A stretch of DNA of 51,304 nucleotides from a virus (IMGVR_UViG_3300028586_000030:1-51304); one strand, 5' to 3'; positions 1 to 51,304 are shown, numbered from the stretch's first letter. Program-made: numbers and translations. The notes: generated by a model from the sequence alone, not told the origin.

Positions 1-200
1 ATGCCAATTTCATACAATCGATGCTTGAATCTGGCGATATTTCGAATATTGCGGCTTTACCTGTTTTTATATGTAGCAAAGCGATAAGAAAATAATTAGG
101 GTAACACTCAACGTCAAGTATTACTTCATCGCCAACCATTGCCGCAAATTCGTGAGGCTGGATTTCGTTAATCGGCTTTAGTTCACGATGCGTGAAAGTT
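1..200. repeat. Terminal direct overlap, left copy (matches 51105-51304)
   Basis: Identical to 51105-51304 except position 74 (T) vs 51178 (G). Confidence 0.97.
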
Positions 201-253
201 AGGTTTTTAACCTCTTTCTTTTTAACAGGCGAAACGAAACCGAACGTAGACAT
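1..253 (-). CDS. 5' part of the family-B DNA polymerase (true start; continues across the junction into 49306-51304)
   Basis: ATG at 253-251 abuts the clamp stop (TAA-ATG). It reads MSTFGFVSPVKKKEV...HEFAA in frame into MVGDEVILDVE, adding 38 aa (about 683 aa total). Confidence 0.88.
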   Translation of the reverse strand, partial: MSTFGFVSPVKKKEVKNLTFTHRELKPINEIQPHEFAAMVGDEVILDVECYPNYFLIALLHIKTGKAAIFEISPDSSIDCMKLA

Positions 254-1294
254 TTAGTTAGCCCTCATGCCCATAAGCACGCCACGTATTGATTCGCCTG
301 CAAAATAAAGCTTGCAATTATATTGGTCGTGGACAACGGTCTGAGCAAACTTTTCAAACATCAAAATATAATTACCGTTGAATACCCCATCAGTAACGGG
401 GCTATCTTGATAATCGATGCTTGCAACATCGCTGTGAGCGTGACGACCTGCCCACACTTTACCGTCTTCGAAACAGACCGCCTCAGTCGATGCTTCGTCG
501 AGCGTAACTTTGCTGAACGGCATCATCGTTTTGATTGCTTCAAAGAATTCAGACTCAAGCTTTTTAGGCTCGTCCATAACTTTGCATTCGAACAGCTTAT
601 CGAAGTCCGGGCCTTTAACATCATACAGACAAGTACGCAGATAAGAATTGTCTTCAAACCAGAACGTAGCAGTTCCGTTAGACAAACCCAAGGCAACTAA
701 CGGTGAGTCATTCTTGCTTATCGCAACTGCGCTATCTTTCGGCATTGCGATGTTAGGCAGGGGGCTTACACCGTGCCATATCTGTATCGCAGCCTTGGCG
801 TCATGGATAGCCTCAACGGTGCCCGGACCCATGAACACGGCGCGGCACATGAGGTTACTGGCCGTTTCCAGCACTAGCCCAGCGGCCTGCCCCAGCGCCT
901 TTGCTAGTGCTGGCGATGCATCCCCCTGCCTGCCGTCCGGTTGCAGGTCAGCGAGCGTCGAGCCGTCCAGACAGGGCACAGGTACGCGGATTTTGCCTGA
1001 CTTGACGGTTAGCACGCTTCCCTCAAGCACGAATGTGATTTCACCCTGACAGCGTTCAAGCGCAGCCACGAGCGTTTTAGAGTGTGGGCAACATTCCACA
1101 GACAGGCCGGTAACAGGCACACCGTAAATGACGATATCGTTTGTTGCCACAACGTACCCGTTAAAGAATCGGCAGTGTGATTGCCGATCAGTAAGATTCG
1201 TTCCTTTCTGAATTGAGGTCACTTTCTGAACAGCCGCTAAAAGCGCTTTGTTCTCTTCGCTCATTTCTTTGTTTCGACCGCGCTTGACTGCCAT
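254..1294 (-). CDS. DNA sliding clamp (DNA pol III beta-like) protein
   Basis: 346 aa; beta-clamp-like ATND, PDF.KL and C-terminal GVLMGMR motifs; directly upstream of the polymerase. Confidence 0.7.
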   Translation of the reverse strand: MAVKRGRNKEMSEENKALLAAVQKVTSIQKGTNLTDRQSHCRFFNGYVVATNDIVIYGVPVTGLSVECCPHSKTLVAALERCQGEITFVLEGSVLTVKSGKIRVPVPCLDGSTLADLQPDGRQGDASPALAKALGQAAGLVLETASNLMCRAVFMGPGTVEAIHDAKAAIQIWHGVSPLPNIAMPKDSAVAISKNDSPLVALGLSNGTATFWFEDNSYLRTCLYDVKGPDFDKLFECKVMDEPKKLESEFFEAIKTMMPFSKVTLDEASTEAVCFEDGKVWAGRHAHSDVASIDYQDSPVTDGVFNGNYILMFEKFAQTVVHDQYNCKLYFAGESIRGVLMGMRAN

Positions 1295-1306
1295 TTAGCA
1301 AGCCTC

Positions 1307-1549
1307 TTAAAAAGGAATATCGTCTAAGTTTAAAGGATGATCGAAATCAGGACAAGACCACACAATAATCTTTAAAGGAGGGGTCATGTTATACTTAATG
1401 CATTTTGTTTCTGGATCACTCCAATGGTGACAACTGAGGCAAGACTTATGCCCGCCTTCGTGTCTAGCTAAAGCCGCTTCGGCTCGCAAACGAATGTTGT
1501 CAAGCTCATACCTTTTAAGCTTGTACTCTAACGCGCTTTTAGAATTCAT
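1307..1549 (-). CDS. Small 4-Cys protein ending in SSB-like DDIPF tail
   Basis: CLSC...C...C pattern, C-terminus LNLDDIPF; overlaps the helicase stop. Confidence 0.8.
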   Translation of the reverse strand: MNSKSALEYKLKRYELDNIRLRAEAALARHEGGHKSCLSCHHWSDPETKCIKYNMTPPLKIIVWSCPDFDHPLNLDDIPF

Positions 1550-3236
1550 GACGTACTACCTTCGGATATTTTGCACCGGGGGAAACTTCAACGGTTATCG
1601 TATGTGGACGTTTGAGCTTGTACGCAATACGTAAAGCGTCATCAACCTTTGACGGGATAAGGCTTCCGGGTTCTGAGCGGGTTAACCACCAGCCATGAGC
1701 GTGACGCGCCGCAGCGGTAGTATGTTCTAAGCAAACAATCTCAGTGTACTTTTTAGAACCGCAATGATAAACAACTTGAAGAATATTTATACCGCCTGAC
1801 GATAGTTTGGCGTATGTAATGTTTCCAACCTTGGCTGAATATAGCACAGGTTCCGAATTGGATAAGATGGCCTCGCCCGAACTTTGTCCGGTGTATTTTG
1901 TTTCGAACTTGAATTCGTGGTCGCACATATAGCAAAAGCGACTAGAAGCATAGTTGTAAGCTTTGCAGTACGTGACAGGGCATATTTTAACTGGGGCATC
2001 GCCACCTTCACCTTTTGACCGTTTTTTAAATAGAGGTGCATCAATTGGACCTAGCCGGGAAGTATTATCCGCAAAGTCCATAACGATACATTCAGTTTTT
2101 GTAAATTCAAAACCGGGGATGTACAAACGTTCATCCATCCAGTCGTAAACACGAAGACCCCGGCCAAGGATTTGAACCCATAGCGGGATAGAACAAGTGT
2201 GTCTGATAACACCGATGATATCGATAGGCGGATGGTCAAAGCCTGTAGTCAAAACACCGTTGTTAACCATCCAGCGGTATTTGCCTTGACGATAATCGCG
2301 TAAACGTTCATCGCGAACAGAATCTTTCATTTTAGAGTGAATTACAGTTGCCGTTTCACCCTGTAGTTGAAGCTCTTCACAAATATGTTCGGCGTGTTCA
2401 ATACCGTTGCCAAAAACTAGTCCGCAATGGCGGTTTCTAAGGTTAGCGACTTTTATAAGTTCGGCAACAGCCGCAACAGTCTTTTCGTGCTTGTCCGTGG
2501 CTTTCTGTAACTGCTGTTGATTAAAGTCACCTTTCGACATTCCAACATCTGAAATATCGTATTTGGTTTCAGTACCAACAGGAATAAGCGGGCACAGCCA
2601 CCGCTTTGCGATAAACTCTAAAAAATCTTCCGGTTTAGTGCGGTCGTAAATAATCTCACTAAACAAACTAATCGCTTTTTTAGTGATCGGGTCATGTTGA
2701 ATAAGCGTTCCGTAATTGTCGTACGCAGTCGCAGTTAGGCCGATGATTCTAAGAAGTTCATTTATTTCACGCAGACGAATGATTATACGGTTATAAACCG
2801 CATTCTCTTTTTCAGGGATGGTATGTGCTTCATCGACCAGCATTAAATCCCGATGGCCGATTTCTTCTAGCATGCTAACCAGACTGCCGGGGGTGCCAAT
2901 AACTATCGGGTGCATTGTGTCGCGTTGATTTAATCCGTCGCAGTTAATGCCGATAGGCACATTCGGCAAAAGGCTGCGCATTTTTTCAACGTTCTGTTTA
3001 ACCAAATCTTTACTAGGAACAACGATAAGAAACCGCATATTAGCAAGCGGGTAACGTTCAAAACACTTTACCAAAAACAAAGGTATTACAACGCTTTTAC
3101 CCGATGCAGTCGGCAGGGCAATAAGCGGATTGCCTTCGGCATTGTTGGCAAAAAATTCAAATGGCGCTTCCGCCGCTTCGTCCTGATAATAACGAGCGAC
3201 GTACTGGGCGATAGGGGTTTGAACCATTTGATTCAT
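1539..3236 (-). CDS. SF2 (DEAD/DEAH-box) DNA helicase with C-terminal Zn-finger region
   Basis: PTASGKS, DEAH, TAT, LTTGFD, QILGRGLR motifs; CPVTYC..CYMC. Confidence 0.95.
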   Translation of the reverse strand: MNQMVQTPIAQYVARYYQDEAAEAPFEFFANNAEGNPLIALPTASGKSVVIPLFLVKCFERYPLANMRFLIVVPSKDLVKQNVEKMRSLLPNVPIGINCDGLNQRDTMHPIVIGTPGSLVSMLEEIGHRDLMLVDEAHTIPEKENAVYNRIIIRLREINELLRIIGLTATAYDNYGTLIQHDPITKKAISLFSEIIYDRTKPEDFLEFIAKRWLCPLIPVGTETKYDISDVGMSKGDFNQQQLQKATDKHEKTVAAVAELIKVANLRNRHCGLVFGNGIEHAEHICEELQLQGETATVIHSKMKDSVRDERLRDYRQGKYRWMVNNGVLTTGFDHPPIDIIGVIRHTCSIPLWVQILGRGLRVYDWMDERLYIPGFEFTKTECIVMDFADNTSRLGPIDAPLFKKRSKGEGGDAPVKICPVTYCKAYNYASSRFCYMCDHEFKFETKYTGQSSGEAILSNSEPVLYSAKVGNITYAKLSSGGINILQVVYHCGSKKYTEIVCLEHTTAAARHAHGWWLTRSEPGSLIPSKVDDALRIAYKLKRPHTITVEVSPGAKYPKVVRHEF

Positions 3237-4150
3237 AGAACGGCCTTGTATTCATCGCAGCCGATAGGCACATACTCTCGCGGGATATCGTGACCGTACT
3301 TAGTGCAACGCCATTCAGCCCCGGCTATCGGAGTCGAATAAACACAGCTTCGACAGTTCTTATCAATCTTTTCGCCAAGGTGGCAAATCCCATGAAATGA
3401 GCACAGTCGGCATTCAAAATAAGTTTCTTTAGCCTTAGCCATCATTGCCGGAACAAAATCAGTGGCGATAATGTTTTCAGCACGACGTAAACCGGCTTCT
3501 GCTTTTTCAATAGAAAGCTTTGTTACTTCAACGTAAAGACTATCGTCGTTTTTATTGCAGCAAACATAAACGCCGTTTCCGATCTTGCGACCGTATCCGT
3601 AAATACTTTGCTGAATGAAATGCTCATCTTTGTTCTTTTCAATTCCAAGCCCGTCTTTATTTAAATTGTTAAACTTTGAGCCTGTACCTGACGTTTTATA
3701 TTCAGGAACAAAATCACCGGGCTGACTGTAAGAGTGTGGGAACTGAATAATACCGTCTGACGATCCGCCGAAGTGACCATGATGAAAGCTAACTTTCCAT
3801 TGCTTGCCGGTTTGAGGGTCAACTTCTTGAACATTAAACCCTATTCCGCGCAGCAAATAGTTCATCTGCGCTTCTTCATCTTTTCCGCGCTGAAACAAAC
3901 GAAGCGTACGACCGTCGGCAGTATTCTTTTTAAACCAACGAAAAGTTCCATATAAGAAACGGTCACAAGGCCGACCGATTATTGATGCGCCCAAGTGCCA
4001 ACGGTAATTGTCAGCGTAAGTAACTTTCGACCATTCTTCGATATCGGTTTGAATTTTGTTTGCAAGAAAAATTCGACGTTCAGGCGAGATTTCACCATCG
4101 TCGATAACAGGGGTTTCAAGTATTGAGTTGTTGGAGAAAATATCGCTCAT
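3233..4150 (-). CDS. Cas4-like PD-(D/E)XK exonuclease
   Basis: LGASIIGRPCDR, GSSDG, EYKT, Q..Y, ECRLC..C motifs; probable start MSDIF at 4150 (the ORF-track extension shadows the SSB repeats). Confidence 0.85.
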   Translation of the reverse strand: MSDIFSNNSILETPVIDDGEISPERRIFLANKIQTDIEEWSKVTYADNYRWHLGASIIGRPCDRFLYGTFRWFKKNTADGRTLRLFQRGKDEEAQMNYLLRGIGFNVQEVDPQTGKQWKVSFHHGHFGGSSDGIIQFPHSYSQPGDFVPEYKTSGTGSKFNNLNKDGLGIEKNKDEHFIQQSIYGYGRKIGNGVYVCCNKNDDSLYVEVTKLSIEKAEAGLRRAENIIATDFVPAMMAKAKETYFECRLCSFHGICHLGEKIDKNCRSCVYSTPIAGAEWRCTKYGHDIPREYVPIGCDEYKAVL

Positions 4151-4214
4151 GCTAACCCCGGCAAAGATAAGAAAAAATAACGGGCCGAAGCCCGTTATGT
4201 GAAGCGGTGTAAAT

Positions 4215-4988
4215 TTACTTTTGCATCCAAGGCGGAGTAGTACCGCCGCCATTCTGCTGGCCGTTGTTCTGTTGCTGACCGCCGCCCGTATTGTTCCAGT
4301 TACCGGCGTTTTGCTGGCCGTTGTTCTGTTGCTGGTTTTGGTCGGCCTGTTGCTGGTTACCTTGCTGGTTGCCTTGCTGACCGTTGTTCCAGTTCCCTTG
4401 CTGGCCGTTGTTGTTTTGTTGCTGGCCTTGATCGGTAGCTTGACCGTTGTTCTGTTGACCGCCGCCGTTGTTGTTCCATGCAACTTGCCCGTTTCCTTGC
4501 TGTTGGCCGTTGTTCTGTTGCTGGTTGTTCTGTTGAGTTTGACCGGTAGCGCCTTGGCGTGTCGGACGATTGCCGTTCACGTCATACACTGCGCTGATTT
4601 CGGTATAGCCTTTACCTTCGTTCTGTTCCGTCGCTTTTTGCGGAGTAACGTCGATGAGAAAAGGTTTGTTGTAAAGCTCGCGAGTGTCCTGCCAGTGCGG
4701 AGTTTGGCAAGCAATCGACAGCGCCGAAAGTTGACGATAAGCGATTTCAACCGCTCTTTCGCTTTGGTTGTAGATGTTCAGGCGATAAACGCCTTTCGCA
4801 CCTTTGTTCGCCCCGTCAATGATTTCGACTTCAAACGCGATAAAACCGTTACTCGCATTGCCTTTTGCGCCGACAACTTCATCAGATACGAGGCGGGCTG
4901 GTTGTTTCAGACCCAGCGGCAATTGGGGAACGCCCAATTCCGGGTCATAGTTCATCGCGTTGAATGGGCCAGTCATCAATTGTGTCAT
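4215..4988 (-). CDS. ssDNA-binding/annealing protein (DUF669-like) with Q/N/G-rich tail
   Basis: RLNIYN..AVEIA.RQLS core, low-complexity tail ending PPW; SD AAAGGA precedes MTQL; lies between AAA ATPase and exonuclease. Confidence 0.75.
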   Translation of the reverse strand: MTQLMTGPFNAMNYDPELGVPQLPLGLKQPARLVSDEVVGAKGNASNGFIAFEVEIIDGANKGAKGVYRLNIYNQSERAVEIAYRQLSALSIACQTPHWQDTRELYNKPFLIDVTPQKATEQNEGKGYTEISAVYDVNGNRPTRQGATGQTQQNNQQQNNGQQQGNGQVAWNNNGGGQQNNGQATDQGQQQNNNGQQGNWNNGQQGNQQGNQQQADQNQQQNNGQQNAGNWNNTGGGQQQNNGQQNGGGTTPPWMQK

Positions 4989-5001
4989 TTTCTGCGTTCC
5001 T

Positions 5002-5697
5002 TTAGGACATACACTTGTTAAAGATAGTTGTGAGGTTTGGTTCTTCAAACTCATTCAACCGGCCCGAACGGTCGCGGGCCATAATGTCGAATGTTTCCAT
5101 TGTGCGAATTGCTTTTACTTCGTGCATCACTCCGGGAATGGTGCCTGCCGGTAGTTTTGCATAGTGCAAGATTTCATCGAAGAAATGCGGCACTTTTGTA
5201 TCAAGGTCTTGCCCCGGAAAGCTCGGGCGTTTACGACCGGATTCTTTATCGACAAACTGTTTCGCAATTAAGCAAATATGCTTGTTTCGAGTGTAATAGA
5301 GTTTCGTAAGAATGTCCATTACATCGAAAGACATATCGCCGTATGCTTTTAGTTTGTTCGTGTTCGTTTTAAACTTAGCACGAAGAATAGCTTCGGCCAT
5401 TTCGCTAACGCTGTCAAGCGCAAGTGTATCAAACTTGTTAGCTTCGGCGCTACCATGAAACCATGTAAAGAATTCAGCAACGCCCGCCGCAACACCGTCT
5501 TTATGCTCATATGCAGTCCAAGTAGGAACACTCGAATTCCGCATAGAAAGCAAACCCGGCTCAATCGCCAACAACACAGGCGAAGGTGCGGTATTAACCA
5601 ACGGAGTTTTACCTGCCCCCGGCCCGCCGTACAACACAGCTTTAACGCCGAACTTCTGCGCACACTGACCGGCGGGGCGAAGTTGCGAAGCGTTCAT
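5002..5697 (-). CDS. AAA ATPase (Sak4/AAA_24-like recombination protein)
   Basis: YGGPGAGKT Walker A, LDSVSE Walker B, ARDRSG. Confidence 0.88.
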   Translation of the reverse strand: MNASQLRPAGQCAQKFGVKAVLYGGPGAGKTPLVNTAPSPVLLAIEPGLLSMRNSSVPTWTAYEHKDGVAAGVAEFFTWFHGSAEANKFDTLALDSVSEMAEAILRAKFKTNTNKLKAYGDMSFDVMDILTKLYYTRNKHICLIAKQFVDKESGRKRPSFPGQDLDTKVPHFFDEILHYAKLPAGTIPGVMHEVKAIRTMETFDIMARDRSGRLNEFEEPNLTTIFNKCMS

Positions 5698-5903
5698 TAG
5701 GCCGCACCGGCTTGAAACAACGCAATGCGCTCTGCAAGAATACCGACGTATTCATTCATGCACGATGCCTGCGTTACCAAAAGTTCAGTTTCCTTATCGC
5801 CCAATTTTAACCGAGCGGGCGATGAAAGAAAGTCGTTAAGTTTAGAAAGCTTTTCTTCAAGCTCTTTTTTCTCTTCAATAACGCGCAGTTCATGCGGAGC
5901 CAT
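5697..5903 (-). CDS. Small coiled-coil phage protein (crAss001_48-like)
   Basis: RVIEEKKEL.EKL.KL..F ... LL..Q...M..Y..IL.ERI..F pattern. Confidence 0.75.
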   Translation of the reverse strand: MAPHELRVIEEKKELEEKLSKLNDFLSSPARLKLGDKETELLVTQASCMNEYVGILAERIALFQAGAA

Positions 5904-5918
5904 TTTACACCTCGTTTG

Positions 5919-6464
5919 TTACTTGCTACCTTTCGGTGCTTTGATTTCCAGAGTCGGCGCAGCGGAAGTAACAACAATCACTTTATCAATGATTGCTTTC
6001 GCGCTTGCCGGGATTTGTTTGTACTCGGTCAACGACAGCGAAGGCGTCCAGCTAATCAAACGTTCAGCGAAGATGGCACCACCATCGATAGTGTTTTCGA
6101 TTTCATCCAACGCTTTATCGATGGCGCGTTTGTCAATCTTGCCTTCTGCGCTTTTGATGAAGCCGTAGTTTTCTTTCTTCACAGCCTTGGCTTGATAGCC
6201 GTTGCCCAGTTCGATATTTTCCGTACCGCTGGTTTTGGTTTCATCCGACGCGAAATCAACGAACGCTTTCCGAAGCGTCATTTCGTCTTCTTTGGCGGTT
6301 TCGAGCTTCTTCTTCGACTCGTCCCACAGGACCAGCAAGCGGTCGCGAACGGTAATGAAGTCATCCGGCGTCAAACCTTCCTTTTTCACAGCAAGAATGG
6401 TTTGAATCGGCGCAGTCGCGTAATTGATGGCTTGAGTCCAACCAGTGTTTACGGGGGTGTTCAT
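5919..6464 (-). CDS. Conserved replication-module hypothetical protein
   Basis: SD GAGGT, GTENIELGNG motif, first gene of the operon. Confidence 0.8.
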   Translation of the reverse strand: MNTPVNTGWTQAINYATAPIQTILAVKKEGLTPDDFITVRDRLLVLWDESKKKLETAKEDEMTLRKAFVDFASDETKTSGTENIELGNGYQAKAVKKENYGFIKSAEGKIDKRAIDKALDEIENTIDGGAIFAERLISWTPSLSLTEYKQIPASAKAIIDKVIVVTSAAPTLEIKAPKGSK

Positions 6465-6502
6465 TGGTATTACCTCGGATCGATTGCTTGGAATGTGTGG
6501 GC

Positions 6503-6531
6503 ATCCTAGAGCAACAAATCTGCCTTGTCAA
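6503..6531 (-). promoter_or_regulatory. sigma70 promoter for the replication operon
   Basis: TTGACA-17-TAGGAT on the minus strand; TGTGGGCA site at 6496-6503 abuts the -10. Confidence 0.75.
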
Positions 6532-6599
6532 CAGGATGCTGCACTTTACGTCTAGGATTTTTACGTGTATCGTCGGCCCATATTTTGGAGACGCTGACC

Positions 6600-6821
6600 A
6601 TGCAGAACCCACCAACTACCATCACTGCCCACACTGTAGCCCTGCTTAAGACGCGCCCTGTGACGCTCGACCTCGACACGATTGCCGGGGAATGCAAGGT
6701 TAGCAAATCTTGGCTCAACCTCCTAATTGCGGGCAAATACAAAGAGCCCGGAGCCGACAAAATTCAGAGGCTTTATGAGTTTCTATCAAAGAAACCGCTG
6801 CTTAATAAAGAACCCATTTAA
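6600..6821 (+). CDS. HTH (Cro/XRE-like) DNA-binding protein
   Basis: IAGECKVSKSWLNLLIAGKYKEPGADKIQRL; SD GGAG before ATG 6600. Confidence 0.8.
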   Translation: MQNPPTTITAHTVALLKTRPVTLDLDTIAGECKVSKSWLNLLIAGKYKEPGADKIQRLYEFLSKKPLLNKEPI

Positions 6822-6830
6822 GGGGCTAAG

Positions 6831-9191
6831 ATGTTGCGTAATGTCCCTGATGAACTACGCGCTTATAATAGCTTCGTGCTTTGGCGCTTAGAAGAGCAAC
6901 AGAACGGCAAACCTACTAAGGTTCCGTACTCGGTTAAAGGCCATCCCGCGTCTGTGAATTCGCCGTCGCATTGGTGCGACTTTGAGAGCGCGGTTAACAT
7001 GCTCAATTCACACCCGGATTATTTCGCGGGTATTGGGTTTGTGTTGTCTGAAAATGACCCGTTCACCTTTATCGATTTGGACGATCCGTTTGACCCGTCC
7101 AAGAATTACAGCCAAGAAGAAGCGCAAAAGATTGCGGATAGGCATTCGCTCATTCACGATTTGTTTGATTCTTACTCTGAGGTTTCGCCTTCGGGTAGAG
7201 GCTTGCACATTCTTTGCAAAGGCTCAGTTTCTCAAGGTCGTAAGCGTGCGCAGGTTGAGCTTTATTCAACGCAACGTTTCATGACGGTTACGGGCAACGT
7301 TTGCAAGAATCTGCAAATTGCCGAAAGACAAGAATTAATAACCGAACTTTGGTCGGAAATGAGTCGTGGCGCGGAAGTGTATACCGAATTGCCAGACCAG
7401 CCGCAGAAAGAAACAGACGACGATATCTGCCGTACAGCTTACAACGCCACTAACGGCGCTAAGTTTTACGACCTTTACACCGGCAATTGGCAGGTTTATT
7501 ACAGTTCTCAATCAGAAGCTGACTTTGGCCTAATCGACATTCTAGGCTTCTACACAAAGAACCGTTCTCAGATTACGCGCATCTTTCGTATGTCGGCCTT
7601 GGGTCAACGCGATAAAGCTTGGCGTAATGATTACGTAGATCACATGATCAACCGAAGCTTCGATAAAGACCCTACTCCGATTGATATGGAAGGGCTAAAG
7701 ATTCAAGTTGAAAGTGCATTAGCCGCTAGGCGTTCGGCCCAAGAACAAGTAGAGCAAGCTAAAGCCGAAGCGGTAAATCATCCGCCTGTAACTGAACAAG
7801 TGCGCAGCAAAAGCTATGTTAGCCAAGGCAGAACGTATACGTCGCCTCCCGGTGTCATCGGAATGATGGCCGACTTCATCTTTGAAGCCGCTAACCGCCC
7901 AGTATTCGAAATCGCTTTAGCCGGTGCAATCGGCTTAATGTCTGGCATCTGCGGACGAGCGTATAACGTCAGCGGAACCGGGCTGAATCAATACACATTG
8001 CTTATCGCCGCGACCGGCATCGGTAAAGAAGCAATGCGTAAAGGTATCGACAAGATAATTAACGCAGTTACTCCGCTGTCGCCTAACGCGAAGTCGTTTA
8101 TCGGTCCTCGCGAGATTGCATCACAGCAAGCCTTATCTAAACATTTTCATCGGCACTCTAAATCATTCGTCGCAATGCCGGGAGAAATTGGGCTTTGGCT
8201 ACAAGGAATCTGTCACCCGAATGCTGACCCGGCCAAAGCTGGCTTGAAGAAAATGTTGCTTGAGCTTTACAACATTTCAGGGCAAGGCGATGTATTTAAA
8301 GCTACGATTAACAGTAGCAAAGACGATTCTATCGACGCCACGGTAGCCCCGGCGTTTTCATTGCTGGGCGAATCTACACCGGAAGAGTTCTATAAGATTC
8401 TCGATGAAGCAATGATTAGCTCTGGTCTTTTGCCTCGATTTAACATTATTGAATACAAAGGATTGCGACCGCGTGAAAATGAAAATGCGATGTATGCGGT
8501 TCCATCTGACGGGTTGCTAAAAGGCGTTGCTGCGATATGTACCAACGCCTTAGCCCTGAATGAAACAAATCAGGTTATCAACGTTAAGTACAGCGAAGAC
8601 GGCCAAAACCTGTTAATGCAATGGCGTGACTTTTGCGACAAAGAGATTAACCACGCTATTGAGTCGGGTAAAGGCGGGGCGAGAACGCACCTCTGGAACC
8701 GGGGTCACATTAAAGTTTTGAAGCTGGCAGCATTGGTAGCTGTCGGCGTTGATCCGTATCACCCGATCATCGACGAAGAAACTGCCCGTTGGGCCATATC
8801 GATGACGTACGAAGATATCAAAGATTTGCTTCAACGTTTCGACGCTGGTGAAATCGGCCACGAAGGTTCGGAAAGCCGACAAATGCTTGACATTGCAGGT
8901 TGCTTTAGAGACTTTCTTACATCGCCTTATTCTGAAATCAAGGCGTACGGCGTCCCTGAGCCTCTATATGTTGAACGGATCGTTCCTTACAACTATTTGT
9001 ACAAGCGTCTTTCGCAAAAAGCCTCATACAAAACGGACAGGTCGGGTCGGCCAGTTGATGCAATAAAGAAAACAATTCAAACCCTAATGGACAGGGGCGA
9101 CATTCGCGAAGTTCCTAGAAACGAGTTGTCCAAACTCGGGACAAGCGCCCGAGCATTCATGATATCTAACCCATCGGCCTTTGGCCTTTAA
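6831..9191 (+). CDS. Primase-polymerase/helicase (NrS-1-like AEP N-terminus, DUF3987-like helicase domain)
   Basis: KPTKVP, FIDLDD, SEVSPSGRGLH, ELYS..RFMTVTG, SQSEADF, ATGIGKE, GLLPRF. Confidence 0.9.
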   Translation: MLRNVPDELRAYNSFVLWRLEEQQNGKPTKVPYSVKGHPASVNSPSHWCDFESAVNMLNSHPDYFAGIGFVLSENDPFTFIDLDDPFDPSKNYSQEEAQKIADRHSLIHDLFDSYSEVSPSGRGLHILCKGSVSQGRKRAQVELYSTQRFMTVTGNVCKNLQIAERQELITELWSEMSRGAEVYTELPDQPQKETDDDICRTAYNATNGAKFYDLYTGNWQVYYSSQSEADFGLIDILGFYTKNRSQITRIFRMSALGQRDKAWRNDYVDHMINRSFDKDPTPIDMEGLKIQVESALAARRSAQEQVEQAKAEAVNHPPVTEQVRSKSYVSQGRTYTSPPGVIGMMADFIFEAANRPVFEIALAGAIGLMSGICGRAYNVSGTGLNQYTLLIAATGIGKEAMRKGIDKIINAVTPLSPNAKSFIGPREIASQQALSKHFHRHSKSFVAMPGEIGLWLQGICHPNADPAKAGLKKMLLELYNISGQGDVFKATINSSKDDSIDATVAPAFSLLGESTPEEFYKILDEAMISSGLLPRFNIIEYKGLRPRENENAMYAVPSDGLLKGVAAICTNALALNETNQVINVKYSEDGQNLLMQWRDFCDKEINHAIESGKGGARTHLWNRGHIKVLKLAALVAVGVDPYHPIIDEETARWAISMTYEDIKDLLQRFDAGEIGHEGSESRQMLDIAGCFRDFLTSPYSEIKAYGVPEPLYVERIVPYNYLYKRLSQKASYKTDRSGRPVDAIKKTIQTLMDRGDIREVPRNELSKLGTSARAFMISNPSAFGL

Positions 9192-9204
9192 AGGAATACT
9201 GAAA

Positions 9205-9996
9205 ATGAAAGATTACATCAAACAAGCGCTCGTTACTAAATCCGACCAATTCCATCCAGACAAAGTCTCGTTTGAATTTTTCTGCGATACTTTAGCCACT
9301 GCGATTACAGTATTGAAGGATTTGGATAAAATCAAAAAGTCGTTGTTTTACGGAAAGCAATTGCACGAAGGTGAAACGCCTATTCCCGATTGTAATAGCA
9401 TTCCGGTTGACTGCTTTTCAACCGAGGCTGTACAAGAGCATGATGATTGTCAGCTTGCTATGAATCAGGGCATCGATGTACTGCATGCAATTCTTGGCAT
9501 TGCTACCGAAGCCGGTGAATTGTTGGAAGCATTGAACGCGGGTATGTTTGGCGATGACGGTTTCGACCTGATCAACGTTGCCGAAGAACTGGGCGATGTT
9601 TTCTGGTATCAAGCCATCCTAGCCAACAGCGCAGGCTTGAGCTTTGAAAAGCTTCAACAACAGAACATTGATAAGTTGCGCGCTCGTTACGGCGACAAGT
9701 TCACAGCGTTTGACGCGATGAACCGTGACCTATTCGAAGAGCGTAAGGTTTTGGAAAACAGCCAAGCCTTACCTTTTGAGGTAATCGGAGATCAGACTTT
9801 TATTCGTCTTGCAGATTTGACTAAATCGACTGTAGCAGGTTTGAAAGTGGAAGGCGGTATTCGGAAGTTAAACCTTCATACCCCTAAGCCTAAATTGCCA
9901 ACCTATGAAGAACTGTTGAGTGAACGAGATGAACTTCTCGACATCATTCGTCAAAATGCCGAGCGCGATGATTATGAAGCTCAAAGGGGCGAATAA
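9205..9996 (+). CDS. mazG: MazG-like nucleotide pyrophosphohydrolase
   Basis: GIATEAGELLEAL, NVAEELGDVFWY, NIDKLRARY; SD AAGGA before ATG 9205. Confidence 0.88.
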   Translation: MKDYIKQALVTKSDQFHPDKVSFEFFCDTLATAITVLKDLDKIKKSLFYGKQLHEGETPIPDCNSIPVDCFSTEAVQEHDDCQLAMNQGIDVLHAILGIATEAGELLEALNAGMFGDDGFDLINVAEELGDVFWYQAILANSAGLSFEKLQQQNIDKLRARYGDKFTAFDAMNRDLFEERKVLENSQALPFEVIGDQTFIRLADLTKSTVAGLKVEGGIRKLNLHTPKPKLPTYEELLSERDELLDIIRQNAERDDYEAQRGE

Positions 9997-10010
9997 ACGT
10001 CGGTTAAAAT

Positions 10011-10036
10011 AAAACCCGGTCTAGGCCGGGTTTTTT
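10011..10036. terminator. Bidirectional intrinsic terminator
   Basis: AAAACCCGG-TCTAGG-CCGGGTTTTTT between convergent genes. Confidence 0.85.
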
Positions 10037-10053
10037 GTACGTGCTTGAAAACC

Positions 10054-10326
10054 TCACGACTCTGGAGAAGTGTGGGCAACCCGATAAACGCTATCGCCTA
10101 CATCCGGAAGCATTCCCCGCTGTGCAAGCCAGGCCATTTCGGTCTCACGAGCGTTCAGGCTAGAGACCAACACAGCGTCTGCGCCGGGACCACAAACCTT
10201 ACCGCAGTTTATCCGGGCGTTCTCACGCAATGCCCGGTTCACCAGAGCCAGCGCCGTCAGATGGCCTGTGACTTCCGCATCGAAGCCGATCATTTCAACA
10301 CCGACCATACAGCAATGTCGTTGCAA
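10054..10326 (-). CDS. Hypothetical protein
   Basis: ORF in the leftward early cluster; start uncertain. Confidence 0.55.
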   Translation of the reverse strand: MQRHCCMVGVEMIGFDAEVTGHLTALALVNRALRENARINCGKVCGPGADAVLVSSLNARETEMAWLAQRGMLPDVGDSVYRVAHTSPES

Positions 10327-10484
10327 TCGTATTTGTATGCGGCTTTACCGTCGCGAGAAACTTTTACCTGCGAGCCTTCAACAGCACGGCATTCGCTCAC
10401 ATCAACCGGAACCGATTTAGGGAGCGGTGTTGCAGTGCAACCAGTCAACAAAGCCAAAGCTACAACGATAATTTGAGTTTTCAT
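10290..10484 (-). CDS. Small lipoprotein
   Basis: MKTQIIVVALALLTG-C lipobox; SD GGAG. Confidence 0.8.
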   Translation of the reverse strand: MKTQIIVVALALLTGCTATPLPKSVPVDVSECRAVEGSQVKVSRDGKAAYKYDCNDIAVWSVLK

Positions 10485-10498
10485 TTCACTTGCTCCAA

Positions 10499-10684
10499 TT
10501 AATTCAAAATAAGGTTGATTTCGTAAATCTTTTGCTTCAAGGCAATCGCACGATTTTCGGCCATTGCTAAGCAAGTTTCGTTGCCATAACCGCGAACACC
10601 TGTGTGACGAACAATCGCAGCTTCTGCGTCTACTAATCTTGACATAAACCGGCTTTTCAGTTCTTCAAGCTTTTGCTTATTCAT
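10499..10684 (-). CDS. Hypothetical early protein
   Basis: First ORF after the promoter at 10724-10752. Confidence 0.7.
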   Translation of the reverse strand: MNKQKLEELKSRFMSRLVDAEAAIVRHTGVRGYGNETCLAMAENRAIALKQKIYEINLILN

Positions 10685-10723
10685 TTTCTGTTTTCCCGGT
10701 AAGTTTTCCGTTTCGTTGGATGC

Positions 10724-10752
10724 ATCTTATCCACCTTCACACACCTAATCAA
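10724..10752 (-). promoter_or_regulatory. sigma70 early promoter
   Basis: TTGATT-17-TAAGAT with AT-rich UP element; spacer shared with 13520-13548. Confidence 0.8.
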
Positions 10753-10813
10753 GCTTTATTTGAAAATATTTTCCGACCTGCCCACAATCATCGGTTGCCG
10801 AATTCAGGGCAAG

Positions 10814-10836
10814 AAAAAGCCCCGGTTAAGGGGCTT
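10814..10836 (-). terminator. Intrinsic terminator
   Basis: AAGCCCC-TTAACC-GGGGCTTTTT on the minus strand. Confidence 0.8.
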
Positions 10837-10848
10837 GAGTCGCGGCAA

Positions 10849-11052
10849 TTAATTGCCGGGTAGAATCAAGTATAGTCGGCTTGGCTTGTCTGGTCGTTTG
10901 TTAGGAACCCAACCATCATCCCTAGGCTCGCAGGCATACCCGACGTAAATGGAGTTTTCTTCTAGCAGTGCATTTTCGCTCATACACTGATAGATAACCT
11001 GTAAATCTTGGGGCTGTGTTTTTAAAAATTCAATTAGCTGTGAGACGGTCAT
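10849..11052 (-). CDS. Hypothetical protein (MTVSQLIEFL.. family)
   Basis: SD GAGG before ATG 11052; common phage N-terminal pattern. Confidence 0.7.
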   Translation of the reverse strand: MTVSQLIEFLKTQPQDLQVIYQCMSENALLEENSIYVGYACEPRDDGWVPNKRPDKPSRLYLILPGN

Positions 11053-11053
11053 T

Positions 11054-11230
11054 TCATTTTTCCTCACGTTCAGAGAACATATTTTCTTTGTCTGTTTCCA
11101 TGATGCGCAGAACAGATGCACAGGATTTGCAACAGGTGCGCGCCCAACCGCGTTTTCTATCCGCCATACGCGCATCGAACCAAACGCCGCATTTTGGATT
11201 CTCGCATTGGACGCTAACCGTTTTTGACAT
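11054..11230 (-). CDS. Small Cys-rich (Zn-finger-like) protein, 58 aa, not in ORF track
   Basis: MSKTVSVQCENPKCGVWFDARMADRKRGWARTCCKSC...; translationally coupled to the upstream gene. Confidence 0.75.
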   Translation of the reverse strand: MSKTVSVQCENPKCGVWFDARMADRKRGWARTCCKSCASVLRIMETDKENMFSEREEK

Positions 11231-11439
11231 TACAGACCTTCCTTTTCAAACTGAGCGATAGTCTTGCAACCGTGCTTGATCGACGCGCCGGTAGCCAACA
11301 GCTTAGGCAAAGCGCGGGCTTCTTCACGCTGACAACGAACCATTGCTGTTGCGCCTTCCGCCTTATACATCTGCATCACTGTGCAGCTATCTTGGGCGGG
11401 CGATGTGCAGACAGCAACCCAAAGGTAAATTGTCTTCAT
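11230..11439 (-). CDS. Hypothetical protein
   Basis: ATGA overlap with the upstream gene. Confidence 0.65.
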   Translation of the reverse strand: MKTIYLWVAVCTSPAQDSCTVMQMYKAEGATAMVRCQREEARALPKLLATGASIKHGCKTIAQFEKEGL

Positions 11440-11804
11440 TCTTCGATACTCCGAAGGCGTTCAATCAATTGACCGATTTCGATATTACCTTGATTAAGCA
11501 ACATGAAATCGACATTGAAGCATTTAGGCAAGTTCGGCATGAACATTGCGATGATTGCCTGAGCTTTTTTCAGCGCTTCGTAAAGCTCAGGCGAAGCGGC
11601 CATAAGCTTTAAGTCTTCGGGCTTAGCTCGCAGCCATTCGCTTGTTCCAAGCACTTCGTTTTCGTCGTCTATTGTGTCTTCGACGGGGTTACCTTGTTTA
11701 TCTGTGTTCCAGTCCGACAAAGGCAGCTTGTCTTTTGTCGAAATCGAAGTGAAATCTGCACCTTTTGTTTCAAGCAAGTACCACGGACCTTTAGTGTAAG
11801 CCAT
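11436..11804 (-). CDS. Hypothetical phage protein (TxGPW...AASPEL family)
   Basis: YTKGPW and LMAASPELYEAL motifs. Confidence 0.8.
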   Translation of the reverse strand: MAYTKGPWYLLETKGADFTSISTKDKLPLSDWNTDKQGNPVEDTIDDENEVLGTSEWLRAKPEDLKLMAASPELYEALKKAQAIIAMFMPNLPKCFNVDFMLLNQGNIEIGQLIERLRSIEE

Positions 11805-11805
11805 T

Positions 11806-12360
11806 TTAGCAATCCTCAAAAAGTTCATTGTAGCAAATTTGCATTACCGTTTCACATTGCTCTTCATCAAACATTGCGAAATGACAAAGCTTTAGGGGAA
11901 TCCCTGATTTCTCGCTAAGCCACTTGTAAGCGGCATTCCGATTCGACACGTCTATCGTAACATACCGTTTACGTTTAGTGTCGTACTTTTGTTCTTTCTT
12001 TGTCCAACGAATACGTATCAGAGTAAAGAAAGGAATCTTCGCAGCTTTGCGGGCGTCTCTAACAAAGCTGTCTGCAAGTGTGCCTAGCGGCAAATCAGTA
12101 TCAGGGTGAAGGCCGACGTAAGCCGAGCAGTGTGGGCATAGATAAACGTACGGCCATTTACCAAACGAACGACTGTAAATAACATCGTTGTTTACAAGCT
12201 TCACACCTTCTGTCAAGCAACAATTGCACTTAGTCGGCGGCGATATCCAATCTTTTACCCGCTTCAACGCACGGCGCGAAACGTGAGGTAAAGGATCAGG
12301 GGCGGTTAGCTTTACTCTGGCAAAGCATCGCCCGTCTAAACCGCCGTTGAGTTGAATCAT
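11806..12360 (-). CDS. Zinc-finger protein (DUF3268-like)
   Basis: CNCC...CPHCSAYVGLH..T..PLGTLAD...R.AAYKWL...CHFAMF. Confidence 0.85.
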   Translation of the reverse strand: MIQLNGGLDGRCFARVKLTAPDPLPHVSRRALKRVKDWISPPTKCNCCLTEGVKLVNNDVIYSRSFGKWPYVYLCPHCSAYVGLHPDTDLPLGTLADSFVRDARKAAKIPFFTLIRIRWTKKEQKYDTKRKRYVTIDVSNRNAAYKWLSEKSGIPLKLCHFAMFDEEQCETVMQICYNELFEDC

Positions 12361-12668
12361 TTTTCTTTAGCCTTTTCGCGCCTAAGAAGCTCATGCAAAT
12401 AGCCTTCGGTGAGGCCGGTTTCTTTTTCAATATCTTTCCATCTTACGCCTAACGTGCGAAGCCATTTAACCCTATCTATAAGCTCAGGCGTTGCACGGCT
12501 AGGATAGCTGCGTTGACGAATTTCTAAACCCATTTGTCTTAAACGCAACGTTACGGCAATGCGGCAAATTCCATACTTTTTGCTAATCGCAGTTGTGTTT
12601 GAACCAGCTTCGTACATTTCTTTCATGCGAAGCAATTGTTCGTCTGTGAATTTGATATGAAGTGTCAT
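12357..12668 (-). CDS. Tandem HTH DNA-binding protein
   Basis: Two HTH-like units (YEAG.N..AISKKYGI; LG..WKDIEKETG). Confidence 0.7.
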   Translation of the reverse strand: MTLHIKFTDEQLLRMKEMYEAGSNTTAISKKYGICRIAVTLRLRQMGLEIRQRSYPSRATPELIDRVKWLRTLGVRWKDIEKETGLTEGYLHELLRREKAKEK

Positions 12669-12868
12669 TTTGACACCTCTGACTTTTCTTTTTCTCTAAG
12701 CCATTTTAAGTGCCCTTCCGCTGCAAATTTTCGGCTATCAACAAATAGGCATTTTCCAACGCTGCCTTCTACGCCTTGAAAATCTTCAACATACCAACAT
12801 GGTTTATTCTTACGACCTCGGTTAGTCATTTGATATCTGCTTTTCTTCATTTCAATAACTCGACTCAT
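12665..12868 (-). CDS. Hypothetical protein
   Basis: Coupled ORF in the early cluster. Confidence 0.65.
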   Translation of the reverse strand: MSRVIEMKKSRYQMTNRGRKNKPCWYVEDFQGVEGSVGKCLFVDSRKFAAEGHLKWLREKEKSEVSK

Positions 12869-13039
12869 CTATTTATTTTTAGGCGCGTTAAGAACTTCTA
12901 CTACGCCGTTGCGTTCAGTCTGGCATTGAGTTAAGAAAACATGACCACCTTGTTCGTGGCAGGACTTTTTATCAACTTGATCTTCTGCCAAATCAATGCC
13001 CAGTAACGCGCAGATAAAAAGCCAAAATATAGTTGCCAT
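12869..13039 (-). CDS. Small membrane/secreted protein
   Basis: Hydrophobic N-terminus MATIFWLFICALLG; SD GGAG. Confidence 0.65.
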   Translation of the reverse strand: MATIFWLFICALLGIDLAEDQVDKKSCHEQGGHVFLTQCQTERNGVVEVLNAPKNK

Positions 13040-13067
13040 TTCAATAACTCCGATTGGTTTTACTGGC

Positions 13068-13088
13068 AAAGCCCCAATTAAGGGGCTT
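13068..13088 (-). terminator. Hairpin/terminator (GCCCCTTAATTGGGGC type)
   Basis: AAGCCCC-TTAATT-GGGGCTTT on the minus strand. Confidence 0.65.
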
Positions 13089-13105
13089 GAGGTGGGCGGG
13101 GTTGG

Positions 13106-13273
13106 TTAGCAAGTAATGCCTTTCACGCCGATCAGTTTAAATTTAGACATGCCGCCTTGCGTAACGCACCAATCGCGAAATGCTTCTACTGCATCTTCCC
13201 AGCTACGACCCTCGAAGTCTTTGGCGAGCGAATGGCCTTTGAGGTTTTCGAAGTGGATGCTGAATGTGGCCAT
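13106..13273 (-). CDS. Hypothetical 55-aa protein, not in ORF track
   Basis: MATFSIHFENLKGH...GITC; SD GGAG. Confidence 0.7.
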   Translation of the reverse strand: MATFSIHFENLKGHSLAKDFEGRSWEDAVEAFRDWCVTQGGMSKFKLIGVKGITC

Positions 13274-13310
13274 TTCGTCTTGCTCCGTTGTGAGGTTTCT
13301 TTACTGACTT

Positions 13311-13330
13311 AGCCCGCACTAGGCGGGCTT
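13311..13330 (-). other. Intergenic GC hairpin
   Basis: AGCCCGC-ACTAG-GCGGGCT with no U-tract; possible processing or stability stem. Confidence 0.5.
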
Positions 13331-13340
13331 GGGTTTAGGG

Positions 13341-13481
13341 TTAGGCTCGGCGCGCTTCGGCCATCCAAAGGTTGCGCATTCCTAGGCATTGGTTAGCCTC
13401 ACATTTTCGGCCAGCTTTCTTGTGTTGAATCACAAGGCGGTTAACACGGCGGGCGTTTGAAACTGCGGATTTCTTGTTCAT
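13341..13481 (-). CDS. Basic 46-aa early protein, not in ORF track
   Basis: MNKKSAVSNARRVNRL...; SD AAGGA; first gene after the promoter at 13520-13548. Confidence 0.7.
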   Translation of the reverse strand: MNKKSAVSNARRVNRLVIQHKKAGRKCEANQCLGMRNLWMAEARRA

Positions 13482-13519
13482 TTTCGTTTTCCTTTTGCTT
13501 GTTTGGTTTCGATGGATTC

Positions 13520-13548
13520 ATTCTATCCACCTTCACACACCAGCGCAA
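13520..13548 (-). promoter_or_regulatory. sigma70 early promoter
   Basis: TTGCGC-17-TAGAAT with spacer GGTGTGTGAAGGTGGA shared with 10724-10752. Confidence 0.8.
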
Positions 13549-13557
13549 GCATTATTT

Positions 13558-14067
13558 TCAATCTGTTTTGCAAAAGATTGGCCCGCCTTTACCGCGCTTG
13601 CCATTGGGGTAAAACCAAATGATTTCGCCGGTCGCTTTGCTGACCTTCCAATCTTCGCCAAGAAAACGAATCTCCCAAACCGCATTGGTTTCGTGAACGA
13701 GCAAATATCGGCCTTTGAAATGCAGCGCCCTATCCCATGCTTTATCCATATCTTTAGGCTTCCAAAACAGCTTTAGAAAGCGGCTACGCTCATCCCGGCG
13801 TTTGATTTCCTCATTAACCGGCACGACTTCAATCTCATGACCGGCCATAATATAGTTATGTTTCTTAACTAACCGCTTGAGCATGCCAAGGCCCGCACGC
13901 TGCGCCGACGCCTCGCTAGTTGCGAAGCCGTAGGAGTCCCCCGCCTGACCGTCGTTTGAGCGCCACGCGAGCCGGTACGCATGCGTCAGTGAGTCAATCG
14001 CCGTTGACTTGCGCTCTATATGGCCGTTGCTGAACCGAACCGTGACAGTGAAGCGGGGAGTTGGCAT
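13558..14067 (-). CDS. Hypothetical protein
   Basis: 169-aa ORF, TAATG-coupled to the upstream gene. Confidence 0.7.
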   Translation of the reverse strand: MPTPRFTVTVRFSNGHIERKSTAIDSLTHAYRLAWRSNDGQAGDSYGFATSEASAQRAGLGMLKRLVKKHNYIMAGHEIEVVPVNEEIKRRDERSRFLKLFWKPKDMDKAWDRALHFKGRYLLVHETNAVWEIRFLGEDWKVSKATGEIIWFYPNGKRGKGGPIFCKTD

Positions 14068-14450
14068 TACTGGTTCTCCAAAGGCGTGATTGGATTGCGG
14101 CGAACAGTACGGCCACCTTGCTTCCCTTCATTGATACGCAGCTTTATGAAGCGTTCGCAGGCATCGGGGCCGAAGTAATCGCGGGCATCTTCAAGCATTT
14201 CATGCTGTGCATAACCCATGCTTTCAATAACATAGATAAGCTCAAGCATGATGCCTTCCAAACGAAGATTGCGTTTGGAAAGCTTTTCGTAAGCCTTTTC
14301 TTGTTTATCTCGCGCAGCACGACCCGTTTTACGTTCTTGTTGAATCTGCGCGATGAGCTTCGTATTGCGCGAATCCGCTTCGTATAAATTGTTACTAATG
14401 TCTTGGATAGCTTGCCGATTATTGGAATACTTCGAACGCTTGTTAGCCAT
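14067..14450 (-). CDS. Hypothetical coiled-coil protein
   Basis: SD AAGGA; 127 aa. Confidence 0.75.
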   Translation of the reverse strand: MANKRSKYSNNRQAIQDISNNLYEADSRNTKLIAQIQQERKTGRAARDKQEKAYEKLSKRNLRLEGIMLELIYVIESMGYAQHEMLEDARDYFGPDACERFIKLRINEGKQGGRTVRRNPITPLENQ

Positions 14451-14465
14451 TTGCTTTACTTCCTT

Positions 14466-14804
14466 TCAGTCAATGTAATTATTGTGGATCAATGCGTCTC
14501 TTTCGCCGTATGGCGGAAAAATACATTTATCGATACATTTAAAAGTAGCACTGTGCTTACGATAGCCGAAAACTTCGCTTGAATAATTATCGAAGCTTTG
14601 TCTGCCGTTTAAAACGAAGCCTCCTCTGCTGTATTCAACTTCTGGATAAGCCTTTCCGCCAATGCCAATCACGCCAGTCAACAGCGCAACCAAATCTTTA
14701 CGATCAGGCAAATCTTTCTTGCTGATTACCTGACGTTGACGCTCAAGATAATTCACCTTTTCTTGCACCCTTGGCAAAAGCCATTCTTTGTTTGTTTTCG
14801 ACAT
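14466..14804 (-). CDS. Hypothetical protein
   Basis: SD AGGGG before MSKTNK; downstream of the promoter at 14848-14876. Confidence 0.7.
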   Translation of the reverse strand: MSKTNKEWLLPRVQEKVNYLERQRQVISKKDLPDRKDLVALLTGVIGIGGKAYPEVEYSRGGFVLNGRQSFDNYSSEVFGYRKHSATFKCIDKCIFPPYGERDALIHNNYID

Positions 14805-14847
14805 TTCGTTACCCCTTGTTCGTTCGCTTTGCATTGATTTGATCGGC

Positions 14848-14876
14848 AGGTTAGCAGGTCAATTCAACCGTGTAAA
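14848..14876 (-). promoter_or_regulatory. sigma70 promoter
   Basis: TTTACA-17-TAACCT on the minus strand. Confidence 0.6.
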
Positions 14877-15019
14877 GCTCAACGACAATCTTTTACCCGA
14901 ATGCCCACATTCTGCGGGCTTTGGACGTGGTTAAGGCTGCGATGGGCCTGATTTCGAATGGTCGTATGTATGAGCAAGGTTAGGGGCGTGAGCCCTATTC
15001 TACGCAGGCTGTAGAGGTT

Positions 15020-15430
15020 AGGACGTTTGTACCCTTGTACCATAGGTGTACCCGTTGTACCTTTTCATTACAAAATAAATGTCGTTTGTAATGCTCTGTA
15101 AGCCACGTAAACAGCGGCTATAGGGGCAATATGCAATGATACAGACATTCTTATAAAGGGGTCGGGGTACGTACCCATACCAATGTACCGGGTACAAGTG
15201 GTACATATCGTATTTTATATATATATATTATATATATATTATTATATATTATTATTAAAGATAGAAAAGACGTGGCCTGTAGACCATTACCAAACCCCAT
15301 GTTTCTTGTAATGAAAAGGTACAAGTGGTATGGATGGGTATAAAGCTATGCTTTGGGTACAAAGGGTATGGACAGGTACAAGGGGTATGGTGTACCATGT
15401 GTACCTCACCTGTACCTTTGTACCATCGGA
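15020..15430. repeat. Putative replication origin: GTAC-core repeats, 19-bp inverted repeat, (TA)n tract
   Basis: Inverted repeat 15055-15073/15306-15324, palindromes 15165-15176 and 15184-15196, pure A/T run at about 15212-15259; non-coding and at the transcription divergence point. Confidence 0.7.
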
Positions 15431-15442
15431 GCGAAGAAACAA

Positions 15443-16006
15443 ATGCTAAACCTTGAACACTCAAATGCAGTCAAGCGCGAATCGAGCATGTGGGCACAGC
15501 TTGCTCATGGTCTGGAGAATTGTCCTGTCGGCCAAGGCTTCGCCCTTGATTTGCCGGAAGGCTCAAATGTTGCTGCCTTTCGTTCGAAGGTAAGCAAGAA
15601 AGCTAAGACGCTGAACAAACGATTCACTGTCAAAAAGCTTATCGGCTCAACGTTTGAAATCACTCGGCTTGAAGACGAAGATTCGCAAGATAATCACGTC
15701 GATGTTAAATTCGATTATTTCCCCTCGACGCAAAGCAAGCCTCGGGCCGACCTGAGCATGCAGGATGTGTGGGCATTGATCCAAGACCTGTTTATGGGTT
15801 GCCCCGAAGGTATGTCGTTTGCTATCAGGCTAGGCGAAGATAAAATGATGTTGCCTAAACTGAAAACGATGATGACTCAAAAGAACCAAAGCCATAACCG
15901 AAACTTTGAAGTCATTGCACAGCCGCAAGGATGGTTTGAGCTTGCGCGCCGTGAAATTCCCCAAACTTACGATGTTCAACCAATTGGCTGGAGCCTTGAA
16001 AAATGA
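15443..16006 (+). CDS. Two-domain protein with an internal duplication (putative DNA-binding)
   Basis: SD GGAG; repeats MWA..CPVGQGFAL..RF...FEITR / VWA..CPEGMSFAI..NF...FELAR. Confidence 0.8.
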   Translation: MLNLEHSNAVKRESSMWAQLAHGLENCPVGQGFALDLPEGSNVAAFRSKVSKKAKTLNKRFTVKKLIGSTFEITRLEDEDSQDNHVDVKFDYFPSTQSKPRADLSMQDVWALIQDLFMGCPEGMSFAIRLGEDKMMLPKLKTMMTQKNQSHNRNFEVIAQPQGWFELARREIPQTYDVQPIGWSLEK

Positions 16007-16338
16007 ATAGAAGAATTTTAATCGTTGGTTCTGATCACGAATTGATGCGAGAGGTTCTAAGTCGCTTCAATGGCAAAGATGTACAAACCTGCACCTTTGA
16101 CGAAATGAAAGATATTGAGCAAGGCGTTTACGATGCAGTGATCGTTGATAAAGATGCTGCTGAAAAAATGTACGGCGTTTATGCGACAAGCGATAAAAGA
16201 GAAATGAAAGCTAATATCGGGCTTGTGAACTCTAAAATTCATTTGCCAACCGATGTTTCGTATACGTTCCACGTGGAACAATCGCATCGTGTTGGTAAGG
16301 GTGAACGCAAACGTAACCGAAAAGATAGGTGGAAGTGA
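16003..16338 (+). CDS. Hypothetical protein
   Basis: ATGA-coupled. Confidence 0.7.
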   Translation: MNRRILIVGSDHELMREVLSRFNGKDVQTCTFDEMKDIEQGVYDAVIVDKDAAEKMYGVYATSDKREMKANIGLVNSKIHLPTDVSYTFHVEQSHRVGKGERKRNRKDRWK

Positions 16339-16529
16339 TGAATAGATTTCTGTTGTTTAAAGGTAACGACTATTATCCGTGCGGCGGATGGCTTGATTTT
16401 GCAGGCTTCTTTGCATCGGTAGAAGATGCAAAGCAAACGCTTTCTACTGAACAATATGATGGTTCCGATTGGTGGCACATAGTTGATGCGCAAACTATGG
16501 AAATTGTCGAGAAAGGCGGTGTGGAATGA
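16338..16529 (+). CDS. Hypothetical phage protein (YYPxGGWxDF family)
   Basis: FLLFKGNDYYPCGGWLDF..DWWHIVD. Confidence 0.75.
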   Translation: MNRFLLFKGNDYYPCGGWLDFAGFFASVEDAKQTLSTEQYDGSDWWHIVDAQTMEIVEKGGVE

Positions 16530-16732
16530 TGCTAATAACGAAAGAGCTATGCTTAGCTGTAGTTAAATCGCATAGCTACGCAGGCGGTAACGGGATTTGT
16601 TCAGACATTGAAACATGCTCCCATTGCGGCGCTGAAAGGGAATATGCCGAAATTGAACTTAAGCATGAATCGACCTGCATTGTTGTACGTGCTAAACTGT
16701 TTCTCAAACATGAATGGGGTATTGAAGCATGA
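16526..16732 (+). CDS. Cys/His-containing hypothetical protein
   Basis: CSHC...H...C; coupled. Confidence 0.65.
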   Translation: MMLITKELCLAVVKSHSYAGGNGICSDIETCSHCGAEREYAEIELKHESTCIVVRAKLFLKHEWGIEA

Positions 16733-17046
16733 ACATTGAAGAAGAGCGTGAAGCGTTTGAAAAGATATTTGCTGAAAAGTTTCCAGCAACAAATCGTTCA
16801 GCAAAAGACGGCGGGTATGACGCCCAATCTCAAAAGTCGATAGCATGGGAGGGCTGGCAATTAGCCAAAGCTCATGCCGAAGAAACGGCAAAGCCTGAGC
16901 AAGAATGCAATTTAGAATGCTCTAATGGTTGGTGTTTTCTTTCAACCCATAGCGACTGTGGCGATTACTATCGAATAACCTCAGATATGGGTAAAGATGA
17001 GTGCTTAGCATATGCTGAACGAAATAACTACAGGATTGTTGAATAA
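16729..17046 (+). CDS. Hypothetical protein (paralog A)
   Basis: EREAFE...AWEGWQLAKAHA. Confidence 0.75.
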   Translation: MNIEEEREAFEKIFAEKFPATNRSAKDGGYDAQSQKSIAWEGWQLAKAHAEETAKPEQECNLECSNGWCFLSTHSDCGDYYRITSDMGKDECLAYAERNNYRIVE

Positions 17047-17300
17047 TGGATATTGAAAAAGAAAGGCTTGCGTTTGAAAATTCTTGCCAAGACGATCATG
17101 GTTTGATAACTAACCCTTGGGAGGTTTGGCAATTAGCCAAAGCCCATGCTGCGGAAATGGCTAAGCCTCATTGCCGGGTAACTAAAGACGGTATTGGTTG
17201 GTGGCTTTATCGCTTTGGCGAAATCTTGGCAGGCCCTTACAAAAGCGCCGAAGATGCTAAAGTGTGGGCACAAGCTAACGGCTATCGGGTGATTGAATGA
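17046..17300 (+). CDS. Hypothetical protein (paralog B)
   Basis: ERLAFE...WEVWQLAKAHA. Confidence 0.75.
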   Translation: MDIEKERLAFENSCQDDHGLITNPWEVWQLAKAHAAEMAKPHCRVTKDGIGWWLYRFGEILAGPYKSAEDAKVWAQANGYRVIE

Positions 17301-17440
17301 AACCGTCTGAACTGTCTGAACGTCAGCTTAAAATGATCTTGGATCAAAAGCTTACTGACAAAGTGCTGGGCGAAAGATTCGGAATGCACGTAACTGCTAT
17401 CAGTCTGGTGCGAAAGAAGCTAAAGGAGTCGGGTAAATGA
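17297..17440 (+). CDS. Small HTH-like protein, 47 aa, not in ORF track
   Basis: TDKVLGERFGMHVTAISLVRKK; ATGA overlaps at both ends. Confidence 0.7.
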   Translation: MKPSELSERQLKMILDQKLTDKVLGERFGMHVTAISLVRKKLKESGK

Positions 17441-17655
17441 GGCTGCCAGACTGGCAAGGTGTTGCGGGTAAAGCCGCAAAAGAAATCGATGATAAGTCGT
17501 TGAAGGCTGTTCGGCATGTGCTGGTCAGCCCTCGGATGTATCAAGAGCTTGGCGATTCTATCTTTCCAATACTTAAAGGAAAGCTTTCCTTTTGCGGTAA
17601 AGATGCTAAACTCGACTGTAGCGTTCGGGCTATCCAAATCGTGAGGGTTGATTAA
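17437..17655 (+). CDS. Hypothetical protein
   Basis: SD AAGGAG; coupled. Confidence 0.65.
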   Translation: MRLPDWQGVAGKAAKEIDDKSLKAVRHVLVSPRMYQELGDSIFPILKGKLSFCGKDAKLDCSVRAIQIVRVD

Positions 17656-17892
17656 ATGAAACGTGAAATTCAAAGCATGGGCGGTAATGATAGCGGCTTC
17701 AATACGCTTGAAGCTGCAATTGCGTTTTGTAAAGAACGCCCCGGTATTAACTACGCTAAAATTGGATTCAGTAAAGAAGAAAAATACAGCGTTATTATTG
17801 CTGCATTTGATCACTGGTCGCCTTTTTATCATTGGGTTGCTGAATATAAACTAGTTGCGCAAATTACCCTCATTGATGAAAAGGATCAGTGA
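17656..17892 (+). CDS. Hypothetical protein
   Basis: SD GAGG; contiguous operon. Confidence 0.65.
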   Translation: MKREIQSMGGNDSGFNTLEAAIAFCKERPGINYAKIGFSKEEKYSVIIAAFDHWSPFYHWVAEYKLVAQITLIDEKDQ

Positions 17893-17893
17893 A

Positions 17894-18073
17894 ATGGAAT
17901 ATTGTCTTTATATCAATACGCCTGATGGCAACGGCGAAAAAGAAGAGTTTTACAATACTGTTCAAGAAGCCCAAGACCGCAAAGATTATATTATGGGCAT
18001 GCCTTGGCTTACTGATCAGGGTATGAATATCTATCTTGCCGATGAAGACGGCAACGAAGTTGAGTTGAAATAA
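17894..18073 (+). CDS. Hypothetical acidic protein
   Basis: SD AAGGA before MEYCL. Confidence 0.65.
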   Translation: MEYCLYINTPDGNGEKEEFYNTVQEAQDRKDYIMGMPWLTDQGMNIYLADEDGNEVELK

Positions 18074-18411
18074 TGCGACTGACAATAAATGACGATCCTG
18101 AAATTACCCGCAAGGCAGTTATTACGCTGGATGGTGTAATCCAGAAGTATTGTATTGTTGCTGACGAAGAACGCGGCTATGTAGCCGTGCGCAGGCTTGA
18201 CTCTAAAGGCCGTAGTATTCACAACGGCTATAAGCTTGCTCGCTGCCGAAGGCTATTCGGAAAGGTTAAAATAGAAATTGATCTGTGTGTCAATGACATG
18301 CGCCGCCTTTGGATCGGAAGGCCGAAAGCTGAAAACATTGGTGAAGCCTTCTATGAGGTCGCTTTGCCTAATGGCTATTGGGATGCGATACCTATGCCGG
18401 GGCATATATGA
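18073..18411 (+). CDS. Hypothetical protein
   Basis: LDGV....C..ADEERGYV...GKVKIE pattern. Confidence 0.7.
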   Translation: MRLTINDDPEITRKAVITLDGVIQKYCIVADEERGYVAVRRLDSKGRSIHNGYKLARCRRLFGKVKIEIDLCVNDMRRLWIGRPKAENIGEAFYEVALPNGYWDAIPMPGHI

Positions 18412-18695
18412 ATAAAGTGATAAACGGCGGAAGGTCAGCGGCTAACGGCGTGACGAAGATTTACATAGGTCGCGGCACGTTGTTCGGAAACGAGTTTATC
18501 ATTGGTCGCGATGGCAATCGACAAGAGGTAATTGCAAAATACAAAGATTGGTTTTACTCGCGACCAGATGTAATGTTCACAGCTAGCTTAGTTCTTCTAG
18601 GCAAAACGCTTGTCTGTCATTGCGCGCCTTTGCCTTGTCATGGCGATGTGATAGCCGAGTACCTTAAACAGTTTGATTCTCCGAGCCTTTTGTAA
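18408..18695 (+). CDS. DUF4326-domain protein
   Basis: YIGRGT.FGN.F.IG.DG.R..VI.KY..W, L.GK.L.C.CAP.PCHGDV. Confidence 0.9.
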   Translation: MNKVINGGRSAANGVTKIYIGRGTLFGNEFIIGRDGNRQEVIAKYKDWFYSRPDVMFTASLVLLGKTLVCHCAPLPCHGDVIAEYLKQFDSPSLL

Positions 18696-18961
18696 TGGCT
18701 GAACACTTCGACGCTCTAGTCTCTTCTCTTTGGGCCGCATGCCGCGATGGTAAGCGGCCTGTTCGTATTCGCATGGCTTACGCAACCTATTGCGAGTTCA
18801 TGAAAACCGATGAAGAATTCAATGAAGAAATGGATTATGATTCGGTTAATCAGTGGTGGACATTTCAAACGCTTCCTGTAGTATATGACTCATGGCATAA
18901 GACGCCGTTTATAGAGGTGGTAAACGATGTGCAAAGTTCTTTGGAAGGGCAAAAAGCGTAA
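18695..18961 (+). CDS. Hypothetical protein
   Basis: TAATG-coupled. Confidence 0.65.
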   Translation: MAEHFDALVSSLWAACRDGKRPVRIRMAYATYCEFMKTDEEFNEEMDYDSVNQWWTFQTLPVVYDSWHKTPFIEVVNDVQSSLEGQKA

Positions 18962-19073
18962 GTGGATGGTCTTTGGTGAATTTAACCAGAGCCTTTCCGA
19001 TGAATCATTCGAAACCTACGCGCTTGCAAGGCACTGGGCGTTGACCGAAGGCTTACGGGTGGCATCCGTATGA
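18927..19073 (+). CDS. 48-aa protein, not in ORF track
   Basis: SD GAGGT; MCKVLWKG...ARHWALTEGLRVASV. Confidence 0.65.
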   Translation: MCKVLWKGKKRKWMVFGEFNQSLSDESFETYALARHWALTEGLRVASV

Positions 19074-19225
19074 ACCCGTATATCGGTTATAGTCCTGTCG
19101 AAGAAGAGCAGGAATATGAATGCGAATGCGGAATGGTGTTCACTTCATCCGCTCAACTGAAACGGCATTTTGCTAAGTGTCCTGAAAACGAAGATTTCGA
19201 TCCAGAGGTTTACGACGATGAGTGA
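19070..19225 (+). CDS. 51-aa C2HC zinc-finger-like protein, not in ORF track
   Basis: YECECGMVFTSSAQLKRHFAKC; ATGA-coupled. Confidence 0.65.
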   Translation: MNPYIGYSPVEEEQEYECECGMVFTSSAQLKRHFAKCPENEDFDPEVYDDE

Positions 19226-19439
19226 ATTTACCTTTAACCTTGGCGAAGACTTCAAACGTCTTTTGCGTAAAGCTTATGGCGTAAAGCTCGTCGCACTTGC
19301 GCGAAGTGTTGGCCCTTTCTACGTGCGCGGAATTATGCGTAAAAGAAAATGACGGTAATCCAAATAGTTGCACTCGCACTCCCCTTAACTGGGGCTTGCG
19401 TGTTGATAATATTCTTTGATTCAGATGAAGAGGTGTAAA

Positions 19440-19703
19440 ATGATCACAGCCAAACAAGCTAACAGTCAAAGTCTTATGAGCTTGCAAGATATGCAAGCCG
19501 AACTTACTAAAAAGCTTGAGGACGTTATCGGCGCAGCCTGCAAACAAGGTTCTTGCAAAGCAACCTTCTATCCGAAGAACGCTTTGCAAACCCAACAGGC
19601 TGTCGATTTGCTTCGAGCTAACGGCTTTGATGCGGATGCAGTCGGCGCAAAAGACCAACGCGACAATGACCGTATCGAAATTGATTGGGCGGAAAGAAGT
19701 TAA
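19440..19703 (+). CDS. Hypothetical protein
   Basis: SD GAGGT before MITAK. Confidence 0.75.
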   Translation: MITAKQANSQSLMSLQDMQAELTKKLEDVIGAACKQGSCKATFYPKNALQTQQAVDLLRANGFDADAVGAKDQRDNDRIEIDWAERS

Positions 19704-19827
19704 TATGCTTTGCTTTAAATGTTTAAAGCTTGGCGAACCCAAGCGAAGATGGGATAATAAATCGCAGATATGGCGATTGGGTTGTCCTAACTGTTCTTCT
19801 TTTGTTTTCTTCGGATAGAGGTTTAAA

Positions 19828-20559
19828 ATGAACAAATCTGAAATTGAACTGCAAAACGTTCAAGACCTGATCAATCAAATGCCAGCCGGTGAACGCGAAA
19901 TGTGCGCCCGGATGGTTGACAGTTTGAATGCAAGCATCGGCCATCCTTTGCACGGTCGCGTGTTCATGCTCGCGGTTGCTTACGTGAACTGCCAAGTCGC
20001 CGTAACCACGATTCGATTAGGTCTGGTTAATGAAGATGGCAGCGTGCCGGAAAGCTATCCGGCTACACGGCAAGAAGAGAATGCCGTTATCAAAAGCGTT
20101 ACGGCGCAATTGGCTAAGAACCATGCCGCCCAGCGCGAGGTCATGGGCTTTATCACTGAGACGGCTAAGGAAATCAAGAAGAAGAAGGGAAACGGCGCTG
20201 ACTTTCTGCAAATCGTTCCTACCGAACGCGACCCCGACCAACCGCCAATCCGAAATGACCGGAGGCAAATAGAAGCGAGAAGTGTGGGCAAACATAAAGC
20301 GCCGTGGCCAGACTTCAAAGGCAACGATATTTTTTCCGGCTCTAGAATTCGCCATCCTGCCAACGGCCAAACAGGCGAAGTTGTCTTTTATCCGAATCCT
20401 GCCGAACCTTTCGAGCAATGGCGTGTGCATTACGATAATGGCGAGGTGTCTTATTTGAATCTGCAAATAGGCTATAAAGGTCAAGGTGTTGTGGTGAATG
20501 TTTCACGTGAAACAAATGAAGTCGATAAAGATCACAGTAATTCTGATATCGACAATTGA
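19828..20559 (+). CDS. Hypothetical protein (243 aa)
   Basis: SD GAGGT; C-terminal beta-rich domain. Confidence 0.75.
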   Translation: MNKSEIELQNVQDLINQMPAGEREMCARMVDSLNASIGHPLHGRVFMLAVAYVNCQVAVTTIRLGLVNEDGSVPESYPATRQEENAVIKSVTAQLAKNHAAQREVMGFITETAKEIKKKKGNGADFLQIVPTERDPDQPPIRNDRRQIEARSVGKHKAPWPDFKGNDIFSGSRIRHPANGQTGEVVFYPNPAEPFEQWRVHYDNGEVSYLNLQIGYKGQGVVVNVSRETNEVDKDHSNSDIDN

Positions 20560-20585
20560 CATTCCCTTAAGGCTCGGTTTATAAT
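20556..20585 (+). promoter_or_regulatory. Consensus sigma70 promoter
   Basis: TTGACA-18-TATAAT. Confidence 0.8.
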
Positions 20586-20619
20586 CGGGCCTTAATTCAT
20601 TGCGCGGAGGGTTGAATAA

Positions 20620-21033
20620 ATGAAAGGGTTAATTAAAGAATGCGGAGCTTGTAACGGTTGTGAAGAAACCTGTAAGCTTGATGCAGAAAGCCCGCCAGCG
20701 CTCGGCGGGGAGCCGGAAACATTGATGGTCCGCTTTGAAGATCACAAGGTCGGGCAAGCGGCGTTGCTTGAACATATTGAAAGCCTGAAAACGCAGCTAC
20801 AAGAAAGCACAGCCCACCTAGCCCCGCTAAAGGCCGAGAATTCGCGACTGCGCCAACACAAGATCGACTACATGGATGCTGCGGAGGAAACAAGCAGGGC
20901 GCTAAATGCCGAAATTGCTAAAAAGCTTCACGCTATGGAAGAGTTGCGTAAAGCTTTCGTTATTGTAGCTGGGGAAACATCGCCTTTTGCAAAAGAAGCT
21001 TTGCGAAGATTTGACGAAGCCATTAAAAGCTAA
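20620..21033 (+). CDS. Hypothetical coiled-coil protein
   Basis: SD GGAGG. Confidence 0.75.
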   Translation: MKGLIKECGACNGCEETCKLDAESPPALGGEPETLMVRFEDHKVGQAALLEHIESLKTQLQESTAHLAPLKAENSRLRQHKIDYMDAAEETSRALNAEIAKKLHAMEELRKAFVIVAGETSPFAKEALRRFDEAIKS

Positions 21034-21059
21034 ACCCCTGAACAAATTTCGGATGAATG

Positions 21060-21081
21060 GCCCGCTAACTGCGGGCTTTTT
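21060..21081 (+). terminator. Intrinsic terminator
   Basis: GCCCGC-TAACT-GCGGGCTTTTT. Confidence 0.8.
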
Positions 21082-21129
21082 CTTGCCTAAAGAAAAGCAT
21101 AGGTGTAAGCTCGGCTTAAAACTATTGGA

Positions 21130-21357
21130 GTGAATGCGATGCGCAAACCTCATATAAAGCTTACCGATTATCTTTTCATGAAACGATGGGCGGTTGTTCG
21201 TCGCGATGCTAGAAAATGGAAAAGGCTTAGTGAGAAAGAAAAACAAGCTATCCGTGCGGCGCATGATTTCATAGCAAAGCTAAACAGAAAACTTGATGAA
21301 GAATCGCTTGAAAAACATTTGGCTAAGCTTGAGGCGAAAAAGAATGCAAAAGTTTAA
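21130..21357 (+). CDS. Basic hypothetical protein
   Basis: ORF following a GGAG SD; start uncertain. Confidence 0.6.
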   Translation: MNAMRKPHIKLTDYLFMKRWAVVRRDARKWKRLSEKEKQAIRAAHDFIAKLNRKLDEESLEKHLAKLEAKKNAKV

Positions 21358-21526
21358 TACCCACACTGGTACGCTCAAATCGACACTTGAGCAATCGGGC
21401 GTTGTGTTCTCGAAAACTTGGGACGGGCGCAAATGGGATGCTATGCTAGACGGCAAACCAATCGCTCAACACCATGAACTCTCAGTCTGTGTTAAGGAAG
21501 CCGCTAAGGCTTTGGGTGAAATATGA
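21344..21526 (+). CDS. Hypothetical protein
   Basis: SD GAGG before MQKF. Confidence 0.65.
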   Translation: MQKFNTHTGTLKSTLEQSGVVFSKTWDGRKWDAMLDGKPIAQHHELSVCVKEAAKALGEI

Positions 21527-21810
21527 TTCGAACAATCGAACGTAAGGTTGATGAAAAAGTCAGCACTGCTATGCTTGAAATGGCTAAAAATTTGCGAACG
21601 ATTGCAAATGAAATTGAAGAAGGTAAATGCACAGCCTTAGCATACTGCGCTGTTTACAATCCCGATGACGACACCATACACAGGTTGCACGCTTCCAACT
21701 ATCTCTGTGAAAACTTTTCGGGATACAGCCTGTTAGGTGTAATTGAAAAGATGAAAGTTCGGATGGTTAGGAACTGGATAAAAGCCGAAGAAGCCGAACA
21801 CGATGAATAA
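21523..21810 (+). CDS. Hypothetical protein
   Basis: ATGA-coupled. Confidence 0.65.
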   Translation: MIRTIERKVDEKVSTAMLEMAKNLRTIANEIEEGKCTALAYCAVYNPDDDTIHRLHASNYLCENFSGYSLLGVIEKMKVRMVRNWIKAEEAEHDE

Positions 21811-22270
21811 TTATTCCCCCGAATTCCTCGGAATGCTGCCGATCAAGAAAGGCCATCCGTATCCCGATAAGCTTGCTAAAGACAGCGAGTCAAGCCAGCA
21901 AATTGCTTTGTTCGCATGGTGTGCATTGCCAGAGGTTAAGGCAATGTTCCCTGAGCTTGAATGGCTGCATGCAATCCCCAACGGCGGCAGTCGTGGCGAC
22001 ACGGCCCGATCTCGGGCTATAGAAGGTGGCAAGATGAAGGCCGAAGGCGTAAAGCCGGGGGTAAGCGATATGTTCCTGCCTGTGCGTCGTGGCGACTGCC
22101 CCGGCTTCTATATAGAGTTGAAACGGCTACCCGGACCCGGCGTTGGCCCAAGCGACGAACAACTAAAGTTTGGAGCGTTTGTTCAATCGCAAGGATACGG
22201 CTTTGCAGTGGCTTACGGTTGGATTAAAGCACGCGATTTGTTAATTGCTTACCTAACTCAAAAGTGGTAA
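21803..22270 (+). CDS. VRR-NUC domain nuclease (probable Holliday junction resolvase)
   Basis: ES..Q, HAIPNGG.R, KAEGVKPGVSD, IELK, S.EQ. Confidence 0.92.
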   Translation: MNNYSPEFLGMLPIKKGHPYPDKLAKDSESSQQIALFAWCALPEVKAMFPELEWLHAIPNGGSRGDTARSRAIEGGKMKAEGVKPGVSDMFLPVRRGDCPGFYIELKRLPGPGVGPSDEQLKFGAFVQSQGYGFAVAYGWIKARDLLIAYLTQKW

Positions 22271-22305
22271 GCTTTGGTTAAATCAATGCGGTAAAGGGGA
22301 ATGAA

Positions 22306-22461
22306 ATGGGCTATCCAATATACGTATACGCTTGGGTTAAACACGACCTAGGCTATCAAGATAAAGAAGTTTACGCGGGCAAAAGCTGGATTAAAGCAAT
22401 CCGGGCCGCAATTAAAGCTAAACGTCAAGGCGCGGGCTGCATTCGTGTTGAGTGGCGCTAA
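22306..22461 (+). CDS. 51-aa hypothetical protein, not in ORF track
   Basis: SD AGGGG; MGYPIYVYAW...CIRVEWR. Confidence 0.65.
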   Translation: MGYPIYVYAWVKHDLGYQDKEVYAGKSWIKAIRAAIKAKRQGAGCIRVEWR

Positions 22462-22637
22462 TGCCTCGTAAACGCCCGGAAGGCTGGAAACCAAAGCGTG
22501 AGCCTAGGGTTACGCTTTGTAAAAATCCTAGCTGTCAATGTGCAATGTGGCCTAACCAGCACCATTGCAATATTTGCGGAATGCCTAGCTATGCTTGGCA
22601 CGAAGCTGAACTGCGTAAAAACCTGAAAGGTAAATAG
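22461..22637 (+). CDS. Small Zn-ribbon protein
   Basis: CKNPSC...CNICG; TAATG-coupled. Confidence 0.6.
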   Translation: MPRKRPEGWKPKREPRVTLCKNPSCQCAMWPNQHHCNICGMPSYAWHEAELRKNLKGK

Positions 22638-22639
22638 CT

Positions 22640-22837
22640 ATGAACGCATCAAAACTCGCTATAGTTGGTAACAACGGGCCATTGAAAATTACGGTTCAAG
22701 GTGCAAGCGGTTCAGGTAAAACTGCAATCTCAAGCTCAATTCTCGAAATGCTGCGCGTACAAATGGGAGGAACCCTTTCGGTGACTCGCTCGGAAACTGC
22801 AAACGGCGATGAATTAATTATCGAACGGGTTAAATAA
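22640..22837 (+). CDS. Small P-loop-containing protein
   Basis: ITVQGASGSGKT in 65 aa. Confidence 0.65.
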   Translation: MNASKLAIVGNNGPLKITVQGASGSGKTAISSSILEMLRVQMGGTLSVTRSETANGDELIIERVK

Positions 22838-22987
22838 AATGAGCTTGAAGGTAGACCGCAAGAACCCGCCCACCAAAGGCGGGAATCCGATGCCTGAGCC
22901 TGTTCGGCCTTGCGAGCCTGCCGACAAGCCAGAGCAAACCCGCAAACAGCCTACGCAAGAGTGTGGGCAGTAATAGAAGGTGCACCT

Positions 22988-23200
22988 ATGTCCCTCGGTG
23001 AAGTTAAATCGTTTTGGTTGGGCCTGTGCGTTGCTGCGTTGGTCTATTTCTTCGCCGGGGTTGTAGGTCACGGCGATTTTTCGGATGAAGTCAAGGCCGA
23101 AAAAGAGTATTGCCAAAACGTTGCTAATGGTGTTTGGCCTGACTACAGAAAACTTTTTAAAGAAATGTGCAAAACAGATGTTGACGTAAAAGATGAATGA
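22988..23200 (+). CDS. Small membrane protein
   Basis: N-terminal TM helix, YC..V..G.WPDY motif. Confidence 0.7.
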   Translation: MSLGEVKSFWLGLCVAALVYFFAGVVGHGDFSDEVKAEKEYCQNVANGVWPDYRKLFKEMCKTDVDVKDE

Positions 23201-23208
23201 GGTAAGAT
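23181..23208 (+). promoter_or_regulatory. sigma70 promoter
   Basis: TTGACG-16-TAAGAT upstream of 23258. Confidence 0.6.
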
Positions 23209-23257
23209 GAAGCCTCTTACGAACAAACCTTCTCTTCTAGATAAAGGATGTACCGAA

Positions 23258-23908
23258 ATGGCTGTTACTCTGAACAAATCCGCAATTCAACTGCTGGCCC
23301 TGATTCTGACTGCTACCGATACTTCGGGTAACGGTTTCGTTGTTCCGGGCGCACCGGCAACCAAAGCCCTGATCGAAGCTGGCTTCATCGAAGTGAACGA
23401 CAGCATCAAAGGCGGCGAAGGCGGTAACGAAGTCGCTGCACGCATCACCGATGCTGGCCGTGAATACGCCAAGTCCGGCCCGCAAGATGAAGCCGGTCTT
23501 TCTGGCGAAGTGATCACCGGCAATGGCGCTGGCGATACTGGTGCTGCTGGCAATGTTGCTACTCCGCGCAAACGTCCGACCTTCGAAATCGAAGCTGTTC
23601 CGATGGTTGCCCCGACTCGCGCTACCGCCCCGGCCCTGTATCCATTCGACGAACTGGAAGTTGGTCAGTCGTTCTTCTTGGCCGACAAAGACACCAAAGC
23701 GGGCAACGCTTACAAAACCCTCGGCACTTCGGTGAATGGCGCGAACAAACGCCACAGCGAGCCTACTGGTGAAAAGCGTCCGCATCGCCGTGATGCAAGC
23801 AAGATGGTTGATGTGGTTCGTCCGCTGCGTAAGTTCGAACTGCGTCACTTCACGCAAGCTGACGGCACTACCGGCGCACGCGTTTACCGTGTTGAAGTTT
23901 CCGAGTAA
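23258..23908 (+). CDS. Abundant putative DNA-binding protein (wHTH-like N-terminus plus YPFDELEVGQSF domain)
   Basis: Strongly biased codons (CTG, GGC/GGT, GAA, ATC), own promoter and downstream hairpin; ALIEAGFIEV..ARITDAGR. Confidence 0.8.
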   Translation: MAVTLNKSAIQLLALILTATDTSGNGFVVPGAPATKALIEAGFIEVNDSIKGGEGGNEVAARITDAGREYAKSGPQDEAGLSGEVITGNGAGDTGAAGNVATPRKRPTFEIEAVPMVAPTRATAPALYPFDELEVGQSFFLADKDTKAGNAYKTLGTSVNGANKRHSEPTGEKRPHRRDASKMVDVVRPLRKFELRHFTQADGTTGARVYRVEVSE

Positions 23909-23927
23909 TCGGAAACGCAACAAAAAC

Positions 23928-23953
23928 TAGGGGTAGTTTCTACCCCTTTTCTT
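23928..23953 (+). terminator. Probable terminator
   Basis: AGGGGTAG-TTT-CTACCCCTTTTT. Confidence 0.65.
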
Positions 23954-23974
23954 TAAGCAAAGGAAGGTGGTTAC

Positions 23975-24265
23975 ATGAAGAGTCTGAAAGGCTTGATCAT
24001 GCTTTTCCTTTTCCCAATGGTTGCGCTGTTTGCATTCAGCACAGTCGTTGCGGAGAAGGCTTGTTACACTCTCGCGAAAGTCGGCAAGTATTGCGGCGAT
24101 GGTCTCGCGAAGTTTCACGCCGAAATGGCGGACGGCTATTGTAGTCGTTCCGAACTCGGCGGGGCAATTCAGAACCTCATGAAAGAAAGCAACGGCTATC
24201 GTCAAACCAAAACCCGCGAAGACTCGCACTCTGACGAGGTTGGTTGGTCCAGCGCGAAAGCGTAA
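23975..24265 (+). CDS. Hypothetical membrane/secreted protein
   Basis: SD GGAAGG; hydrophobic N-terminus. Confidence 0.65.
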   Translation: MKSLKGLIMLFLFPMVALFAFSTVVAEKACYTLAKVGKYCGDGLAKFHAEMADGYCSRSELGGAIQNLMKESNGYRQTKTREDSHSDEVGWSSAKA

Positions 24266-24301
24266 AACTTCCTGCCTGTGCGTCGGTCGTAACTGACCTA
24301 C

Positions 24302-24334
24302 AAAAAGCCCCGACCTAAACCCTCGGGGCTTTTT
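24302..24334. terminator. Bidirectional terminator
   Basis: AAAAAGCCCCGA...TCGGGGCTTTTT. Confidence 0.8.
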
Positions 24335-24417
24335 GCCGTCTGGACGCCGCCTGTGCTGGCGCTAGGCCGCATTGCCGGGTATCCTGACCGCTAACCCCAA
24401 TAATCAGGCCGTACGCC

Positions 24418-24768
24418 ATGCCGACGCCACCAGTCCCGCCAACTCCGCCCATTCCGCCAGAAGGTGCCCCGCGTGTGATAGACGCCAAATTTCCCGTAAC
24501 TTGGCTTATCGGTTCTGCCGCTTCGATTGTTTTTGCTCTTGGCGGGCTATACGTCCAACTTAATGGCGTTATCGCTGTTGTTGCAAAGATGGAAGCTAAG
24601 ACTGATTTGCGCGATGAACGCTATTCGGTTATGAATCAAGCGCTACTGTTAGTGCAAGGTGACAACCGAGTTCAGCAAACAGAAATCAATCAAAACAAAA
24701 GTGAAATTGTTGAGATTAAACGACGTCTCGACGAACAAGGCCGTAAGCAAACATGGGCTCCTAAATGA
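24418..24768 (+). CDS. Single-TM coiled-coil lysis-cassette protein (holin/antiholin candidate)
   Basis: Pro-rich N-terminus, one TM helix, coiled coil; coupled to the holin. Confidence 0.6.
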   Translation: MPTPPVPPTPPIPPEGAPRVIDAKFPVTWLIGSAASIVFALGGLYVQLNGVIAVVAKMEAKTDLRDERYSVMNQALLLVQGDNRVQQTEINQNKSEIVEIKRRLDEQGRKQTWAPK

Positions 24769-25037
24769 AGCTAGTAGATGGCTGGCGCAAATGGTATAAG
24801 TTCTGGTCAACCCGCCTAGGACTTATCGGAACGGCGATTGCTTCGGTGCTAATCGCTTCCCCTAACTTGGCACTTGACCTTTGGTCAAACCTGCCCGCCG
24901 AATTCAAAGCTTTGATTCCGCCGAACTATATGCCGATGATCGGCGTTGCGCTCTTCATCGTTTCGATGATTTCAAAGTTCATCGTTCAAGAAAAGCTTAC
25001 TCAAGAGGTGAAGAAAGATGAGCCGGAAAGTAACTGA
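24765..25037 (+). CDS. Holin
   Basis: MKLV..WR.W.K.WS pattern, two TM helices, precedes the endolysin. Confidence 0.75.
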   Translation: MKLVDGWRKWYKFWSTRLGLIGTAIASVLIASPNLALDLWSNLPAEFKALIPPNYMPMIGVALFIVSMISKFIVQEKLTQEVKKDEPESN

Positions 25038-25455
25038 TATCGAAAGCCAGCTTCGCGAAGATGAAGGCGAAGTATTGCATGAGTACAAGGACAGCAAAGG
25101 CTTTTCTACTATTGGCATCGGCGTTTTGATTGACGCTCGGAAAGGTGGCGGTATCACTAAAGAGGAAAGTTCTTACCTCTTTCAAAATCGTCTTCGTGCC
25201 AAGCGTGAAGAGCTTCGCCGTAAGTTTCCGCACTTCGATAAGCTCGACGTTGTGCGCCAAGGTGTGCTGTTGAACATGGCTTACCAAATGGGCGTCGAAG
25301 GCTTGCTAGGCTTCCGCAACATGCTCGCAGCGGTAAGTGTGGGCAACTGGGCAAAAGCTGTTGTCGAAATGAAAGACAGCAAATGGTATAAGCTGGATTC
25401 GCCTAATCGCGCTGAACGCTTGTGCGATCAAATGCAAACAGGCGTTTGGCAATGA
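25018..25455 (+). CDS. Endolysin (GH24/T4 lysozyme-like)
   Basis: EDEG....YKDSKG..TIGIG catalytic E-D-T, NMAYQMG, DSKWY...PNRA.RL. Confidence 0.93.
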   Translation: MSRKVTDIESQLREDEGEVLHEYKDSKGFSTIGIGVLIDARKGGGITKEESSYLFQNRLRAKREELRRKFPHFDKLDVVRQGVLLNMAYQMGVEGLLGFRNMLAAVSVGNWAKAVVEMKDSKWYKLDSPNRAERLCDQMQTGVWQ

Positions 25456-25745
25456 TGGCCCTTCTTGCTCAGTACGGCGCTGTTGCATTGGCTGCTATCA
25501 CAGCCTTGCTTAGCGTCTGGTATGCAGGCAAAACTAAAGGCGAAGCTAATGCCAAAGTTAAAGCCGCTGAACAAAGAACCGAAGATCAGGAAGCAATCAA
25601 GGTTCAGGAAATCCAGAAAACAAAGGCTGCCGCGCAGGCGGAAGTCGAAACAGTGAGTAAAGCCAATGAAGCCCTATCGGATGTTAATGCTATGTCTGAC
25701 GATGCCGTTCTTGCTGAACTGCGCCGGGACTACACACAGAACTGA
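25452..25745 (+). CDS. Inner-membrane spanin (Rz-like)
   Basis: N-terminal TM helix plus coiled coil after the endolysin. Confidence 0.8.
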   Translation: MMALLAQYGAVALAAITALLSVWYAGKTKGEANAKVKAAEQRTEDQEAIKVQEIQKTKAAAQAEVETVSKANEALSDVNAMSDDAVLAELRRDYTQN

Positions 25746-25911
25746 GACTGTTACCCACACTGTCGAGAAGGCACCCGTAGTTATCGACACGTCCTGTAAG
25801 TGGGTTAAGTTCATCCGTGTTAATCCAGAAGACGACATCACAGCTAAAACCGCCCGCCAAATCGTTGCGCATAATCGCGCTGTCTTCGCCAACTGTGGCG
25901 CATCTAAATAA
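25666..25911 (+). CDS. Outer-membrane spanin lipoprotein (Rz1-like), overlapping
   Basis: Lipobox LLN-C; overlaps the i-spanin 3' end; DTSC.W...HN...C. Confidence 0.82.
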   Translation: MKPYRMLMLCLTMPFLLNCAGTTHRTETVTHTVEKAPVVIDTSCKWVKFIRVNPEDDITAKTARQIVAHNRAVFANCGASK

Positions 25912-25978
25912 TCGTCTTGCTTTTGTTTTGGAAATATTCGCTGTATAGTTCGACCAACTTTACAGCGAATTCAAAACG

Positions 25979-26473
25979 ATGGAAGAGCAGGCGCTAGAAA
26001 AGACGGCATTCGCCGCACTACTCTATAACAGTCCGGGGGTCAATACCTTTGAGGCTGCGCTTTCTCTATTCCCCGATACAGGCGAAGCTTTGCGCGTGTC
26101 GCAGCAATGGCCGCGTGATCCGTTTGTGCTTCAAGAGATTGCAAGATTTGCCGGTGAAAGTTCTGCTATTGAAAATGCAATCCCAACCAAAGAAGATTTA
26201 ATGCGTAAGGTTTGGGGCTGGATTGATACGCAGGGCGGGCTAATGACTTTCGATGAGAAAATCAAAGCCGCAAAACTTTACGCTGAACTTGGAACAATGA
26301 TTCAGAAACCTGAACCTGTTAAAGCTGACGACCAAACATTTAATCACAAAGTCTTTATGTACAGGGACTTTGGAACACCTGAAAATTGGGAAGATAAGTT
26401 GCTTCGTCAGCAACAGGGTTTAATAGAAGATGGCTTGAAAGATATCGCGGGTGACGTCGTTGCAAGCGATTAA
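25979..26473 (+). CDS. Terminase small subunit (positional)
   Basis: 164 aa directly upstream of TerL. Confidence 0.6.
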   Translation: MEEQALEKTAFAALLYNSPGVNTFEAALSLFPDTGEALRVSQQWPRDPFVLQEIARFAGESSAIENAIPTKEDLMRKVWGWIDTQGGLMTFDEKIKAAKLYAELGTMIQKPEPVKADDQTFNHKVFMYRDFGTPENWEDKLLRQQQGLIEDGLKDIAGDVVASD

Positions 26474-26474
26474 T

Positions 26475-27989
26475 ATGTATAAAAAGGAATGGCGTCCTAT
26501 TCCTAACTCATCCCAAGAGTTAGCGCTTGACAGTCGGTGTAACGAAACGTGCTTTACCGGAACACGCGGTCCGGGCAAGACTGACTGCCAATTGGCCTAC
26601 TTTAAAAAGTTTGTCGGCATGGGTTACGGCTCGCATTGGAAAGGCGTTATATTCGATCAAGAATATAAAAGCTTGGACGACATTGTTGCAAAGTCTCATC
26701 GTATGTTTGCTGACTGCGGAGACGGCGCAAAGTTTAAAGCATCTAAATCAGATTACAAATGGGTTTGGCCGACTGGCGAAGAACTATTATTCCGTGAATT
26801 TAAAGACGAAAAAACTTATAGTAAATATCATGGTCAAGAATTCCCATTTATTGGTTGGAACGAACTAACTAAATGGGCGACCATTAGTTGTTACGAAATG
26901 ATGATGAGTTGTAATCGTTCGTCATTTGTTCCAGAGTTTAACCCTAAATACACCCGCGAAGGTTTAGAATACTTTCTTCCCCCAATTCCGTTGGTTATTT
27001 TTAGTACAACCAACAGTAGCGGTCCGGGTCACAACTGGGTTCGTCGTCGTTTTGTTAATCACGGCTACGGCAAAGTTATCAAAGAAACAACGGTTGTTTT
27101 CAACCCTAGAACTAAAAAAGAAGAAGAGGTTGTTCGTAGCCGCGTAACAATATTCGGAACTTGGAAAGAAAACATTTATCTTTCCACTACTTATATTGCC
27201 GGTCTAATGCAAAACTCTGACCCGATGCTTAAAAGGTCGTGGCTACTGGGCGATTGGGATATCGTTTCAGGTGGCGCTTTTGACGACCTGTGGTCGCGCC
27301 CAAGGCACGTACTGCCCCGGTTCAAGATTCCGGCTGGCTGGAAAGTGGACCGCGCCTTTGACTGGGGTTCTACGCACCCGTTCCATTGCGGTTGGTTTGC
27401 CGAAGCTAACGGCGAAGAAGTTTTGTTGTTCTATCCGGTGACTGGTCAGATTAAAAGGTTTGCACCTGCTGCCGGTTCGATCATTATGATTAACGAGTGG
27501 TACGGTGCCGAAGAGATCGGCAAAAACAAAGGCTTGAAAATGTCGGCTAAGAATGTAGCCAAAGGCATTTATGATATGGAAGTTGAAATGTACCAACAGG
27601 GATGGATTCTAGAAAGACCGGAACCGGGTCCGGCGGATAATCAAATCCGCGATGTTGTTCAAGAAGATGTCGAAACAATCGAATTAAAAATGCAGTCCGA
27701 AGATATTTATTGGATGCCTTCTGACAAATCGCCGGGTAGTCGTCGTAACGGTATGCAACTTACACGCGACCGTTTAGAAGCTGCGTTACCGGGCGGTGAA
27801 GGTCCGGCTTTTTATATAATGGACAATTGTCTTGCGACAATTGAAATCTTCCCTAAATTGCAGCGCGATAAAAAGAAACCTGACGACGTAGATACGGCTA
27901 CAGAAGATCACCCGTATGACACAATCCGGTATCGTATCCTAGCCAGCCCTAACAGGACTGCTAAAAACCCAACAATCAAAACGTTTTAA
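26475..27989 (+). CDS. terL: Terminase large subunit
   Basis: GTRGPGKT, YHGQEF.FIGWNEL, TTNSSGPGH.WV, FDWG, DDVDT..EDH.YD. Confidence 0.95.
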   Translation: MYKKEWRPIPNSSQELALDSRCNETCFTGTRGPGKTDCQLAYFKKFVGMGYGSHWKGVIFDQEYKSLDDIVAKSHRMFADCGDGAKFKASKSDYKWVWPTGEELLFREFKDEKTYSKYHGQEFPFIGWNELTKWATISCYEMMMSCNRSSFVPEFNPKYTREGLEYFLPPIPLVIFSTTNSSGPGHNWVRRRFVNHGYGKVIKETTVVFNPRTKKEEEVVRSRVTIFGTWKENIYLSTTYIAGLMQNSDPMLKRSWLLGDWDIVSGGAFDDLWSRPRHVLPRFKIPAGWKVDRAFDWGSTHPFHCGWFAEANGEEVLLFYPVTGQIKRFAPAAGSIIMINEWYGAEEIGKNKGLKMSAKNVAKGIYDMEVEMYQQGWILERPEPGPADNQIRDVVQEDVETIELKMQSEDIYWMPSDKSPGSRRNGMQLTRDRLEAALPGGEGPAFYIMDNCLATIEIFPKLQRDKKKPDDVDTATEDHPYDTIRYRILASPNRTAKNPTIKTF

Positions 27990-28001
27990 GAGGTTAAACA
28001 A

Positions 28002-29507
28002 ATGGCCGGTATCGTTCCAACAGGTGAAAGCTCTACAGGTATCCAGCCTTCTGCGGTTGATATCGAATTTACTCGCTCTGAGCTTGCAGACATGATGTAT
28101 CGGTATAAGGTCGTACGTCATGTTATTGAACAAAAGGTTGCCGAACAGGGCGAATTATATTTGCCTGACCCTAGCGGAAAACCAATGCATCAACGCACCG
28201 AAGACGATAAGATCAGATATGCTGACTATCGTAAACGGGCAATTTTTTATAACTTTGTTGGCCGAACGCTGACAGGGTTTGTTGGTCAAATCTTTAGCCG
28301 CGATGCAGAACAAAAAGTTCCGACTAGTCTAGATGCTGTTGTTAAAGACGCAACCGGCGACGGCCTAACGCTTGAACAGTTGGCAAAAGAGGCGTGCGCC
28401 GAAGTGTTGAGTGTGGGCAGGTATGGATTGCTTGTTGACTACCCCACGTTTCAAGAAGCACCGACTAAGGCTCAAGTAGATTCAGGTGAAGCCCGCCCCG
28501 TTATCATTCCTTTCCTCGGGGATAAGATTACCAACTGGAATACAAAGAAAGTTAAAGGTAAAACTATTCTTTGCTTCGTTGTATTGAAAGAAACTTATCT
28601 TAAAGATGAGAAGAATTATTTTGCACCTGAATTCGAAAACCAATGGCGTGTTTTGGATTTGGACGAAAATGGTATTTACCGTCAGCGGGTTTATCGGGTT
28701 GACGATCAATGGGGCGACCGTGAAGTTTATCCAGTTGCTAACGGTAAGAATCTTGATTACATTCCGTTCACGTTTATCGGTGCGGTAAACAACGACCCTA
28801 ATCCTGACTTGCCGCCAATGTACGATATGGCTTTGATTAACATCGGCCATTACCGTAATAGCGCCGATAACGAAGAAAGCATTTTCTTTAGCGGTCAACC
28901 CACATTTATTGTTACCGGCCTTAAAGAAACTTGGTTAAATAAAGTGCTTGGCGGGGTTATTCGATTTGGTTCAAGATTCGGGTTAGCTCTTGACGATAAG
29001 GCCGACGCTAAAGTTATTCAGGCTGCGCCAAACAGCGTTGTTCGCGAAGGTATGATTGACAAGCAAGAACAGCTTGCAAGTATGGGCGCTGAATTTCTTA
29101 AAGGCCAGACTGTTACCAAAACTGCAACAGAAGCTTCTATTGACGATTCGTCTAGAACTTCTGCAATTTCCAACGCAGCCAAAAACGTAAGTGCTGCGTT
29201 TAAATTTGCATTGGAATGTGCCTCTTTGTTCCAAGGCGAAGCGGAAGGCTCAGTCGAATTTAAGCTTAACTCGGAATTCGACTTAACCCGAATGACAGAA
29301 AGCGAACGCGCCCAGCTTGTTAAAGAATATCAAGCCAACCTCATTAGTTGGAATGAAGTTCGCGGAGCATTGCATAAAGCTGGCATTGCAACCGAAGACG
29401 ACGAAAAGGTTAAAAAAGAAATTGAAGAAAAAGAAGCTCAAGAAATTGAAAGAGCCGCTAAAGAGTTTGAAGCGACAACTCCTACTCAAATTCCATTGAC
29501 GGAGTAA
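28002..29507 (+). CDS. Portal protein (DUF4055-like)
   Basis: YLP..Y..RA.FYN..RT, IPF.F.G..N....D.PP....N.GHY..SAD.E, KTATE. Confidence 0.92.
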   Translation: MAGIVPTGESSTGIQPSAVDIEFTRSELADMMYRYKVVRHVIEQKVAEQGELYLPDPSGKPMHQRTEDDKIRYADYRKRAIFYNFVGRTLTGFVGQIFSRDAEQKVPTSLDAVVKDATGDGLTLEQLAKEACAEVLSVGRYGLLVDYPTFQEAPTKAQVDSGEARPVIIPFLGDKITNWNTKKVKGKTILCFVVLKETYLKDEKNYFAPEFENQWRVLDLDENGIYRQRVYRVDDQWGDREVYPVANGKNLDYIPFTFIGAVNNDPNPDLPPMYDMALINIGHYRNSADNEESIFFSGQPTFIVTGLKETWLNKVLGGVIRFGSRFGLALDDKADAKVIQAAPNSVVREGMIDKQEQLASMGAEFLKGQTVTKTATEASIDDSSRTSAISNAAKNVSAAFKFALECASLFQGEAEGSVEFKLNSEFDLTRMTESERAQLVKEYQANLISWNEVRGALHKAGIATEDDEKVKKEIEEKEAQEIERAAKEFEATTPTQIPLTE

Positions 29508-29510
29508 GCA

Positions 29511-30641
29511 ATGGATATTTCAGCGGCTAAAAGACTGTTCGATATTACAACGCGGCAAGCAATGTTTATCGAACAGGTTAAAATGGGGGAAACCGAAAGG
29601 CTTGCCGCAACATTGCAAGACCTTGAAAAAGATTTGATAAAGATTTTAGGTCGGTTGAAATATACCGAATTGGATTCCCTGAGCAAAGCAAAGCTGAATA
29701 TTCTTATTGCCGAAATTAAAGCTTCGCAGTCAAGGATATATAGCCGCTATCAATTGCAAGTTCTTGATCGGCTTCGCGACTTTATGGCCGCTACAACTGT
29801 GCAGACGATGAGGCTTTCGGCTTCTGTTTATTCCCACACTGGCGCGGACGATGACGTTCCGCTTCTAAGCGAAGAAGAGTCCCGCGAAGTTATTTACGCA
29901 GCGGCGGAAGAAAAAGAAAACAATGGTCTGTTTGGACTTCTTGTTTTAGCTGGCACTAATGCTGCGACAAATGCGATGTGGTCTAAGGTAAAGAACGCGC
30001 CTCTACCTTCCGGCGGTTCGCTTCTTTTAAACTTTGTAAACTTTGCATTTGCAAATGACATTGTAAAAACGGAAGCTGTTATTCGCAATGCTTGGGTTAA
30101 TAAGAAAACTGTTTCCGAGCTTAAAGCCGATTTGGTTGGCGGTACTAATAAGACCAAAGACGCAGAAGGTAAAGTTTCGGAAGAAATCGTTAAAGGCTCT
30201 ACCGCCCGTTTCAATACCGCGATGGGGGCCGTTCTAGCGACTGTCATACAGCACACGGCACAGCAGGCAATAAGCGCTGTAAACAGCACCCTATGGCCCC
30301 GGTATGTGTGGGTATCGGTCATAGATGGGGTTACAAGCGACATTTGCAGAAAGCGTAACGGCAAGACTTGGGTTTATGGCAAAGGCCCTATTCCCCCGGC
30401 GCATGTGAAATGCCGTTCTCATACAATGCCGTTCGAATACTACAACCCCGACTTCGAAATGCCGACTTTTTACGAATGGCTTAAAGAACAACCAGACGGC
30501 TTTATTACTTCTGTGTTTGGTAGTACAATCGCTGCCAAGTTCAAGAGCGGCAGCATTCGTGCAGCCGACTTTGATAAGTTTAACCCCGCAACATCGAAAA
30601 CCATTGTCGACTTCCTTAATGGAACCGATAAATTAATCTAA
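29511..30641 (+). CDS. Head morphogenesis protein (MuF/SPP1 gp7-like)
   Basis: WVSVID..TS.IC...G......PP.H..CRS. Confidence 0.88.
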   Translation: MDISAAKRLFDITTRQAMFIEQVKMGETERLAATLQDLEKDLIKILGRLKYTELDSLSKAKLNILIAEIKASQSRIYSRYQLQVLDRLRDFMAATTVQTMRLSASVYSHTGADDDVPLLSEEESREVIYAAAEEKENNGLFGLLVLAGTNAATNAMWSKVKNAPLPSGGSLLLNFVNFAFANDIVKTEAVIRNAWVNKKTVSELKADLVGGTNKTKDAEGKVSEEIVKGSTARFNTAMGAVLATVIQHTAQQAISAVNSTLWPRYVWVSVIDGVTSDICRKRNGKTWVYGKGPIPPAHVKCRSHTMPFEYYNPDFEMPTFYEWLKEQPDGFITSVFGSTIAAKFKSGSIRAADFDKFNPATSKTIVDFLNGTDKLI

Positions 30642-30679
30642 CCCGGCGATGCTGGGCAAATAAATAGGCGGTGCTTATT

Positions 30680-31399
30680 ATGCTTACGAAAAAAATTACT
30701 AAAGAACAATACGAAGCTTTGCCTGATGTGCTTAAGGCAGAGTATAAAGGCGACGGCGCGGGATATGTTTTGGATGTAGAAGCCGATGAAGACACGTCTG
30801 CTTTGAAGAATGCTTTGCAACGCGAGAAAGAAGAACGTAACCGTTTAGCGGAAGAAGCCCGCACTTTGCGCGAAGCTAACGCGGAAAGACTGCGTACCGA
30901 AGAACAACGTATTCGCGATGGCATTATAGCCGGTGGAAACGTTACCGAAATTCGCGCCGCTCTTGAACAAGAACGCGAACAACTACGCACTGAATTGACC
31001 GGAACCATCGGCAATAAAGACAAGATCATTGCTAAGCTGTTGGTTGACGATAAGGCTCAGGCTCTTGCTTCGCAACTTGCAGGCGAGCGGGCAGCTTTGC
31101 TTTTGCCTCATATTCGCTCGCGTCTGGCTGCGGACTTTGCCGACGATAACCCGCGCTGTGTAGTTGTTGCCGAAAACGGCGGGCCTTCGACTCTCAGTAT
31201 TGAGGACTTGAAAAAAGAGTTCTTGAACAACCCGCTGTTCGCCACTATTCTAGTAGGCGTTAAGTCTTCGGGCGGTGCTACTGACCGGAGCAATGGGGGC
31301 GGTGCTTCCAAAAAACCAGAAGATTACACCGCGCAAGAGCGCAACGAACTTTTCCGCACAAACCGCGAAGAGTTCGACCGACTTTTCTCCCCCAAGTAA
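30680..31399 (+). CDS. Capsid scaffolding protein
   Basis: Coiled coil, SGGA..GG C-terminus, precedes the MCP. Confidence 0.82.
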   Translation: MLTKKITKEQYEALPDVLKAEYKGDGAGYVLDVEADEDTSALKNALQREKEERNRLAEEARTLREANAERLRTEEQRIRDGIIAGGNVTEIRAALEQEREQLRTELTGTIGNKDKIIAKLLVDDKAQALASQLAGERAALLLPHIRSRLAADFADDNPRCVVVAENGGPSTLSIEDLKKEFLNNPLFATILVGVKSSGGATDRSNGGGASKKPEDYTAQERNELFRTNREEFDRLFSPK

Positions 31400-31413
31400 T
31401 AGGAAGTTAAAAC

Positions 31414-32460
31414 ATGGCCGGTCCAGTCCGTCTAAGTGATGTTGTTATCCCCGAGGTCTACATGACCTATCAGGCGCTGAACACGCCTGAGCTTACCGCC
31501 ATCTTTCAATCGGGCATTATCGCCACGAACGACTTGCTTAACGGTATTGCCCGCAGCGGCGGTAATACGGCAGTTGTTCCATTCTGGCAAGATTTGGATT
31601 CGTCCCTTGAGCCGGATATGACGAACGATGACCCAGCCGACTTCGCAACGCCTGATAAAGTCGGCACCGGGCAAATGAAGTGCCGTAAAGCCTTCATGCA
31701 CAAAGCATGGGCTTCGATGGATTTGATTGTCGAACTTTCCGGCGCTGAACCCCTGCAACACATTCGCAATCGTTTCGGCACTTACTGGGTTCGTCAATGG
31801 CAGCGCCGCGTTATCGCGATGACTATCGGCCTTTACCGTGCGAACGTTGCCAAGAACGGCGGGGACATGGTTAAAGACGTAAGCGCCGAAGCTGGCACTG
31901 ACGCCATTTTCAACGCCGACGCCGTTATCGATGCGTCCGGGACAATGGGTGACGCGGCGGGCAGCTTTTCGGCAATCATGGTGCATTCGAACGTTCGTCA
32001 GCGTATGCTGAAAAACAATGAAATCGAATACATCAAAGATAGCGAAGGCCGTCTTGTGATGGAACTTTACAAGAGCCTGCGTATTATCGTCGATGACGCA
32101 ATGCCTGTTCTGTCCGGCGCTAACGCTGACCGCGTTTACCTTTCCGTTCTGATGGGCGGCGGCGCTTTCGGTTACGGTTCGGTCGATGGCCACGCGTTTG
32201 CGCTGGGCGAGGGTATCCCGAAAAACCCGAGCTATGTTGAACGCGAAGAACTTGCCGGTAACGGCGGCGGTGAAGAAATCATCGGTGAACGGAAAACCCA
32301 AATCCTGCACCCGCAGGGCTTCACTTGGGATGAACCGACCGACGCGGATGCACTCACCGAGTTCTCCCCAACGCTTTCGGATTTGGTCAAAGCTGCGCCT
32401 TGGCGTCGTGTTGTCTCCCGCAAGCAAGTCCCTTTTGCGTTCCTTGTCTCCAAGGCTTAA
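31414..32460 (+). CDS. Major capsid protein
   Basis: LSDV..PEV, SGI, PFW.DL, R...YW, GNGGG, HP.G; highly biased codons; followed by a terminator. Confidence 0.92.
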   Translation: MAGPVRLSDVVIPEVYMTYQALNTPELTAIFQSGIIATNDLLNGIARSGGNTAVVPFWQDLDSSLEPDMTNDDPADFATPDKVGTGQMKCRKAFMHKAWASMDLIVELSGAEPLQHIRNRFGTYWVRQWQRRVIAMTIGLYRANVAKNGGDMVKDVSAEAGTDAIFNADAVIDASGTMGDAAGSFSAIMVHSNVRQRMLKNNEIEYIKDSEGRLVMELYKSLRIIVDDAMPVLSGANADRVYLSVLMGGGAFGYGSVDGHAFALGEGIPKNPSYVEREELAGNGGGEEIIGERKTQILHPQGFTWDEPTDADALTEFSPTLSDLVKAAPWRRVVSRKQVPFAFLVSKA

Positions 32461-32470
32461 CGCGAAAACT

Positions 32471-32495
32471 GTTAGGGGCTTCGGCCCCTAGCTTT
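32471..32495 (+). terminator. Terminator with cUUCGg tetraloop
   Basis: TAGGGGC-TTCG-GCCCCTA followed by GCTTT. Confidence 0.75.
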
Positions 32496-32520
32496 CATTT
32501 AAGCTAAAGGAATCATTCAA

Positions 32521-32814
32521 ATGAAACCGCTCGACGAACGCAAGGCACACCGTAAAGAACAACGCCGTCTTCTTGGCGAAGGGAATGTTATCCCTGATGT
32601 GAACAAGAATCCGGCGCAACAAGCTTCCGGCCAAAAGACCGATATGTTTTCGGAAATGACCGACCAACAGTTGGTCGCATGGGTAGAAAGCAAAGGTCAC
32701 AAAATCCCGGACGACGTTGCAAGCCCGGAAGCCGCTCGCGAATACGCCCGTAATCTGAATACCTATCTGGAATCGGACGAAGGCAAACAAAACCCGGACA
32801 AAGCTGGTTGGTAA
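32521..32814 (+). CDS. Hypothetical head-associated protein
   Basis: SD AAGGA; lies between MCP and adaptor. Confidence 0.7.
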   Translation: MKPLDERKAHRKEQRRLLGEGNVIPDVNKNPAQQASGQKTDMFSEMTDQQLVAWVESKGHKIPDDVASPEAAREYARNLNTYLESDEGKQNPDKAGW

Positions 32815-32826
32815 GGAGATAAACTA

Positions 32827-33324
32827 ATGCCCTTGATTATCGAAGATGGTAGCGCGGTGCAAGATGCAAATAGTTACGTTGGTCTAGAAGAGGCTCGCGA
32901 ACTTGCACTGCTCAGGGGCATTACTTTATCGCCTAACGACAATGAGCTTACAGCGCATCTAATCAATGCTGCTGACCGCATAACAACCTATGAATCTCAC
33001 TTTACAGGCTATCGGGTTTCCGGCGCGCAAGGCTTGAGCTATCCGCGAACAGGTTCGTACCGTTACGGTTCGGCTTTCCCGTTTGAGTCTATCCCTAAAG
33101 AGTTGAAGCTTGCTCAGGTTGTAATGGCGGGTATCCTTGAAGAAGGCGGCGAACTTTGGGCTACCGGCACGTCTGGTATTACCCGCGAAAAAGTCGGCCC
33201 CCTCGAAACTGAATACAGCGACACGGCGGCAGATAGTGTGGGCAATCCTGTACTTCCGCAAATCGATTCAATCCTTACTCCGCTCTTTATTCCGGTCAGT
33301 GTTAACTTTCGAGTTGGCCGATAA
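32827..33324 (+). CDS. Head-tail adaptor
   Basis: LIIEDGS...ANSYV, Q.L.YPR, IP.E.K.AQ, EKVGPLE.EY. Confidence 0.85.
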   Translation: MPLIIEDGSAVQDANSYVGLEEARELALLRGITLSPNDNELTAHLINAADRITTYESHFTGYRVSGAQGLSYPRTGSYRYGSAFPFESIPKELKLAQVVMAGILEEGGELWATGTSGITREKVGPLETEYSDTAADSVGNPVLPQIDSILTPLFIPVSVNFRVGR

Positions 33325-33695
33325 TGGCCGTTTACGGAAGACAAATCAAATCCGCAAAACGGATGATTGCCAAATACGGGCAATACTGCAAATGGACTGA
33401 GCCCGGTAAAGTCGAAGAAACTGACGAACCTTGGAATCAAGAACCCGCAGTTGATATCGTTCACGAAAACATCAAGATCGCTTTTTTTACGAATACAAAG
33501 AAAACGTTTGAGCGTGCTTTAGGCGGAGATGTTGTTTTCGGTAACTCGCTTGCTTATATGGCGGCTGTAAACTTTAAGCCTAGCGTTGATCATACCATTA
33601 CTAAAGCCGATGGGTCATTGGTGACGATTGTTAACATTGACGAAATTAATGTTAACGGGGAATCGATTTTGTTTACGATTGAGTGTAACCAATGA
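33324..33695 (+). CDS. Head closure/stopper protein
   Basis: A.RMI.KYG pattern; position. Confidence 0.7.
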   Translation: MAVYGRQIKSAKRMIAKYGQYCKWTEPGKVEETDEPWNQEPAVDIVHENIKIAFFTNTKKTFERALGGDVVFGNSLAYMAAVNFKPSVDHTITKADGSLVTIVNIDEINVNGESILFTIECNQ

Positions 33696-34150
33696 CATAC
33701 GATGAAGCTAGCGAAGCCTTAAACCAAATGTTTTGGGGAAAGTTTAAAGCCGACTCTCTATCGTTGCTCGGGTATGTGCCCACAGTGTATTGGCCGTTCA
33801 CTGTTGAGCCGCTTAGCGCTCCGGTGGATAAGTTTTGGTGTCGTGTTTCTCGTAAAACAATGCCTAAAGAATTGGCAGGCTTTGGAGAAGGTGACGTTAA
33901 TCGATCCGCTCGTTACGACACCTTTGGCGTTTACTTTATTCAAATGTTTTATCCCCAATCCGATAAAAGAGCATCGTCTCTTTTCCCGCAGTTGGCCCAA
34001 ATTGCCGAAGATTGTTTTCTTGGCAAACATGACCCGAGTAATTTGCTTTGGGTTAGAAACGTTGCAACGAAAGAGCTAGACCCGGAAAAAACGTGGTTCT
34101 GTTTGAACGTTGTTGTTGAATTTACTTATCAAGCGATACGGAGTAATTAA
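33692..34150 (+). CDS. Tail terminator protein
   Basis: V.WP, W.R, G...IQ.F.P, W...NV..EF.Y; precedes the tail tube gene. Confidence 0.72.
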   Translation: MTYDEASEALNQMFWGKFKADSLSLLGYVPTVYWPFTVEPLSAPVDKFWCRVSRKTMPKELAGFGEGDVNRSARYDTFGVYFIQMFYPQSDKRASSLFPQLAQIAEDCFLGKHDPSNLLWVRNVATKELDPEKTWFCLNVVVEFTYQAIRSN

Positions 34151-34151
34151 A

Positions 34152-35672
34152 ATGGCTGCTAATAAGCAAGACAGCAACCGGACGGGTCTGGCAATTGCCG
34201 AAGAACAATCCCTTCGGGTTCTCCCTGCCAATCCGATTTGGTATACCCAAGAGCCAAACGAATACTCGGACTTTGGTTCCGAGCTTACGCTTGTTGCTCG
34301 TTCGCCAATCAATCCTAGTCGCCAGAATCAGAAAGGTGGCGTTGTTGACTTGGACGCGTCGGGGGGTTTCAATCAAGACGTTACGCAGACAAACCTTCAA
34401 CGCGTGTTGCAAGGTTTCTTCTTCGCGGATGCTCACGAGAAAGCCAAAAGCGACTATCTGTCGAAAGCTACCAACGTCGTTACGGCTATTCTGGACGAAG
34501 CGATTACTTTCGATGATGATTTCATCGTTGCTGTTCCGTCCGGCGCTCTGGCGTTGTTGAAAGACTTCGCTTCGCCGGTAAACAACGGCCTGAAAGTTGT
34601 CACCACTGGCGGCTTGAACGATATCGGAATTGCTGGTTTGGTTAACGACGCTTTCCCCGGCGACGGCAGTGTTGAAGTGTGTGGGCATCAGTTTGCTGCT
34701 GGTGATGTTTCTTTGACCTTCGTTAACGGTGTTGCCGCGCTTACCGCCACTGCGTTCAATATGACTTCACTGGGTTTGATTCCCGGCGAATGGGTTTATG
34801 TTGGCGGCGATGCGGACGCGTCTAACTTCGGCGCTGGTTCTCGCGGTTATGCACGGGTTAAAAGCATTTCCCAAACAGCTTTGGTTTTCGATAAAGTTAC
34901 TTGGGCCAACTTCGGCGCTGTTGCCGGTGCCGGTAAAACGGTTCGTATCTTTTTCGGTACTGCTTTCCGAAACGAAAAGAACCCCGATCTTATCAAGCGC
35001 CGTACTTATTCGCTTGAGCGTACGCTGGGTAATGACGATGACGGCGCGCAAGCTGAATACCTTGACGGTGCAGTTCCGAACGAGCTTACCATCAACATTC
35101 CGCAAGCTGAAAAGCTTAACGCCGACCTTACGTTTGTTGCGCTGGATAACGCTCAACGTACAGGTGCGGAAGGTTTGCGCCCCGGTACACGCATGCCTGC
35201 GTTGGGCGAGGCTTTGTTCAACACAAGCTCCAACGTGTTCCGCATGCGTATGTCGGTAGTTGATGATTCGAACACTAACCCGAATCCTTTCTTTGCATAC
35301 ATTACCGAAGGCACGGTGATGGTAAATAACGGCGTTACCCCGGATAAAGCCGTTGGTGTTCTTGGCGCGTTTGATACTTCATCGGGCAACTTCGAAGTTA
35401 GCGGCGATGTTACTGCTTACTTCTCTACGGTTGCTGCGGTTAAAGCAATTCGTCAAAACGCAGATGTGTCTATTGACTTCGTTTTCGCTGCAAACAACGC
35501 GGGCTTCGTTATCGATATCCCTCTTCTTGCACTGGGCGGCGGTCGTCTGGACATTGCGGCTGGCGAGTCGATCAAGCTTCCGCTCGAAATGTCGGCTGCT
35601 GAAAACAAGGCTGGCTATACGCTGATGATGTGCTTTTTTCCTTACTTGCCTAACGTCGCGATTCCATCGTAA
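34152..35672 (+). CDS. Major tail (tube) protein
   Basis: 506 aa; DSN.TGL, RSPI..SRQ..KG...DLDASG, GNFEVSG..TAYF; followed by hairpin and chaperones. Confidence 0.88.
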   Translation: MAANKQDSNRTGLAIAEEQSLRVLPANPIWYTQEPNEYSDFGSELTLVARSPINPSRQNQKGGVVDLDASGGFNQDVTQTNLQRVLQGFFFADAHEKAKSDYLSKATNVVTAILDEAITFDDDFIVAVPSGALALLKDFASPVNNGLKVVTTGGLNDIGIAGLVNDAFPGDGSVEVCGHQFAAGDVSLTFVNGVAALTATAFNMTSLGLIPGEWVYVGGDADASNFGAGSRGYARVKSISQTALVFDKVTWANFGAVAGAGKTVRIFFGTAFRNEKNPDLIKRRTYSLERTLGNDDDGAQAEYLDGAVPNELTINIPQAEKLNADLTFVALDNAQRTGAEGLRPGTRMPALGEALFNTSSNVFRMRMSVVDDSNTNPNPFFAYITEGTVMVNNGVTPDKAVGVLGAFDTSSGNFEVSGDVTAYFSTVAAVKAIRQNADVSIDFVFAANNAGFVIDIPLLALGGGRLDIAAGESIKLPLEMSAAENKAGYTLMMCFFPYLPNVAIPS

Positions 35673-35693
35673 ACTTGGCGCAACACTAACCAG

Positions 35694-35716
35694 ACCCGGC
35701 CACTGTGCCGGGTTTT
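35694..35716 (+). terminator. Intrinsic terminator
   Basis: ACCCGGC-CACTGT-GCCGGGTTTT. Confidence 0.75.
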
Positions 35717-35734
35717 CTATATAAGGTATTTGCT

Positions 35735-36151
35735 ATGTCCCTGTTCAAACAATTTGCAACCAACGCCGAAAAAGTAAACGAAGGCGTTCCGATGACCTTC
35801 GCCGCTAACGAAGACGGTTCCGTGCCGACGTTTTTCATTTCCCGGATGGCGAAACAAAACAAGCGCTATCAGAAAGTAGCCGAAGCTAAGTTTCGTCCGC
35901 ATCAACGCGCAATCAACAACGGCACACTGTCCAACGAAAAGTCCGACGAATTGATGTTGGATATCTTCGTTGAAGGCGTTCTTGTAAGTTGGGAAAACGT
36001 TCAAGACGAAAATGGTAAAGCGATTACCACTAAAGAAGGTATCGTCCAATTGTTCAAGCTTCTGCCTGATCTTCACGCCGAACTTGAACAAGCCGCAAAA
36101 GAAATCGGTTTGTTCCGTACCGAAGAGTTGGAAGTCAATTCGGGAAACTGA
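35735..36151 (+). CDS. Tail assembly chaperone (G-like)
   Basis: Between tube and tape measure; ends in the slippery GGGAAAC. Confidence 0.85.
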   Translation: MSLFKQFATNAEKVNEGVPMTFAANEDGSVPTFFISRMAKQNKRYQKVAEAKFRPHQRAINNGTLSNEKSDELMLDIFVEGVLVSWENVQDENGKAITTKEGIVQLFKLLPDLHAELEQAAKEIGLFRTEELEVNSGN

Positions 36152-36498
36152 TAAAAGCGGTGTCGTTCACTCCGGCTAGAAAACATTTGAGTGACACCGT
36201 TAGAAAGCAAGCCGAGTTAGCGGGCGAAATATTGCCCGCTGAATCAATCGAAGAAGAGCCGGAGCTTAACGAAGGGTTAATTCTTTATCTTTTGGCATAC
36301 CACGACTTAGATACTGAACGATCACACGGACTTTGTTTAACCCCTATACCCTCATCTGCTATTGTTCAATACGCTGAAACTTACGATTTCGACGAAGAGC
36401 AAACCGAAAATTTAATCCATTATATTAAAAAGATGGATGCTGCCAATCTTGAAAAACTGGCAAAGAAAAAGCCTAAAAGCAAGCGAGGTAAAAACTAA
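36142..36498 (+). CDS. Tail assembly chaperone -1 frameshift extension (GT-like)
   Basis: -1 frame open from G GGA AAC through KLIKAVSFTPARK... to 36498. Confidence 0.8.
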   Translation, partial: GKLIKAVSFTPARKHLSDTVRKQAELAGEILPAESIEEEPELNEGLILYLLAYHDLDTERSHGLCLTPIPSSAIVQYAETYDFDEEQTENLIHYIKKMDAANLEKLAKKKPKSKRGKN

Positions 36499-36935
36499 TG
36501 GCCCGGACACTCTTAGACTTAGCTAACGGTCTAGACGACCGGGCTAAACGTTTGCCGAAACTGGCTAGTGATTTAGCAGTAGGTTTAGCCCGTGAAATAA
36601 TTAAAGAGCTTACGGAAACCACACCTGTTGATACTTCTAAAGCGATTTCAAACTGGGTTGTTAAACTAGATAGCCCTGATTCTAATGAAATTGAAGCTCA
36701 TACTCCGGGTAAACGTGGCTCAACTCTTGAGTCTAGTTCAAGAATAACTAATTTGCGCGCTTTGACAGCGACGTACAAAAAGAAACCCGGCCAAACAATA
36801 TTTATCGTTAACAATGCTTCTTACATCAGGGACTTAAACAACGGCTCGTCGGGCCAAGCGCCAGAACACTTTGTTCAACTGGCGATTATTAAAGCACTAA
36901 AAGTGTTACGTTCCACTAAAAGGAAAAACAAGTAA
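36498..36935 (+). CDS. Tail completion protein (HK97 gp10-like)
   Basis: TPVDT...SNW, I.NN..YI..LN.GSS.QAP..FV. Confidence 0.85.
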   Translation: MARTLLDLANGLDDRAKRLPKLASDLAVGLAREIIKELTETTPVDTSKAISNWVVKLDSPDSNEIEAHTPGKRGSTLESSSRITNLRALTATYKKKPGQTIFIVNNASYIRDLNNGSSGQAPEHFVQLAIIKALKVLRSTKRKNK

Positions 36936-39900
36936 TGTCCGACGAAAAAATAAGCATTGAGATTACAGATAAAGTCTCAACGTCCATTCAAACAAAGCTT
37001 CGGTCTATAGCTACCGATGCTAGAATCGCAGATACCAATATTGTTTCGCTTCGTCGTTCGTTGGACACGCTGACTAAGATTAGCGGTTTGGCTAAACTTC
37101 AATCTGACCTAAAGAATATTTCGAATGCTTTTAGTGGTGCTGCGAACGCCGCAAGTTTGCTTTCCTCCGCCGCTGCAAAGACAGCGCTGGCTAATCAAAA
37201 GCTAGCAACAGAAGCTCAAAAAACACAGGCTGCCTTGACTCTGGCGCAGGCCGCTTTGTCTCGCTTATCCGAAGCTCAAACTAAAGCCCAAACAGCCACG
37301 GTCAACTTGACTGCGGCTCAAACGAAAGCATTGATTGAAGCCCAAAAACTTGCGACTGCCCAGCAACAAACGGCTGCGGCTGCGACTAAAGCCGCCGAAG
37401 CATTGGCGCGTTTAACAACTGCGCAAAACAATGCGGCTACATCCGCGCAACGCCTTCTTACGGAACAGCAACGAACGGCCACTGCACAATCCAACGCTGC
37501 CAGTGCTGCCACTCGTTTGCAGACCGAGCAACAGCGCCTAGCCGCCGCCACGGTCCGTGTGACCGCTGAACAGGCCAAGGCTGCGACTGCGGCTCAACGT
37601 CTTGCCACTGAGCAACAGCGCACCGCTGTACAGGCAGCCAATGCCGCAGCCGCAGCCGACCGGGCAGCACTGGCCGCTATCAGGCTGGCCGAGGCCCAGC
37701 GTCAAGCCGGTTCCGCTGCAAACGGTGCAGCCACGTCTATGAAGCAGTACGTTCTCGCAGCACTGGCCGCAGTAGGTGTGGGCATGGGGGCTGGCGGGAT
37801 TATCGCTGTTGCTGATGCCTACACTCTTCTGAATAACAAGTTGCAAAACGTCGCAACCAGCCAAACTCAAGTTGCTGAAATAACAGAGCGGTTATTTGAT
37901 ATTGCTAACCGCACTACAAGCTCTATTGATTCGACGGCTACAGCTTTTGCACGTTTTGACCGTTCTTTAAAAGGAATGGGGAAATCTCAAAACGATACAT
38001 TACGTTTAACCGAGACTATTAACAAAGCGTTGATTGTTGGCGGCGCAAGTGCAACCGAAGCTTCGTCAGCGTTGCTTCAACTTTCACAAGCGTTTAACGC
38101 GGGTTATCTGATGGGCGATGAATTCCGCTCTGTTTCGGAAAACATGCCGATGGTCTTGGACGCAGTTTCTAAGACTCTGAACAAACCAATTGACCAGATT
38201 AAAAAGCTTGCATCCGAAGGCAAGATTACTGCGAAGGTAATGTACGACGCGTTTAAGCTTATCGAAAAAGATGTGGACGGCACTTTTGCAAAAATGGATA
38301 TGACCGTTGGTCAATCCCGCACTGTTTTCAGTAACTACTTCACTAAGTACGTCGGTGAAATTGACAAGGCGTATGGGATTACAGCCACGATGGCACGCGG
38401 CGTTGTAACGCTAGCTAAAAATATGGACGACTTGGCTTTTGCCGCCGCGCTGGTTGGCATTGGTTTAGCTGCGGCTTTTGGCCCTTCTCTTGTTGCATTG
38501 TTTGCTCGTGCGCAAGCTGCGGCAATTGCGTTTAACGCAACGCTTCTCGCTAACCCGATTTTAGCAGTGGCTGCGGCAATCGCTGCTGTAACCGCCGCGA
38601 TTGTTATTTATGGCGACACAGTTGATATTGTCGCTAAAAATGGTTCGTTTACTTTAAAAGATGCATTCCGCACAGCGTTTAGGGAAATAGGGGAGTACGC
38701 TTCGGAGGCCGGAACTTATCTTTCTTCTGTTTGGGACGGGATGATAGATTCTATAAACTCTGTAACTAGCGGCGGAGCGGAACAGTTCAGAAGCTTTACT
38801 GAGACTTTAAAAACGTTGGTAAAAGCTTCGGTTAATACAATGATCGGAGTATGGGTAGGACTAGCTAAAAGTATTTCTATAATCTGGAATAACATTCCCG
38901 GAGTTATTAACGCCGCGTTAGGAACTGCAATAAACTTTGTTTCTACTGCAATTTCTCAAATCCTTAATCTTTGGCAAAAGCTTTTTGTCGGTATTGCCTC
39001 TTTGGCGGAAAAAGTTTCACCCGATCTTGCAGCGAGCATAACCTCCGGGCTAGATAAGCTTAAAATTGAGCTTCCAAAGGTTCAAGTTTCTAAGGTTGGC
39101 GAAGTTGCTGCTAAAGACTTGAACGATGCAATTAAAGGAGCATTGAATACTGATTATATTGGAAACTTTGCGGATCAAGCTTCGCAGGATGCGCGCCGTC
39201 GTCGTCAAGCTGCCGGGGTTAGGGGCGGAAGTGACAGCGAACTTCGGGGGGAGGGTGTAAACCAATTGTCTGGCGTTGATCGTAACGCAGGCAAAGCCGC
39301 TGAATCTCGCGCTAAGTCTATGGCTAAAGTAAACCTTGAGCTTGATAACGAAATTCAGCGTATGAATATGCTGAAACCTGCGCGTGAAGCTCAAGCCCGT
39401 TACGATCAAATCGAAGAAACGCTAGCCGGTAAAAAGATTAAGCTTTCTGCCGAAGAAAGCGCTTCTTTGAAAGATAAGATCAAAACAATACAGGACGCTA
39501 CGCAAGTACAAGCGCAGTACGATCGAATTTATCAAGAGTCGGTTAGTGCGGTTAATGAATACAAGGCAACCTTAAGTGCTGCCGATCAACTGTTAAAGCA
39601 AGGAGCGATTACACAAGCTGAATACAACAAACAAGTCGCTAAGTCTAAAGAATCTTACGCCGATGCCTTAGACCCTTTGCGCCAAACAAATATAGGCTTG
39701 CAACAGCAAATGGATTTGCTAAGTATGTCTTTGCCTGATCGTGAAATTGCACAGCAATTGCAGCAAGTTGATAACCAACTTCGCACGCAAGGTTTGTCGA
39801 TTATCGATCAATCGACACAGAAGCTAACCGCAGAAGGCGAAGCACTTCGTCAGCGTCTTGAAACAATCCAGCACGCGACGGCCATTCAACAGCAATATGA

Positions 39901-40966
39901 CTCGATCTACAGTCAAACCGTTGGCGCGCAAGATGCTGTTCGGGCAGCAATTGAAGCAACGACGCTAGCGTATAAAAACGGTTTGATTTCCGCAGAACAA
40001 TACGGAATTCGAATCAACCAACTTTCGGTTGAGGCGGCAAAGCTAAGGCTTGAGGCTGGCAATGCTTTGCCCGGTGACGCGTCTTTAGCGGCATTTGGCC
40101 AAATTATCGACGGATATAAGGGAATGTTGTCCGGGCTTTCTGAAAGCTTCGGAGATTTGTTTACTAACATTACTGATGGTTTTGCTAATGCTATTGCCGG
40201 TGCAATCACCGGCACCGAAAGTTTAGGCGATGCGTTAAGAAGCGTTGGACAATCGGCGGTGCAAGAGTTTATTGCGCAGCTAATTAAAATGGGTATTCAG
40301 TACACAATAAATCAAGCGTTGGGTGTCCAATCTGCGACGGCGGTTGGCGCTGCACAAGTTGCGGCCACAGGTGCTGCGACGGCAGCTAGTGTTGCGGGTA
40401 CAGCTACGGCGGCTACAGCGAGCGTTGCAGCCGGTGCAACTGTTGCTACAGCTTGGGCACCTGCTGCAATTTGGGCAAGCATTGGTAGCTTTGGACAAGC
40501 GGCGGTTATTGCTAGTGGTGCAATACTCGGCGTAATGGCTTTAACCGGAGGTTTTGAAAAAGGCGGGTACACTGGCAACGGCGGAAAAAGCCAAGTCGCG
40601 GGCGTTGTTCACGGTAAAGAGTTCGTAATGAATGCCGAGGCCACGCAGCGAATAGGTGTGGGCAACCTTGAAGCTATGCAAGACGGTCGTATGTCAACTG
40701 TTGAAGTCAGCGCTTCAAAATCTCGTTCGTCTGCATCTGGTGGCGGCGGAACTAAAATTAACTTTACTTTGATCAATAACGCGAACAACACGGAAGTTAC
40801 ACAAAAACAAACAGAAGATGAAAACGGCGAAGTAGATTTCGTTATAACTGTTAACAACATTGAAAACGCGTTAGCTAGCCGAGTCAGTTCCGGTCGCGGC
40901 CCATTGCACAACGCAACTAAAAATGCATTCGCTTTGAATGCAAATCCACAAGGCGGACGTACATAA
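36935..40966 (+). CDS. Tape measure protein
   Basis: 1343 aa, Ala-rich; tape-measure domain (QLSQA...L.GDEF.SV.EN); GGYTG.GG...AGVVH.KEFV. Confidence 0.96.
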   Translation: MSDEKISIEITDKVSTSIQTKLRSIATDARIADTNIVSLRRSLDTLTKISGLAKLQSDLKNISNAFSGAANAASLLSSAAAKTALANQKLATEAQKTQAALTLAQAALSRLSEAQTKAQTATVNLTAAQTKALIEAQKLATAQQQTAAAATKAAEALARLTTAQNNAATSAQRLLTEQQRTATAQSNAASAATRLQTEQQRLAAATVRVTAEQAKAATAAQRLATEQQRTAVQAANAAAAADRAALAAIRLAEAQRQAGSAANGAATSMKQYVLAALAAVGVGMGAGGIIAVADAYTLLNNKLQNVATSQTQVAEITERLFDIANRTTSSIDSTATAFARFDRSLKGMGKSQNDTLRLTETINKALIVGGASATEASSALLQLSQAFNAGYLMGDEFRSVSENMPMVLDAVSKTLNKPIDQIKKLASEGKITAKVMYDAFKLIEKDVDGTFAKMDMTVGQSRTVFSNYFTKYVGEIDKAYGITATMARGVVTLAKNMDDLAFAAALVGIGLAAAFGPSLVALFARAQAAAIAFNATLLANPILAVAAAIAAVTAAIVIYGDTVDIVAKNGSFTLKDAFRTAFREIGEYASEAGTYLSSVWDGMIDSINSVTSGGAEQFRSFTETLKTLVKASVNTMIGVWVGLAKSISIIWNNIPGVINAALGTAINFVSTAISQILNLWQKLFVGIASLAEKVSPDLAASITSGLDKLKIELPKVQVSKVGEVAAKDLNDAIKGALNTDYIGNFADQASQDARRRRQAAGVRGGSDSELRGEGVNQLSGVDRNAGKAAESRAKSMAKVNLELDNEIQRMNMLKPAREAQARYDQIEETLAGKKIKLSAEESASLKDKIKTIQDATQVQAQYDRIYQESVSAVNEYKATLSAADQLLKQGAITQAEYNKQVAKSKESYADALDPLRQTNIGLQQQMDLLSMSLPDREIAQQLQQVDNQLRTQGLSIIDQSTQKLTAEGEALRQRLETIQHATAIQQQYDSIYSQTVGAQDAVRAAIEATTLAYKNGLISAEQYGIRINQLSVEAAKLRLEAGNALPGDASLAAFGQIIDGYKGMLSGLSESFGDLFTNITDGFANAIAGAITGTESLGDALRSVGQSAVQEFIAQLIKMGIQYTINQALGVQSATAVGAAQVAATGAATAASVAGTATAATASVAAGATVATAWAPAAIWASIGSFGQAAVIASGAILGVMALTGGFEKGGYTGNGGKSQVAGVVHGKEFVMNAEATQRIGVGNLEAMQDGRMSTVEVSASKSRSSASGGGGTKINFTLINNANNTEVTQKQTEDENGEVDFVITVNNIENALASRVSSGRGPLHNATKNAFALNANPQGGRT

Positions 40967-41733
40967 TGGCGCTCATCCCTTCGTTCATGCCCACACCTAT
41001 TCGGGACGGGTATGCAGGGGGATGGGTTCGCTCATTCTCCCGCGTGCAAATGGAAGATAATCAATACCAAACTAGACGTGAAACTAGCCGTGAACAGTTT
41101 GCGTATGCGCTTTCGTGGAAGCTTGATTACACGCAGCTTGCTATGTTTGAAGGTTGGTTAGAGTATGACCTCGCTAAAGGCACAGGCTATTTCGATGTTA
41201 ACTTTGCCGGAAAAACTGTAACGGTAAAGCCGTCAACAGGAATGCCGGAAGTTTCTCCAGTCGGAAGCAAATGGCTGGTTAAACTAGCCGTTGAGGAACT
41301 GCAAAGCGCGCCTGTCATTTCTCCCCGCAATGGCGTGCTTCCATCTTGGCCTATCGGGTTACCTTCTTTCGAAAGCGATGGATACGCGTATGCAAAAGAT
41401 TCAGCGGTAACTAAATCGGATATTGATTTCGGCGTTGCCGATATGAGGGTTAGATTTAGAGAACGCGTTACAAAGTTTACAGGTAAAATTTTGGTCGATC
41501 TTAACCAAAGAAATTTGTTTTGGCAGTTTTATAAGGATTCTCTTATAAACGGTTCTGCCTATTTTCTTTGCCCGTTTGTTGGTTCACAGGGCGAAACAAA
41601 GTTAAGGTCGAGATTCGCGGAAAAGCCTACCGAAGCGCCTAACGGCTCATGGTTTGCTATTTCCGTATCGCTCGAAACAGTAAAAGCCCCTATACTGACG
41701 GCCAATCAATATCGTACGGCTCTTGCCGATTAG
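40966..41733 (+). CDS. Distal tail protein (duplicated domain)
   Basis: After the TMP; two repeats with P....GY ... L.KG..YF / L.NG..YF. Confidence 0.7.
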   Translation: MALIPSFMPTPIRDGYAGGWVRSFSRVQMEDNQYQTRRETSREQFAYALSWKLDYTQLAMFEGWLEYDLAKGTGYFDVNFAGKTVTVKPSTGMPEVSPVGSKWLVKLAVEELQSAPVISPRNGVLPSWPIGLPSFESDGYAYAKDSAVTKSDIDFGVADMRVRFRERVTKFTGKILVDLNQRNLFWQFYKDSLINGSAYFLCPFVGSQGETKLRSRFAEKPTEAPNGSWFAISVSLETVKAPILTANQYRTALAD

Positions 41734-41748
41734 TAAGGAGTATTTGAC

Positions 41749-42282
41749 TTGAGTATGACCTTAGCCATTGAAGAGGCGTATGCTTCTAATCCTATCGACG
41801 AACTTGTTTTGGACACGCTGGAATTTCATCACCCTGCGTTTGTTGATGAGTTCGGCGTTAGAACCGGAGTTCGAATAGTTAGAGATTCGCAAGCTTGGCA
41901 ATTTAAGCTGGAAGATAGCGCGCCTGTTTCACCCGGCGAATACGTTGAATTTTCGCCTGTGCCTTTCGAATTCTCGCGGCCCGGATTTGAAGAAGGGCTA
42001 GTGCCGACTTTGCAATTGACGGTTTCAAACATAAGCCGATTAATTACACGTTATCTAGAATTGGCAATCGCCCAAACAATACCAATTGAAGTTTACTTTC
42101 GTCCGTATTTGTCTTCTGATACTTCCATGCCGCAAATCAATCCCGTGATTGTAATGAAGTTAACTTCGGTTACGGCAAATACAATGTCTATAACCGGAAC
42201 AGCAACATTAAGCGATGTGCATAACTGGCCGTTTCCTGCCAAGAAATACACTGCGGAAAGATTTCCAGGGCTAATGCGATGA
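41749..42282 (+). CDS. Minor tail protein (DUF1833-like)
   Basis: EAYAS......TLE.HHP, F...PF...P, YL.SD, FP...YT...FPGL. Confidence 0.85.
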   Translation: MSMTLAIEEAYASNPIDELVLDTLEFHHPAFVDEFGVRTGVRIVRDSQAWQFKLEDSAPVSPGEYVEFSPVPFEFSRPGFEEGLVPTLQLTVSNISRLITRYLELAIAQTIPIEVYFRPYLSSDTSMPQINPVIVMKLTSVTANTMSITGTATLSDVHNWPFPAKKYTAERFPGLMR

Positions 42283-42704
42283 ATGCAGATGAAGTTAACA
42301 GCCTGTGCGGTTGCGAATATAAAGCAGGTTCTTTTGGCCCCCCTGAAAATGGCTTTAACTGCTGGGGTTTACTGCATTATGTTCAGAAGCATTACTTTTC
42401 AGTGAAAATGCCTGTTGCCCCTATTGGCGACAGGGAGACTTGCTTACGGATGTTTGCCGACCGTGTTGAAGCTAAGGTGTGGGCACACGTTGAAAAACCT
42501 TCTCACGGCGACGGGGCTTTAATGAGAGAGGGGAAAAACCCGCATGTTGGTATCTATCTTGATATAGACGGCGGGGGTATACTTCACGCACTAGAAGGCA
42601 TGGGCGTTATATTCACGCCCTGCCAAGATTTGAATTATCACGGCTTTGGCCGGGTTAAATACTACAGGTTAAACAATGCCAAGCAATCTACTAATTCACC
42701 GTGA
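42279..42704 (+). CDS. NlpC/P60-family tail-tip assembly protein
   Basis: FNCWGL, HVGIY...GG.ILHA. Confidence 0.88.
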   Translation: MNADEVNSLCGCEYKAGSFGPPENGFNCWGLLHYVQKHYFSVKMPVAPIGDRETCLRMFADRVEAKVWAHVEKPSHGDGALMREGKNPHVGIYLDIDGGGILHALEGMGVIFTPCQDLNYHGFGRVKYYRLNNAKQSTNSP

Positions 42705-45700
42705 CCCATTCCGTATTCACGTAGATGTTGAAGAAAAAGAAATCGCGCATGGTTTAACAATATTCGAAACGGTTATTGGTTCAGGCTTAGCCGTTTCGAC
42801 TGAAACCGGAATTCAAAGAATAGGCACATACGTTGTTTTACATAACGGTGTGCCTATTTTGTTTAAGGATTGGGGTTTAGTCTTACAAGACAACGATGTT
42901 GTTCAAATTGCTTATCTGCCTAAAGGTGGTGGGGGTGGCGGTTCAAACATTAAAAGTATTATTGGTGCGGTGCTTATCGCAGTTGCGGCGTATTTTACTT
43001 TTGGCTTAAGCCTTGTCGCTACAGCCGCTGTCGGCATTGGTGCATTTGCTGTTTTATCTTTGGCAGGCTCTACCGTTCCGCAGCCGTCCACTTCAATGGG
43101 TAAAACAAGCTCAAGCACAAGCCCAACTTACTCTCTTAACGCCCAAGGTAATAACGCTCGTCTTCTTGAGGCCATCCCTCGTGTATACGGAAGAATGCGA
43201 ACTTTCCCTGATTTGGCGTCACAACCTTACAGTGAGTACGAAGGTAACGAGCAATACCTCTACCAGTTGTTTTGTATTTCGCTCGGCAGCATCGAAATAG
43301 AAAGAATCGACGTTGACGAAACAAACATCAACAGCTTTGAAGACGCCGAAATTCAGATAATCAACCCCGGCCAAGCTGTAACTCTCTTCCCGGATAACGT
43401 TGTTACTAGCGACGCTGTTAGTAACTTGGATATGCTCGGTCCAAATAACCCAACTTATTCCACCCTTGGACCTTTTGTTTCTTCTGGACCGGGTTCAAAG
43501 GCTAACTATATCGGCGTAGATATTGCTTTTCCTCGGGGTATTGGTCGAGTAGACGACACAGGTAATACCGTTGAGTCTTCATTAACCGTGCATTTTGATT
43601 ATCAAGAGGTTGACGATTCCGGACAAGCTATCGGCCCGTGGAACGTTCTTTTCGAAAAAGTTTATACTTTCGCCACACAAGACCCCCAGCTTGTAAGCGT
43701 TAAAACCGAAGTTTTACCCGCTCGCTATCAAGTTCGCGGTTACAGAATGACGCCCGAATCCGACGATAACCGGAGCTTTGACGCTGCTCAGTGGATAGGT
43801 CTAAAGTCTTATCTTCAATCGACACACGTTTATGGCGATGTAACGTTGCTTGCCACAAAGATGCGAGCTACAAACGCTTTAAACTCTTCTACGGCGCGCA
43901 AGCTTAGCGTTATCTCTAAAGGGCTTGTTCAAAAATGGGACCCGGTAAACGGATGGGGGGCTTTAGAATTTTCAGCTAACCCGGCATGGGTAGGCGCAGA
44001 CATTCTTCGAAATACTGAATATGGTAGGGGTTTAGGTACAGACCGAATGGTCATCAATACTCTTTACCGACTATCTGCCGTTTGGGACCAACGCGGGGAT
44101 ATGTTCAACGGTGTATTCGATACAACCTCGCAGTTATGGGAAGCGCTCAGTCAAGTTTTCAGAGTTGGTCGAGCCGTTCCTATTTATTATGCAGGTGTCA
44201 TTGACGTTATTCGTGATGAGCCGCAAACCGCAGTCAAGTCTTTATTTCAACCGGCTAATATGGTCTTGGGTTCGTTTAGCACAACCTATAGCTATTACGA
44301 TACTGATACGCCCGACCATGTAATCGTCGAATATATTGATTCGGTCACTTGGAAGCCCGCAACCGTTGTTTGCAAACTTCCGGGAGAAACTGCAAACAAC
44401 CCTTATAACGTTAAGCTTTTCGGTTGCACTGACAGAGATCAGGGATTTAGAGAAGGGATTTCTATGGCGGCGGCAAACCGCGACCGTCGTCGCTCTATAT
44501 CATTCACTGCATTGAGCGATGGTTTTATTCCTCGCTTTAATTCATTGTCTCGCATTAGCCATGATGTTCCTCAATGGGGCTACAGCGGTCGGGTAATAAG
44601 TTTAAACCGCATAAATGGTAAGCTTTCTACATCCGAACCTATTCCTTTTAACGATCAAGTTACGTATTACATCGCCTTTAGAAAACGCAACGGCTCAGAA
44701 GATGGGCCTTACGTTATGGTCAAGGATAACTCTCTAGACGAAGAAAGCGGACAATTCGGATGCATCGTTTCTGCCAGCGCTGAACAACTTGCAAACATTT
44801 ATATTAGCGACGGCACAAGAGAAGACCTTACTTATTACCAGTGCGGGCCAACTGAGCGCGAAGGTTTAAAAGTCTTGATTACATCGGCTTTGCCCGACGG
44901 TAAAGGCAAAGTAAACATCGTCGCAATAAACTACGCCGATAGCGTTCATTCTGCTGAAAATGGCGGTGTAGTTCCGCCGCCTGCGCCTGCGTCTGAACTT
45001 CCGGGAATTCCATCCGCGCCTATTGTAAACAGCGTAACCGTTGTTTACACAGTAGAAATTGGAATTCAAAACATTATCGCCACACCTGCGTTAGGCGCAA
45101 TCTATTATGAGTTCGCAGCCAAGAGCGCGGCTGGCGACTGGGCTGTTCTCGGGACCAACCAAAGCCCGACGTTGCAGGTCTACCTGTCGCCCGGTGAATG
45201 GTCTGTACGCGTGCGCGGCGTCGGTAGGGCTGTCGGCCCTTGGGCGACTTGGAACGGCACCATTGAAGCTACAAGCCTTCCAACACCACGGCTGGACAGC
45301 TTCACTGCGACCACAAAGCTTTTCACAATCGGGCTCAACTGGTCGTATCAAGCCGAGACAAACACAATTGCCGAACGCATAGAAGTGTGGGCATCACAGG
45401 GCGATGTTTTAGGTAATGCAAGTCGTCTTGTTGATCTACCTTATCCTGCAAATGCTTTCGATCACGTTATTGGTCGCGCTGGTGAAATTTGGTATTACTG
45501 GGCACGAGTCATTGACAAAGCAAAACGGGTTGGACCGTGGTTTAACCTTGCCGGAACAATAGGACAAACAAGCAATGATGCTGATCCTATTCTAGATATG
45601 ATAGAAGGTCGGATTGAAGAAGAACATTTAGGGCAATTACTTCAAGAAAAAATTGAACTTATCGCCGTTCTTCAAGCACAAGTTAATGCGCTCGATGGTC

Positions 45701-46788
45701 TAAAAGGATACGAAAATAAGCCATACACTAAAGGGCAGATGGTTGTAGAGAACGGAATAATTTATCTCGCAACGCAAGCTGTGCCCACAAATACGCCTCC
45801 GCCGAATACAACTTACTGGAAAAACGTAGGCGAGTTGTTGGAAACATCCAATGCGCTGGCCGGTCAGATTTCTACAATTCAGTCTCAGATAACAGAAATA
45901 AACGGTTCGGTTGTTGCCCAAGCTGCGGCTAACCAATCGTTGAAAGCGGCTGTTCGTGATTCTGATAACTACAACGGTTTGGCAGATGCTTTAGCCGGTT
46001 ATAACGCAATGGCTTCGGCTGTAAATGAATCACAAGTTAGAGCTAGCGAGTCAGAAGCAAGCGCTAGAACAATTATTCAATTAACTGCAAGCATTAATGG
46101 AAACACAGGTCAAGTTACGTCTCTTCGCGAAACAGTAGCTACTAACCAATCTGTTACTAGCCAAGCTTTAGAGCAAGTTTCTTCGCGAGTTTCAAACAAC
46201 GAAGGCCAAATAACTAGCCTAAGCAAAGTTGTAGTTGATAATCAAACTGCCACTTCTACATCCTTACAGCAAGTTAGCGCTAGAGTTGGAACAGCGGAAG
46301 GTAAAATAGAAACACAATCTACAGTGGTTGCCGATATAAACGGTAAAGTATCTACCACGTGGACTATGCGTTTACAACAAACATCTAACAACGCTTATAA
46401 ATTTTTGGGAATTGGCGGCGGGATTGCAAACGGTGCAGACGGATTGTTACAAGCTAGCTTTTATATTGCAGCGGATAAGTTTGCATTTATCAACGACACG
46501 ACAAACGGTATTGAAGTTCCATTTGCTTTAGAAGGCGGACAAACATTCATTAAAGAAGCTTTTATTAAAAAAGCTACAATTCAAAACTTGCTGGTTGGTG
46601 CAACGCTTGGATCAACTGCTAGAATTGGATCGGGGCCAAACCAAAATAAGCAGGTGATGATTCAAGATTTTAACGTTGGTCAAACGACTTATAATGGTTT
46701 ATCATTAACTCGCGTTGACAATAGCGCGGGAACAAAAATTACCGATGTTAACTCGGGAATTGCGGTTATTGAATGGGGTGAGGTTTAA
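42676..46788 (+). CDS. Central tail fibre / tip attachment protein (lambda J-like)
   Basis: 1370 aa; N.AR....IP..YG, NPAW, FNGVFD, FnIII-like region, coiled coil, ADKFA..PF....GQ.FI. Confidence 0.92.
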   Translation: MPSNLLIHRDPFRIHVDVEEKEIAHGLTIFETVIGSGLAVSTETGIQRIGTYVVLHNGVPILFKDWGLVLQDNDVVQIAYLPKGGGGGGSNIKSIIGAVLIAVAAYFTFGLSLVATAAVGIGAFAVLSLAGSTVPQPSTSMGKTSSSTSPTYSLNAQGNNARLLEAIPRVYGRMRTFPDLASQPYSEYEGNEQYLYQLFCISLGSIEIERIDVDETNINSFEDAEIQIINPGQAVTLFPDNVVTSDAVSNLDMLGPNNPTYSTLGPFVSSGPGSKANYIGVDIAFPRGIGRVDDTGNTVESSLTVHFDYQEVDDSGQAIGPWNVLFEKVYTFATQDPQLVSVKTEVLPARYQVRGYRMTPESDDNRSFDAAQWIGLKSYLQSTHVYGDVTLLATKMRATNALNSSTARKLSVISKGLVQKWDPVNGWGALEFSANPAWVGADILRNTEYGRGLGTDRMVINTLYRLSAVWDQRGDMFNGVFDTTSQLWEALSQVFRVGRAVPIYYAGVIDVIRDEPQTAVKSLFQPANMVLGSFSTTYSYYDTDTPDHVIVEYIDSVTWKPATVVCKLPGETANNPYNVKLFGCTDRDQGFREGISMAAANRDRRRSISFTALSDGFIPRFNSLSRISHDVPQWGYSGRVISLNRINGKLSTSEPIPFNDQVTYYIAFRKRNGSEDGPYVMVKDNSLDEESGQFGCIVSASAEQLANIYISDGTREDLTYYQCGPTEREGLKVLITSALPDGKGKVNIVAINYADSVHSAENGGVVPPPAPASELPGIPSAPIVNSVTVVYTVEIGIQNIIATPALGAIYYEFAAKSAAGDWAVLGTNQSPTLQVYLSPGEWSVRVRGVGRAVGPWATWNGTIEATSLPTPRLDSFTATTKLFTIGLNWSYQAETNTIAERIEVWASQGDVLGNASRLVDLPYPANAFDHVIGRAGEIWYYWARVIDKAKRVGPWFNLAGTIGQTSNDADPILDMIEGRIEEEHLGQLLQEKIELIAVLQAQVNALDGLKGYENKPYTKGQMVVENGIIYLATQAVPTNTPPPNTTYWKNVGELLETSNALAGQISTIQSQITEINGSVVAQAAANQSLKAAVRDSDNYNGLADALAGYNAMASAVNESQVRASESEASARTIIQLTASINGNTGQVTSLRETVATNQSVTSQALEQVSSRVSNNEGQITSLSKVVVDNQTATSTSLQQVSARVGTAEGKIETQSTVVADINGKVSTTWTMRLQQTSNNAYKFLGIGGGIANGADGLLQASFYIAADKFAFINDTTNGIEVPFALEGGQTFIKEAFIKKATIQNLLVGATLGSTARIGSGPNQNKQVMIQDFNVGQTTYNGLSLTRVDNSAGTKITDVNSGIAVIEWGEV

Positions 46789-47088
46789 ATGCCGGTTAAA
46801 TTTATTATCAGGGACGCTATAACAGGTGAACAGGTTATAGGGTTGACTGACAGAATTACTAGAAAGCTTGGAAGAATAACAATAACTTCTGCTCCGGGTT
46901 CTTTTGACATTCCGGTAGACGACGGAACGCCCTTTTTCTATGTGCCTACAACTCCCACAGAGGGTGGATTGAGAGTTCCCCCAGTAACGCTAAACGGAAG
47001 AACCTTGTCGTGGCCTTCTTTAGCGGGAATGGGTTCTTACCCTAACCCTAATCAGGTTAACTTTGATATAGTATACGGGTATTTTTAA
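46789..47088 (+). CDS. Small tail-tip accessory protein
   Basis: G.TLSW...YG.F pattern following J. Confidence 0.7.
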   Translation: MPVKFIIRDAITGEQVIGLTDRITRKLGRITITSAPGSFDIPVDDGTPFFYVPTTPTEGGLRVPPVTLNGRTLSWPSLAGMGSYPNPNQVNFDIVYGYF

Positions 47089-47089
47089 T

Positions 47090-47788
47090 ATGGCGATTGG
47101 AGTAAAAATAAGAAACAGCAATTTGATTACTTTAATAGATGATCGATTTTCTAATCTTATGCTTCGCCAAAAAATTGCAGGTTCTAGGCCAACTTATTCT
47201 GCGGTTAACCGCTCTTATCTTTTATCTCTTTCTATAACCTGTACACAAGACGCCCTTATTGCTTATCGATGCACAGGCGGCTTTTCAGGTATTGTTAACT
47301 ATGTAACCCAGTCGGGAACACAGCGCAAGATTGAATTTTCTTCATATAACGATTTTACAGTAGATGTTTTTGTTTTTGACTTAGCCCCGTATGCCATATT
47401 AAAAGGAACAATCGCTTTAATAATTCGAAATAGAGTTACGGGAGAAAAAGTTTTTGATTCTCGCGGTAGGTATATGAAAATATTGGGATACCTTACGGTT
47501 AGCGCATTTCCTAACTCTGGAAATTACGACGTTTTTAATGGTGTTGATAAATTGCCGGCTTGCGTTCCTTTACAACCTTATCTTTATGATTGGGCTAGCA
47601 CTTTTGACGCAGGCGGCAGCCCGGTTGCTGAAAGCGGAGGAGATAATATGCAAACCCTTTGTGACGGGAATACCATTCGTGCCAAAATAGAAGAATGGCG
47701 ATACAGAACAGGCGGGGGCGGCGGGTTATCGTATGATAACTATAGCGGCTCAAAAGTCTTAATGTTTTTAGACGTAACAGGTATTTGA
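47090..47788 (+). CDS. Tail-tip accessory protein
   Basis: G..I.N.....ID..F.N, G..VFDS...YM, D.TG C-terminus. Confidence 0.7.
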   Translation: MAIGVKIRNSNLITLIDDRFSNLMLRQKIAGSRPTYSAVNRSYLLSLSITCTQDALIAYRCTGGFSGIVNYVTQSGTQRKIEFSSYNDFTVDVFVFDLAPYAILKGTIALIIRNRVTGEKVFDSRGRYMKILGYLTVSAFPNSGNYDVFNGVDKLPACVPLQPYLYDWASTFDAGGSPVAESGGDNMQTLCDGNTIRAKIEEWRYRTGGGGGLSYDNYSGSKVLMFLDVTGI

Positions 47789-47798
47789 GGTTTTATTT

Positions 47799-49268
47799 AT
47801 GGCTTGGTCAAGAGTAGGAACAGTATCGGTAGCTAACAACACAACCGTTGTTACTGGTAGCGCTAATGTTGGTTTTGCCGCGAACGCTAGAAACGGCGAT
47901 GAATTTGTAGGGCCAGACGGCAGGGGTTATGAAATATCACAGGTCGCCAGTGATACCCTTCTTTCTTTGGCATCGCCTTATTTAGGACCAACTGTAAGCA
48001 ACGGCTCATACTCAATTAAGCCTACAGCGGCTTATCCGCGAGCTTTAACCGATTCATTTTCAGCAATAAACGCCCAATGGGGGCAAAAGCTGGCCGGTCT
48101 AAAGACAACCGGAAATTACGATACTTTGCCGGTTAGTAAAGGAGGCACTAACGCGGCTGATGGAAACACAGCGGCAGTTAACTTAGGGTTTATGGATGGA
48201 ACTATGTATCCTAAATTTGGCGGATTCGGGGTAGCGGCAGGGGCAGGGGGTTACAATTTACAAGGAGGCTACGTAGGGTGGGCTACACCGGGTTCAGTTC
48301 TTGGCGGAGCGATGGATTTCATATGTAACCGAGGCGGCGGGGCAGGTGGTTTTACTTGGAAATCGGTTAACGGCAATAATACCGCCTCTGGTCCTACAAT
48401 GTCATATAACTATGACGGTATTCTTTCTGTTCCTTTAGCCATTTCAGCACCTAGGATTGATAATTTATCTACAGTCACAAGCCCGTTTACAGCCGCCCCG
48501 ACTGTTTCTAACGGGGCTGCATTTGGAGCTTCTATAACTGTAAGAGGAGCCCCATTCGTCAATAGCTGGGCACGGCTAGACTGGGCTAATACCCAGCTTC
48601 CCGCAGCTTCTGTATATATGACGTACCTGGATAATACAGGGCTTGCCGTTCATCGTAACGATTCAGGAGGAGGCATTGAGTTCTGGACGCAGCAAACACG
48701 GCGGCTATTTCTTGGCGGCGGTGGAGTATTACAGCCCGGACAAGACAATTCTTATCCTTTAGGTAGCGGTTCTCTTCGTTTTATAACGGCCTACCTGAAC
48801 ACCGCTCCGGTCGTAACCTCGGACGCCCGAGAAAAAACCGAAGTTCGCAAAATGACGGACTTTGAAATTGCCGCTGCTAAGGCGCTTGGAAAGGAAATAG
48901 GCTTCTATAACTTCATCAAAGCGGTCGATGAAAAAGGCGATAAAGCAAGACTGCATTGCAGCATGACCGTTCAGCGCGCAATGGAAGTAATGAGTGAAAA
49001 TGGTCTTGACCCATTAAAGTATTCATTTATTTGTTATGACACTTGGGAACAAGAAGTCAAAGAACATCCCGCCGAATATGAGCAAATAGAAATTCACGAT
49101 TCTGAAAATGGGCTTGTTTCATACTCTCAAGGCGAGTTAAAAAAAGAAGCTTGGACAGAAGTTTTAGTAGAAAAAGGAGACAGGTATTCTTTTCGAACAG
49201 ACGGGCTTCTTTTCTTTATCGCGGCGGGTTTAGAAGCTAGGCTTGCAGCTTTAGAAGAATTGCTTTGA
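47799..49268 (+). CDS. Tail fibre with C-terminal intramolecular chaperone (peptidase S74-like)
   Basis: MAW.R.GTVSV N-terminus, LPVSKGGT, TSDAREK cleavage motif, Y.FICYD.W, DRYSFR. Confidence 0.9.
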   Translation: MAWSRVGTVSVANNTTVVTGSANVGFAANARNGDEFVGPDGRGYEISQVASDTLLSLASPYLGPTVSNGSYSIKPTAAYPRALTDSFSAINAQWGQKLAGLKTTGNYDTLPVSKGGTNAADGNTAAVNLGFMDGTMYPKFGGFGVAAGAGGYNLQGGYVGWATPGSVLGGAMDFICNRGGGAGGFTWKSVNGNNTASGPTMSYNYDGILSVPLAISAPRIDNLSTVTSPFTAAPTVSNGAAFGASITVRGAPFVNSWARLDWANTQLPAASVYMTYLDNTGLAVHRNDSGGGIEFWTQQTRRLFLGGGGVLQPGQDNSYPLGSGSLRFITAYLNTAPVVTSDAREKTEVRKMTDFEIAAAKALGKEIGFYNFIKAVDEKGDKARLHCSMTVQRAMEVMSENGLDPLKYSFICYDTWEQEVKEHPAEYEQIEIHDSENGLVSYSQGELKKEAWTEVLVEKGDRYSFRTDGLLFFIAAGLEARLAALEELL

Positions 49269-49279
49269 CACAGAAAGAC

Positions 49280-49307
49280 AAAAGGCCCAATTCGGGCCTT
49301 TTTTTTT
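49280..49307. terminator. Bidirectional terminator
   Basis: AAAAGGCCC-AATTC-GGGCCTTTTTTTTT between the convergent fibre and polymerase genes. Confidence 0.88.
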
Positions 49308-51304
49308 AAAACGAAAATCTTCGCTGGCCTTTCAAATCGTCTTCTTTGTAATATCCAATCTTAACCATCATTTTCTTTGTTCGCTGAACATACCATTCGT
49401 AGTTAATATCGTCTGGAAATTGTTCCGGCAAGTCCATACAGGGTTTACCGCCTTCTGTTTCAGGAACTTTGTTGTTTGAAAGAACATAGTTGATAGTTCC
49501 GCGAACGTGGATCGACGAATACCATCTAATGAACTTGCCCACAAACTGCCCGTCTTTGTGCGCTCCGCCTTTAACGTCTCTAACCGCAACGAACTTTGTT
49601 ATGTCTTCGCATTGACGAATCGTTTGTTCAATTGGGGTTCCGCTAAGCAAGAATGCACAGATAGCTTCTGTGCAAATCTGGAACGTCGGGTTTACATGGA
49701 ACCGGAATATCTGAGCTTTCTTATCAGGCCAAGGGTTTGCGTACGCTCCTTTAAGCTTGCACACTTCCTTTTCATCTAGCCAGTTTTTGCCGTAGTTCAG
49801 TTTCTCCGTTGCTTTATCTTCTTTGTATTTAACAGCAATATAGTTGTTAACATCCTTGCTGTACAGCGCCTGATAGCCTGTCTCTTCTGTTTCGAAAAGC
49901 GTATCGGCTTCCCATTGCTTCACGATGGCTTCAAATATGTGCCTGTCGCTTCGCCTAACCTTGCTCACAAGGCCGTCAGTGTTTGCCGATACAACACGTA
50001 TGCCTGCCAGTTCAAGACGTTCAGCGAGCATTAGTAGGAAAAACTGACCGCTGATCGTAACTTGCAAGAGGAGATCGGGTGAATAAATAATTGACCACTT
50101 CGAACCAAACTTACCAAAGCCGCCGTTAATAACAATCTTAAGACTGTTTGCGCCAATGATATCTTTAGCTTGCTTGGCTGTAAGACGAGCAACAACAATG
50201 CCGTCATACACCAACAGGAACGGTGCCCCCAAGTGTTTAGGGAACAGTTTTTGGTTAAGGATAATCCGAGGGTAATAGCTCGCAACATCACGGTCTAACA
50301 GGATGTATTCAGCGCAGGAAGTGTGGGCAATACTCTTTTCTTGGCTGTGAATACCGCCCATGCCAATTTTATAAACGGTTTCGTTTATCTTTAGCTTTAG
50401 ACCCCAAACAAATTTCCCTTGTTTGTTCTTTTCGAGAACACCTAAACCTACAGGCCAAACAGGAGAACCGCCGTTATCCAAAGAAAACTTAGCGGCTAAA
50501 ACATCGTTATACGCTTTTTGCAAATGAGGAGAGTGAAACGTTATTAACCCCGTATCTTTATATTCGCATTTATAACCTTCTGCTAAGGTTGGTCGTTTAG
50601 GGTCACGCCCTAATATCTTAGCGAGTTCCTTTTTCATAACAGCTTCGGCCATTTGTGCATCGGACTTAGACCGCAAGTCGATACCATATTTAGCCGACAT
50701 AACTTCACGAAGCTTTAGCTCTTCGCGAAGGTTTTCAATTAGGAGCAATGTGTTTTGACAGTCGGCATGCACGCAGTAGTTTTTAATATCTAGCGCTTGC
50801 TCTTGGCTTAAGTCTTTGTACGGGTCGTAGGGTAACTCTTGCATACGTTTAGCGTGCAAGCGACCTGCATATTTCTTCAAAGTCCCTTTAAGCGGGCACA
50901 CTGCCATAATGTCGATATGGTTCATAAAGGGAGGAACAATATTGTACGCTTCGTAAATATCGTCAACTCGCCAATCTTCATCAATGATTCTATTTGAGGC
51001 TTGTTTTAACTCTTTACAGCCATACCCTTTTAGCGCCATATAGACTAACGGCATATCGTAATGATTGCCGTTAAAAGTGTAAGTTTTAAACGCGTATAAG
51101 CACCATGCCAATTTCATACAATCGATGCTTGAATCTGGCGATATTTCGAATATTGCGGCTTTACCTGTTTTTATATGGAGCAAAGCGATAAGAAAATAAT
51201 TAGGGTAACACTCAACGTCAAGTATTACTTCATCGCCAACCATTGCCGCAAATTCGTGAGGCTGGATTTCGTTAATCGGCTTTAGTTCACGATGCGTGAA
51301 AGTT
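49306..51304 (-). CDS. Family-B DNA polymerase (continues across the junction; start at 253)
   Basis: Exonuclease DVE / FNG.HYD / YC..D; polymerase motifs DVASYYP, KIVINGGFGKFG, NTDG, DVNNY. Confidence 0.93.
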   Translation of the reverse strand, partial: TFTHRELKPINEIQPHEFAAMVGDEVILDVECYPNYFLIALLHIKTGKAAIFEISPDSSIDCMKLAWCLYAFKTYTFNGNHYDMPLVYMALKGYGCKELKQASNRIIDEDWRVDDIYEAYNIVPPFMNHIDIMAVCPLKGTLKKYAGRLHAKRMQELPYDPYKDLSQEQALDIKNYCVHADCQNTLLLIENLREELKLREVMSAKYGIDLRSKSDAQMAEAVMKKELAKILGRDPKRPTLAEGYKCEYKDTGLITFHSPHLQKAYNDVLAAKFSLDNGGSPVWPVGLGVLEKNKQGKFVWGLKLKINETVYKIGMGGIHSQEKSIAHTSCAEYILLDRDVASYYPRIILNQKLFPKHLGAPFLLVYDGIVVARLTAKQAKDIIGANSLKIVINGGFGKFGSKWSIIYSPDLLLQVTISGQFFLLMLAERLELAGIRVVSANTDGLVSKVRRSDRHIFEAIVKQWEADTLFETEETGYQALYSKDVNNYIAVKYKEDKATEKLNYGKNWLDEKEVCKLKGAYANPWPDKKAQIFRFHVNPTFQICTEAICAFLLSGTPIEQTIRQCEDITKFVAVRDVKGGAHKDGQFVGKFIRWYSSIHVRGTINYVLSNNKVPETEGGKPCMDLPEQFPDDINYEWYVQRTKKMMVKIGYYKEDDLKGQRRFSF
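51105..51304. repeat. Terminal direct overlap, right copy
   Basis: Matches 1-200 with one mismatch; indicates a circular assembly or terminal redundancy. Confidence 0.97.

Follow-up and report, generated by a model that had tools for sequence, protein, structure and literature searches.

A strand-biased octamer dispersed through a lytic siphophage genome is a candidate template site for the phage's predicted NrS-1-type primase

The window analysed here is the whole of a virus record, 51,304 nucleotides long, and represents a complete 51.3-kb lytic siphophage. Its host is taken to be Pseudomonas from tail-fibre similarity only, a search of genome contigs with the tail fibre having led to one Pseudomonas locus only. 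Scans of 55 ORFs with PHROGs and of 56 with Pfam turned up neither a repressor nor an integrase. Genes relevant to replication are listed in Table 1, together with the 26 copies of an octamer that is the subject of this work; the SF2 helicase and Cas4 nuclease genes overlap by 4 bases.

The gene at 6831–9191 is predicted from its sequence to encode an NrS-1-type primase-polymerase/helicase. It matches PHROG 3022 ('DNA primase') over its full length (E 2e-214), and its relatives are annotated as primase/helicase. An N-terminal archaeo-eukaryotic primase (AEP, PrimPol) domain is present, whose DxD and SPSGxGLH motifs align with those of NrS-1. In phmmer searches of the PDB the best match was SaPI5 PriRep5 (7OLA, E 1e-34, aa 4–253), and the NrS-1 N300 structures 6A9W, 6K9A and 7RR3 were matched at E ~2e-16 over aa 9–161. 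The catalytic domain appears to be followed by a helix-bundle domain: this region aligns with NrS-1, including a common RIFRxSxL stretch, and matches the Pfam NrS-1 polymerase HBD family (PF22763, aa 227–262) at 27.9 bits, a marginal score since it just equals the curated cutoff. The helicase-like C-terminal part scored 21.3 bits against DUF3987, below the cutoff of 27.

Table 1 Octamer copies and replication-related genes of the window, with the state of each site in the relative G001 and the occurrence of each gene among motif-bearing genomes
Feature	Position	Strand	State in G001 or occurrence
Octamer	449..456	-	exact at homologous place
Octamer	1083..1090	+	conserved
Octamer, 335 bp upstream of primase gene	6496..6503	+	conserved
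Octamer, 205 bp upstream of primase gene	6626..6633	-	conserved
Octamer	10071..10078	+	region not alignable
Octamer	10779..10786	-	not alignable
Octamer	12131..12138	+	conserved
Octamer, left of (TA)n tract	14902..14909	-	not alignable
Octamer, right of (TA)n tract	15489..15496	+	not alignable
Octamer	15768..15775	+	not alignable
Octamer	17263..17270	+	conserved, within 39-bp island of similarity
Octamer	20283..20290	+	not alignable
Octamer	22962..22969	+	not alignable
Octamer	25338..25345	+	conserved
Octamer	28412..28419	+	TGTGGGTA at homologous place
Octamer	33237..33244	+	conserved
Octamer	33777..33784	-	conserved
Octamer	34680..34687	+	conserved
Octamer	37777..37784	+	not alignable
Octamer	40657..40664	+	not conserved
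Octamer	40988..40995	-	not alignable
Octamer	42478..42485	+	conserved
Octamer	45386..45393	+	not alignable
Octamer	45782..45789	-	not alignable
Octamer	49536..49543	-	conserved
Octamer	50322..50329	+	not conserved
Predicted AEP primase-polymerase with helix-bundle domain and helicase-like C-terminal part; proposed octamer reader	6831..9191	+	homologue in 18/18
SF2 (DEAD/ResIII) helicase, replication module	1539..3236	-	present in 18/18
Cas4-domain exonuclease	3233..4483	-	present in 17/18; not detected in Axy20
Sak4-like annealing ATPase	5002..5697	-	not detected in Lucius
Clamp-like polymerase processivity factor	254..1294	-	not detected in 20Sep420
Family A DNA polymerase, likely elongating enzyme	49306..51243	-	not detected in G043, VpKK5

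The octamer, TGTGGGCA, is the top-ranking 8-mer by count in this genome. All 26 exact copies reported in a first-pass annotation of the window were found where it had placed them, 18 on the plus strand and 8 on the minus strand, and 20 of them do extend, as had been claimed, to the longer form GTGTGGGCA; the fuller form of the word in this phage is 5'-aaaG-TGTGGGCA-3'. The flanking information lies at positions −4 to −1 (2.36 bits, versus 0.10 bits at +1 to +4), and the 5' flank was the more informative in 16 of the 18 motif-bearing genomes described below. The over-representation stood far above both null models: 100 dinucleotide-preserving shuffles gave a mean of 1.37 copies and a maximum of 6, none reaching 26, and 300 synonymous-codon shuffles within ORFs gave a mean of 3.5 (sd 1.4, maximum 9). 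By crude ORF calls all 26 copies lie inside ORFs and use all six frames (1, 7 and 9 copies in sense frames 0, 1 and 2, and 3 in each antisense frame), which, with the codon shuffles, bears out the earlier view that protein sequence does not explain them. The same annotation had named four one-mismatch variants, at 3735 and 30307 on the plus strand and 21358 and 25752 on the minus strand, and had suggested that two of them fill gaps in the plus-strand series. All four exist; however, their class is not enriched (21 seen versus ~33 expected from shuffles), so that the gap filling is without statistical support and we rejected the variants as weak sites.

The plus-strand copies in the window (~1 per 2.9 kb) are more evenly spaced than random, with a CV of 0.44 versus 0.93 in the null (P = 0.0004). 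The roughly even spacing described at first pass holds for this strand but not for the minus strand alone, whose 8 sites (~1 per 6.4 kb) gave a CV of 0.77 and P = 0.40. Across the 18 motif-bearing genomes, which are mutually related and do not represent 18 independent events for either spacing or polarity, the major strand was even at P < 0.05 in 17 and at P < 0.005 in 13, and strand polarity was a consistent 2:1. In 12 of 13 genomes compared, the single major strand was more even than the pooled strands, and such per-strand evenness fits a single-strand template signal. In all 16 genomes where portal, terminase and capsid genes were detectable, these genes have the majority strand as their sense strand, and the strand of the primase gene itself varied. 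Furthermore, crude ORF calls indicate that the majority strand persists within minus-strand gene blocks in most genomes, and when 13 genomes were summed, 192 sites were sense and 157 antisense with respect to local genes. Octamer orientation tracks a genome-wide polarity and not local transcription.

Two other patterns in the minus-strand sites were considered and rejected. All 8 lie 130–786 bp from a plus site, with a median distance of 563 bp versus 758 bp in the null (P = 0.21); this proximity is not unusual because the plus series is even, and no pairing effect was seen in the 13 genomes examined. Nor was there support for bidirectional theta replication starting from the (TA)n tract close to 15.2 kb. 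Seven of the 8 minus sites fall in the half-circle from 40988 to 14902, against 11 plus sites and 1 minus site in the remaining half, a clustering that is not significant with 8 points; the half of G001 homologous to this minus-poor half carries four minus sites, counter to such an origin.

The sites are conserved in position. In G001, a relative of about 68% identity (background identity 65–72% where aligned), the octamer is exact at 12 of the 15 alignable window sites, where independent drift would leave ~0.7.

The feature is also much wider than one genome. The 18 tested phages with a homologue of the primase gene come from hosts among the alpha-, beta- and gamma-proteobacteria; in each of their genomes the most over-represented word has a common core of TGTGG, then G/T/C, then C/T, then A, and GTGG is contained in every variant found. 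TGTGGGC or TGTGGGCA is on top in the window, G001, G043, KP1, Kakheti25, Langgrundblatt2, Shy, Lucius, Axy20 and RcTitan; TGTGGTCA, TGTGGTTA or TGTGGCCA in VpKK5, JG054, SE1, R7M, Vid5, 20Sep420 and AQKL99; and RHEph06 has CTGTGG-type words. TGTGGTTA reaches 49 copies in Vid5 and 30 in R7M. Neither of two control phages without a primase homologue, Medea1 and VAC111, has such a word. Among 65 more IMG/VR loci of at least 8 kb with a relative of the primase, a TGTGG-type word was the single top over-represented 7-mer in 35, and a different word was on top in the remaining 30. The genera bearing the word are Septimatrevirus, Lokivirus, Titanvirus, Queuovirinae, Vidquintavirus, Bixiavirus and Kleczkowskavirus. 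The octamer was, by comparison, not enriched in any of 41 Pseudomonas genomes, its count equalling that of a reversed-word control (122 copies versus 102 in one genome), and the 9-mer form equalled its control in all 41. The motif follows phage lineage, not host. The earlier proposal of sites that work as DNA, whatever the frame, over the whole chromosome is supported, and of the phage- or host-encoded activities then suggested a phage-encoded one is the most likely reader.

Which phage protein reads the word is narrowed by gene content. In G043, window homologues are limited to replication-module proteins, none being detectable for terminase, capsid, tail or PolA, and TGTGGGC occurs 34 times versus 2 for a control word. 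The family A polymerase is not the reader, since it was not detected in the motif-bearing G043 and VpKK5. The SF2 helicase, however, is as constant as the primase, and Cas4 and Sak4 are present in nearly all motif-bearing genomes, so comparative genomics alone cannot single out the primase. Published specificity adds to this: in excerpts of the NrS-1 study, priming depends on a template TTTGGTTA or GTGG, the sites being 5'-TTTGGTTA-3' and 5'-GTG(G/A)-3' with GTGG the most efficient (PMC8718748). The variant TGTGGTTA differs from this 8-mer at 1 of 8 positions. None of the four candidate proteins put forward at first pass (15443, 23258, 6600 and 12357) is the best one; the primase both tracks the motif and matches the published specificity.

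We hypothesize that the phage's own NrS-1-type primase-polymerase/helicase uses the octamer as its template recognition sequence for lagging-strand initiation, a reading that we consider somewhat probable. We infer that the strand bearing the word, on turning single-stranded at the fork, would be bound there by the predicted helix-bundle domain, and that the enzyme would begin its primer on the template bases immediately 5' of the word, the octamer's 5' flank being the side where priming would start. The family A polymerase and the clamp-like factor would then elongate the primer. Because the enzyme would require a long word, the genome would need to carry it often enough on each strand, at densities that would match the Okazaki-fragment scale, and sites would stay even, and conserved within genes in any frame, through selection against long unprimed stretches. 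The plus strand, the sense strand of the late genes, would have the most sites because lagging-strand synthesis would use it as template at forks co-directional with late transcription, for example during a rolling-circle phase. Two properties of NrS-1 speak against this proposal. Its enzyme primes well on the ubiquitous 4-mer GTGG, so the need for 8 to 12 bases is not obvious, and its 8-mer is single and lies in origin iterons rather than dispersed, so that the known system uses its site differently.

More tentatively, the long primase word could be a replication 'self' mark that confines priming and phage-driven DNA synthesis to phage DNA, an idea that we hold as possible but doubtful. The phage PrimPol would then be efficient only on DNA with its 8–12-nt word, which occurs about every 2–3 kb per strand in the phage versus ~1 per 40 kb in a Pseudomonas chromosome. 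The word would also co-diverge with the helix-bundle domain, position 6 being G, T or C by lineage; inspection of the alignment gave no simple rule by which helix-bundle residues co-vary with the motif variant. If the idea were true, a hard-wired Okazaki-start code would shape coding sequence in hundreds of alpha-, beta- and gamma-proteobacterial phages.

The same protein might instead act in another mode, with the octamers as double-strand sites (dispersed iterons) for its C-terminal part, serving as helicase self-loading points or mini-origins. Its best PDB match is PriRep5, whose C-terminal winged helix is described in excerpts of the SaPI study as binding 5–6-bp origin iterons and self-loading (PMC9371898). 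NrS-1 carries 11 GTG-containing iterons beside its primase gene, and in the window the convergent pair 6496+/6626− lies a short way upstream of the primase gene, with both sites kept in G001. However, the PriRep5 match spans the N-terminal primase and not the iteron-binding C-terminus, and the sites are single and dispersed, with no clustering around AT-rich DNA. The strands, moreover, are even separately and less so when pooled, and the 2:1 polarity is at odds with a duplex-binding loader, which should be strand-indifferent. We regard this mode as unlikely.

We think it quite unlikely that the word is a phage-private Chi-like signal for the SF2 helicase and Cas4-family nuclease (1539–4483), whether in end resection leading to recombination-dependent replication or in the protection of concatemer ends. 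The motif is accompanied by the helicase in 18 genomes out of 18 and by the nuclease in 17, the two genes overlapping, and polarity with whole-genome coverage would suit a directional, end-entering enzyme. However, Axy20 has the motif and no detected nuclease homologue, a distant homologue of the SF2 helicase, at 27% identity, is encoded by VAC111 in the absence of the motif, and coincidence would have to account for the likeness to primase sites in the literature (GTGG, and TTTGGTTA at 7 of 8 positions). To our knowledge, no phage enzyme of this kind has its own Chi.

Asymmetric, dispersed, strand-biased short words resemble phage nick consensus sites, and the octamers could in principle be programmed single-strand nicks, as in T5, tf and phiKMV, or sites where bases of virion DNA are modified in a sequence-specific way; part of the wider clade, the Queuovirinae, is annotated on taxonomic grounds as guanine-modifying. 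Both are very improbable. No nickase or methyltransferase is common to the motif-bearing genomes, G043 sharing replication proteins only, and no DpdA-like or methylase match was found among the window ORFs scanned against PHROGs and Pfam. The sites are on both strands, and we do not know of per-strand evenness as a property of nick sites.

Over-represented polar 8-mers in bacteria are usually read by host factors, but such a reading (Chi of RecBCD/AddAB, a KOPS-like element, an uptake sequence or a transcription factor site) was rejected and is near refuted here by the Pseudomonas counts, by the same word in phages of Escherichia, Xanthomonas, Sphingomonas, Achromobacter and Rhodobacter, and by variants that go with phage lineage, the Pseudomonas phages Kakheti25 and JG054 differing in theirs.

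Primase recognition sites are usually 3–5 bases long and too common to mark a genome. In the present case selection appears to maintain a long site, evenly spaced along each strand, within genes whatever their frame and across many phage genera. If the octamer is indeed a primase site, the template specificity of the whole PrimPol-helicase family would be predictable from sequence alone, and genomes would encode a map of lagging-strand starts and fork direction in phages without replication studies. This would also explain a synonymous-site constraint that annotation or recoding projects might unknowingly break, and would open the way to simple tests, as with Escherichia phage Shy on E. coli K-12. 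We found no description of the word in the searchable literature, outside which lie most subscription journals. Looking for the sequence itself gave mainly primer tables and a single phage match, a ribosome-binding-site listing (PMC3483164), and searches on Septimatrevirus nicks or an RcTitan motif gave nothing relevant.

Several known systems share part of this pattern. The octamer resembles Chi in being a polar over-represented 8-mer across a whole replicon. Chi, however, is a host word of RecBCD/AddAB and is not evenly spaced, whereas the octamer is missing from host statistics, common across hosts and evenly spaced. The ~25–30 stoperators of the temperate phage L5 are asymmetric dispersed sites, many of them intragenic, that are read by a repressor and oriented with transcription. 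The octamers are likewise asymmetric, dispersed through a phage genome and often inside genes, but the stoperator analogy drawn at first pass fails, as the scanned window ORFs gave no repressor or integrase match and orientation follows genome-wide polarity, not transcription.

T7 gp4 initiates Okazaki fragments at a defined template word and nowhere else (PMC2910064), as is proposed for the enzyme here, and is likewise a primase-helicase encoded by the phage, but it is of the DnaG/zinc-finger type. At 3 to 5 nt, its sites are frequent enough to persist without selection. The pRN1 ORF904 primase-polymerase reads 5'-GTG-3' through its helix-bundle domain, according to excerpts of PMC8718748, and so shares with the proposed reader sequence-specific template binding by a helix bundle, a GTG core and a primer begun outside the motif. 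Its site, however, is a trinucleotide on an archaeal plasmid, with no genome-wide spacing constraint reported in those excerpts. SaPI5 PriRep5 is the closest solved relative of the N-terminal part, and is a primase-helicase fusion with sequence-specific DNA contact. The SaPI iterons, in the excerpted account, are 5–6 bp long, clustered at an AT-rich core beside the gene and contacted in duplex form by the C-terminal winged helix (PMC9371898), unlike the dispersed octamers here.

The NrS-1 genome has a single copy of the 8-mer, located among 11 clustered origin iterons that adjoin the primase gene. Clustering around AT-rich DNA beside the initiator gene, as in iterons of the NrS-1 or SaPI type, was not found in the window, where the word is instead dispersed 26 times over both strands, with even spacing on the plus strand. 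The NrS-1 enzyme also doubles as replicative polymerase, whereas the window phage has a separate family A polymerase, so its own enzyme is probably a primase only. In other respects the two are alike: the enzymes are homologous in the AEP domain (E ~2e-16) and the predicted helix-bundle domain, both systems have an 8-nt word with a GTGG core, here as the proposed template site, one variant here lying a single position away, and the extra information of the word here lies 5' of it, on the side where NrS-1 starts its primer.

The octamer TGTGGGCA occurs 26 times in the window, 18 times on the plus strand and 8 times on the minus strand, at exactly the coordinates listed in the first-pass annotation, and is the most frequent 8-mer there. 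This number is beyond chance, both against dinucleotide shuffles (mean 1.37, maximum 6) and against 300 trials in which synonymous codons were shuffled within ORFs (mean 3.5, sd 1.4, maximum 9). As had also been noted, copies lie in all six reading frames and 20 of the 26 extend to GTGTGGGCA; flank information is found on the 5' side only, giving the consensus aaaG-TGTGGGCA. Mean site-to-site distances are 2.9 kb on the plus strand and 6.4 kb on the minus strand. The even spacing that had been claimed held for the plus strand (CV 0.44 vs 0.93 random, P = 0.0004) and failed for the eight minus sites alone, and the one-mismatch variants, two of which had been placed in gaps of the plus-strand series, are not enriched as a class (21 seen vs ~33 expected). 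The original observation nonetheless stands, with stronger support and a far wider reach than first noted.

The sites are conserved in a relative. G001, an IMG/VR contig of 49.2 kb, is collinear with the window after rotation, shows 65-72% identity where alignable, and carries 27 copies of the octamer. Twelve of the 15 window sites in aligned blocks are exact in G001, at the same place and on the same strand, and 12 of 16 aligned G001 sites are exact in the window, against an expected survival of ~5% for an unconstrained 8-mer at this divergence. Outside the conserved sites the octamer has turned over, with number and spacing retained. Judging from this comparison, the octamer is under selection.

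The octamer is no host word: 122 copies in one Pseudomonas chromosome compare with 102 of the reversed control, and the 9-mer is not enriched in Pseudomonas, its count matching the control in 41 of 41 genomes. In phages we counted the core TGTGGGC against the reversed word, and ranked the words of each genome by their excess over an order-3 Markov expectation. The top-ranked 8-mer was of one type in all 18 genomes with a homologue of the window's primase gene, a count that overstates independence because the compared genomes are relatives. The variant of the word tracks phage lineage, not host. Neither of two control siphophages that lack a homologue of this gene, Medea1 and VAC111, showed a word of this type in the ranking. 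We also ranked 7-mers in 65 further IMG/VR loci, each 8 kb or longer, that carry a relative of the gene: the top word was of the TGTGG type in 35 and a different one in 30. We found no earlier description of the word in the searchable literature, outside which most subscription journals lie.

Core counts (forward/reverse) and words in phage genomes
Genome	TGTGGGC	Reversed control	Word
IMG/VR contig G043	19/15	2/0	top TGTGGGCA
Pseudomonas phage KP1	14/7	1/2	top TGTGGGCA
Pseudomonas phage Kakheti25	18/12	0/0	top TGTGGGCA
Xanthomonas phage Langgrundblatt2	12/8	2/0	top TGTGGGCA
Escherichia phage Shy	13/9	2/0	top TGTGGGCA
Sphingomonas phage Lucius	15/7	0/0	top TGTGGGCA
Achromobacter phage Axy20	16/7	1/5	top TGTGGGCA
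Rhodobacter phage RcTitan	19/7	0/0	top TGTGGGCA
Vibrio phage VpKK5			top TGTGGTCA and TGTGGCCA
Pseudomonas phage JG054			top TGTGGTCA and TGTGGTTA
Salmonella phage SE1			top TGTGGTCA and TGTGGTTA
Alteromonas phage R7M			top TGTGGTCA and TGTGGTTA
Pantoea phage Vid5			TGTGGTTA, 49 copies
Pseudomonas phage 20Sep420			top TGTGGTCA
Vibrio phage AQKL99			top TGTGGTCA
Rhizobium phage RHEph06			CTGTGG-type words

Other repeated words were also seen. Two IMG/VR fragments from distant relatives carry dispersed repeats different from the octamer: in L002 a palindromic word around AACAAGCTTGTT, with overlapping 8-mers each present 10 times, both strands summed, in 5.9 kb, and in L017 GCGCGAACCTT, 12 times in 8.1 kb. 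Besides its TGTGGTCA sites, AQKL99 has GCCTGGC and GCCAGGC together 53 times vs 3.4 expected, and IMG/VR locus L159 has GCTGGTG, the core of E. coli Chi, as its top 7-mer (12 copies in 16 kb). The palindrome AAGCTT has 67 sites in the window, ~5x the uniform expectation and only 1.3x the order-3 Markov expectation, with similar numbers in Kakheti25 (62 sites) and RcTitan (77). Shy has 0 sites vs ~16 expected and Klebsiella phage VAC111 a single one, a pattern that resembles restriction-site avoidance confined to the enterobacterial phages.

The window, 51,304 bases long, is a complete virus record with no tRNA genes, and PHROG and Pfam scans show a lytic-looking siphophage, integrase and repressor families having no match among 55 ORFs (PHROGs) or 56 ORFs (Pfam). 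After MazG come a block of small genes, the lysis genes, terminase, portal, capsid, tape measure, a J-like fibre and the tail fibre. Along its whole length the last shares 60-65% identity with prophage fibres named Pseudomonas amygdali and P. alliivorans, and this one protein makes a Pseudomonas of the syringae group the probable host. The G+C content of the window, 46.5%, is far under that of Pseudomonas (~58-60%), despite the tail fibre indicating that genus. A leaf-litter metatranscriptome run (X2) contained contigs that match the capsid and tail-chaperone regions exactly, and three DNA runs (X3-X5) contained relatives ~90% identical, one of them as a 50-kb contig.

Features of the window
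Feature	Coordinates	Placement	Basis
Clamp-like factor	254-1294	leftward replication block	PHROG/Pfam
SF2 helicase	1539-3236	leftward replication block	PHROG/Pfam
Cas4-domain exonuclease	3233-4483	leftward replication block	PHROG/Pfam
Sak4-like ATPase	5002-5697	leftward replication block	PHROG/Pfam
98-aa ORF	6525-6821	directly upstream of primase gene	
Primase gene	6831-9191	rightward (+); MazG next	
(TA)n tract	15216-15238	between leftward and rightward early gene blocks	
Capsid region	30712-32432		
Tail-chaperone region	35700-36275		
Tail fibre	47799-49268		
Family A polymerase	49306-51243	leftward replication block	PHROG/Pfam

When all window proteins were compared with the other genomes by tblastn, only replication proteins proved universal: the primase and the SF2 helicase were found in all, and the Cas4 nuclease, Sak4 and the clamp-like factor were each undetected in one genome. 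G043 carries the word although none of its genes for terminase, capsid, tail or polymerase is shared with the window, which excludes packaging, structural and polymerase genes as readers. This contig (55.8 kb, with terminal repeats) has only the replication module in common with it, namely the clamp-like factor, SF2 helicase, Cas4 nuclease, Sak4, primase and two small proteins, and by its gene content is a natural module swap. The 98-aa ORF, a candidate of the first-pass annotation ('6600'), had no PHROG or Pfam family match, though homologues turned up in 7 of the 12 genomes compared; Kakheti25 has at its position a gene annotated as 'HTH DNA binding protein', and an accessory DNA-binding partner is possible.

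The N-terminal part of the primase gene product matches solved fragments of the NrS-1 primase-polymerase (E about 2e-16), with the catalytic motifs and helix-bundle stretch kept in the alignment, and the Pfam NrS-1 polymerase helix-bundle domain was placed at aa 227-262 with a score exactly at the cutoff. A stronger structural-database match was to the primase-helicase SaPI5 PriRep5 (PDB 7OLA, E 1e-34); no family model confirmed the helicase part. The NrS-1 study gives the template site as 5'-TTTGGTTA-3' and also 5'-GTG(G/A)-3', with GTGG most efficient, and attributes site binding to the helix-bundle domain (PMC8718748). GTGG is present in every variant of the phage word, and TGTGGTTA matches the NrS-1 8-mer at all but one position.

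Taken on its own, the major strand had evenly spaced sites in nearly all genomes (P < 0.05 in 17 of 18, P < 0.005 in 13 of 18). Pooling the two strands lowered the evenness below that of the major strand in 12 of 13 genomes, which fits a need for each strand to be covered separately when single-stranded. In all 16 genomes where portal, terminase and capsid genes were detectable, most sites lie on the sense strand of those genes; the primase gene itself varies in strand. By crude ORF calls the majority strand is mostly unchanged inside gene blocks of opposite orientation, and site polarity is therefore genome-wide and independent of local transcription.

On balance, we lean towards the octamers being genome-wide recognition sites at which the phage's NrS-1-type primase-polymerase/helicase would start primers. 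Primers may start on the 5' side of the word, where the extra flank information of the window sites sits. The word on the late-gene sense strand would mark the lagging-strand template of forks moving with late transcription, and each strand would be covered by its own sites for when it is single-stranded. The 2.9 kb and 6.4 kb spacings fit the scale of Okazaki fragments.

In the nearest rival the reader is the same primase-helicase, its C-terminal part binding the duplex word as dispersed iterons for self-loading; SaPI Rep proteins self-load in this way at their origins, but the strand-specific evenness and polarity speak against it here. A phage-private Chi, read by the SF2 helicase and Cas4 nuclease, would agree with both the polarity and the co-occurrence with those genes, yet it leaves the match of the word to primase sites without explanation, and no nuclease homologue was detected in Axy20. 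Nick or base-modification sites, which the first-pass annotation had entertained, sit poorly with the word-bearing genomes, among which no nickase or methylase was seen in common, and a host factor as reader is close to excluded.

The (TA)n tract of the window is flanked by a divergent octamer pair (14902- and 15489+) and could be an origin duplex-unwinding element or a promoter region. A half-genome pattern of minus sites that had pointed to an origin there does not recur in G001.

In NrS-1 itself (AB746912.1), 11 copies of AAAGTGTAAC(C) lie on both strands at 17062-17378, directly after the primase gene. This iteron cluster is an origin, and its iteron apparently contains both of the published NrS-1 primase sites. 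The NrS-1 8-mer occurs once in that genome, in the clustered iterons, whereas the word is dispersed in the window; furthermore, the NrS-1 enzyme doubles as replicative polymerase, whereas the window has a separate polymerase. We therefore regard the finding as a known kind of signal in a new use, not a copy of the NrS-1 arrangement.
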